Positions 1 through 58,146 of a stretch of DNA of 58,146 nt are shown here, one piece after another. Position numbers and translations under genes: made by a program. Each line of letters starts with the position of its first letter. Positions within the stretch are counted from its first letter, which is position 1. Location: contig JARDVH010000140.1 in NCBI GenBank assembly GCA_030324005.1, positions 28,929,513 to 28,987,658 on the forward strand, given 5' to 3'. The notes under the pieces are model-generated. The model was given only the letters and a program-made list of their open reading frames with translations, had not been told where the DNA came from and made no database searches. This DNA is from Negaprion brevirostris. Taxonomy: Eukaryota.

Positions 1-32
1 GCAATGCTAACCACTGTACCACCATGCCACCC
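1..32 (-). mobile_element. 5' head of an HE1/V-SINE cut by the window edge
   Basis: Reverse complement of ggtggcatggtggtacagtggttagcattgc, the head shared by the other copies. Confidence 0.7.
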
Positions 33-94
33 CAAGACCAGAAATTCCCACCCGAGCTCAATGGACATTTAAATGGTCCATTGACTTTTGAAAT

Positions 95-447
95 TAGATT
101 TGCCAGAGTTGTTCAAGATCATGAAGGATCTGGACGGAGGTGATTGGGAGAAATTGTTCCTATTGACAGAAGGTTCAAGTGAATGTTCAAAGAGCCAAAG
201 TTGATATGAGAATAATGTTTACATGTAGTGTGTAGTTAGGACCTGGCATACAATGCCTGAAAGTGTGGTGGAGGCAGATTCAATCTTGGCTTTCAACTTG
301 GAATTGGATCAGCATCTGAAGAGAATCAAATGGCTACACTGCAGGGAGAGGGTAATAGAGTAATAGGAACTAGCTGAGTTGCTCTTGTAGAGAGCTTGCA
401 CTAATGACCTCTTCCTGCACTTTAGCCATTCAATAATTTAATGATTC
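95..447 (+). mobile_element. CR1-type LINE 3' fragment (decayed RT C-terminus and tail)
   Basis: ttcaagatcatgaagg...aaattgttcctatt...aatgcctgaaagtgtggtggaggcagattcaat; homologous to the copies at 21.5 kb and 45 kb. Confidence 0.7.
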
Positions 448-714
448 TGCGGGGAAAAGAAGAGTTTTTTTTACCCTGAAGTGGAATATGAGTGTCGCTG
501 GCTAGACCAGCATTTGCTACCTGTCTGTAATTGAAGTGCCAGTGAGCTGCCTGCTTAAATCGCTGCAGTCCATGTGGTATAGGTGCACTCAGTGCTGTTG
601 GGAGGGCAATTCCAGGGCATTAACCTAGCGACAGCTAAGTTTCTGGTCAGTGGTATTCCCCTGAATACCCTAATCAACTTGTGCCAGAAGTTATCCTGAC
701 ATGAAACTTACAAA

Positions 715-1060
715 TATACAATATTGAAAATGTCTACTCATAACATTTCCAAGTTCTTCATTAGAGCTTAATTGGGCAAAATTGACACCAAACTAGGGAA
801 AGGAACATTAGGAGAGATGGCTCAAGTGCTGGATAAGAGATAGACATTAAAGAGTATCTTAAAGGAGGAGATAGTTTTTGAAANNNNAGAGACTCGGGGA
901 AGAAACTTAGAAGCTTACTTGGAGGTGGGATGACTGAATGCATGATAGCCAATGATGGATCAAGTAGGTGAGAATACACAAGAGGCCAGAGCTGGAGGAG
1001 CACAGTCCTGAGAGAGTTTAGGAGACGGGAGTAGGTTACAGAGATGTGGAGACCCATCCC
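715..1060 (-). mobile_element. Decayed L2-like 3' end
   Basis: Reverse-complement similarity to the tails at 8640-8770 and 25100-25350 (tttggtgtcaaattttg / aaattgacaccaaa). Confidence 0.45.
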
Positions 1061-2015
1061 TACTCAACAGTATGATTAGATTATGCCTTTGTTTTTTTTA
1101 TCAAACACTGTCTATAATAGACCAGCTTCAGCTTGGGCCCTTTCTTCCCCCCACCCCTCACCTTCCCTCGCCTCAGAGTGCTAACTGGGGGTTATTGAAA
1201 ATGCACCCACACCAGGTCAAGCAGTCTTCAAGTGCCTCACCCAGTGTAAAAGAGCTTTCTGGTTACATAAACCTGGGAATTGCTGCAAGGGTTTACGCAC
1301 TTGAGACACCAGAACGGTTCAACAATAATGTTTTTGCAGCAACTGGAGCCCGAGGGCCAGTGCTGTGAATGGCATTGCTCAGTTTTCAGAAAGCCTGAGT
1401 GCAATTGTTGCACTGAAACACATAAACAGACTGCATTGATTTTTGTTACGTTCCCTTTAAGCACTGAGGTACAATAAACATATCAAAGGCCTTTCTGTGG
1501 CCATGGCGACAGATAGTAATACTGCAAAATACTTGGAAGGAAAGGCTGCCAAATTGGAAGCAGCATTTGTTCGGGGTAGAAGTTAACTGGATTGTAGGGA
1601 GAGGAGAAGTAGGGAAACAAAATTCTGATAATGATCCAGTCAGTTCTGTGAAAATAAAAATCAGTTGTTCCCAGAAAATAAGCCAGTTATACTCAACTGG
1701 AAGGCAGGTCTGGTACGAGGCTATGACGCATTTGCAAGGTTCAAATGATGACATGAACCATAAGAGCAATTGGAAGCAGTATATCAATGTCAGCAATACC
1801 TTATGAGGTGTTCCCGGGAACATAATTCTATTTTTTCTTTATAATGCGGAAAATAGGAAAGATTGATCAGAGGGAGTTTATTTTTAGATGTGATAAAGAT
1901 AACATTTTATTGACTCAAATGAAAAAAAACACACCTGCGTTTCACCATTTTGCTTTATAACGTAAAGCTTCGGTTTGTGCCCAATCAATGGCTAAGAGAT
2001 CAGATGAACAATCCA

Positions 2016-3004
2016 TGGACTGAATTTTCAGATCTGAGGAGTTGATGAGGAACCCACCCTATCCCCACTGGCTCCAGCTGGCCCAATGCCAATTCATGCT
2101 GGAACAAGCGTTGGTTGACAGAAGGCAGGTCTTCCGCCTGTCACCAGGCAGCATTTTAGAGAGTTGCTAGCCATTCTAACTCCAGGAACAGTGCTTCCGT
2201 GGCCCAGAAGAGGCACTGCAGCTGGCTGACTTGACAATTTGATTTGATTTATGATTGCCACATGTAGCGGGATACAATGAAAAGGATTGTTTCTTGGGTG
2301 CTGGACAGATGAAACATACTGTTCATGGAGTACGAAGGGAAAAGGAAAGGAGAGGGGGCAAAATGTAGTGCTGTAATTACAGTTAGGGTGAAGAGAAAGA
2401 TCAGCTTAATATAAAAGTCTTATGGCAACAGGGAAAAACTGCTTTTGAGAAAGTTTAAAAGAGCTGGAGTTCAATTTTGTGTGTAGAAAGATAGTAAAAG
2501 GTGGAATTAGAGGGTATGCTGGAGATAGCTCGCAAGAAGTCGCCTCGCCCTGGTGCCATTTTTTTTAACTCAGTGCTGGGAGCCAGAAGAAAGGTAATTG
2601 GTAAGGGTCCACGGGAGTGGTGATAGGCAGTGGTAGGGAAAATCAGGGGGTTTCAAGTGGGGGAAATCAGGGTGTCCAGGAATAGGTTAAGGACAACAAG
2701 GGAGGTCCCCATGTCTCCAGGCCTTAAAGAGAGGATGCCTGCCTCCAGTCAGAAGAGGATTTTTAACGGAAGTCCACTTGCTGCCCGAGATCAAATTTTG
2801 TTAAATTTTGTGTCCCCTCCCCCTCATCGCGGAACTATTATCTGACCATCAGGCTAAAAATTGGAGCTGGGCAGGGGTGGGCTCCCCATCTAAGGTCCTG
2901 CTTATCCCAACAAGTCAGGGTGGGCAGTATGCCAGAGGAAATCTCACCCATGCAGTTTCAGGCTCCTCCCATTGCGGGGTGGGGGGGGCTTAAAATTCCA
3001 CCCC
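2016..3004. mobile_element. Non-autonomous DNA-transposon-like element (GGGYGGAATTTT-type termini, PIF/Harbinger-like) with a nested LINE tail at ~2236-2450
   Basis: Ends ggactgaattttca ... ttaaaattccaccc. Similar termini recur at 20759-20888, 31476-31595, ~35053, ~44792, ~46890 and ~47655. Confidence 0.45.
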
Positions 3005-3627
3005 GTCTTGCATTATAAACAGGAAGACTTACTTCACGATACTTAAGACACAAGAAAGGGTGAAGAGGGTTAGAATTGCAAAGAAAGGCTGGAGTGGCTA
3101 GAGTTTAATTCTCTTCAATATTGAAGATTGAGGGGCATTTGACAGGCTGCTCAGAATGAGTGGCTCTATCAAAGAACAAAGGCCTCGAGTTCCCCACTAT
3201 GCCACTTTCAATGTTTGTTCAGAATCGGAACAACAATAAAGGACNNNNNNNNNNNNNNNNNNNNNNNNNNNNNNNNNNNNNNNNNNNNNNNNNNNNNNNN
3301 NNNNNNNNNNNNNNNNNNNNNNNNNNNNNNNNNNNNNNNNNNNNCTTAATTGTATAGCAGAGATTGAATCAAACAATTTAAAAGTTTAGCAAGAGAATTC
3401 CAGAGAGCGAGAGCATCATCACGAAAAGATGAGCCTCTAATAGCAAGGAGAAAGAATGTAAAAGCATTTCAGAGCCTGAGGAGACCAGGGTAAGCAAAGG
3501 GATGGATGTTTGTAGAAGATCCCCAAGTTGGGTGGCAATGTGTAATGCAATTCGATTCCAGGAATGTGCTGAAAATCAGGCCTCCTCATTAGTTGAAAAA
3601 TCAGACTATATTTTTCGATAATCTTTG

Positions 3628-3770
3628 CTTTGATTTATTGTTGTCACATGTATTAGTATAAACTGAAAAATATTGTTTCTTGCATACCGTTCATAGAGAA
3701 GGAAAAGAGAGAGTGCAGTATGTACTGTTTTAGTCATAGCCAAGATGTAGGGAAAGATCAGCTTAATCTG
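3628..3770 (-). mobile_element. Rex/Babar-L2-type LINE 3' tail
   Basis: ttgatttattgttgtcacatgtattag...cgttcatagagaaggaaaagagagagtgcag; same tail as 12418 and 53808. Confidence 0.7.
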
Positions 3771-3941
3771 GGCATGCTGAGGAATTTTTTCATTCCCTCC
3801 AACTGCCAACGCAGTGCTTTATTATTCCTCTGTCCTCCTCCAACCTTTCTCATCCAAAAGACAGCGCATTTTGATTTAATTATGATGTGGTGAGAAATCA
3901 GCTTTGTTGTCTCCTTATCTGTGGAAGGCTATAACTTCATT

Positions 3942-4130
3942 AGTGGCACAGTGGTCAGCACTGCTGCCATACAGCAACAGGAACTCTGGTTCACTTCTGG
4001 CCTTGGAGTTTGTATGTTCTCTCCATGTCTCTGTGGGTTTCCTCCAGATGCTCCAGTTTCCTCCCACAATCCAAAGACATGAGAGTTAGGTTGATTGCCC
4101 ATGCTAAATTGCTCCTTACTGTCAGGGGGG
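3942..4130 (+). mobile_element. HE1/V-SINE, 3'-truncated
   Basis: tRNA-like head gtggcacagtggtcagcactgctgcc plus the V-domain gggtttcctccagatgctccagtttcctcccaca. Confidence 0.85.
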
Positions 4131-4304
4131 TTGCTATTGAATTGTGTTTTACCAACAGCAGAGGGACTTTTGGGAAACATGAATTTGCCACTTAGGCGGA
4201 TTAACAAATTTAGTACTTTAATGGTACTTCAAAGCAACTTGTGTATGGTCCTGCTTTTTTCTTGTATTATTGTGCTAGTTTTTTTTCTCTTTCCATTCTT
4301 CCAG

Positions 4305-4392
4305 TTCTGACACGACACCTCTTCTCAATGGGTCGAGCCAAGACAGGATGTTTGAGACGATGGCTGTGGAAATAGAACAGCTGCTAGCCAAG
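4305..4392 (+). CDS. GOSR1: Internal coding exon of Golgi SNAP receptor complex member 1 (GS28), equivalent to human exon 3
   Basis: Polypyrimidine tract plus CAG acceptor (4301-4304). The 88-nt exon reads t-TCT GAC ACG ACA CCT... = SDTTPLLNGSSQDRMFETMAVEIEQLLAK, then AAG|GTGAAA donor. It differs by two residues from human GOSR1 SDTTPLLNGSSQDRMFETMAIEIEQLLAR as I recall it; phase 2/0. Confidence 0.97.
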
Positions 4393-4703
4393 GTGAAATT
4401 GAACCTTCAGTCAATTGTTGCTATAACGAAATTTTAAGAATAGTTCCGGTCTCTAGATCACTGTGATGCTAAGTTTTGATGGAATTACTTATTAGTACTG
4501 CTCCACCCTTCACAAACATCTCCTCAGCCAGAGCTTTATGTCTGTATCCTGTTTTATTGAACTCGCATCTACCTTTTTCTCATATCAATGTTCACTTTTC
4601 TCCCTTCGCCAGAAAAATCAATTACTTCAAAATTCTCATTCTCCTCGCATATAGAAATTGTTAGATGAAGAAAAATCAAAATCCATGCTGGTAATTGGCG
4701 GAC

Positions 4704-4850
4704 ATGATGTGGATATGCCGGCGTTGGACTGGGGTAAACACAGTAAAAAGTCTGACAACACCAGGTTTAAATCCAGCCGATTTATTTGACAGTGAGTTGA
4801 CTATCAAATAAATCGGTTGGACTTAAACCTGGTGTTGTCAGACTTTTTAC
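4704..4850. mobile_element. Palindromic Penelope-like non-autonomous element, internally deleted (no hammerhead left)
   Basis: Tail atgatgtggatatgccggcgttggactgggg followed by 51-nt inverted arms (4743-4793 / 4800-4850, 48/51 match). Flanked by a TSD-like pair taattggcggaca / taattgggggaca. Confidence 0.75.
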
Positions 4851-4961
4851 GATAATTGGGGGACACAACGTTAATGGAGCTGTCAGTGTTGATCATCCCT
4901 GCGTCTTAGTTCAACACCTCTCAGACTTGACTCAAATCTTTGAGACTTGACTACTGTGGGG

Positions 4962-4963
<2 letters not shown>

Positions 4964-5010
<47 letters not shown>
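4964..5010. repeat. (GT)n microsatellite
   Basis: Perfect GT run of ~23 units. Confidence 0.98.
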
Positions 5011-5012
<2 letters not shown>

Positions 5013-6104
5013 CTTATGTTCCCCATCCCACTCCACCACCATCATCACCCAACACTCTGAAAACTTTCCTAAGCTACTTTGCCTTATTTCATTCCTCCAA
5101 GTCTTCAAAAGTCTCCTCAAAACATATGCTCTGCTTTGCCTGTCTCTCTTAACTTTTCTCCTGCTTCTTCCTCAGCATTTTGTTTTCTCTATCCCGTTCC
5201 CTCCCCTTTACCAAGCACTTTGGAACATTTAGAGTACTATACAAGTGGATGTATTGTTTCTTCTGCAATGTTAGAAATGCTTAACAGCCCACTTTTTCTC
5301 ATTCATCTATTATTCCATATGTCTTTAGGCCTTGCATCTCTACCCGCTAACAGAAGTGCATAAATAATGATTTCTGACAGATTTGTGAAGTAACCTTGTA
5401 CAAAAGTTACAATATGTGACTTTACATATAGTTTTGTTTTGTTTTATTTTACTTTACTGCTATGTACAGTAAAATTTCAAGTCTTAAAATGAAAATCAAC
5501 AAGATGCCATGGAAATACGTCAATAGCTAAACGTTTGAGAGTGTTATTAGCAAAAGTACCTCAAAAATGATGATAATTAGCATGATCTGAAAGTTGTGAT
5601 TGTGAGTGGCATATGTATCGTTACAAAGTCTTAATTTGCTACTAGGGCTGATAATAACAACTAATGCACCTAAATGACACTGTAAGCTTTGCAGCTGTTT
5701 TCTTCCCCAGAGCTGCTGCAGCATTACAGCACTCCAAATGATCTAAACTCAGCTGTGTCACTGTGCACTGTTATGTTTCCCTTCTAATGCTCTCAAGGCA
5801 ACTCGTTATTATTCATTGTGTAAACATGAGATCCACATATTGTCCTTTGCCGTTTCTGATCGGCACTCAGTGCCTTATTTGGACTGCATGTATTGACACC
5901 ACTATTACTCACCTGACTGGAGATGACATCAACTACATTGGCATCTGCATTGCTGTTAAATGGCAGGGAATGATTTCAGACACGCACAGTTTAGATTATG
6001 TAACCACCCCTCCATATCCTGCACTTTGGGAAAAGTAATCAATTTCTATTATGTAAAATACCTACGACATATTTAGGGTAATGCATTATCAGCTTCTCTA
6101 ATTT

Positions 6105-6391
6105 AAAAGTTTAAAGTTTATTTATTAGTGTCACAAGTAGGCTTACATTAACACTGCAAGGAAGTTGCTGTGAAAATCCCCTAGTTGCCACACTCTGGCA
6201 CCTGTTCGGATATACTGAGATAGAATTTAGCATGGCTAATGCACCTAACCAGCATGTCTTTCAGATTTTGGGAGGAAACCCATGCAGACAGGGCAGGGCA
6301 TGCAGACTCCACGCTGACAGTGACCTCAGCCAGGAATCGAACCTGGGTCCTTTGCGTTCTGAGGCAGCAGTGCTAACCACTGTGCCGCCCC
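6105..6391 (-). mobile_element. HE1/V-SINE, tail type B (...cttgtgacactaataaataaac)
   Basis: Reverse-complement head at ~6360-6390 and tail at ~6105-6190. Confidence 0.88.
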
Positions 6392-7669
6392 ACTAAGGCC
6401 GCTCCAGAAAAGTTACCTTATTTCATCTGGATATTAGCATAGTGGATGTAACAAAGTTTCCCCCGAATTAGGGAATACAGCACCCCACTTTGGGAGAATG
6501 AGGATAATCCACGACGGCACATGTTTCCGTCTATTAGAAAGAAATGCATTTTGAAAACTAATGGCATTGGGAACGCTGATGATGACAGATGAGATTAATG
6601 TTCACACAATAACACGTGAATTAGTGATAGCAGAGATTAAACGCTGTCAAAATGCCAAGTGAACCAGTGATAGGAGAGATTAGAGGATGAATGGAAATGA
6701 AGATGGATCAATGGGTGGTTGCTCTGCTCTGCCTGAGCAATGAAGATGAAAATTACCCCTGAAATGATTTTTGCATTAAATTCCTTACCAATATTCAATG
6801 AGTGGGCTGACAAATGACTTGATCTTGAGCCCCTGTTGATACTCTTGTTTAAACAGTAATATTTGCAATGGCATCTGGGCACAGTGACCCACAAACTATT
6901 TTTATTTAAGTGTATTTGTACACTCTGACAGTGTGACAGAGGCATGTAAATGTCCATATAGAGAAGTGGGGGGAGCAGAAAGTTAACTACTACTTTATGA
7001 CACTGTACTTTGTGGCTTACAAATAGGCAGCAGCTCTTGACAAGAAGCCGCAGGAATATACAATTTGTGTCAGTCGTACTGTCAGCAAAGATAAGGCAGC
7101 TACATAATAGATTCCATAGCTAAACAAAGAGTGGATTGGAGAGTTCTGAGGCATCGTTCATTCCATCAATGAATTCATTTTAATTAAGGGAAAAAAGATG
7201 TATTTTCTTTCCACCTTCTGATATGTTTCACTAAGTTAACTTTGATGCGAAGAACGAAGGCTGCAATGTTTGTAAATCTGTCAAATGACTCTTGTATCTG
7301 TCTCTTTCTTCAGCTTCCAACCAGGAGAAGATCTGTAGAAAAGAAAGCTTAAAAGGCAACAAATGCCAAGAGATAAGCATCTCCTGCAGAGACATGAATC
7401 TCTACTGATGCAAACATTGCGAATCTTATTTGGTGCTTTGAAATCTTTTTTGGATTAATCTAATTTGATCTAATCCATGGCATTAAATGAATGTCATTGT
7501 CAAGAAACCTATATAGTGTATAAACATATGCCAGGCATCAGAGCAGCTGGGAAACTGGCAACCAACTCCCTGCTGCACTTGAGATGGCTGCTAGGATCAA
7601 CACAGCAGTTCTTATATATTTTCAGTGGACAAGCACAACCCTTTTGATTATTGTTCCCTTACATGATGT

Positions 7670-8004
7670 GTCATGGAATCCCTACAGTGTAAGGAGGCCA
7701 TTCAGCGCATCAAGTTTGCACCAACTCTCTGACAAGAGTATCTTGCCCTGGTCCTTTTCCCCACCCTATCCCAGTAACCTCCCTCTTTTACCATGGCTAA
7801 TCATCTAATCTACACACCTTGGAATATTAAGGGGAAAATTTAAGTCCACCTAACCTGCACATCTTTGGAGTGTGGGAGGAAGCTCAAGTAGACACAGGGA
7901 GAACGTGCAAACTCCAAGCTCCACACAGGCAGTCTCTCAACACTGGAATTAAACCCGGGTCCCTGGCGCTGTGAAGCAGCAGTGTTAGCCACTGTGCCAC
8001 CGTG
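7670..8004 (-). mobile_element. HE1/V-SINE, tail type A (...gtagggattctatga)
   Basis: Full head, V-domain and tail on the minus strand. Confidence 0.9.
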
Positions 8005-9226
8005 CAAGGTATCTGAATACCTTACACATAGGAATGAACATACATTTCTTTGCAAAGTCAAAATGATGCAGCTACTGGGAATCAGAAATAAAATTAAATC
8101 AGTGCGTCCTGCTTTGTACCGAAAGGTCACCATGCTATAAAGCTCCTTTAATCCTAGTGTCAACTGAGCCATTGGTGTTGTGGCAAGCAGGGCCAAGGCA
8201 TGTACAATATTTGCATCCAAAAAGGAATAGTTGAAGAAAGCATCAATTTCTCTTGCCACCGTTCACACATTCAGAGCTAACTGGAGGACAGGCCACTGGA
8301 GATTTTGTACAGAAAAGTAAACTTGGTTTGATAGATTTTATTCAGTAAAGTTATTAAGGGACAAAGAAGCAAGGCAGGCAAATGAAGATGCACAGGTCTA
8401 ATTGAATAGCGGAGCAGGCTCGAGGGGTTGCATTACCTAGCCTTGTTCCTCTGCTGCTGCTGTTGAAAATTGAGTCAAAGTAAATCGATTCAGTGGCACA
8501 CTAATGATCACATTTTTCACCTATGATTTCCACCAGATTTGCTGTCACAACAAAAGATTTTAATGCATTCATTTTAAAAAGGCAACTCGTGCAGACACCT
8601 GCCACTGTATTGTGAAAGCCTTGTTCTGCGTGCTAGCACTTTGCCACCTGCCCTACTATCCACCTACATGGTTTGGTGTCAAATTTTGTTTGCAAATGCT
8701 GCTGTGAAACATTTGCGGTGTTTTTTTTGCCACTTTAAAAGCACCATGTGAATAGAAGATGTTGTTGTACCTGAGAATACATTTCCTCATCATTGCTATT
8801 CTGCTAAAAATTGGAATACGTTTGTACTGAATTGTGGCCTGCAAGTTTTAAATGAATTTAGGCCTGTATTTAACAGCACAGATTGGGATTTGGTACATGT
8901 TCATCTAAATGGTTGCTCACACCAGTCAGAGAGCACACTGCCACAACAGAAGCTGCGTACTCTCCCCTTGCCAGCATTACCTCTTTAAGTTGCACTGTGT
9001 TTCCATTCACACAGCAAAGCCCCGCTTTTTGAGTGAACTAAGCTAGGGAGGCATTTTTTTGAATGAATTTTTTGTAGTTGGTTTCTTCAAAGTTACCTGT
9101 GTGGAGATTGGGATTATTGAATGTTTGCCTTGGTTGTTTCAGTGAAAGCTCCTCTGGTATTCAGTGTTCTATCTCAGATTTGGTGATAAGCTGGTAGACT
9201 GTTGGCAGGTTTGTGAGCGTGACCAA

Positions 9227-9271
9227 GTGAGAGGGCTTTCACTGACCATGACTCAGTGAAAGCCCTCTCAC
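9227..9271. repeat. Perfect 19-bp inverted repeat with a 7-nt loop
   Basis: gtgagagggctttcactga-ccatgac-tcagtgaaagccctctcac. Confidence 0.95.
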
Positions 9272-9525
9272 CTATGAGGCAGAAGGTTCTGGGTTTAAGC
9301 CTTATTGCAGAGGAGGGGAATGGACCCTAGGCTGATGTTTTACTACAGTGCTCAGGGAATGTTGCACTGCTGGAGGGGCTGTCTTTCAAATGAGGTATTA
9401 ACTGAGGCCCTTTGGGTTCTCAAAAAGACCCTGTGTCACCATATGAAGAAGAACAGAGAAACTTTCCAAGTGGCCTGGCCAATATTTATGCTTAATGCAG
9501 AAAAGCTGGTCATTGTTTCATTGTG

Positions 9526-10087
9526 GAAAGCAAAATACTGGGGGTGCTGGAATCTGAGACAAAAACAGAAAACGCTGGAAAATCTCAGCAGGTCTGACAG
9601 CATCTGGTAAGTGACCGTAGAGCCAACATTTTGAGAGAGAATAGAATTAGGGACGGCACAGTAGCACATTGATTAGCACTGCTGCCTCACAGCACCAGGG
9701 ACCCAGATTCAATTCCAGCTTTGGGTGACTGCCTGTTTGGAGTTTGCACATTTGCCCCATGTCTCCCTGGGTTTCCTCTGCGTGCTCTGTTTCCTCCCAC
9801 TCTCCAAAGATGTGCAGGTTAAGTTGATTGACCCACGGTAAATTGCCCCTTAGTGTAAGGGGAATTAGCAGGGTAAACACATGGGGAGAGGGCCTGAGTG
9901 AGATTGTTGGCGATGTAGGTTCGATGGGCTAATTGGCTTCCTTCTGCACTGTAGGAATTCTATCCTATGATTCTATAAGATCCACTTTTTTGAGAGGCTG
10001 TCCAGACTCTCAACATTGGCTCTATTCTCTCTCCACAGACGCTGTCAGACCTACTGAGTTTTTCCAGTACTTTCTGTTTTTGTCTCA
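9526..10087. mobile_element. Second palindromic Penelope-like family, interrupted by an HE1-type SINE
   Basis: Left arm tgagacaaaaacagaaaacgctggaaaatctcagcaggtctgacagcatctg is the near reverse complement of the right arm cagacgctgtcagacctactgagtttttccagtactttctgtttttgtctca. Confidence 0.65.
9649..9977 (+). mobile_element. HE1/V-SINE, tail type A, nested in the Penelope-like element
   Basis: Full head, V-domain and tail. Confidence 0.9.
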
Positions 10088-11099
10088 TCATTTTGTTGCT
10101 GTTTCTCGAGTCTTGCTGTGTGTAAACTGGTTGTCATGAATTCCTGTCTGTCTTTAATGACTTCAACATCACAATTATGAAGGATAATTTGAGATTGTGA
10201 CAAGTGAAAGCTGTTCCCTTGTCCATCTAATGACTCCTGACTGTAATTAATGTGTAACTGTTGTTTGAAGGGAAGGATTGGGATTAGCTGTGATGCTTCT
10301 GTGGTTGAGTGATCATGTCAATGTGCCAGCTCACAAATGAAGGATAAACAAGGCATTTTAGAGCAGGGAATGGCCAAGAAGTATCTGGAAAGCGATGGAG
10401 TACAGTAGGGAGAGGGAAAAGCAACTATACAAAACTGCAAAGGAACATATCTCACTGAAAGTGGAATCAATTATATTCAATTGGACAGTTATATGTGTAC
10501 AATGGTTGAAGTAATGATTCAGCAACAATAGGGTGATTTGAAATAACCTTACAAAATAATTTTCCTGCACCATTACTGGGCATCATTGGTAATCCTGATA
10601 TACATCAATTGTCTGATTTAAAAAAAAAGGGAAAAAATTGAACATCCAGATTGTCTGAAAAAAATTAGCAATAGAATTGTTGAAAATATTCGATGGATCC
10701 CCTTAACAGAAAAAAAAAGTTTCATATTTCAAGTGGAGGTCCTTTGTTAGACCTGATTATTACTGGTCAACAAAACCACTGATTATTACTTGGCAGCGAG
10801 CTACTTTAATGTGTACACATCAAATTGTTACCATAATAAAAGATGGATTTAAAACCCTCAGGCCATGAATCAGAACATTTTGCCTTTCATTAGTTTTATT
10901 ATTTGGACTAAGGTTCCTTGTGTTTACTTTGGCATAGGAGGTCCTTCTTAGAAAATTGAGTCCCATCACTTGTTGAAGGCTTACTGAGCAAACATGCTGC
11001 CGAGTATATTTGCTAGGCAAGTTCAAGGATAAAGCTGGAATGGTAAGCACGCTATGATTGACCACGATGGTCTTGAGTTATGGAGGCATAAACACCCAG

Positions 11100-11330
11100 T
11101 TCATGTATTGCTTAGATTGCAATAGATTGTGTGATCTAAGTATCTGGTGAGGACACACTTAGGCCTGGCTGGTTATCTCTGCAATTTAATTCCCTGCCAG
11201 CATTTGCAGTCTGAAGATCACACATGAAGAGCAGCCATTTTGGCAAGGTACCAAAGTGGCTGACATCGCTGGAACTGCGTCCTGGCAAAACCTAGCGCCT
11301 CTGGGAAAAGAGAGAGAGGAAGTTGGAGAA
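11100..11330 (+). mobile_element. Ancient SINE relic resembling AmnSINE2
   Basis: tcacacatgaagagcagccattttggcaaggtacc...ggaactgcgtcctggca matches the remembered AmnSINE2 3' body. Weaker copies at ~10270-10420 and ~31740-32060. Confidence 0.4.
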
Positions 11331-12417
11331 ATGCTCTGTCGTTTGTGACTTTGAGATGTTTCTCAGAATAGCCATTATTCCCTCCAGCTTATGATGTAAT
11401 CACCATCTGCACTGTCATTTAAATAGAAGACTACTTGGCAGTTAGTTTATGCCTCCTAGTTAAAATGGCAGCGCTGAATCTAATTCAGCATGCAAACACT
11501 TGCAGAGTGTATGACATGATGTATGAAATGCTTTCTTTGGCGTTCACTATTGATGCTCGAGCCTCATTCATCAGTCAGTCCAAATGCTCTGTTTAAAAGG
11601 GATGTCTTCACCACCAAACCGCACAACTACTGCCTGCTCAGCATTTCAAGGTACCTCGTGAGATTAGTATTCTCACGGCCATCATGTTGTGCTTTGCTGA
11701 CACTTGCATTGACTGCTGTGAGGCTGTCCTTATCAGTGCCTTATTTAAGGCTGGGAAGAATGACGCGAAGCAGTTTTGAACCTCAGCAGTGCAGAGCGGA
11801 GGCAATATGTTCTTGTCTTCCTCGTCAGGGAGATTCTTTTTCTTTTCAGATGAAGATGCGTGGGGAGGTGACAGACTGGAACGAGTTAGATTGGGTTTTA
11901 CTCAACTGTAAAAAGTGCACTTTCTATCGATGCTTCGGTGCAAATGATGACAGACAGAGGCAATGCCTTTCTAAGAAAGCGAAGGAGAGTAGCTGAGGGG
12001 AAGATTATTTCATAGGAATCTGCTCTTGATATTTCACAGACAGTTTTTTCCCCAAAAGAAATTAGAATTTTTCCCATAATTCAAATGAAGCTTTTTTGAA
12101 TTAAAACGGTGCAAAAGGCGTATTTCATTTTTAGCACAGTTGGCATTTGAATGACTAACAATTGGCGCATTTGTGGCGGCTGACCTTATCTTTTTGCATG
12201 ATGGCACCAAGGACAATAAGTAGAAGAGGAAGATGAGTGGTGAAAAATCCAGACGTAAGCAGCCAATTGCTGGGGACTCTCTGGCTATGATGTGGGTAGG
12301 TGAGTGTGGAATCAGCAGAGGGCAGTTCCACTGAGCTGGAGATGAGGCATTGGAAGAGATTGGCCAGGCTGACTTTGTCAAAGGCTTAAGACAGGTGAAG
12401 GAGGAGAATGGCCAGGA

Positions 12418-12840
12418 TTTGATTTGATTCATTATTGTCACATCTATTGGGATACAGTGAAAATGTATTGTTTCTTGCGCGCTATACAGACAAAACGTAC
12501 TGTTCATAGAGTACATTGGGGAGAGGGAAAGGATAGGGTGCAGAATATACCGTCAGAGCTAGGGTGCAGGGAAGGATCAGTTTAATATATGGTAGATCGA
12601 TTCAAGAGTCTGATGGCAGCAGGGAAGAAGCTGTCCTTGAGACTGTTGGTATTTAATCTCGGACTTTTTCCCGACGGAAGAAGGTGGAAGAGAGTATGTC
12701 CGGGGTGTATGGGGTCTTTGATTATGCTAGCTGCTTTTCCAAGGCAGCAGGAAGTGTAGAGGGAGCCAAGAGATGGGAAGCTGGTTTGCATGATGGACTG
12801 GACTACCCTTTGTAGTTTCTGGCAGTCTTGGATACCTTAC
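12418..12840 (-). mobile_element. Rex1/Babar(L2-group) LINE 3' end including the RT C-terminus
   Basis: ORF 12582-12791 contains AASIIKDPIHPGHTLFHLLPSGK...LKDSFFPAAIRLLN, a typical C-terminal motif of this LINE group, followed by a (tcaaa)n tail. Confidence 0.85.
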
Positions 12841-12907
12841 CAGGGTCAAAATCAGAGGCTGTTTTTCAGTGCAGAGGTGAAAACCTGAACTTGGTGAGAA
12901 ACAGGGG

Positions 12908-13012
12908 TGACAAAAAAAAGTACTGGACAAACTCAGCGAGTTTGGCAGCATCTGTGGCGAAAGAAACGGTTAATGTTGTGAGTCTGTATGACTCTTCTCC
13001 TGAGCTAAAGAG
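12908..13012 (-). mobile_element. Decayed arm of the second Penelope-like family
   Basis: caaaaaaaagtactggacaaactcagcgagtttggcagcatctgtgg...gagtctgtatgactc. The stem II hairpin remains but the core boxes are mutated. A shorter piece occurs at ~53975-54015. Confidence 0.55.
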
Positions 13013-13844
13013 ACGGGTACACGGGTTACTGTAATCTTTTAAAAGATTCCCCGTCAGCAAACCTCAAATTAACGTTATAGCCTATCAACAATTGTGAGCA
13101 AAATTGTGCATTTTGTGCCAGCTGGCTAGTCTAAATTTTTGCTTTGATCTTTACCATAAACTCTCAAAATATATTATCCATTGCAAAATATAATTCTCAA
13201 CAACAGCTCCCAGTGAGCAGTGTGATGTTGCATGATGCAAACTTCTTGTGCACAAATAGATAGTTACTGGACTTTCTATCCGTTCAGGTTACTTTGAATT
13301 TAATCATAAGAAGCTTCCTTTCCTGAACACATTTAGTGAATGCACCACAGCCGCAATGTGATTAGTCTGCAAGACTGGTGGAGAATACTGTTGGGATTGA
13401 GAAGGACGCGTGTATTTTCATGTCCAAACGCAATAGGTTGGCATTAAGCAGCTTATGACTTTTAATAAACACCTTAGACCTTCAGCAATAGTTTCGAAAC
13501 TACCACTTTTGAAACTCTTGGACTGGGTTAGCAGATAATTAATGTGCAGGAGAGTAGTGGGAAATGTGATACTTCTTCCTCATCTTTGGTTCTGATATTA
13601 ATATTTAGCACTCCTTGGTCGAGTGGATGGAAGCTGCATCTCCCTCCATCTCCACAAGATGCCTTAATGCCAACAACAACAAGAATTTTCAGTCAGTGAT
13701 TTGCATTTCTCAGAGTAGCACTCTGATGCACTTGCTGGGCAAGGTTGCCAGCTTGTTGCTTGTTTTTGTGATGTGTGCACCCAGTTTTATTGAAGACACT
13801 CTTTAATTCTGGAAGTCATTGAACACCAGATAGAGGAGATCACT

Positions 13845-14047
13845 ATGATGTGGAGATGCCGGCGTTGGACTGGGGTAGGCACAGTAAGAAGTCTCACAAT
13901 GCCAGGTTAAAGTCCAACAGGTTTATTTGGTAGCATAAGCTTTCGAGCGCTACTCCTTCATCAGGTGAAGGAGCAGCGCTCCCTCCGAAAGCTTGTGTTA
14001 CCAAATAAACCTGCTGGACTTTAACCTGATGTTATGAGACTTTTTAC
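13845..14047. mobile_element. Palindromic Penelope-like element with fused hammerhead-bearing arms
   Basis: Same tail and arms as the 4704 copy; the inverted arms meet at ccttcatcaggtgaagg. Confidence 0.8.
13934..13967 (-). ncRNA. Minimal type-I hammerhead ribozyme motif (Penelope-associated)
   Basis: Minus strand CAC-CUGAUGA-AG-GAG(UAGCG)CUC-GAAA-GCUU-AUG: both core boxes, short stem II and palindromic AGCU stem III. Stem I is weakened. Confidence 0.65.
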
Positions 14048-14078
14048 AGATAGGGGGAGGGAGGGATGGTAACACAGG

Positions 14079-14168
14079 TGTAATGCCTCATTTAAGCCCA
14101 TGAGGTGGGCCTCTTGGTGTATGAACCCCCTGATTGAGGTAATGATTGCTTGCTAATCAGGGTGTTTC

Positions 14169-14216
<48 letters not shown>

Positions 14217-14348
14217 GAGGGTGTCAGGGCTACTGACACCCTGGTTTCTAACTTTGTACCCAAAGTCAGAGGTCTTCAGAGTGGAATTGAGTATGTAAAT
14301 AAAGGGAATCTGGTAAAGGGACATTGGCCTTTGAGGAATTATTTAACA
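14079..14348 (+). mobile_element. Possible solo LTR containing a (TG)n tract
   Basis: Starts TGTAA, ends TAACA, with AATAAA ~50 nt from the end. No convincing TSD. Confidence 0.35.
14172..14212. repeat. (TG)n microsatellite
   Basis: Perfect TG run of ~20 units. Confidence 0.98.
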
Positions 14349-15856
14349 GCGTAACAAATGTTGCTCCACTCTTGTTGGGTCAGAATCCTGGAATTGTCTC
14401 CCTCACGGCACTGTGGATATACTTACACCACATTAGCTGCAGAGTTCGGGAAGGCAGCTCACCACCACCTCAAGGGCAGTTAGGATGGGAAATAAAAATG
14501 CTTGCCTAGTCAGTGATGCCCATACCCCATGAAATAATTTTTAAAATCAGTGGCTTGGACTCGTGCTCTGGCTACATGAGTTCATATCAAGCATGGTCAT
14601 GTAACTACCAGATTGCTGTTCAAGGGAAGTATATCTGCCATCCTAACCTGGTCTGGCCTATGTGTGACTCCAGACCCTTAGTGTAGTTGACTCTTAATTG
14701 CTCTGTAAAATGGCCACTCAATTGTCTCAAACTGCCACAGAAAGGTTAATCAGAATAAAACCAGATTTACCACCCAGCATCAATCTCGGCACAGGAAGTG
14801 ACAGACTAACCAGTCGACTCTGCAAAGTAACAACTGGGGAGATGTGACAAAAAGCAACAGCTCAATATATCATACACGCTCAATAAGAGCTTACAAATAA
14901 TGTCACAGACTCTTCCATAACCATCCCACTGGCCCCACAGACAGAGGTAGCATTAGTACAGGGTTATACAGTCAGGAGTGAGTGGCCCTGGGAGTTCTGA
15001 ACATAGACTGGGANNNNNNNNNNNNNNNNNNNNNNNNNNNNNNNNNNNNNNNNNNNNNNNNNNNNNNNNNNNNNNNNNNNNNNNNNNNNNNNNNNNNNNN
15101 NNNNNNNNNNNNNGAGTGAGTGGCCCTGGGAGTTCTGAACATTGACTCTTGACCTCATGAAGTATCATCGCAATAGGTCAAACACAGCACCAATCAGCTC
15201 TGCCTCCTTGGCACTGCCTAGTGCCCCATGGGCAGTGCCAGAGTGCCCAGTGGACAGTGCCAGGCTGGCACTGCCTAAAGGGCACCCTTCCCCCACTCCT
15301 GACTTCCCGGGGGGCTCTCAGTGGCCGCTGTCCCCACCAACGGGGTGATCATACCTGATCCTCTTTGCTGGGGACCAGCTTTAATTCCTGCCAGTGGGAA
15401 CTTCGCCCGGCACGGCTGCACTACTTTAGCAGCGCAGCAGGTCAGGAGAATTGCCCCCAGGATGTAAAAAGAGATGATAGCTCAAGTCAAAAAGAGATGG
15501 TAACCAAGTTGACATTTCAGGTCCATGACGTGCTTGCCATTTACTAAAGCCTGGCAGCCTCCCAGGTTGAGGGCAGAAATACCTCCTGTTTAATTTAAAA
15601 TGGTGTCATGGCGTCCGGCGTCACTGCTGGCACAGACATGAGTTTCTGAGCATGGAGGAGACCCAGTGTTCAAGTAAGTGGAGATCTTGGAGACGGTTAG
15701 GAGTTTGATCATAAGGCAAGTGGTGTGTGTTCCTGTGGGACAAGCCTTTGTTCCACCCACCCTAGCCAGCCCAGTGGGACACTCTCAGTTTTTGTGGATA
15801 GCCTGCCCCAGTAGCAAAGTGCTCATCGCCACTGGTAAAGTCATTACACTCATTAA

Positions 15857-16220
15857 GGGGAGGTGATGGCCTAGTGGTGTTGTCACTAGACTGTTAATCC
15901 AGAAATGCAGCTAATGTTTTGGGGACTCCGGTTCGCATCCTGCCACGGCAGATGGTGGAATTTGAATTCAATAAAAAACATCTGAAATTAAGAATCTACT
16001 GAAGACCATGAAACCATTGTTGATTGCCGGAAAAACTCGTATGGTTACCTAATGTCCTTTAGGGAAGGAAATCTAGCATCCTTACCTGGTCTGGCCTACA
16101 TGTGACTCCAGAGCCACAGCAATTTGTTTGACTAACAACTGCCCTCCAAGGGCAACTAGACATGGGCAATAAGTGCTGGCCAGCCAGCGATGCCCATTTC
16201 CCACGAATGAATAAAAAAAA
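15857..16220 (+). mobile_element. Full-length tRNA-headed SINE (second family)
   Basis: ggggaggtgatggcctagtggt (A-box)...ggttcgcatcc (B-box)...ccacgaatgaataaaaaaaa; closely similar copy at 17772. Confidence 0.88.
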
Positions 16221-17771
16221 GTCATTTAAAATATCAGTATTGATGAATAATAATATTGGTAACGATTGTGTACATTCTACCATTGGGTAGGTGCAGGGAG
16301 GTCTTTGAAGAATCTTTCATTGGGAGATCAGATGGTTTGAACTCAAGCGGACTAAGTATGATGGTTTAGCTTTTCCAATCGCGTTTCCAGTGATAACCCC
16401 AGTTATAATGAATAGTTTACACTGCCGCACAATTGGAAAGTCGAGGGTGATATTTGTAAGGAAGGGGTTTGCTGCCCTTTTCACATTCCATCTGTTGGCT
16501 TCTGATGTAATGATTTTTTTGATGATTAGCTTTCTGAATAATCTTGCATCTAACAAAGGCAACAGCACGTTCCAGGTTTAATCTCTTCACCTTGCAGATA
16601 TTCATGAGCGTTTTATTTCAATTCTAATCGAAGATTTATGTGTGCGTAATGACCCAGTCAGCTCAGGTAAAATATTCTGCATTTTTCAATTTGTGATTTA
16701 TTCAAATTCTAGCACTCTTTGACTTTTTGTTTTTCTATAGCTATCAGGATCCCGTTGCTCTCATTTTGTAACAGTCATGTAACTCCTGCTAAATACATGA
16801 ACTCTTGGCTTATTGTCTCATCCCGTCCATGGGTTGCTTTCTTCTGTGTCTTGTCACTGTTGCTGCAGGTCGTGCGGATTCTTTTGAGTGCGTCTTCAGG
16901 CTTTATTTTATAATAATAATAAATCTCTTCCATTTGCCCTGCGCCAGGCAGAGACTGGAAAAGCAGCAAATTATGCAAACACGCACCCGGTATTATGGGG
17001 ACTATTGTTAAGCATTGTACCTGTACACAGCACACACGGACAGAATGCTTTATCACCAGGGCAGTCCTGGANNNNNNNNNNNNNNNNNNNNNNNNNNNNN
17101 NNNNNNNNNNNNNNNNNNNNNNNNNNNNNNNNNNNNNNNNNNNNNNNNNNNNNNNNNNNNNNNNNNNNNNNTATATCACTGACTGGTTCTTAAATGCATT
17201 TCCACTGAATGTTCAGCTCTTCAATTAGATGTCCATATCTGTACAGAGAATTAAGTGCCCTTTTTTGTTATGGAATTTATTCATTCTCCCCAGTCAAAAG
17301 GGCATATGTTTGCATTTTCCTGAGGACCATTTTATGAAACATGACTTCATCAGTAGGGTTGGCAGAAAGCCGTCCACTCCTGATCCACCCGTGGCTGCTC
17401 TCCTCACGTTTATTAAGTAGGAAAGAACCACTTCACAGTTGTAACGGATAACTGGCTATAAATCCATGCATATTGCAAGCGGTTTCACAATAATTGAGTC
17501 CAGGCTGATCTGCCTACGAAGCTTATTGAAAAGTAATTCCCAAGTTTTGAAAGGGATTGAGTAGGGACTTCAGTATTTATCACCTGGGTGGAGTGCAGTG
17601 AGGAATCTTGGACCTAATGCAGACATCTTACAAACCTTCCATTCATTTAAATTGAATCTAGACCAGGCAGTTTTTGCTGTGTTCAGCCCTTTTCACTTAA
17701 GCCCTTGAGCAGTGGCTACACTCCACTTGTAGGCTCAGATTGGTTTCTGCTGGGAGTCTATGTTTTGTACA

Positions 17772-18116
17772 GGGGAGGCAATGGCCTCGTGGTATTACCG
17801 CTAGACTATTAATCCAGAAATCTGGTTAATGTTCTGGGGATCCGGGTTCGAATCCCACCACGGCAGATAGTGGAATTTGAATGCAATAAAAAAATGGAAT
17901 TTAGAATTAACTGATGACCATAAAAGCCACTTTCAATTGTTGGAAAAACCCATCTGGTTCACTAATGCCCTTTACAGAAGGAAAACTGTCGCCCTTTTCT
18001 GATCTGGCCTATATGTGACTCCAGAGCCACAGCAATGTGGTTGACTCTCAACTGCCCTTGGGCAACTTGGAATGGACAATAAATGCTGGTCAGCCAGCGA
18101 CACCCATGTCCCATGA
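17772..18116 (+). mobile_element. tRNA-headed SINE (second family)
   Basis: Aligns along its length to 15857-16220; B-box ggttcgaatccc. Partial copies at ~14600-14720, ~43105-43290 and ~49122-49425. Confidence 0.88.
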
Positions 18117-20758
18117 GTATATTGTTTTTGATCTTGATTCCAGTAACTGCAGCATTTTGCTTTAATTATATATTTGTGCAGTAGGGACCAACATTATCTC
18201 GCCACAGAAAGTTCACTCTTACCGTTTCAAGCATGAGTACTGATTTAACAATAAGATGAGCGTTAATTATTACCAACTGGCAATTAAAAGAACCAATACA
18301 AATTAAAAGAATCAATACAAGTAGTTCCATTCCTTCAATAAGAATTGTCATTAGAGACTTAAAGATGTCAATTTTTTAAAAAAATGCCATTTCTCATTAT
18401 ACTTTCTCATTGACTCTCTCATCTCTTTCCCATAATCCAACCTTTCTTTTCCCCTCTTCTCCTTTTGCAATAGTTTAGTTGATAGTTGATTCACTCATTC
18501 TTGACGATTCCTTTCCAGATCTTGTGCTGTTTATTTCTCAATTCTCCAATCTGACTGATTCAGGAGATCAGTTCAGTCAGATCCCAGCTTCTGTACCATT
18601 TGCATATGACCTGTTTCATAATGCTTACTTTGATTTCACATTATCCACAATGATATTCTTGAGACAGGCCACCCTCTCCTGATATCTCTTGAGAGAGGTC
18701 ATCGGGCAGAGAGAATCCCCCTGGGAGGGATGCAATTAAAGCTTCATAATGTGACTACTTGTCTACTGGTAGCTCAGGTAGAAGCTCCGTGAGGCTGTTG
18801 CTGAACCTATTATCCACCCGAACTTTTCTGTGTCCTCTACTAACCATCAGAATGGGTCTGCCTCCAGTATATTTGTTGCTGCATCTATTGAGCGCCCATA
18901 AGTATTTTGAACTGTACTATGCTGACTGATAAAACTCACGTCACTTGTTGGCCTGAGCTTATTTTTGTGCAGATGAAGAGGAATGGCGTTGTACATGGCC
19001 TTTGGTCCCTGTTGGCCAAGCTTCTGTGCAGGCATTGGGAAATAAGGATGCCTTTGACAGTTGTATGAAAGTGTGTTTGTGCAGATGTACACTGTTGGGA
19101 AAAGAGGAATGCAATGCACATAAATTGTGGCTTGATTTTAGCCAGGGCACTGGCTGGGGATAAAATTGTTGCTGGAAAATGACCAGAGACATTTCAGGAT
19201 TTATACCCCATTTAGGGTTTGCCAACTCCTGTGGAATAACCACGAGGCAACTGGATTGTCTTTTCTGGGCCACTGTTGAAAGGAAATTTTAAACTGATAA
19301 TTCTNNNNNNNNNNNNNNNNNNNNNNNNNNNNNNNNNNNNNNNNNNNNNNNNNNNNNNNNNNNNNNNNNNNNNNNNNNNNNNNNNNNNNNNNNNNNNNNN
19401 NNNNNNNNNNNNNNNNNNNNNNNNNNNNNNNNNNNNNNNNNNNNNNNNNNNNNNNNNNNNNNNNNNNNNNNNNNNNNNNNNNNNNNNNNNNNNNNNNNNN
19501 NNNNNNNNNNNNNNNNNNNNNNNNNNNNNNNNNNNNNNNNNNNNNNNNNNNNNNNNNNNNNNNNNNNNNNNNNNNNNNNNNNNNNNNNNNNNNNNNNNNN
19601 NNNNNNNNNNNNNNNNNNNNNNNNNNNNNNNNNNNNNNNNNNNNNNNNNNNNNNNNNATGTGCAGTTGTTTCGAATCCCTCTGATATCCAATGTGGGGAC
19701 ATGCTAAATTCCAGAAGGGAAACGTGGAATGCCGGTTCTTAACTATTTTTTGCGATATCATTACGGATAATGTGGATTCAAAGCCAGCGAGCAAACACGA
19801 TGGAAAAAATGTGAGAAAAGAGATAAAACCTGGTGAGGGAAGGATTCAGTCTTGTTGTCAATATAACATAATATTTAGTAAACTTTAAAGCACTCAGCAA
19901 GAAAGGTAACAATAAAGAATGACACTTATAATTAACTACAGTAATCGTTACCCAGACAGTTTACTTAAATTAACCCTAAATCCAATTTGATCTACTTTCC
20001 TAATTTCCAAGAATGCACCTTCCCCAAAACAATATCCCTTTGGTTTTAACCCTATGAGCCAAATCTACCAAATAATTACTACTCAGGGCTGTAGCTAGCT
20101 TTCTTCAGAGGACTTTTCTTCTAGTTTAGGGTAGAACGTACAGGGTCTGATACAGACAGACTTCTTTTACTTTCCTTTCTGCACAATAGCTTGTTTCAGT
20201 GACAGAGCTCTGCTTTGCAACTGGGCGTGGCAATGATTCAGGTTCCTAGACTGCTCGTCTCCACTTTACATTAAGGTATCTGTTTCATCCTGCCACAAGG
20301 CTAATAGGCATCTCGCACGTCCTCAGTGCAACTAAATCCCTATCAAATCTCTTTTTTTAAACCCAATTCTTTACTTTTTATTTCCTTCCAACTCCCTTAC
20401 ACAACAAATGCCGGTGCCCACATTCCATGAAATAATTTTGAAAATGTTTGAACTTTGAACTGCTCTTGCCTGGAAAATTCATAGCACCTATGGCCAGCCG
20501 AGAAAGCTTTAGACACAGCAGAAAGAGAGTCCCAGGACTTGGGGCGAGAGGGACAGCTGCTGCTTGATTTGTTGCTGAGCAAAAAAAATTACATTGATTT
20601 GAAAAGCCGTCTTGTCTTAAAATGATGTAATTGCCAAAGCTGCTGATTTAGCAACTTTTTGTGTGGGGAGGGGGGGAAGAAAAACTGTTTGTCTTGGTAG
20701 CTCCTTGGGCACTAAGAACATGCAAAGATGCCAGAAACCAAACAGGAAATGAAGACCT

Positions 20759-20888
20759 AGGCCGGAATTTTATCGTCCTGCCCACCACAGGAATCGGAGT
20801 GGAGGAGGGGCGGACTATGGAAAAGTCCTTTTCCACCTCAGGTGGGATTTTCCGGTTTCAGGATGAGCGAGGCTGTAAAATACCACTC
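20759..20888. mobile_element. Short MITE-like element
   Basis: Imperfect TIRs ggccggaattttat / gtaaaataccact; related copy at 31476-31595. Confidence 0.5.
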
Positions 20889-21009
20889 CTAAGCTCCACT
20901 TAAAGCCTGGCTCTTCCCTGTGCCTGTATTAGACATTAAGTTTAAGTGCATTACTTCAAGCTTGAAGAGACAGGAGTGCTGTCAGTTTTTTATGTGGTGG
21001 CGTTTTATT

Positions 21010-22110
21010 TGTGTTAAAATTCTAAAAGGGGTGCAGGAGCAGAGGGATCTGGGCGTATATGTATCATAGACATTGAAGGTGGCAGGACAGATGGAGAGAG
21101 CAGTTAATAAAGTATATTGTTTTCTAAGAACATAACATAAGAACACAAGAAATAGGAGCAGGAGTAGGTCATCTAGCCCTTCAAGCCTGCCCCGCCATTG
21201 AATAAGATCATGGCTGATCTGAAGTGGCTCAGTTCCACTTTCCCGCTTTCTCCCCATAACNNNNNNNNNNNNNNNNNNNNNNNNNNNNNNNNNNNNNNNN
21301 NNNNNNNNNNNNNNNNNNNNNNNNNNNNNNNNNNNNNNNNNNNNNNNNNNNNNNNNNNNNGAGCCTGCCCCGCCATTCAATAAGATCTGAAGTGGCTCAG
21401 TTCCACTTTCCCGCTTTCTCCCCATAACCCTTAATTCCCTTGTCTACCAAAAACCTATCCACCCCTGACTTAAATATATTTAGCGAGGTAGTAAACTTTC
21501 TGGGCCTCATTAATAGGAGTATAAAATATAACAGCAAGGAGGCTCTACTGAACTTATACAAGACACTAGTTAGACCTCAGCTGGAGTCTTGCGTACAGTT
21601 CTGGTTACCACACTACAGGAAGGATGTGGACACAGTGGAGACAGGGAAGAAGAGGTTTACCAGAATGGTTCCGGGGATGAGAAACATGAGTCATGAGGAT
21701 TGACTGGAGAGGTTGGGACTGTTCCCCTTGGTTTAGAGTAGATTTGATTGAGATGTTCAAAGTCATGAGGGGGCTGCACAAAGCACATAGAGAGAAACCG
21801 TGCCCCTTGAAATGGGATCAAGAATGAAAGAGGGCACAGATTTAAGATGATTTGCAAAAGGAAGCAAATATGAGAGGAAGCTTTTTCACACAGTGAGTGG
21901 TTCAAGTCTGGAACGTGCAGCCTGGAATATGATGGAGGCAGGTTCAATTGGAGCATTTAATGGACATTGTTTCTATTCAAATAATCATCTCATGTGAAGG
22001 GGTATGGGAAAAGGCAGGGGAATTGCACTCAGTCACAATGTTCATCTAGAGAGTTGGTGCAGAGGCGATGGGCTAAACGGTTTTCTTCTGAGCAATAACA
22101 ACGCTGTGTT
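21010..22110 (+). mobile_element. CR1 LINE 3' part (decayed RT C-terminal region), interrupted by an inverted CR1 tail at ~21127-21490
   Basis: ORF 21440-21703 includes LGLINRSIKYNSKEALLNLYKTLVRPQLESCVQFWLPHYRKD...KRFTRMVPG, a classic CR1 ORF2 motif. Confidence 0.9.
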
Positions 22111-23094
22111 TCCATGTTCTTCCAATGTCGGGACATTGAACACAAAATTGCATTGTGTTGGATGCCAGAATTGAACGTTTAAAAACCCTGAGGCAGTTGT
22201 TGCAAAGGAGAGAAAGGAATGTCAAAATAATGAATCTGGGAGAGCGGCCAAGGGAAGTGGGGTGAAATGGTGGTGTGCGTGGGAAACTGGGCTATTGAAG
22301 GAATTCACCTGGTTGTTGCATGTCGCCGGCTTTACATGACTGTGCCTCCACTGATGTCACCCTGAAGATGTCCAGCCAGAGTTGACAGCCATATTGGAAG
22401 CCATGGTACATCAGCATTGAGATGACAGATATAACTTCCTTATTACCACACGCCCTTGCATTGACAGCCCTGAACTTTTAACACAGCTGGGCAAGGCCCG
22501 GGATTAGGCTGATTGTTTGATTTTGTTTTCTTTTGACCATTCCTCTATGGCCCTTTAAATTAACCTTCTCCTTATCCTCAACAGGGAAGGGAAACCATTT
22601 TTCATTGCTGACCAACATCATTAATGTATGTTGCTTAGCTTCCTTTCCCTTAAGTGTATTTAGCACTAAATGGTTCTCAGGGAATTTTCCTGATTATGTG
22701 AAGGAACATGAACATTTGGAAAACTCCAAAGGAAATGATAATTGAGGCGTCTGTTCTTGTTTAGCCAGTGGCGAAAAGAAAAATGTGTCGCAATGTTATA
22801 CATTTTACCGTGTACAATTTACTTCACGGCTGTGAGCCACTGGAATCATTGAGTATAACAAAATGACCGGTTGCAATTCAGAGCAGCAGGTAGAAAAAAA
22901 ATTATTGCTAATAATATGCAAATATGTGATATCTGATATGCAGTGCTATCCATATTTGACACAGATGTTACATTTGTGGATTACAATCTGCACGGACTGG
23001 GCAATTGATTTCACCCCTCCACCTAGCCTGTCCTTTTCCGAGGAGTCTTAGTTTCTTGCTGCTTTTCTCAAACTGAAGTCTGCAGCCCCTGCAG

Positions 23095-23302
23095 TTAGAA
23101 TCATAGAATCCCTACAGTGCAGAAGGAGGCCATTCAGCTCATCAAGTCTGCACTGACTTTCTGACAGAGCATCTTACTCAGGACCATCCCCCACCTTATC
23201 CCCGTAACCCCAGGTACTTACCCCACTAATCCACCAGCCTACACATCTTGGAACACTAAGCAGTTATTTAGCATGGCCAATCCGCTTAACCTGCACATCT
23301 TT
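23095..23302 (-). mobile_element. HE1/V-SINE 3' half, tail type A
   Basis: tagaatcatagaatccctacagtgcagaaggaggcc...aacctgcacatcttt. Confidence 0.85.
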
Positions 23303-24869
23303 AAACACAGTTGCATCAACACTTTGCATACATAGGGCCTATGATATAAAAAGAGATGGGAGGCAGGATGTGAGTAACCACCCCATCTATAGCCGAGAGT
23401 AGGCTGGCTTGCTCACCACGCAGAGGAGCGAACAACGACAGACAAGCTGCATTGAGAAGCAAGCATCTCTCTTATATCTGCTGAGAAAGACCTATTTTCT
23501 TTGGAAGTTATTCTTTACATGCAATGCTTCCATATTATGGGCATTACATCATGTTATAACTTAATTGAGAGGTTCAGAATTCGTAACACATTTGAAAAGG
23601 GATCCTGCGACTAAAACAGTTTTGAACTGTTACTTAAAGAGATTGAATACTGGGGAGTTGTTGAAGAGGCTTTGAAAGGAAAGGGGCACTTCTTTATTGG
23701 CGGAAACTTACCACATATATCCAGAGTCAACATGATCTCCTGGACCTATTTCAGTTGCTGAAACAGGTCAAATAGGAATTCAGACGAGTTGAATCCTGAT
23801 GTACAGCTATTCATTCCTGGTCTTGTTTATATGGAGGGTTTAATTCCACTGCCATCCCTGTTAAACTTTCTATACATTGATAAGAACTGTGAAAAATGGC
23901 TAATTAATGTCTACATTCAGATTCTTCCTACCCTAAAGTTAGAGTGATGATCTTAACCTCCTTAGCATCTATTGGATGAAAGGATGATTTGCCTCTCGAC
24001 TGTTAATCTGTATTTCAAATTTTTCACTGTGCTCTGCATGCACTGAATTACTTTAACTGCAGTTATGTAAGCAAACACAGAAGTTGTTCAATCAAACAGA
24101 GATGATTTCCAGTAATCTGGTATGTTTTGTTATTCTGGAAGTGGGAGGGTGGCTGGTTGTCAGGCCACTGTAAGAACTCTTGCTTTTCTTCAGATGATCC
24201 TTAGCATTCACCTGCATCAGTGGAGGAGGCAGAGAAACTTTGATTTAGCAGTTCGCTTAAAGGCCAACATCAGCAACAATCCAACCCTCCCTTGGTGGTG
24301 ACAATTTAGCTAATGTGTTTGAATCCTGGAATGAGGCTTTTAACAGTCTTCGATACCCCATACCTAGGCATCCGCTCTGCTCGGCCCCATTCGAGGAGGA
24401 GATGCACAGAAACTCCACCATTGTCAGTCTGGGGAGCAGATTGGATTGTTGTGAATGTTTCAGGTGAATGTTATGGATGTGCTGCATTTGTGCTAATCCA
24501 AGGCCTAATCTGTGGGAGAGGCATTAAGCACACCAGTTAACCACACACAGGGGTTCAAAGCTGCATTCTGTGGGCTGAATGCAAAGGGGAAATTAGGTAG
24601 TGCGCATTTCAAGTTACTGCTCAACATCAGGACGGACCTTTGTCCCATGAACCAATGAAATCAGACGCTTTCAATCTTTAAGGAACTTTCAGAGTGAAAA
24701 ATATAATTATCGGATTAGTTATTGCAATAGAAGTGATCAATATGGTGGGAACTCTCACCAAAGAGGCCAGGTCCTTAACCCAAATGTTTCTTTTACCAAA
24801 ACTGTGCTTCATTTGTTACCGCTATCCTTCATTATTCCAAATCTCTTCTGACTGCCTTTCCATTCTCCA

Positions 24870-25352
24870 ACTTCCATTAACTTCAGCTTATTCAAGCCAG
24901 CTGTCCTGAACCTAACTCACAACAAGTCTGATTCACCTCGCGTGCCCTGCTCTTGAACCTACACGTGCATCATGTCTTGATTTTGAGAGCCTCATCCTTA
25001 TTTTGGAATCCCTCTGTGGCCTCATCCTCCTCACTTCTGTCACCGCCTGTAGCCGAATGATCCTGTAAACTCCATTCTCTTCCAACTCTGCTCCCTTGTC
25101 TTTCATCCACCACCGAAAGCCAGACCTTCAGCTGACTAGACTGTGAGCTCTAAAATTCATTGCCTAAACCCCTTTCCTGTCTCTCTTCCTCTTCCTTCCT
25201 TTAACACCCTCCTTAAAATTGATGCTTCTTGCCATCTTCCCTAATGTCATCACCTTCCCCTGTGTGAAATTTGTTTTCCAATTACACCCCTGGGAAGGAC
25301 CTTGGAACAGCTTACCGTGCAGAAAGTGCTATGTCAATGCAAGTAGTTGTTG
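24870..25352 (+). mobile_element. Decayed L2-like 3' end
   Basis: Pyrimidine-rich body ending ccttggaacagcttac...gtgctatgtcaatgcaagtagttgttg. Confidence 0.5.
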
Positions 25353-27467
25353 GAAAACAGTCCAGAGGATCCTGTTGGGGGTGCCAGGGTCACAATAGCT
25401 CCCCAGGGGGAGGTGGCATGTCAAGATACTGCTGGGGCAGGCCTCGGGGGAGCCCAATTGGGGAGAGGGGTGGGGCGTGNNNNNNNNNNNNNNNNNNNNN
25501 NNNNNNNNNNNNNNNNNNNNNNNNNNNNNNNNNNNNNNNNNNNNNNNNNNNNNNNNNNNNNNNNNNNNNNNNNNNNNNNCTAATGATACTGCTGCAGTGG
25601 TTGTATAGGGGAGGGCGGGGGGGTGTGTGGGGTGAGGAGAACCCCTGATAATTGTACGGTGACGGGAGGGAGGGGAGCCAGATGATTGTGTAGTGAAGGT
25701 TGAGGGGAGGAGGGGAGTTGCTGGGATAAGGGGGAGGTTTAGCCTCAGTGCTGATTGGGGCACAGTTTAAAGGTGTCCCAATCACTGTGGAGCTGGCATT
25801 GCCTACTCTACCGGGTCCTGACTCCAGATTCTTTTTGTCAGAGTGACTCAAGACCTGGTGTGTAACCCTCGCTGTGTATCTGAGAGACGTGTGCCCGTTT
25901 TCAGCCAGACTCTGAGTGGCATAATGATAGCCCTTGGGGAAGTGTCAACAAGTGGCTATTGTAACTGCCAGACCAGACTTTTTTGAACTCTCACTGACAC
26001 AGGCAGCCTGCTTTTTTTAGGGCTGGGAAATTAAATAATTTCGCAGCTTCTACAGATCCCATCTCCCCTTGATGATGAGTATTTATGTCCACTTTAAAGT
26101 TGTGATCCCCACATTACAGGTTAAGGCACTCGCTGTAATGGAAATGTGATCTACTTGAAGTCTGTGCCAAATTCAGATGGTTCTGCTGGATCTGGTTTTC
26201 CCTCAAACCCTGACACCTTTCCCCAATTAGTGAAAATGGGATCTGCTTGAAAGGGGGACGGGACGTCCAAATCCGGGTCCAGTCCACTATTTTCAAATGT
26301 TTCCAGATTCTTCACGACTCTGTAAAAATCCAGCCCCACATGGCCAAATTATGTAGGTTAAAATTATATGGGTGTAAAGAGGGGAAATGTTAGGTTTTTT
26401 TAAAGGTGGAGTTCACATGGAGATAGTTCTCGTAATGTTTAACATGAATATTCTCTTCAGATGCACTTTGGAAGTTTAGTATTTAAAAAAAAAGTGAACT
26501 TCTGCGAAATATGAATTCACTACATAAATAATATAAATTTCCGCACTGATATTAATTGCGGAATGTGGGGGATGTTGGTCATTTCCACTGAGTTAAGGAT
26601 AGTTTGTGGTTTAGATAAGGTTTGGGGGAGGGGAGGGATAACTTGAGGATTCTAAACCTTTGGGTTTTTCAGATTGTGAAGACTATTGATCATCTCATTA
26701 AAATGTGCTCTAAGAAAGATAGTAAAGAAATGCGGCGTTCTAACATATTGAGTTGGTTAGGAGGCTAACAGTACGTTGGTGAAATAATTGGCGTGATTGC
26801 AAGCATTTAAAAGCTGAAAAACCTCTCCCTCAAGTGGCCCGATTAGGTACTTAATGAGAATGTTTTCTTTGTAAGGCTTTGTTCTCTCTCGTGTTGCTGC
26901 CTATTTGCAAAATGGACATCTTGTTCTGCGGAGGCCCCGGGGAATTGGGCAGAAAAAAATAGCAGCATTCACAAAGCAAATGTAATGGAAAGAAATATAA
27001 TACAGTGGAATACTGTTATATTCAGTTCAGGCCTTGGGCTTTATGAAGAAATCTTGGATGAGCTTTTTTATATGCATAAAAAAAATTGAGATGGGTGACA
27101 GCATGTGATTTTTCTGTCATTGTGACAGATGACCATTCCTGGGGGTCATGTTTGACTCTTGGAGGTCGTCTGGCTGCAGTTTTAGAAAGGCTCCTCCTGA
27201 CCTGAATGTTTAACCCTTGTTAGCATATTTCTCGCCAAATCCCCACCCAAAATGGCCCAAGAGGTTGCCTGGGAATTTCGAGTTACAATTCAGGCCACTG
27301 CTGGGCATCTATAAAAGAAGGTTCTTGGCAGAAGATCAGCAGATCAGAGAAAAAATTGCAGTTGTTGGAGGTGAGAATTCATGGGACTGAGCTAGGCCAA
27401 GGCTTCCTTCTGTGGACTGAAGGTTCATCAGGAAACCCATGAAGGAATTGATAAATGACATGGCAAT

Positions 27468-27812
27468 GGGCGGCACAGTAGCACACTGGTTAGCACTGCT
27501 GTTTCACAGCTCCAGGGACCCGGGTTCGATCCCCGACTTGGCTCACTGTCTATGTGGAGTTTGCACATTCTCCCTGTGCCTATGTGGGTTTCCTCCGGGT
27601 GCTTCGCTTTCCTCCCACAGTCTGAAGATGTGCAGGTTAGGTTGATTAGCCATGATAAAATTGCCCTTAGTGCCCTGAGGTGCATAGGTTAGAGGGATTA
27701 GTGGGTAAATATGTAGGAATATGGGAGTAGGGCCTGGGTGGGATTGTGGTCGGTGCAGACTCGATGGGTCGAATGGCCTGTTTCTGTACCGTAGGGATTC
27801 TGTGATTCTATG
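27468..27812 (+). mobile_element. HE1/V-SINE, full length and young-looking, tail type A
   Basis: gggcggcacagtagcacactggttagc, B-box ggttcgatcccc, V-domain and tail gtagggattctgtgattcta. Confidence 0.93.
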
Positions 27813-28214
27813 ACGTTGTCTTGGGCAACTTCTGGGTAGCTGGAACTGCGGGAAAACCCTCACTGTACCTTATTTTAAGATTTCAGGTAAAACAGAAAAG
27901 TCAGTCCCCAAAACAGAATCAAAATCCTAGTTGCTTATTTAAAGATGCACTCTCATTAGCTTTGAACAATTGTCCTTAATTTTAGAAAAATTTGGGTGAA
28001 AACAGACTGGGTCAGTCCCCTGCCTCATTTTATTGCACCCAGCCCCCTCTACTCAGTATCCAGTAGGTTTTGGTGGGGCTGGAGGGGCATTTGGGTGTGT
28101 GGGTCAGGGAGTTAAAATTGACCCCAACGTGTTTTTTTGTTGCAAATGTTGTGCTGAAAATAGTATGAGTTTTGAAAGGTAAAGCTATTTTTCATAGCGA
28201 GGAATATAATAGAC

Positions 28215-28400
28215 AATAGAGAAACATAGAAACGTAGGGAACGGAAGCAGGAGTTGGCCATTTGGCTCTTCAAGCCTGCTCCACCATTCATTCTGATCAT
28301 GGCTAATTATCAAATTCAATATCCTGATCCCACCTTTGCTCCCTATTCCTTCATCCCTTCAGCCCCAAGAGCTGTATCTAATTTCTTCTCAAGATCACAC
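28215..28400 (-). mobile_element. CR1 3' tail
   Basis: catagaaacgtagggaacggaagcaggagttggccatt...; same tail at 21127, 42760-42856 and, more distantly, 51234-51310. Confidence 0.75.
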
Positions 28401-29239
28401 AATGGTGAGTTATGGGATTGGAACACTGATGTCTGCATCAGATGTGGGTCCCGACCACACCCTGTTACCTGACGAGACTTTTGTAGGATTGGCCAACTAA
28501 TGGTCAGAGATTGCACATGCCATCCAATTAAGGCAGGCTGCTAATACTGGAGGACCAATCGGAGGTTCACCAGCTGAACTGCGGCTTGTCCAGGACAGAC
28601 AGAGAGAGAGAGGGTGCCTCAAGATGGAGGTGTCCTCTCTGCACTTTTAACCTTGTGGAAGTAAAAGTGGCCAATCTTTTTGCAATCCCTCCACAAGGTG
28701 GTAGGGTACGGCTGCGGGTATGACCATTTTCCATCAGCAGCAGTAGTTGTTTTCAGGCAATCTGGAACACTGGCACATGATCTGCCACCAGATGCCACCT
28801 CCTAACTTCTCCCATGTTTCAGTCATTGCAGTTAGCTCAAAAGACTGCCTTGAGGGTAACTGTTCCAGAACTTGACAATGCAACCTTGAAATTAGCTGGG
28901 AAGTCCGCACTGTAGCACTGAATGGCACTCTGACCAGCAGGGGGAAATTCCAGGCCTGCCTGCCTCCATTTCACCCTCAGCTCACCACCTAAAGCCCTGC
29001 CCTAGCAAATCATTTGATGAGATGATATTGTTGTGCGAACAGTCCTCCAATTCATTGCTGCCCATCTGTTCTCTCGTGATAATCCCCAAAAAGGTTCTGA
29101 CGTGAATTATAGCCAGAACTCTCCAATGTCCTTTGCCCTGCTGGCGAGAGTGGAGAATTTGGTGCCCAACCAAGTCTCCATTCACAGCAGCAGGACCGGA
29201 GAATCCTAGCCTTAGATGGGGTCAGAGAATCCAGGCTGA

Positions 29240-29640
29240 CATTTTACAGCACACGCACCAAAGGGCCTCACAGCCAATAAAGTACTTTTAGGGTGTCACT
29301 ATTGTAATGTAGGAAATACCAGAGGCAATTTGTGCACAGCATGCTCCCACAATCTACAAGTTAATAGCGATCAGATAATTTTTTTTTCTGATGTCGGCTG
29401 TAGGATGAACATTGCACCAGGGAAAAATTCCCCTATTCTATGAATTAGTGTGACACAATCTTTACATTCACCCAAGAGACTTGACCAGTCCTCATCCAAA
29501 TCTCTCATCCAAAGAATGTCACTTTTAATAGTACAGCACACCCTCAAATCTGTTCACTTAGATTTTTGTGCTCAAATCTCTGTGACCTGAACCTGCAGCC
29601 TTGTGACCCAAGTGAATGAGCCACCAAATGAGCCACATTG
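29240..29640 (-). mobile_element. DeuSINE/SacSINE1-like SINE
   Basis: cacagccaataaagtacttt...gtcactattgtaatgtaggaaa...gcaatttgtgcacagc is the reverse complement of the family tail. Confidence 0.6.
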
Positions 29641-29724
29641 ACACCTCCAATTGTCCAAATTGGAAGTTCAATCTTGCCGAGGTGAGTACTGGTGAAATAT
29701 TTATACTCTCACATGGCGGCAGTT

Positions 29725-30468
29725 AGAAGTGATGACCTCTAGCAACTCTGACCTCTGAGTCTGACAGTCATGTTATCAGACCCCACTTCAGAAACTGTAG
29801 CATTTAATCTAGACAAGCAGTACTGTGCAGAGAGGTGGCGGCACCTTGGAGGTGCGATCTGTGGGATGCCTGTTAAATTGAGACCCCATCTTCCTTTTCG
29901 AGTGTACGTAAAGGTCTCATGATACTCCCCGAAAAAGTCCAGGGGCGTACTCCTGGTGTCCCGGAAAACATTTTCTTTTAGCCAACACCATGAAAACAGA
30001 TGAACTGATCATTTATCTAACAGTGGGTGGCACGGTGGCACAGTGCTTAGCATTGCTGCCTCACAGTGCCAGGGATCCGTGTTCGATTCCCAGCTTGGGT
30101 CAATATCTGTGTGGAGTCTGCACAGTCTCCCAGTGTCTGTGTGGGTTTCCTCCTGGTGCTCTGGTTTCCTCCCACAGTCCGAAAGATGTGCTGGTTTAGG
30201 CGCATTGGCCATGCTAAATTCTCCCTCAGTGTACCCAAACAGGCGCTAGAGTGTGGCAACTAGGGGATTTCCACAGTAACTTCATTGCGGTGTTAACGTA
30301 AGCCTACTTGTGACATTAATAAACTTTAGATTCGGGTTCCTGCTGGTTTTATTTGCTTGTATTACAGCTGTGACTACACTTCAAAAGCACTCTGGCTGTG
30401 AAGCATCTTTTTTGGGAAGTGCTGAGGATGAGGATGTGTAGTGCTTAGGCACTACGTAAATGCAAGCT
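29725..30468 (+). mobile_element. DeuSINE/SacSINE1-like SINE split by an HE1 insertion
   Basis: Body before 30024; tail tattacagctgtgactacacttcaaaag...gtaaatgcaag after 30328. Confidence 0.6.
30024..30328 (+). mobile_element. HE1/V-SINE, full length, tail type B
   Basis: Head ggtggcacggtggcacagtgcttagc; tail gcctacttgtgacattaataaacttt. Confidence 0.92.
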
Positions 30469-32465
30469 CAATTGCCTTTCCCATCCATACATCGCAGCAC
30501 GCGCTGTGGTCCCGACTGTTATNNNNNNNNNNNNNNAGTCAGCACCGGAATGATACAAGGCATTTAAAACTGAACACCTGCATGCCAAATAAAAAGGGTT
30601 TTGTTCCCTGAACTCTTGAGCCGACAGCAGTTCCCAGTGGAATACATTGCTGAGGGCACAAAAGGTTATGTTGTTAGCATAACTGCATGTGCCTGACACA
30701 GAGCTGTTTTCTCTGTCTGTTGACACACCACATGATTTTTATTGAGTGTCACGGCGGCAGATGTTTTTGTACGCTGCGACCAATGTCTTCGTGCTTCAGT
30801 GATCTTCCAGGAAAAAAATGTCAGCTGATTTTGGGGGTTTGTTGAATGTGGACAGGAAATGGGAATAAATAGACTGATGGAGTGGTTTCTCTTCGCTCTG
30901 GGTACCTGCGACTAAATCCGACCCAAGGGAACTTTGGGTTAAACCGTCTCACATTCCTGTTGGCTGTATGGAGCTCGAAGAGCAATGTGCTTAGGCCAGT
31001 CGCAGTTCCATTCCCACTGCGGAGTGTTTCCAGGACACCAGGATCACACTTTAATTCGTCGTAAACGGCCAGACAGCGAGTAATGACGCGCTTTGCGAAA
31101 CGGAAATAACAGTGGAGATCAGTGACTTTTACTGATTAAAGTTCAGGGATGGGGGTTGATTGTTTTGGCTGGAGGAATTGCAGGCTGCAGTCTATCGGGG
31201 CCACTGGGGAAAAGGAGGTAGAGAATCCTGTCAGGGGAGGGGGGGTGGAGAGTTCCCTGAACAGCCCAACANNNNNNNNNNNNNNNNNNNNNNNNNNNNN
31301 NNNNNNNNNNNNNNNNNNNNNNNNNNNNNNNNNNNNNNNNNNNNNNNNNNNNNNNNNNNNNNNNNNNNNNNAATCCTTTCAGGGGTGGGGGGGGGGAGAG
31401 TTCCCTGAACAGCCCAACAGAGTCATTTGGCAGAATGCTTCGTTGCCAGAATTCCCAAACAGGCATCCAGAATGTAGTGTGGAATTTTACAGCCACATCG
31501 CATAGGGGGAACATGGGGAAACATGTGGCAAAGGTTCATCGGCTTCGGAAGGACCGGGAAATGCTGCCGTTGGGATCGGCCGTAAAAACCAGCTTGGCTG
31601 GTGGTGAGAAGGCCCCTCCCAGACAGATCCTTCATTCTCACCTGGAGTCTCAGAGCCACAGCTGAATAATTGAATTAAGTATGTTTTGGGGCAAAAAGAA
31701 AGGTCTAGGTTGCCGATGACCTCGGTGCTTCATTCCCACCTTTGAGCTGTCACTAGCTTGGTGCAATGTGTGCTTCAACCACACAAACCCAGGAAGACTC
31801 CAGATTCAAGCTTTGATTTGTGACAGTCTGTGCTGAGCTGGTCCATTTGGCCAGAGTTCTCACTCCTGATTGTCCTTGCTTGACGTTCCTAAGCGCAGAT
31901 GTTGGTGGAGGTCAGGGAGAGGACATTGTAGCGATGTCCCTGATAGTTTGTCATCAGCCACAACTGAATAATGGCCAGTTTGGTTGAGGGCGATTGGTGT
32001 CCATCAAAGTAGGCCGAACGAAAAGTAAACATCTTCAGAAAAGCTGAGTGGGGGAAAAACACAAAAGTCTGAGACAAAGAGAAGTGTAATATATTTTAAA
32101 TTTAATCAACAAATTACAAACTCTTGTCACTTTCCATTGCAGTACTTCCTGTTAAAACACTGAGTTTGCTCGTTTTGTGAATTCCTCATTGTGTTTTATT
32201 TGTCTTTTAGACTTTTTTTCTATAAAATCAAATAGACACCAGCAGGCATTTACTGATAATTCTACACCAGGAGATCAAATGTATGGTACTGGTGGTTCAT
32301 TTATATGTCTGGACAACAGTTTGTCACTCGAAAGATTGTTACGAAAATACAGAACCAGATATGTTCACACTTATTTAGTCGTGGTTGTAGTATAATTGGT
32401 AGACAAAGCGTGTTAACACAGAAGTGGTGAACCATTTGATTCACGGAATGTTTTTCTTATTGTAG

Positions 32466-32675
32466 AAGGACATCGCGCTCAAACCCCACGAACGCCTGGA
32501 GAAACTTCAGAATCCTCTCGCAAAGAAAAAACGCAACGAGCTGCAAAATGGCCTGAGTTTCCATGCCAACAAGAATAGACACAGCTACCGCAATGGAGCT
32601 TCTGACAGAGAAAATGACCCCAGCTTGAGTCATGGCCATGGGAAGCAGAAGCGTTTCCAGAAGAGGCACAGACAG
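32466..32675 (+). CDS. Candidate 210-nt symmetric (phase 0/0) exon encoding 70 basic residues; product unknown
   Basis: tttttcttattgtAG acceptor and strong CAG|GTAAGA donor. Only frame 0 is open: KDIALKPHERLEKLQNPLAKKKRNELQNGLSFHANKNRHSYRNGASDRENDPSLSHGHGKQKRFQKRHRQ. CpG-rich relative to flanks and not a recognisable repeat. Confidence 0.5.
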
Positions 32676-33589
32676 GTAAGATTGTACCTTCTTCACATGG
32701 GACAGAACTGTCAGCCAAGAATATTGTAGGACATCCTTAGCTGGAACTTTAATGGAATTAATTTTTGTTCCCCTCTGATTTAATCAATAAATTGCTCCAC
32801 AATTTTCCCAAATATAGGGTGGCCAGCTCATTTTTGCTTTTTTTTTCAATGGATGCTGGAGGCACAGAGTGTTTTGAAATCAGTCTGCTGCCCCTAAAGG
32901 ATTCAGTCATACTCCACCCCGCACAGTTTGTAGTCTTCTCCCCGGAGGCCGTCAAAGATTCAAAGCAAAATGATTCTGAGCAATCCCTTATTCAGTGCAA
33001 ATGAGGGTGAACCATTGACCCAAAGCCGTCAGTGATTCAGAAACCTCAGTCTGAAGTTGTACAGATGATATGCGTGGGAGATGGAGATGTCATTTTGGTT
33101 TCAGTGCTGTGGCAAATAGAACCGGAGCTGCAACCAAGTTAATATCAGTTTTGACCTGACTAACGTGTTTACAAAGAGATTTTCTTATAAGCAGCACACT
33201 TTCACAGCAGTTAGCTGAGCTATTGACTGCACTGCATTCACGAGGCTGCTACAGCTTTGACTTCAAGGTCAGCTTCATTGATTGAATTCACTGACGATGA
33301 GATACTTCAGCAGCTTCCTGTGTGGCTGCTGGAAATATCAGTTGGAGTTGTCAGAGTCGCAATGGTCACGGTTTCTCCACCTCAGCACTTTGTTTAAAGT
33401 TCCACGGAGTGTAGTAGGATAACCTCGGATGAAGTTGGAAGAATCCGACTTTGTCCGAACTCTGGAGAAAATCCCATGAGATTCGATAACCACCTCACTA
33501 ATCACGGACAATTGATGACCAACGATGTTGGGCTCTGTGACCAACCAACTTGAACTGAGTGAAGAATCAGTAAGCATAGCGACTTTAAT

Positions 33590-33882
33590 TTAATGTTTAG
33601 TTATTGGTCACAAGTAGGCTGACATTAACACTGCAATGAAGTTACTGTGAAAATCCTCTAGTTGCCACACTCCGGCACCAGTTCAGGTACACTGAGAGAG
33701 AATTTAGCTTGGCCGTTGCACCTAACCAGCACATCTTTTGGACTGTGGGAGGAAGCCAGAGCATCCGGAGGAAACCCTTGCAGTCATGGGGAGAATGTGC
33801 AGATTCCACACAGTCACCCAAGCTGGGAATCGAACCTGTGTCCCTGGCTCTGTGAGGCAGCAGTGCTAACCACTGTGCCGCT
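33590..33882 (-). mobile_element. HE1/V-SINE, tail type B
   Basis: Reverse-complement homolog of 30024-30328. Confidence 0.9.
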
Positions 33883-36096
33883 ACTTGGGGAAAATATTGG
33901 AGAAAATTTGTTCAGAGAGCAAAGCACATTTGTCTGCCTAGGATTGGAATAAAATCAAGTAGTTTTCACAAAAAGAAAACTTTGTGTAATGTTGTGGAGA
34001 TTTGATAATTAATCAACTGTTCATGGTGAAAGTGGTTCTGTCTTAATTCTATTTCTTAGAATTCCCTTCCCCTTTATGTGTTCTGATAGTGCGGTTAGGA
34101 TGTGGCTTAACTCTCGAGTGGTTTGTAAGTGCTGAATGTAGAGTTCCAGAATGATATCAGGATTCAGTGTTGATATGTTCATTACTTCCATGGTAGATTA
34201 ATGCTAATACTTTCAGAATGTCAATTGATATTTCTAGTCAAAGCCATAGCTTATTGTCATTCAGTTCTGGCACTTCACCTGCAGAATTATTTAGTCAATG
34301 GCTTATAACTGAGCGGTGAACAAACGGTGCCAGTAGTGGCATCTTGAAGGTAATGGGTTTACAGAAATAGATACTTGTTAATTTGAACTGCATTCGATAA
34401 AGATGAAAGACTGAATTAATAGAGCTCAAGTTATCTGTTTGAACTATGCAGGAAACAGGTCAGAGACAAGATGGAAGTGTGGAATGAGATGAGAGTATTG
34501 TGAATAAATGAGTTAACAAACGTTTAAATAGGCTGAAAACTCAAATAACAGTGCACGGCAAAGTGCGGACATAGCTCAAAATCGATCCTTGGAGGAGAGG
34601 GAATTGGGCCCGTCCCTGGAGTAGGCTCAAAGTGGAAGTATACGTGTTTTGTTATCATTTGCTGATTTCCACCTTGAAGAAAGGCCACACATTTTGTTTC
34701 CTCGTTTCCTTGCTGTAAGGATGACTCCTGCCTACTGTAGCAACATAACGTTCCACCTGCTTCCAGTTAACTAAAGCAATTAAATTGTATTTCTTAAGCC
34801 CTTGCAAGATTCCTTGGAATTTAAATAATAGGTTNNNNNNNNNNNNNNNNNNNNNNNNNNNNNNNNNNNNNNNNNNNNNNNNNNNNNNNNNNNNNNNNNN
34901 NNNNNNNNNNNNNNNNNNNNNNNNNNNNNNNNNNAATAGGTTCCATACAATAAGTAAGAGGTGCTTGGAACCTAAATAGAATTTTTTTTTAGATGAGAGA
35001 ATAATTCAATCCAATCAAATTAGTTTTCTGAACTTGTCAGTTAAAGACCATGGGGGCAGGATTTTCCAAACCTCCCCCACTGGAGCCAGTTTTCTGGCTA
35101 CTCTCCGTTGGCCCCTGGCAGAATCTTCTGGTCTCACCAATGTCTACAGCTTTTTTGCATGGGGCTCGCCCATTCTTGCACCAAGGAACCCACATGACCC
35201 AAAGATCCTGCCAGCGGGAAGGGTCTGAAGGATACATAAGTTACCAATTCCGATAGTTTCCCCAAGAAAAGTCACCCTTTTCCCATTGGTAGGGATGGAT
35301 GGTTATACTTCATAATTTAGTGTGATTAGACACAGTGATTTTAGGGTAGGTCTTTCGGACTTATTCCCCTGAAAACCTATAAATGCTTTGTGAGGGATTT
35401 TCTGAGGTTCACGGTCTCGTTATTATTAGCTTTCCCTGATCTGAGATCAATACTGGGTATCTCCAATATCTCCAATATCTTATTCGATTGGATTTTATTG
35501 TGAAAGTGAAGTTAACAGCACTTGAGTTATTTAAAATGCAAATCATGTGTACATTGTTAAAAGCAAAAACTTGGACGTTGCCTTCCAAAATGCAAGTTCT
35601 TCCATGAGCTAAAACAACATCTCACCATCTGCTCCACTATTTAAGTGTTTTGAATCATATGAAGTTGCTGGATGACTCCATAGTTAGAGTTATTTACCGT
35701 AATAAGTTAGGTCTTGTCCATTCTACTCACTTAATGGCAAGTCTTACTCACTGCCAAACAACCTCTCTGGTGCTGGAAATTAACTTTTATGAGGACTTTT
35801 ATGAGGTGTGAGGACTCATTTCTTCAGCTTTTAATGATTGAAGATTGATTTTTTAAAAATTTTCTGTCTCTTATCTCTCTTTCACTCTGTGTTCTGCTTT
35901 TTCCTCCAGATTTGACATTACTTTCATTATTATAACGTGTACTCCTGGTTCTACCCTGGTCATTAGCGACCATTACATATGATTGGTTAAGGGGATGCAC
36001 AGTTGCGTGCCCTTTTCATGCAGGCCCCTAATGACATGTGAAGGGTGCTATGCCTCTTGGATGTTTGGCTAATAGTTACTTGTTGTTCAAAAGTCC

Positions 36097-36390
36097 ACAG
36101 TGGCACAGTGGTTAGCACTGCTGCCACACAGCACCTGGCACCTGGGTTTGATTCCTGGCTTGGGTCACTGTCTGTGCGGAGTCTGCATGTTCTCCCGGAG
36201 TCTCCTTGGGTTTCCTCCAGGAACTCCAGTTTTCTCCCGCAGTCTGAAAGATGTGCTGGGGTTAGGTGCATTGGCTGTGCTAAATTTTCCCTCAGTTACC
36301 CGAGTAGGCACCAGAGTGTGGTGACTAGGGGATTTTCACAGTTACTTCATTGCACTGTTAATTAAGCTTACTTGTGATACCAATAAATAA
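36097..36390 (+). mobile_element. HE1/V-SINE, tail type B
   Basis: Head, V-domain and tail present. Confidence 0.9.
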
Positions 36391-36723
36391 AATTCAAGTA
36401 ATAACATTAGAATGTAAATGAGTAAGGATAATTTTAGTGAACAGCCATTTGTTAATGGAGCACAGCAAAATCCAGTGTAGTCGGGCCAATTTTACAATCA
36501 GTCCGAGCATTCTCATATATTGCAATGTGGTGTTTATTCCCTAGTGTGACAGAGCTATATTGACAATGTTACTGTCAACAGTACTTGCACGATGGTCCAA
36601 TTGAATGTCAAACCTCTCAGGAATTAAGATCTGGCATATGTTTACATCATTGGATAACAATTGTTTCCTTATTAACAAATTGTGCTTCCATTGATGGGAA
36701 TCAACTGTTTTCATTTCTGGGAG

Positions 36724-37042
36724 AAAGTCTGACAACACCAGGTTTTAGTCCAACCGATTTATTTGATAATAAACTCACAAGCTTTCGAGGTTTCCCTTTT
36801 CGTCAGGTGAATGGAGAGTTCTGGCCTCAGACAGAGCATATAAAGCACAGACAGTTTAGAGATTACTGATNNNNNNNNNNNNNNNNNNNNNNNNNNNNNN
36901 NNNNNNNNNNNNNNNNNNNNNNNNNNNNNNNNNNNNNNNNNNNNNNNNNNNNNNNNNNNNNNNNNNNNNNTGGACTAAAACCTGGTGTTGTCAGACTTTT
37001 TACTGTGTTTACCCCAGTCCAACGCCGGCATACCCACATCAT
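36724..37042. mobile_element. Penelope-like element with inverted arms; centre lies in an assembly gap
   Basis: Arms aaagtctgacaacaccagg... / ...cctggtgttgtcagacttt, with the tail in the opposite orientation to the 4704 copy. Perfect 13-bp direct repeat tcatttctgggag at 36711-36723 and 37039-37051. Confidence 0.8.
36773..36812 (-). ncRNA. Minimal type-I hammerhead ribozyme motif, best-preserved copy
   Basis: Minus strand AUUCAC-CUGACGA-AA-AGG(GAAA)CCU-C-GAAA-GCUU-GUGAGU: 6-bp stem I, GNRA-capped stem II, palindromic AGCU stem III. Confidence 0.75.
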
Positions 37043-37627
37043 TTCTGGGAGGACAGGGAAAAGAGGATGGTCCATGGCTCTGAATGTTTCTGGGATGCTG
37101 TGCTGTTCATGATTGAAAGTTCAGAGAGAAAAAAATAATTTCCATGGATGCTGTGGCAAAAGATCTTGTGTGTTCTTGAAAATGATAAAGGAAACACAGT
37201 TCTTTGAAGGTTAATCTCCAAGCAATTGGCTCCTTTCCCAGCTAAGATAAATACAATACAGGCCAATTATGGGCACCCTGCTAGTGACAATGTTTCATTT
37301 AAAAGGAACACTTAATCAGACACTGAGTAATTCCCCATGTATTCCTCGATTGCTGAATATGAACAATTACATCTAGAAAACATTTTGTTTACCTCCATGA
37401 TGTTGGAAGAAGATTGCTGTTGTTTGTTTAATGCAATGGATATTTCGTGTTGTGATTCGTGCCAGGACAATGTTGCCCAGTTTACTTAAGTTTGGTTTTT
37501 TTATGTTTGCTACGTTTTAGTTGAGAAAGTCTGTATTGAAAGCAGGGTGAGGCATCAGAATGATGATATGGGTGAGACCTGCTCTTGTTATTGCCATAGC
37601 TGTGATTGGACAACTTTAGGAAACATA

Positions 37628-37765
37628 GGCTAAATTGTCCCTTAGTGTCAGGGGGACTAGCTAGAGTAAATGCATGAGGTTATGGGGATAGGCATTGGGT
37701 GGGATTGTGGTCGATACAGATCCGATGGGCTGAAAGGCCTTCTTTTGCACTATAGGATTCTATGA
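37628..37765 (+). mobile_element. HE1 3' fragment, tail type A
   Basis: gctaaattgtcccttagtgtcagg...cactataggattctatga. Confidence 0.82.
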
Positions 37766-37920
37766 CGAGAATGTAGGGCTTAGGAACAGGAGTAAAATCA
37801 AAAGCGTTGACAAAAATGATTCGGTAACTGGAGTTACCTTGTGTTCAATTGAACAAAGGTAGGTTCCAGGAACGTCTAAAGAGAACTTAGACCACGATAA
37901 GGTTAGATATTTTTTAAGCT

Positions 37921-38207
37921 GTTTATTTATTAGTGTCATGAGTAGACTTACATTAACACTGCAATGAAGTTACTGTGAAAACCCCCTTTGTCATCACAAT
38001 CCAGTGCCTATTCGGGTACACTGAGGGAGAATTTAGCATGGCCAATGCACCTAACCAGCACATCTTTCAAACTGTGGGAGTGAACCAGAGGACCCACGCA
38101 GGCACGGGGAGAACGGCAGACTCCACACAAACAGTGACCCAATCTGGGAATCAAATTCAGGTCCCTGATGCTGTGAGGCAGCAATGCTTGCCACTCTGCC
38201 ACCGTGC
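37921..38207 (-). mobile_element. HE1/V-SINE, tail type B
   Basis: Reverse-complement homolog of 36097-36390. Confidence 0.9.
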
Positions 38208-39324
38208 CTCATTTACTTCGGCTTGCCATGTGTGGTGACAATGGGCATCTACTCATGCTGTAGAAAATACTGTGACTGGAAGCAGGAAGGATCCCCAATT
38301 CTTTCATAATTAGAATTGGCACCCTGAACTGAAAAGCCGTTTGCTCATTCTTAAGTCTATAAATGGGACTTGGCATTCAATGGCAGATAAGCACACACAG
38401 TGCCTCTTCTTGTTCAAAATCTGTTAATTGGTGAGTTCATACATGTGGCAGCTGGTGTGCTTTTCAAATCGGTGCAGCGCTGAACCCTCCTCTAAACGAC
38501 CAAAAGGAAGGTCAATGGCAGCAAGTAAACTGGGCGAGCGGCTGAAGTTGCTGTAATTGTGTGGTATTTAATTAGTGTTTACCCAGTCTTCCCCACAACT
38601 GTAGGTAAGCACTAACTACGGCCGCGCAGAATGGGAGCGGGGGGGGGTGCTCGGAGTAAAGTGAACAGATGGAATTGGTGGTGTTGACTGAGCTTTCCCA
38701 GCACGCACTGACAGCATCAGTAACAAGCAATTTACAACGTGCTATTTACAGCTTGGGTTACAGTCCTCCATTGGTTCAGAGTGCTCTTTAGCAGCTGCTT
38801 TCATAATAACTTTCTGTGAACTGTTAATTGAACGTGAAAATGTGTGTGGGAGGGGTTTCTCGATGGCAGGCGCATCTTGCGATAATGAAGAAGAAAAGGC
38901 ACACAGCCTTAGAATGATAATGGCTGCTGCTATCGCATGCCCCTCTTTCGTGATTGAACAGCCGCAACTGACGGTGGCTGCCAGCTGCAATAAAGCACAG
39001 CCCAATTCGAGGAACTGCTGGACTGCATAGATTAGCTCACATCACATAATCTGAAGTTCTGCAGCCAGGGAAGGAATCATTCTGCTGCGGAGCAATTAAT
39101 GTTGCATTCGCATTGTGGCCTCATAATAAGCGAGGCAGATTGATGCCCTGGAATCTGCTGTATTTCCATTGTGGGACTGGCTTCAGAAACAATGCATATG
39201 CCATTTCAAAAAGAAAACTTTGACCTCTTGACTGCAGGTGCAACCCCAGGGTTGATGGGGGGGGTCAGGTTGGGGGAACGGTGTGTGGGGGGGCCAATGC
39301 TAAGTACACTGCTGCCCGATTAAA

Positions 39325-39612
39325 ATTTATTTATTAGTGTCAGAAGTAGGCGTTCATTCACACTACAATGAAGTTACTGTGTAAATCCCTGAGTCTCCAC
39401 ACTCTGGCGCCTGTTCGGGTACCCTGAGGGAGAATTTAGCATGGCCTGTGTACCTAACCAGCATGTCTTTCAGTCTGTGGGAGAAAACCGGAGCACCTGG
39501 AGGAAACGCAGACACAGGGAGAATGTGCAGATTCCGCACAGACGGTGACTCAAGCTGGGAATCAAACCTGGATCCGAGGCGCCATGAGGCAGCAATGCTT
39601 ATCACTGTGCCA
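39325..39612 (-). mobile_element. HE1/V-SINE, tail type B
   Basis: Same head, V-domain and tail on the minus strand. Confidence 0.9.
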
Positions 39613-39659
39613 TTCAATGGTGGCTTGAGATTTCATTCCACGAGAGGTTCCCACTGCAA

Positions 39660-39945
39660 GTAACCTTTGATTGGGGACATGTACTTAAGGGGAGAGGGGA
39701 CAAATTCAAAAGGAGATGTGAAGGGCATGTTTTTACGCAGTAGGTGTCTGTAACACCAGTGGTGATGGTGGTGCAGGCAGGTACAACAGGGGTGTTTAAG
39801 GGGCTTGTAGATAAGCACGTGAATATGAAAGGAATAGAGGAACATGGACCAAGGCAGACAGGAAAAGTTTAATTTGGTGTCATGTTCGGCAGAATCATGG
39901 GCTGAAGGGCCTGTTCTTGCAGTATATTGTTCAATGTCCTATGAA
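39660..39945 (+). mobile_element. CR1 3' fragment
   Basis: aggagatgtgaagggcatgttttta...gggctgaagggcctgttc tail. Confidence 0.7.
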
Positions 39946-39969
39946 TGCTGACTACATGGGATGTCGGTT

Positions 39970-40185
39970 GGGGTCTGTTAGCTTAATTGGCTGGATGGCT
40001 GGTTCATGATGCCAATGACACGGGTTCAACTCACGTACCAGCTGAGGTTATTCATGAAGGCANNNNNNNNNNNNNNNNNNNNNNNNNNNNNNNNNNNNNN
40101 NNNNNNNNNNNNNNNNNNNNCCAGCCTGATCTCCACCTCAGAGGGGAAGAGCAGCCTGTGGTCATCTCGGCCTATGGTGACTTTA
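39970..40185 (+). mobile_element. Short tRNA-headed SINE (third family) spanning a gap
   Basis: ttagcttaattggctgga (A-box-like)...gggttcaactc (B-box-like)...gcagcctgtggtcatctcggcctatggtgacttta. Confidence 0.5.
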
Positions 40186-41149
40186 CGTGGGATCGTGAGT
40201 AAGTACCATCAGGTTATAAGTTGTTTTTCATAATGCTGGAGCAAGTAGCACAGCTGTTTACAGCAGTGTAGCTGGGATCAGCATGAACTTAGTGGAAATC
40301 AGTGCCTTGCTGATGAACTCAAAAATGTGACAGCACAAATGTAACCACATTGTAAACATTCCCACAACAGGACTTGACAAGCCTCTCTGTGTCACTCTCC
40401 TTCTAAACCGGCGAGTTTTCGATCACCAAAAATTGTTGCACACTTTCATCAAAGCTTTTGTCACACAGTATAGCCACATGGTGGTCCCCAGTTCGCTTTG
40501 GCAGCAAGCTGCTGATGGAGGCTTGGCCATACAATTCACGAAGGGTTGTGGTGTAGCACTGCTTTACTTTAGTAAAACATTACAACCCCATTTCCATCAC
40601 TGCAACTGTGACTACTGCGCATCTGAGGTTTTCCACCTCTCTCACGATCTTACTGGCTTGCCCCACCTATCAGCTGGAGTGACGAGCCAGTCAGATCCAC
40701 CCCCCGCCCTCAGAGTCTGGCTGAAAACCAGCGGTTTTCTCTCCAGAAATTATGGCACTTTGTCATGCTGCGAGGCAGGGCCTAAATACGCCAGCTAAGC
40801 CCGACTGCACTGAGATGGGGGTGACGTTCTATCACGGGTGCCCCGATCAGAGCAAATCTAAACTCCCACACACGTTTCTCTTGAAGATAGCTTGATGCAG
40901 CAGTCAAGGGGTGGAGAAGCTCGTGCTGAGAGTGGGAGGAAAGGGATGGACTGGTAAGGAAGCAGAAAGGGCAGCAGGCATGACGGGAGTAGGGACTGGG
41001 GATAAGGCTGACTGATTGAGAAAGGAACAGGAGCCCAGAAAGGAGAGCTGGGGAGAGAACATTCAAAGGGAAGAGGCAGAAGAGGACAAAGAAAGAAATG
41101 GCAGCAGAGCACAAGATTGAAGCTGACCAGAGGGAAGAAAGGAATCCTT

Positions 41150-41532
41150 GAAAGTCTCAAAGTATTTCACAGCCAATTAGTTATTTTTAAAATGTAAACC
41201 ACTGTTGTAATATGGGGAGCCTCAGCAGTTAACTCTCTCGCAGCATGTTACCACAAAGGCAATAAGCTAAATGAGTAATTAATCCGGCTTTAGCAGTGCT
41301 GCTTGAGGGATAAATACTGTTTAGGACACCAGTGCACCATCCCTGCTCTCCTGTAAATCACATCATGGGATCTTCACCTCTGGTCAAGCATGCAGACGGG
41401 GCTTCAGTTTAACATCTGAAAACTACTGCCTCTGACAATATGACAGTTCCTCAGTACTGCACTGACATGATCATTAAGACTTTGTGCTAAAGACTTGGAG
41501 TGAGACTTGAATGTGCAACCTTCTGGCTTGAA
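41150..41532 (-). mobile_element. DeuSINE/SacSINE1-like SINE
   Basis: tttcacagccaat...gagggataaatact...catgggatctt...cctcagtactgcactg; reverse complement of the 9250 copy. Confidence 0.6.
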
Positions 41533-41565
41533 GAAGAAAAAGAAAGATTTGCATCTTCATAAGAC

Positions 41566-41931
41566 TGCACGGTGGTTGGCACTGCTGCCTTACAGCGCCA
41601 GGGACCCAGGTTCAATTCCAGCCTTGGGTCTGTTTGGAGTTTGCATGTTCTCCCCCCATCTGTGGTGTTCTTCCCGTGTCCGTGTTGTTCTCCCCATGTC
41701 CATGATTCACTACCCACTCTCTATCAATAATCTGTCCCACTGTCCAAAAATGTGTGGGTCAGGTGGATTGGCCATGCTGAATTGCCTGTTAGTGTCTCCA
41801 AGATGTGTAGGTTAGGGTGATTGGTGGGGTAAAATACATGGGGCTATGAGAATAGGGCCTGGATAGGGTGCTTTGTCAGAGAGTAAGTGCAGACTCGATG
41901 GGCTGAATGGCCTCTTTCTGCACTGTAGGGA
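41566..41931 (+). mobile_element. HE1/V-SINE, tail type A, with an internal rearrangement
   Basis: Head and tail present; V-domain partly replaced. Confidence 0.85.
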
Positions 41932-42946
41932 GACTAAGAGCTGAGGACATTCTATTGCTCTTCCCAGTTAATAGAGTACTTTTTGAATTGTAGTTGCTGT
42001 TGCTGAGGAGAACCCATGTTGCCCCATTTCCAAGATATCCTGGGGCTTTTGGAGGGAGCATCAATAGGCCCGTTCTATAATAGGCACAAGGCCAATTTAA
42101 TGTTAAAAGAAATGGATTGGAAGGATTTTGAGTTTAATCCGCCAGATTTCCTGCTGCTTTTGACCAGCTAGTGTCCCTGAGTGGGGGAACCTGAGGATTG
42201 TTGGTGTAAACTTGAGATGTCTGCAGGGCTTTTAAAAACAGATGGAAAGGAAATTGTTTTAACACAAGCAGACCTGGACAATTGGAGGCACTCGGGGCTT
42301 GCTGGCTACTGCTCATCACCAACTGCTCTTCAGCAACAGCCAGGAGGCACTGATGTCAGTGGTGAGTCGCGCTGCCACATGGCCTGAAGTCTGCAGCTGT
42401 GCCCCAGTTTCCTCCTGGATTTCCTGGTACAAGACCCAGCTGGGAGGTAGACTACGTGGAGAGTGTTCTGCTTTTGCTAACAGTGAAATCAATTGAAATT
42501 ATATGATGTATACATCCTCCAATCAGTTGGTGTTGTGCTGTTGAACTCTTAGAAGTCATTCCATTGAAGTAAAAACATAAAAACAAGCTATTTAACCTCA
42601 CTAGTTTATATTTATCTTCCAGGTGAGCAGTAGTTTTAATCGCATGTGCTCATTCTGTTTGCATATCCATTTACCGACCACCCACTCTCCATCAATAACC
42701 TACCTAACGTCTACTGAAATGTGGGTTGTTTGTTGTTACAGACGCCTTAAGATGCACACACAAGAACATAAAGAACATAAAGAACACAAGAACATAAGAA
42801 ATAGGAGCAGGAGTAGGCCATCCAGCCCTTCGAGCCTGCCCCGCCATTCAATAAGANNNNNNNNNNNNNNNNNNNNNNNNNNNNNNNNNNNNNNNNNNNN
42901 NNNNNNNNNNNNNNNNNNNNNNNNNNNNNNNNNNNNNNNNNNNNNN

Positions 42947-43075
42947 ATTGCCCCTTTGTGGCAGGGAGGTTAGCAGGGTAAATTTGTGGGGTTGTGGGAG
43001 TAGGGCCTGGGTGGGATTGTTGTCAGGGCAGGCTTGATGTACTGAATGGCCTCCTTCGACACTGTAGGATTCTGA
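42947..43075 (+). mobile_element. HE1 3' fragment after a gap
   Basis: attgcccctt...cactgtaggattct. Confidence 0.8.
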
Positions 43076-43589
43076 ATGTAATTTGTTGCAGTGAAAGTGA
43101 TTGTATCGTGGTGGAAATGTTAATGGATTAGTATTCGGAGCCTCAAGAACAAATCCCACCATGGCAGCTGGGTGAATTTGAATTCAATTAATTCATGAAG
43201 CTCGAATAAAATGCTCCTCTCATCATGAATCATGATCATAAGACCCACTGGTTTGTTGTAAAAATCCATCTGATTTACTAATCCCCTTATCTGGTGTTAC
43301 AACCAAGCCAAGAGAGGTGAAATGCCTCCACACTTTGTTACAACCAACTGCAGGGTAGGACAAGAGTTTGAATTGTAAAGGAAGGTGATCTTGCCAATTT
43401 AAGGTATATTTAACCATATAGAGCTCGGTGCAAGAAATAAGCCAACCAGGTTCCTTAAGTTAACAAGAGCTTTATTGCTAAACTTCACCCAGGTAAAGAA
43501 GCAGAAATTATGAACAAAAGATTTAAAATGTACCAAAATATTCAACAGCCCACGAATGCAAAAGAGAACACAGATGATCTGCCCGCGGG

Positions 43590-43692
43590 GAAAACATCCA
43601 GACTCCACACAGACAGTCACCCAAGGCCAGAATCAAACCAGGGTCCCTGGAGCTGTGAGGCAGCAGTGCTCACCACTGTGCCACCATGCCGC
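43590..43692 (-). mobile_element. HE1 5' fragment
   Basis: gactccacacagacagtcacccaag...cactgtgccaccatgccg. Confidence 0.85.
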
Positions 43693-45034
43693 ATGCACAT
43701 GTAGGCAGTGTCTCAAAAAGACAGCTCGCCTTGACCTTCTCAAGGGCAATTAGTGATTGCCAATAAAGGATAATGATGCTCTCACCCCGAAAATGAGTTG
43801 TAAAATGTAAATGCTGACGGTAAATGAGCTTGTATTTTCTTCTCGAGATTGTGACTGATGTGCTAACTGACAATTGTGTTCATTGTTGGAGAAAAAATAA
43901 ATGCACCCTTGGGATAATTTTGCAAAGGCAAGCTTTCAGTTGATAAATATCGTGAAGGCATGTCTGCTGAAGATTTAAATTGTATGTAAAATAGTGACAC
44001 TGTTGGCACAATAAGATTCCCTTGACATAATGTTCTTATCCCTCACCAGTTACCCTGTCCCATCCACTCTGCATCCAGCTTTGGATGTGGCAGCCTTCTC
44101 GTAACGGGTGTGAGAAACCAATTCTCCCTGACCCCCCTGCCCCTCCGATGTCAAAAGGTGCTTTCTAAAATTGGAGGAGAACCTGTTTTTTTAAAGAAGA
44201 GGATTTCAGTCACCAATGAAGCATCAGAGTGTAAACGCTATTTGAAGAGCATTTTGATTGCAGCCAGTGCAAATAATGATGGAAACCATTTGGGAATGAA
44301 TAAGAATCAGTGGAAGCACTAAATGAGTACACGGCTTGACGATTGGTCATCAATGAAATCAATTACTTTGGGCGATTATTCTCCACAAAAATGTAATTAC
44401 TTCAGATTGGCAGCTGAAAAGTTTTTGTTGGAGACAAAATGAAGGGCAGTTAGAAATAGAAAGAGGGAGGAGACAGTTTCTTTGAATCCTTGCCAGCTGC
44501 CAGTAGCAGAATCTATCATTATAACGTAATCTCGGAGCAGGCTGCGCTATCTAATTGTAAGGGTCACTTATCATTGTACCGGGGAATAACTTCCAGTTTC
44601 CAAACTGGCCAAGCATATGCCATTTTATTTAGTGGGTGGGTAATAACCATGCTTTTCACAGAAAGGGACAGTTCAGGAGATGGGGCACTGTCATTTTAAC
44701 CATATTTACCAGGAGGGCAAGGCTAGATTAAGAGCGGAGCTGTAGCTGTGGTTTAGATATTGGCGGTGAGATACTGAATGCTGCCTGACGATGGGTGGAA
44801 TTTAATGACTTCTCGTTGTGGCGGGTGTGATGACAGGGACATTTAATTCGGTGCAGGAGGTAAATGGGGATCCTTGGCTCTGCCCCGAGTAAGTTCTTGG
44901 TGGGAAGGCTCGTTGACAATCTTCCCACACTGCCACCAATTGAGGCCTTTAACTTCATAATTTATGCCTACCTGAGGGCCTCAACCCATCGCTGTTGATA
45001 TTCACCCCCACTGCCTGGCACACTCTCCACAGCA

Positions 45035-45677
45035 AGCCATTAGGAAAGCTAATAGAACGTTATCATTTATTGTGAGGAGAGTGCATCACAAAAGGAGGGA
45101 GGTTATACTTCAGTTGCAAAGGGCAGTAGTGAGGCCACATCTGGAGTATTGTGTGAGGATTGATATCATTTAAGGAAAGATGTAAATACATTAGAAACAG
45201 TTCAGAGGAGTTTGCTATACTAATATCCAGAAAGGGAGGATTCTCTTATCAGGAGAGGTTGGACAGGATAGGCTTGTACATACTGGAATTTAGAAGAGTA
45301 AGATGTGGCTCAGTTGGAACTTTTAAAATCCTGAGGGTGGATTTGGAGAAGATGCCTCCTCTCGTCAGGGCATCTAGAACTAGGAGTCATTGGTTAAAAA
45401 TAAGGGGTAACTCATTAAAGACAAATGAGAAGAAATGTTTTCTCTCAGAGTTGAGAGTTTCTGGGACACTCTTCCTCAATAACCGTGGAAGTAGAGTTGT
45501 TCAATTTTTTAAGGTCAGGCTAGATAGATTCCAGATTTTAAAAATCTGTATATTATTGGGGGCAGAAGGGAATGTGGGGTTGAGGTTACAATCAGTTCAG
45601 TCCATGATTTTATTGAATGGTGGAGCAGGCTGAAAGGGTGAAGTGGCCTACTCTTCATCCTAATATGTATATCTGTA
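45035..45677 (+). mobile_element. CR1 LINE 3' part (decayed)
   Basis: ORF 45160-45633 includes SYQERLDRIGLYILEFRRVR...TFKILR...SRTRSHWLKIRG, CR1 ORF2 C-terminal motifs, followed by the tail. Confidence 0.88.
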
Positions 45678-45699
45678 NNNNNNNNNNAAAAACAAATCA

Positions 45700-46480
45700 T
45701 TTTTGCACCTTTATATAACTTCCTTCCAAATTTGACCCTCTACATCCTTCCCACTAATTGTGGCCAACAGACTACACTGAGCAAAAACAGTTCACCTTTT
45801 TTGTTCCATAGCTTCAGCCAAATGGTTTCTGTTCTTGATTCTCTCTGGGAAATTCTCCTGCTCCAACACTGTCTTGCTCCCTTTTATCAATTTCACCATC
45901 CTTCCCTTTTTTCTTCTTCCCCTGAACACTTTGTATCCAGGAATATATAGCACCATATTTTGAGCCAGACCTCTGTTATAGCCACAACATTGTATTTCCA
46001 CAAGTAATGTGCCACTCTAACTCACCAATCTTATTTACCACACTCCATGCAGTGTGGCCCTGATTTGAAGTCTATTCCTTTTCTTCCTGACTCTGACCCC
46101 AATTATTAACTTATTATTCCCAATTCTACTGCTATCCATCTGTCACAGTATTCTGTGCACTTTGGTATTCCTTTCTGATATCTTCTGGTTCCGCCACCCT
46201 TTCCAAGGTAGTTTAACCCTTCCCAATAGGACTAGCAAAACATCCCACAAGGATCTTAGTCATGGAACTATATAAGTATAACCTGTCCGGCCTTTACAGA
46301 TTCTATCTCCTAAACCAATCCCAATATATTTGTTTCCAAATGTGACTCAAAACCCACAGATTTATATTCCCAAAGTCTCCTCTGAACTTCCGCTCACTGT
46401 CTCCCACTGGTTTAGGGCCCTATGCCTCTGCCTCTTTATACCCATTACTCTCATGCGCACAGTCCGATCACTCATTGCAA
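45700..46480 (-). mobile_element. Decayed CR1 internal fragment (endonuclease region)
   Basis: The minus-strand peptide LYIPGYKVFRGRRKKG resembles the CR1 APE motif (IPGYxxFRxDR). Confidence 0.55.
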
Positions 46481-47434
46481 AAGGAAGACCATCCTGATGA
46501 GCAGTCCAGACATGACCTTTTAGTAGTTTGAACCTGTGTTCCCTGATTACAGACATTGCACTGAATGTTGCAAATATCTAGATTTTGGAAATTTTAATTG
46601 GAGATCAGTAGCGATTCTTGCTGGGTTTTTGCCGTATGCAAGGGTCAGAAGATCCTGGGAGTGGGGAGACGCCAGTGTTGAACTTACTAAGCATATTTAA
46701 ATGTAACGCTAAATACTCTGATCTGCAGCCTCCTGCACTTTCTGGGTGAGATCCAGTTTGCTCCGGTAGCAAGGGACCAAGCATATTGTAAACCATTTGG
46801 TGCCGGGCCAGAACCTGTTTTTCGGCCCGCACGCAATCTTCCTGCATGAGCACGATCTGCTTCAGCACAGCGAGGGCGGAAAATCACAGCCCCAGTCTTT
46901 GTAATCCAATGCGACCTGTACTCGTTCTCTTTATCTGATCCAGGAGTGCGTTTGGTGGACTGGAAGAGAAGTCAGCTATTGCAAAACATATTGCAAGACC
47001 CACAAAAAATGTTGATGATGGCTTGATAACTGCATGCTGGCAATCAACACTCGATGTAATTATAAGTTCTTTACCAAAACCCTCAGATGGGTTGAAATAT
47101 GTTATGTGACCTTTCTTCTACTAGAAAAGAGTTCAGTCATTTGCTGCTACAAAGTTAACACGCTCAATAAATGGAGCTTAGCTGATTGTAAATTAACTCC
47201 CTCGTAAATAAATAGTTTTCCTGAGACATTACAATAATAAGAAATATGTGAAGAAGAATATGAAATACTTGTTACAAGAAAAATAAGTTACTCTTCTAAG
47301 TAAAAGCAAATTTGTGAAAAAAAACTCAAGAAATTATTCGGAGCAGAATAACTGATATTTGGAACATTCAGTGCAGTGTCTGTAATCAGGGAACGCAGGT
47401 TCAAACTACTAAAAGGTAATGTCTGGACTGCTTA

Positions 47435-48290
47435 TCAGGCCCTTGAGCCTGCTCCACATATCACAATGGTCATAGTTGAACTTTGACTGCAAGTCCATTT
47501 TGTCAGCCTATCCCCATTTCCCACAATTCCTTTTGTGTCCAAAAAATCTCTTACTCCCAGAGTTGACTATATTCCAGAATTTTCCTGTCCTGCTTGTCAC
47601 AGGAACTGTACCAGGTGGAACATGGACCATGTAAAGAGTGGCTGGAAAATCCCGCCCCATGACTGACCACCCACCACTCTTGGGGTAGCGAGTTCCAAAG
47701 ATTCACAGCTCATATCAGTTTGAAATGGCCAGATCCTCATCCTGAGTCTTTGATCCCTCAATTCTAGACTTTGCAGCCTCCAAAAGCAGCTTTTTGGTAT
47801 ATATCCTCTCAAGCTCTCAAGGAATCTTTTGTGGTTCAATGAGATCCTGAAACTGCAAAGAACTCATTCTACGCAATTTTTCATCGTAGGACAGCCCTCT
47901 CACCCTAGGAATCTAGCCAACTTTCATTACACTCCCTCCTAAGGCAAGTAAATGCATATTTCCCAAGGTAAGGAGACTAAAACTGTACTGCACCCAGAAC
48001 ACAAGGTATCACTTAACAAAATCTGATATCCTCACATAATTCCTGCAAGACTTCCTTATTCTTATAACCCATCCTTCTTATGACAATGACAAATGTATCA
48101 TTTGCCTTCCTAACATGTACCTACATGTTAACTTTCAGTGCTTTGTGTACAAGGACAAGTCCGTCTGCATACCAACACTTACTGTCTCTCACATTTTAAA
48201 ATTATTCTGTTTTCCATCCTTCTGGCTATAGTGGATAATTTCTCACTTCCCCACATTATGTTACATCTGCCAACTTCTTTCCTAATTAAT
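47435..48290 (-). mobile_element. Decayed CR1 3' part with a small MITE-like insert near 47580-47660
   Basis: Inverted CR1 tail (ggcccttgagcctgctcc) followed by inverted ORF2-like sequence (gactaaaactgtact...tttgccttcctaa). Confidence 0.6.
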
Positions 48291-48365
48291 CTTGGCTGTT
48301 CTGGAGTTTTTCTTTTAGAAGTGTGTGTACGTTTTGTTTTTGTTGTAAACTGACTCATCTGGAAA

Positions 48366-50856
48366 TCAAGAATCAGTGAGAGTGTACTGTTTTAAGCCTA
48401 TGTCTGTTTCATTGCAAGTTCCTTCTCTTTCTTAAATTAAATCAGATCCATTCCTTACGCATTCTGTGATGTTCACTTTTAGGCATGAATGCACAAAAGG
48501 AGCATGTGTCCTCCCATCGGGGTGTTCTCATCAAGAGATTTTAACTCTAACTGTGCAACATTATTCTTTCTGTCAGTATTATTCTTGTAACTTCCTTAAT
48601 TCTGAGAAATGAGTTATCAATAAAGAAGATATAGAAAAAAATTCAGCAAACACATTGATAAGAGGGAATTTCTGTCAGGAAGAACACAACCTACTGGAAG
48701 TGAAATCTGCAATATGCAAAAGAAATAAATTGAAGCAAGAGGTTTCTGGACTTCAAACTGAGCGACCAGATTGAATAAACATTGTGATAGTGTAGATGCT
48801 GATCCAAAGTGCCCAGGAAGCCACTTCAGTCCCTCTGTTCAGGAATTTGATATCCTTACTTTTTAAAGAATTGCTCACCAGAAACGCTGGCAACCTGAAT
48901 TTTTCTGTTTGATTCTGTATGTTAATCCAGATGGGTAAGTGAGTGGCTTCTTGGCACACCTTCTGATTAAGTTTTTGTCTTCTGTTGGCTGAAAAAAACC
49001 CCTTGACAAGTAGTACGACCAGGGAATATAATTCACATCGCCTTTGTTATGTAAGATTAAAGGAAAACAAGATCTTTTCCCTTGGGATGCTTTATCTTTA
49101 AAGAAGTGTTGTCCCTTGACATGGTGTGGCGTAATGTATTATCATTAGACTAGTAATCCAGAGACCCGTGGCAAGATTGGGGGAGACCTGAGTGGGTCAA
49201 CCCACTAAGGTCAACCTATAACTCAGACCATGCTGAGAGGCTTCGCACCTCTCTCACACTCCTCAACCAAATCATATACCAGCTCTACAGCAAATGCCAC
49301 AACCTGGAAACTAAGATTGGGAGACCCAGGTTTGAATCCCACCACGATTCAAATGTGATGGGACATTTGATTTATTTATAAAATCTGGAATTAAAATTCT
49401 AACGATCACCATGAAACCATGTGGTTGATTCACAAACTCTCACTGAAATGGAGGGCAGTCTGTGAGATTAGAAGTAGTTGACTTTTTTTTTGTTCTTTTC
49501 CTTCAGTCTATTTGTCTTGGGTTTTGTAGTCAGCAGTGAAGGAATAGTGCCCACTATTCATTATGCTTAAATTTCCCAGAGACTTGTGGGCTTTTGAGCA
49601 GCTACTTTTGGTCATTCGAGAGCCTTTCAGCATAAGGCCCTTAAAAGTGGATTTGATTCCTGTCTGAACAGAGTGAGCAAAGGTGTTTCTCTCCAAGTAC
49701 TTGTTTGAAGAATTCTCACTGAAGCATTGGAGTCTAATCTAGAATTCCATGTCAAACAGTGTCATCCAAGTAAAATTATATACAGAAAGTGAAATAAGGA
49801 GAGGGAAAGTAAGATAGATTTAAGGTCAAGAAATGAAAGAGACTGAATAAGTTTATATAAAAAAAATTAATTGTTAATTTTCTAAAAAAAAGTATGATGA
49901 TTATGTACTGGAAGAATGACTTGCCATACTTGTAAAATTAAATTTTATGGACCAGACAGTAAATTATGATGTTCAGCCCAAAACAAATTGATTTAGCCTT
50001 GATCATTAGCCCTAATTTTTGTGTTATGTCTAGTGGATACCTTGTGGTAAGTACGGCAACTTTGTATCCTTTAAATGAGGAATTTATTGGCCAGGTACCA
50101 GTGTTTGTGTAAGAGCAGGGCAACTCAGCAAACCACATACTGATTTCCATGATGAATTACACGTGTGGAACTCAGAGGTTGCTGACTGGCTTATGTCATA
50201 ATAATGGTGAACACTGATGGCCTCCGCATTATTCTTGTTATAAAATCTGGGTCCAGGACTTTTGCTGAAGCATGGCTTCATATTTCTTGGCTTGTTGCCC
50301 CAACCATGGAACTGTTCTTTTCTGTGAGTCCTGTCAATAAATTGTGACAAGCTATTTTGAATGAAGGGGAATCACAGCCTAAGCAAGTTCTGTCTTCAGT
50401 CACCTGACACATGTGCATGTCCCAGTATTGATTCACCAGAATGTAATCGGGAGCAGGAATCCTGAGTGACCCCACCCCCGCCGGCGTCGTTTGGCAGCAC
50501 AGTTTCCAGTTTCGGTTCCCTTCTGCTGCCCTGGCTGCATTGAGCCCATTCAGCAGAACTTGGCAGTAGTAAGATCACTTTCCAGGTTGTTTAATATTTT
50601 CTGTCTCAGGAATAAGGTCACATTCCAGCTGTTTGACTCAGGCCCCTGTTTTATCCTGATTATGTTGCACAGTTAGAGTCAACGTCTCTTGATGAGAACA
50701 CCCTGATGGGGACACACATGTTCCTTTTGTGCATTCATGCCTAAAAGAGAACTGCATAGGATGTGTAAGGAATGGATCTGATTTAATTTAAGAAAAAGAA
50801 GGAACATGCATTGAAACTAACGTAGCTTTTAACAGCACGCTGTCATTGATTCTTGA
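48366..50856. repeat. Long inverted repeat: arms 48366-48561 and 50662-50856, spacer ~2.1 kb
   Basis: Manual alignment gives roughly 80-85% identity, with exact blocks such as tttcttaaattaaatcagatccattccttac and cttttaggcatgaatgcacaaaagga. Confidence 0.95.
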
Positions 50857-53456
50857 GTGAAAAATTGACGTGAGCTTTATGCAATGTAGCACATTTGTTC
50901 CTGCCCAATGTGTAAAATCTATCAGATGGCGCAGTAGCTATTAGGACCTTGGTGGTTGCTGGGATCACAGATGGAGTGTCGGACAAACAAGAAGCACTAA
51001 TTTCCCAACAGCTGAATGTAAATTTCAGCAACTTGCATTCCGAGCAACGGGCAGTGTTCTACAATAACCTCGCTGACACTTTATCTGGATGAGATTTTTT
51101 GCTGGCAGTGAAACAGTCTGCCAAGGTTTAAGCTTGTCCTCTTTTCATTCAAAACATCAGTGCAGAACACTGAGCTGCAGCAACCCTCAGATTGCTGATA
51201 CTCACATGGTTTGGGTTAGCCCCAAGCAACTCTTAGAACATAGAACAGTACAGCACAGTACAGGCCCTTCAGCCCTCGATGTTGTGCTGAGCTATGTCCG
51301 AACCCAAGATNNNNNNNNNNNNNNNNNNNNNNNNNNNNNNNNNNNNNNNNNNNNNNNNNNNNNNNNNNNNNNNNNNNNNNNNNNNNNNNNNNNNNNNNNN
51401 NNNNNNNNNNNNNNNNNNNNNNNNNNNNNNNNNNNNNNNNNNNNNNNNNNNNNNNNNNNNNNNNNNNNNNNNNNNNNNNNNNNNNNNNNNNNNNNNNNNN
51501 NNNNNNNNNNNNNNNNNNNNNNNNNNNNNNNNNNNNNNNNNNNNNNNNNNNNNNNNNNNNNNNNNNNNNNNNNNNNNNNNNNNNNNNNNNNNNNNNNNNN
51601 NNNNNNNNNNNNNNNNNNNNNNNNNNNNNNNNNNNNNNNNNNNNNNNNNNNNNNNNNNNNNNNNNNNNNNNNNNNNNNNNNNNNNNNNNNNNNNNNNNNN
51701 NNNNNNNNNNNNNNNNNNNNNNNNNNNNNNNNNNNNNNNNNNNNNNNNNNNNNNNNNNNNNNNNNNNNNNNNNNNNNNNNNNNNNNNNNNNNNNNNNNNN
51801 NNNNNNNNNNNNNNNNNNNNNNNNNNNNNNNNNNNNNNNNNNNNNNNNNNNNNNNNNNNNNNNNNNNNNNNNNNNNNNNNNNNNNNNNNNNNNNNNNNNN
51901 NNNNNNNNNNNNNNNNNNNNNNNNNNNNNNNNNNNNNNNNNNNNNNNNNNNNNNNNNNNNNNNNNNNNNNNNNNNNNNNNNNNNNNNNNNNNNNNNNNNN
52001 NNNNNNNAAACATTCCCGCTTTGATTGGACGCAGAGGGAGCGCACGGCACTCGCAATCAATGTTGTGTGCAATCAACATACACCTCAATTCACTTGCCCT
52101 TGCTTTACGTGCGTATCCCTTCGGCCACGTCAGTAGGCAAAAAACTAAGTGGATGGAAACTAGTGGAATGTGGCAAGCTGCACATGGGCAACAGTCAACC
52201 AAATGAGTGGGCTGTGAGATGGAGGGTGGGTTTATGGGATGCCCTGCAGGTGTTTAACGCCCTTACCCTGTCAGGCCCACGAATTGGACTTGTTAAAGAG
52301 ATTAGTGAGCCCGCTGTTGGATCAGGCGAGAAAAATGCAGGCCTCACAGCCAGCTTTTCTCCCCATGTTAAATAACGCTGTGTGTATTTTAAGAGGGGAA
52401 GTGAGTTTCACACCATCAGCTGGAGGCGCAGGGCCGGAAGAGGTGTGTCCTTTTTAAAGCACCCCAATCTCCAACTTAAATGAAAGACCTCCCTCACCAA
52501 GGCACTGCCCGGCTTTGTCCCTCATCACCCGGGCACTATACTCACCCCCGCACCCTCAGCGTGTTTATCACAACTCGTTTTTCGGTTTGAAGGCCAGTAG
52601 TGATTCGCGCTGCTGACTGGGAGGGAGGATAAAGTGTGGGTGGACGGAACTGCATCAAGGCCAGTAAATACATGTTAATTTATTAAAATGTATGGAAATT
52701 AGTCCTTGCCCTTTCTGGGTCTGAATCTGGTCATGTCACTGATAGGCGGCAGAGAAGATCTCTGTGGCGAAAATCCCATTTTGGCCCTCTCAAGACAGGA
52801 TTTGGCAGATGCTATGGGATTTGCACCCGTGGCTAATGTGGCTGCAAAATCCTGACCAGTTTTCAGTTTTATAGTGATTCTGAAGTACTTTCAGTATTGA
52901 CTATGAGTACTACCAGAAATTGTAGCTTGTAAATTGACCTGGTCTGTAAGACAAGTCCATTTTCTTGGTACCACAAATCATTCTTTTGCCTATAAGACGA
53001 CTCTTCCTTCTGCTGAAAAATGCTAGGCTTTGTTTGTTTATTTCTTTGTTTTTCACCTCAAATGAGTGTTTTACTCACCTTGTAAGTCGGTGCCTCTGAT
53101 CAGGCAGGGGATATAGAGCACGTTGCCAAGAAAATGTGCTTGATTTGAAGACACACCCACACACAGCAGACTGAGCATGGTGAATAACAAACGAAATGCA
53201 TTATCTGGCAAAAGGACTGAAGTACAAATCTGGCTTCAACCTAAAAGTTACAGCGTTNNNNNNNNNNNNNNNNNNNNNNNNNNNNNNNNNNNNNNNNNNN
53301 NNNNNNNNNNNNNNNNNNNNNNNNNNNNNNNNNNNNNNNNNNNNNNNNNNNNNNNCTAAGGCCAAATGCATCAGCAGAATGGGGATCAACTCCCGGTCTG
53401 ATATTGACAAGCAATTATTGGAACGGATTGTCAAAAATCATCATAATGGTTACCTC

Positions 53457-53549
53457 CTCACCCGGAAATACAAAACATGTGTACGCACTCACTCGAATAT
53501 ACAGAACATGTATACCCACTCACCCGGACATACAAAACATGTATACATA
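53457..53549. repeat. Minisatellite, 3 x 31 bp
   Basis: ctcacccggaaatacaaaacatgtgtacgca / ctcactcgaatatacagaacatgtataccca / ctcacccggacatacaaaacatgtatacata. Confidence 0.92.
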
Positions 53550-53807
53550 CTTAAGTGCAAATTAAACCTCATGACGAGTGAATATTTCAAGACAACAGCT
53601 AGTTAATGTAGCTACTTTATGGAATCAAAATGTCTAGTGTTGCAGTGTAAGACCAAAGTTGCTCAGAGATGGCCAAAAGACCACAAAGCCACCAATTTCC
53701 AACAAAACATCAGCAGACAGTGGCAAGAACACCACTCCCCATCATGTTACATTGGCAATATGGGTGAAATGCTGTTGAATTTTGATTTGCCTAGCAGCCA
53801 AATTGAG

Positions 53808-53970
53808 TGATTTGATTTATTGTTGTCAGATGTATTAACATACAGTGAGAAGTAGTATTTTTTGCTCACTATACAGACAAAGCATGCTGTTCATAGAGAA
53901 GGAAAAGACAGGGTGCAGTATGTAGTGTTACAGTCATAGGTAGGGTGCAGAGAAAGGTCAACCTCATACA
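53808..53970 (-). mobile_element. Rex/Babar-L2-type LINE 3' tail
   Basis: Same tail as 3628 and 12418. Confidence 0.75.
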
Positions 53971-54691
53971 AGGTACAAAAACAGAAAATGCTGGAAAATC
54001 TCAGCAGGTCTGACATATAAGGCAAAGCCATTGTTCCTGTAGCTGATAAGGACATATTCTTCAAATCTTTCCTTTGTGACTCCAATTTGAGGTGCGCCCA
54101 GCCCACCCCACTCCCCTCAGCCACTTGAACAATATTGAAATAAAGAATGGCCACAGTTGCTGGGCTACCATTGTGGAGGGGAACCTCTCCATAGGTTACC
54201 TGCAGCCACATTAATAGCCATCCAGATGGGAAGGGCTTCCTAACCTGTCTGGCGTGTTAGCCACCCTTGTTTACTGTGGGGAGGCTGCCTCCAGGCAGCT
54301 GGTCTGTTCCTGACTTTGACATCTAGTAGTTCTCTGACAGTTGATCTTAATTGGGCATAAGTTTACCAAGGTTATGTTACCCATCATTCATGGGTCAGTC
54401 ATCCTTCTGCATTAATCCTATCAGTGGGAAAATGGCATGGAGGTTGGTGGATGCTGGCAAACCAGGAGGCAGTGTAAATTTATATGCCTGCCCAATTCTA
54501 TTATTGTATCCATATCTGGGCAAAAAAATCAGCCCTTTGTCTCACATCCCATCTTCCCTTTGCCAGCTTGGCCAGATGGGCTCTCCAGACTGTGTTTCCA
54601 TGCTCTATAATCCTTGGTTGCAGAGGAAATAGCAATCTAGTTTGAGGCTTGGTTATAGCTACTGCCAGTTAAACTGCTGTTGTCACCCAGA

Positions 54692-54797
54692 AGGAAGTCT
54701 CACAACACCAGGTTAAAATCCAACAGGTTTATTTGATAGTTAACACCACTAGCTTTCGGAATGCTGTGGTTTCGTCAGGTGAGTGGAGAGTTCTGAT
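54692..54797 (-). mobile_element. Single arm of the same Penelope-like family
   Basis: gaagtctcacaacaccaggttaaaatccaacaggtttatttg... matches the arms at 13.9 kb and 36.7 kb. Confidence 0.75.
54746..54782 (-). ncRNA. Hammerhead motif with decayed stem II
   Basis: Minus strand UCAC-CUGACGA-AACCACAGCAUUCC-GAAA-GCUA-GUGG. Core boxes and stem I are intact; stem II cannot pair well. Confidence 0.5.
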
Positions 54798-54830
54798 CAC
54801 CACCACCACCACCATGCACCACTCCCACCC

Positions 54831-54833
<3 letters not shown>

Positions 54834-54867
<34 letters not shown>
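54834..54867. repeat. (CA)n microsatellite
   Basis: Perfect AC run of ~17 units. Confidence 0.98.
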
Positions 54868-54869
<2 letters not shown>

Positions 54870-55642
54870 CATCCATGCTTAAGTGTTGGCAGAATGGCGT
54901 GAATCACAACCCAAGTGCAGTCCGGGTGCACTTGGCGAGCAGACTCCCAGAGGATCTCCGGTAGGTTCAGAGCTCAGTGGGTTATGCCCAGGTGGTGATG
55001 CCCAATCAGTACCAGGATGCAATGCTGGGCAGTGCCAAGGTTCAGTGCTTGGGCCGTACTGATGGGGGGAGGGGGGGTGGTGGTGGGCGCAGGCTGCAAT
55101 CCGTTGTTGACTCTATGCTGAGGCGCCCTTTAAAAATGATGCCCTGATCCTCAGTTGACTAAATTGCTGGCAGGGAGGGCAAATCAGAACTCACCCTGCC
55201 AAGAATATGTCATGGGATTCATCCCTTGAAGTTTTTGTTTCAAAGTCGTGGACTATGTGGCTGAGAAAGCCGCCATTGCTGTCAGGGGCTTTATCGCCGC
55301 TGTTCCCACCGACCATCGACCTTTACCAATATCTGGGAACATCTTGCCCAAAGACTGCCATCTGGGTAAAGGTCCAGCCCAAGTGGTCTTCANNNNNNNN
55401 NNNNNNNNNNNNNNNNNNNNNNNNNNNAAAAAATCTGATTGTTACACCGATATGGGCAATTATAAATGCAAAGTTTGTTCATTTATGGACTTCTTAAATT
55501 TAAAATCTAACTGTACACTGTGCACGAACACCTTAGTGGGCTGAATGATCTTCTTTGCCAGTGCTGTTCCCTGAAGTTGTACATAAGATTTGTGGCTCAG
55601 GATTAACTCTTATGTCCCCTCACAACAGGTAGCTGTTGGGAG

Positions 55643-55726
55643 CACAAGGCAGGGAGGCCTCAATTTTGACCAGGCCCCATACTTCTATAACTGGCCTGGT
55701 CAAAATTGAGGCCTCCCTGCCTCGTG
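55643..55726. repeat. Hairpin with a perfect 30-bp stem and 16-nt loop
   Basis: aggcagggaggcctcaattttgaccaggcc (55647-55676) is the exact reverse complement of 55693-55722, extended by cac/gtg after one mismatch. Confidence 0.97.
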
Positions 55727-56404
55727 GGGTGTGTGTGCACCTGCCAGCGTGTGAGCCAACCCATTCTTCTGGCCTGTAAACACTAGCAGCAACAACCTTC
55801 CTGAGAAATTGTAAAATGGAAGAAACAGTAAATACTCTGGACTCCCGACAAACTGCTGCCTGTTACGCAACAAGCAAAATACCACAGATCTGAGGCAAAA
55901 ATAGAAAATGCTGTATGAAGTTCAACATCTGTGCAGACAACCAATGAGTTGACACTTCATTGTGCGCACTTCATGAATACAGCCCCACTTCTTATAATCG
56001 AGATGTTGGCGACAATGTGATATTGAGTTGATGGTGTGACAGAGAAATGTTTTAAAAATTCAACATGTATGTAGCCAATGGCTAACGGGAGCTCGAGAGG
56101 TCATACGGCATTACTAAAGACTGCTTCCTATTGCTGTTAACCATGTGACTGAAGCTGATTGGAGCTACCCAATGTCTCCATCAGATGTTTGCACCATCAA
56201 TAACTACCAGGAAGCAATGAAGACTTCTAATTAACTGATATGTTTAATCTGCAATCAGGCCATCCTCTGTGACAATGTCCTGGTTCTGTTCCTTTCTCTA
56301 TGATTCTAACATCAACCTGTGAATGTTGCAATAGCATATGTTGAATGAATGCAGCCATTATCAAAATAATCATCTTTTAAAAGTTCAGTAAGTTTTGAAC
56401 TGAT

Positions 56405-56755
56405 TGCATGGTGGCACAGTGGTTAGCACTGCTGTCTCACAGCACCATGGACCCGGATTTGATTCCAACCTTGGATGACTGTCTTTGTAGAGTTTGCTCA
56501 TTCTCCCCATGTCTGCATGGGTTTCCTCCAGGTGCTCCGGTTTCCTCCCACAATCCAAAGATGTGCGGGTTCGGTGGAGTGGCCACGCTACATTGCCCCT
56601 TAGTGTCCCAAGACGTGTCGGTTAAGGGGATTAGTAGGATAAGTATGTGCGGTTACCAGAGGGGTGGGCCTTGGTAAGAGGCTTTATCGAAGAGTTGGTG
56701 CTGACCCAGTGGGCTGAAAGGCCTCCTTCTGCGCTGTAGGAATTCTATGATTTTA
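56405..56755 (+). mobile_element. HE1/V-SINE, full length, tail type A
   Basis: Head, V-domain and tail ctgtaggaattctatga. Confidence 0.9.
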
Positions 56756-58146
56756 TGAAGTAGTTTAAATGTCATCATTATGATTGACTCCTTCAGCAGT
56801 GAGATAGTTCTTATTTGTCTGACATTGGTGACTCTTTGAGATAAGTAAGGATGGTGTAAATTGTGAGAACAGTCTTGCATAGCTAGCTACCAACACCATG
56901 GACAAAACTGCTACTCCCTCAGTATGGCCACTGTAATGCAGTCTTCTGTTTGGAACTGTTCCAAAAATACACATTATAGAGGATCAATTGTGTAAGCTCT
57001 GGAACCAAAATGAGGCAGCAGAGATGGCGTGCTCATCTCAGGGAGAATGTACAAACTTTAGGAAAATTGAGAGTTAGAACAGTTCAGAACAACTATCTTA
57101 TAACTGGCATGTCACTGTGTTTTACAAATTCAACAGCAGAGATTATTTTAATCATTGTCCCATTTTTGGTTGGCAACTGTTCTTAAATGAGAGTGAAGAT
57201 TGAATATGGTTTAAATGAGACAGAGTGGCAGAATGAAAATGCAACATTGTTGAGTAAATACATGTTGTGACTGTTTGCATTTGTGATCAGAACCACATAG
57301 GGCAGCCCATCTGTGCTTGCACTGTATATTGCTGTCAAACAGGCGGCCACCAGGGGCAAGGCACTTTCTGCTTCTGTTACCCGGTAAACGCTGCTTGAAA
57401 GGAATCCAGTGACATGATGTAGAACAAAGCAGAGCATGGCACAGGGGACCAGATGTCATTTCCACCTGCTAACCGCTCTTTTGTTCCATTCCCCCCCCAC
57501 CCTCGCCTTGGGGCTTACAAGCATTGTTATCTTTGTTCTTCCATCCCCCCACCCTACATTAATCCCTCAGCACAGAACAGTTGCTTGAGTTTGCTTCTTG
57601 CCTGAAGGCTACCCATCAGCTGAAGACTTGCCCTCCGGGAAAAGCGTGCTTACTCCTACCATGCCTCACAATAAGTACTGTCACCACTCACTGTGCAGCC
57701 CATTGAGAGGGATCCCCATAGCAAATATTTGCCAGTCTTGCCAATGAGTCGTGTAGGCAGTGAGGAAAATCTAATTTTTCCGAAGCAGTGTACTATGCAT
57801 CTAAAAGTGCATAAACAGTAGGGTGTTGAGTATACCGTACTGCCAAGTGTTTGTGCTTGCATCGGTAACAGGCAAGGTGGGTGGTGAGTGGGCCGCATGA
57901 GTGGCCCTCCTTCATCTCAGTGGACCGCAAGATTGAATTTGGGCTTCTTCACTAACCCTGAACCCATGAATAAGATTAAACACGCTTAAAACATGCCAAG
58001 TATTTCGTAATGAGTTGTAGAAAATGCTTAATGGTTTGTAGATTAGTATAACATCAATTTCAAATGGTAAAAACAAAAAGAGCATTTACACTTTGGATGC
58101 GTGGCTCTCACAGTAAATGTTGCGCAGAATCAGAATGCACCTCATT

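Follow-up and report, generated by a model that had tools for sequence, protein, structure and literature searches.

The four related insertions in a 58,146-nt stretch of the Negaprion brevirostris genome (contig JARDVH010000140.1, positions 28,929,513 to 28,987,658; hereafter the window) are, on the grounds of their sequence, pseudo-LTR (pLTR) pieces of an abundant Penelope-like element (PLE) of the Neptune type. They are probably separate, very short PLE insertions, the mirror-image ones having been primed from both target strands, with the resulting cDNAs joined head-to-head. An initial annotation had read them as trans-mobilised units forming a deletion series that collapses into a MITE. 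This idea is unnecessary, and the series finds no support, as no junction coordinates recur among 40 resolved one-tail palindromes.

Four insertions in the window

The annotated positions, the common arm, the 38-40-nt one-sided tail in three of the four copies and the flanking target site duplications (TSDs) of copies 1 and 3 all hold. Copy 1 (4704..4850, no strand assigned) is a head-to-head insertion with a tail at about 4704-4742 and 51-bp arms at 4743-4793 and 4800-4850. As annotated, it is a pure 51-bp hairpin, with 48/51 positions paired around a 6-nt loop; it has no hammerhead, each arm ending 3' of the hammerhead position. Its plus-strand TSDs (4692..4704 and 4853..4865) match at 12/13 positions, and the left one has about 2 nt in common with the tail end. 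Copy 2 (13845..14047, no strand assigned) combines a tail arm, which extends to TCAC immediately 5' of the hammerhead core, with a tail-less second arm, and the two meet through a 3-nt TCA/TGA overlap. The tail-less arm lacks CUGA, starts with TGAAGG and carries a 4-nt duplication that otherwise occurs only at locus L008. A weaker direct repeat (9/10) lies about 8 nt off the left end.

Copy 3 (36724..37042, no strand assigned) is a head-to-head member of a young subfamily, with a long tail-less arm at 36724-36870 and an arm plus tail at 36971-37042. Its TSDs (36711..36723 and 37039..37051, plus strand) match at 13/13 positions, with a 4-nt overlap between the right one and the tail end. The centre is a 100-N assembly gap (36871..36970) that hides the true length; copy 3 therefore cannot serve as the long form of the proposed series. 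Copy 4 (54692..54797, minus strand) consists of one tail-less arm, truncated at its 5' end and bearing a hammerhead motif; a TSD was looked for and none was found. It adjoins a (CAC)n/(CA)n tract. Copies 1 and 3 have one set of subfamily letters and copies 2 and 4 another, so that the four do not belong to one lineage.

The parent element

The genome holds 5,033 matches to an exact 44-nt arm pattern and none to the reversed control, a result far beyond chance, and extrapolation gives a family of about 130,000 insertions. The Penelope-like origin assigned initially is borne out, and an autonomous RT/GIY-YIG parent with the same arm and tail exists in the form of degenerate copies; no intact one was seen among the loci examined. 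A single ORF with RT plus GIY-YIG at its C terminus is present, in frameshifted pieces, in L115, L111 and others. The ORF of L115 is nearly full, with RT motifs recognised by eye and a GIY-YIG domain (PF01541, E 4.5e-4, narrowly missing the curated cut-off); the other five of six ORF pieces had no Pfam match. The parent is ordered as TATA-like box, hammerhead, AATAAA, arm, tail, ATG, RT, CX4CxxC linker and GIY-YIG. The ATG directly follows the tail in 30 ORF-start loci, most of which have an arm or a full pLTR upstream, as in partial tandems.

The Neptune and Nematis clades are defined with a CX2-5CxxC linker before GIY-YIG (PMC8557442). The family shares with them the C-terminal GIY-YIG, cysteines inside its core and a CX4CxxC linker, the last of which (CHSNLCKTC in L111, L116, L120 and others) cannot separate Neptune from Nematis. 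In contrast to those clades, a random sample shows no targeting of microsatellites, with none of 67 insertions lying within 150 bp of (CA)8. The inverted, 5'-truncated copy with an optional 30-40-nt tail places the insertions with the EN+ PLEs.

Architecture of the insertions

Insertion structure was assessed in a random sample spanning 1.42 Mb (71 clusters, of which three were omitted as edge, internal fragment or complex) and in 32 pattern clusters, of which two were omitted; pattern counts exclude the young subfamily. Because an automatic junction caller produced spurious pairs and overlooked others, the arm ends were assigned manually, to an accuracy of about 2-3 nt, and 21 arms ending in gaps were handled as censored. 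Young long copies lie in assembly gaps, and the sample is therefore biased towards short, older copies. A further 29 loci came from a search with the sequence of copy 2 and are biased in that respect; they entered the TSD counts and were excluded from those of tails, hazard and junction repeats.

Head-to-head clusters make up 34/71 of the random sample. There are two preferred outer ends, the arm end and the tail end, and 42 of the 47 palindromes with both ends resolved have a single tail (half expected; P 1e-8). TSDs of variable length (7-17 bp) flank 50/75 pairs, compared with 15/222 shuffled flank pairs. By a rough count, they overlap the element by at least 1 nt at 22/32 tail ends and 15/32 tail-less ends, while about 15/32 tail-less ends are without overlap and have a 1-13-nt gap or mismatches (14 negative, 3 flush). 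In 15/40 palindromes the 5' end of the tail-less arm lies more than 10 nt beyond that of the tail arm, and neither arm therefore contains the other. The centres are varied, with microhomology or inserted bases.

These arms bear on a fold-back origin, in which one cDNA would snap back, be copied into a hairpin, lose a tail by trimming and integrate as an inverted repeat. We regard this as unlikely. It would account for the near-symmetric arms (11/29 outside the 5'-end hotspot described below agree within 12 nt, compared with 2.6 expected from independent truncation) and for the locally templated inserts at many junctions. Self-priming is proposed for PLE palindromic junctions in the accessible part of PMC3846280, and snap-back with R2 proteins is reported in that of PMC11371274. 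However, a target-anchored cDNA cannot supply the missing tail, and yet the tail-less arm is the longer one in 21/40 palindromes; moreover, the tail arm of L300 (from position 531) barely overlaps the opposite arm. Fold-back would also require additional trimming and a hairpin intermediate in free form.

Junctions also weigh on the initial proposal that short palindromic units were re-mobilised in trans as amplified, MITE-like subfamilies, which now appears very improbable. In its favour, copy 2 has one sibling, L008: at different target sites they have a common junction class, tail side and private duplication. Furthermore, spacers of 10, 11 and 14 nt account for 31/50 of the fused-hammerhead centres listed, out of 312 places. 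Against this, the combination of duplication and junction is found at just two places in the genome, which lie on one scaffold at a distance of 176 kb, a pattern that gene conversion accounts for as well. Each arm offers two (T)CA sites, and the recurrent fused-hammerhead junctions are the four pairings of these; they track 2-3-nt microhomologies, and the same class occurs on two subfamily backgrounds, GCTACC and GATTCC, with the tail on either arm. Among 40 resolved, unselected one-tail palindromes no pair of junction coordinates was repeated, four pairs of copies coming within 1 nt of each other, and breakpoints are thus largely unique. A large set of copies that inherited one internal structure, as in a MITE, was not seen beyond this two-copy exception, nor was a fixed-length TSD with symmetric termini. 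Finally, the stubs lack both the TATA-like box and the ORF start, the latter being needed on the template by the PAc protein (PMC11167929).

A hotspot of 5' ends

Of 131 resolved arms, 50 stop within a 10-nt bin immediately 5' of CUGA, where the hazard of 0.080 per nt is about 15-fold that of most other bins (about 0.005). In 50/52 long arms the TATA-to-A spacing is 29-31 nt. Among genome matches with a non-template base before ACTCAC, this base is G in 42/71. One base further out it is G in 24/100 of the matches listed (Fisher P 6e-6), a control position with a skew of its own from T-rich microhomology and C-to-T changes. By eye, each of the 20 fetched G cases ends at the ACTCAC site, with unlike sequences upstream, and in about 7/20 the opposite arm could supply the G, again by eye. 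The end of a spliced intron was rejected as the cause of the hotspot, because the G cases all have different sequence upstream. In L1, an extra G marks capped full-length ends, according to the portion of PMC11702581 at hand.

The hotspot thus appears to correspond to a capped transcription start. In copy 3, a TATA-like box (36837..36842, minus strand), which may act as promoter, lies 30 nt upstream of the hotspot, and position 36812 is the predicted start. The D. virilis Penelope promoter is described as internal and TATA-less in the accessible text of PMC2377424, so a TATA reading is not general.

The same ends bear on the possibility that long head-to-head insertions later lost their centres through palindrome instability, each copy then being the outcome of a true deletion series of its own. 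Such a collapse accounts for near-symmetric arms and for microhomology at the centres, and in young copies the centre is often interrupted by a gap and apparently longer, although the gaps may reflect assembly failure. It is nevertheless improbable: single-arm copies share the hotspot (13/29 at 431-438), and a deletion does not make an extra G at a fixed site.

Hammerhead motifs

The three CUGAYGA..GAAAGCUH cores annotated initially are present, at 13964, 36806 and 54778 of the minus strand, but in all of them stem II is damaged relative to the commonest family forms. The minimal type-I motif of copy 2 (13930..13968, minus strand) has a stem II one C shorter. In that of copy 3 (36773..36812, minus strand), G10.1 is changed to A, the copy reads AAAGGG instead of the family's AGAGGG, and the conserved G10.1-C11.1 pair is gone. 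In copy 4, stem II is broken. The family as a whole does have the CUGANGA/GAAA core, stem II, palindromic stem III and UH site of minimal type-I hammerheads, as had been annotated for the pLTR; 78 motifs with an intact core occur among the fetched loci, the window copies being degenerate, and between the two main forms of stem II the changes are paired.

An Rfam scan gave no hammerhead match in the window down to E=10 and only weak matches to miRNA hairpins. Single-strand folding produced the hammerhead fold in none of the three window motifs, as expected for minimal motifs. Hammerhead cleavage was rejected as the cause of truncation: the cleavage-site bin shows no pile-up of arm ends (0.0047 per nt). 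The core, the bulged base before stem II and the palindromic stem III are shared with the minimal metazoan PLE hammerheads of PMC4209133, a paper that already mentions dual motifs on opposite strands; unlike those hammerheads, the three window motifs are mutated.

How the insertions may be built

During insertion, both cut target strands would each prime a short cDNA of their own. Reverse transcription would have two internal starting points, the arm end for one strand and the tail end for the other, and the capped 5' leader would be the segment copied from each; the cDNA would run about 95-135 nt to the cap, or stop early. Longer arms could derive from the 3' pLTR of a read-through RNA or from a template jump. 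Host end-joining would then connect the two cDNA ends head-to-head. The stubs would be dead ends, with the hammerhead carried along uncleaved. In vitro, the PAc protein, a predicted dimer, cuts and extends both strands, initiates at two internal positions that bound the tail and works with uncleaved RNA (PMC11167929).

Several observations speak against this dual priming, among them the tail-less ends without TSD overlap. The arms of one insertion, as in copy 1, are closer in length than independent truncation predicts, and between copy 2 and L008 there seems to have been copying or conversion.

Extended to the family, the chances seem about even that most copies are "strong-stop" products, with two internal starts near the AUG, a leader copied to the cap with an extra G and a head-to-head join. 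If so, a single mechanism lies behind inverted pLTRs, one-sided tails and the great number of solo hammerheads in such genomes, and the transcription start of a PLE could be mapped from DNA alone. In the literature searched by title and beginning of abstract, no strong-stop or twin-priming model of PLEs was found; one may exist in full texts.

The inverted structure of PLEs is known, and the route by which it is built has been left open (PMC8557442, PMC11167929). With the one-tail rule, the non-nested arms, the G-marked 5' hotspot and the absence of a hotspot at the ribozyme cut, the question becomes one of specific tests, which can use the existing in vitro system. For annotation there is a risk that such stubs pass for MITEs or miRNA hairpins, as with the weak mir-3015 match of copy 1 in the Rfam scan.

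Comparison with known systems

Inverted pLTRs with a one-sided tail and a TSD are a published hallmark of PLEs, as far as the accessible parts of PMC3846280, PMC8557442 and PMC8969392 go. As described there, EN+ PLE insertions such as Pen2a_Av (PMC3846280; scheme in PMC8557442 and PMC8969392) share the head-to-head inverted, 5'-truncated copy, the tail at one end, the variable TSD, the pLTR hammerhead, the pLTR TATA with an initiator-like motif, and partial tandems upstream of full ORFs. By the same partial accounts, they differ in that most insertions here measure just 100-270 nt and that the tail ends at the ATG instead of inside the ORF; a clustering of 5' ends at one site with an extra G was not found described for them in the parts available.

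PAc, a Poseidon element from the green anole (PMC11167929), belongs to a different clade. It shares with the proposed mechanism two internal starts that bound the tail and the cutting and extension of both strands, and hammerhead cleavage is not needed. Its starts lie 111-118 nt inside an ORF that begins within the hammerhead, whereas here they would lie 5' of the ATG.

Non-LTR retrozymes (bioRxiv 10.64898/2026.07.22.740005) are likewise non-coding, hammerhead-bearing and PLE-derived. They form head-to-tail tandem arrays with a hammerhead in each unit, an arrangement absent from the window copies; copies here are dispersed singles or head-to-head pairs, and short tandems occur in just a few of the 71 random clusters, for example L168 and L287. 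In L1 twin priming, as far as it is set out in the available portion of PMC11702581, a second strand also primes a second cDNA, the TSD is kept and the join uses microhomology. L1, however, inverts a different internal part, whereas here both cDNAs would cover the same segment, which gives a palindrome.

Copies and other repeats in the window

The initial annotation had proposed four related insertions, and all four are present. Copy 1 (4704-4850) consists of a tail, a one-sided extension of 38-40 nt whose counterpart in the parent element ends at the ATG of the ORF, followed by a 51-bp arm, a 6-nt loop and a second arm, with 48 of 51 positions paired and a TSD matching at 12 of 13. In copy 2 (13845-14047) two arms are fused within the hammerhead, and CUGA occurs in the minus-strand arm only, while copy 4 (54692-54797) is a single arm without TSD. 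Copy 3 (36724-37042) had been taken as a long form; its 13-bp TSD is indeed perfect, but its length is undefined because a 100-N gap occupies its centre. Hammerhead cores had been read in three copies: the motifs are there, but stem II is mutated in all three, and an Rfam scan of the window gave no hammerhead match.

The only (CA/GT)8+ tracts of the window (4964-5009, 14172-14211 and 54834-54867) are all neighbours of these copies, at distances of no more than about 125 bp, an association spotted post hoc; such adjacency was seen at 0 of 67 random insertions, the background being 0.3%. The window has 17 N gaps and many sites of dense repeat families in both orientations (e.g. 9656-9888, 27473-27705, 30030-30262, 56406-56638), presumably of the tRNA-like SINE type. 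Two inverted repeat pairs, 48391-48564/50659-50832 (174 nt, 86%) and 46493-46578/47354-47439 (86 nt, 94%), have no relation to the arm. Equally unrelated is a near-perfect hairpin at 55645-55726, with arms of about 30 bp and a short loop, which scores far under the miRNA-model thresholds and is possibly a small MITE.

Parent element and abundance

A stepwise upstream walk from the arm through the N. brevirostris genome itself passed the 3' UTR, the GIY-YIG end, the CX4CxxC linker, the RT thumb and the RT core in turn. Degenerate copies of the postulated parent, with RT and GIY-YIG joined to the arm, exist; at one locus, L115, the ORF is near-complete but frameshifted. Pfam gives a GIY-YIG match in one of six pieces (E 4.5e-4, slightly short of the curated threshold), and the Atlas neighbours of the thumb-linker piece are PF26215 clusters (0.93-0.94). 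By the definition in the available text of PMC8557442, the linker sequence, rather than a tree, places the element with Neptune/Nematis. Its layout is TATA-like box, hammerhead, AATAAA, arm, tail and ATG; the ATG lies directly 3' of the tail in 30 ORF-start loci, most of them preceded by an arm or full pLTR.

The random sample took 10-kb stretches at even spacing from large scaffolds, 136 in all, and also included the window. In its 1.42 Mb (1.16 Mb when N are excluded) there are 71 clusters, or about 134,000 when scaled to the 2.69-Gb genome. They comprise 34 head-to-head pairs, 22 resolved singles, 12 ending in gaps and 3 that were excluded. A further 30 loci, selected through an exact match to an arm pattern that has 5,033 matches, contribute 20 pairs and 7 singles.

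Where the arms stop

Arm ends are concentrated at a hotspot: 50 of 131 resolved arms end in the 10-nt bin immediately 5' of CUGA. Ends per base reach 0.080 in this bin, with 0.018 in the next bin 3' and 0.022 in a small bin lying further 5'; other bins have about 0.005, and the surroundings of the cleavage site 0.0047. In 50 of 52 long arms the modal end, the A of ACTCAC, follows the TATA-like box by 29-31 nt. Across the genome, the non-template base that precedes this A is G in 42 of 71 cases; one base further, it is G in 24 of the 100 listed (of 107). All 20 of the 42 G cases that were fetched end at ACTCAC by eye, and the sole one flagged by script (L323) derives its signal from the opposite arm, to which about 7 of the 20 could owe their G. 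Among 20 of the 29 T/A cases, 7 run on past the site with a point change only. In L1, according to the available text of PMC11702581, an additional G is a mark of capped ends. From these sequences we infer that the hotspot is a putative capped transcription start.

Recurrence of junctions

The copies had been seen as a series collapsing into a MITE, which finds no support. In the 40 pairs that have a single tail and a resolved centre, no coordinate pair of junctions occurs twice (four pairs of copies come within 1 nt), and junction classes cross subfamilies and tail sides. Fused-hammerhead centres do recur, at 312 places; among the 50 listed, 31 have spacers of 10, 11 or 14 nt and 3 belong to the 7-nt class of copy 2. 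By eye, the recurrent centres come down to two (T)CA sites on each arm, joined in all four possible ways. Recurrent junctions occur on two subfamily backgrounds and carry the tail on either arm (L004 versus L012; L002 versus L020), as predicted for recurrent microhomology joining. One finding points the opposite way: copy 2 and L008 (G000:C140:28767461-28767661), 176 kb apart with differing flanks, are alone in combining a common junction type with a private 4-nt duplication. Their likeness is a single event and does not make a family; it is either local gene conversion or rare re-copying.

At four loci (L292, L276, L297 and L171) the centres hold 12-40-nt inserts seemingly copied from nearby element sequence, resembling polymerase-theta repair.

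Formation of the palindrome

A TSD accompanies 50 of 75 pairs (15 of 222 in the control) and measures 7-17 bp. Of 47 pairs, 42 have the tail on exactly one arm (P 1e-8). In 21 of 40 the arm without a tail exceeds its partner in length, with a margin above 10 nt in 15 of 40, so that neither arm is nested in the other. The TSD overlaps the last bases of the element at 22 of 32 tail ends and 15 of 32 tail-less ends, a rough indication that the target primed both. The tail, arm and overlap patterns fit PMC11167929, in which each of the two strands is cut and extended, the tail is bounded by two internal start sites, a dimer is predicted and uncleaved RNA is used.

Against this reading, arm lengths within an insertion are closer than chance (11 of 29 observed versus 2.6 expected). 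Such near-equal arms would be given by fold-back of the cDNA, as raised in the available parts of PMC3846280 and PMC11371274, and likewise by later loss of the centre from longer palindromes. Copy 1 falls in this class, and dual priming, fold-back or centre loss may each account for it. Separately, L168:415-787 runs from the hotspot through arm and tail into the ORF start, followed by a tandem second hotspot-to-arm copy, possibly the trace of a third start site or of a template jump.

Comparison with known systems

In a strong-stop, dual-priming model, both target strands would prime cDNA of the capped 5' leader and the cDNAs would be joined head-to-head. No statement of it was found in the literature searched; supplements and subscription papers may hold one. 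The end statistics are the main value of this analysis, and they render PLE second-strand formation, an open question, testable. In the available texts, D. virilis has an internal promoter that lacks a TATA box (PMC2377424), retrozymes take the form of tandem arrays (bioRxiv 10.64898/2026.07.22.740005), and opposed minimal hammerheads 100-700 bp apart are on record, as are genome-wide solo motifs (PMC4209133). Inverted pLTRs, tail and TSD are PLE hallmarks as described in the accessible parts of PMC8557442, PMC3846280 and PMC8969392; the copies are real, and their structure is of this known PLE kind.
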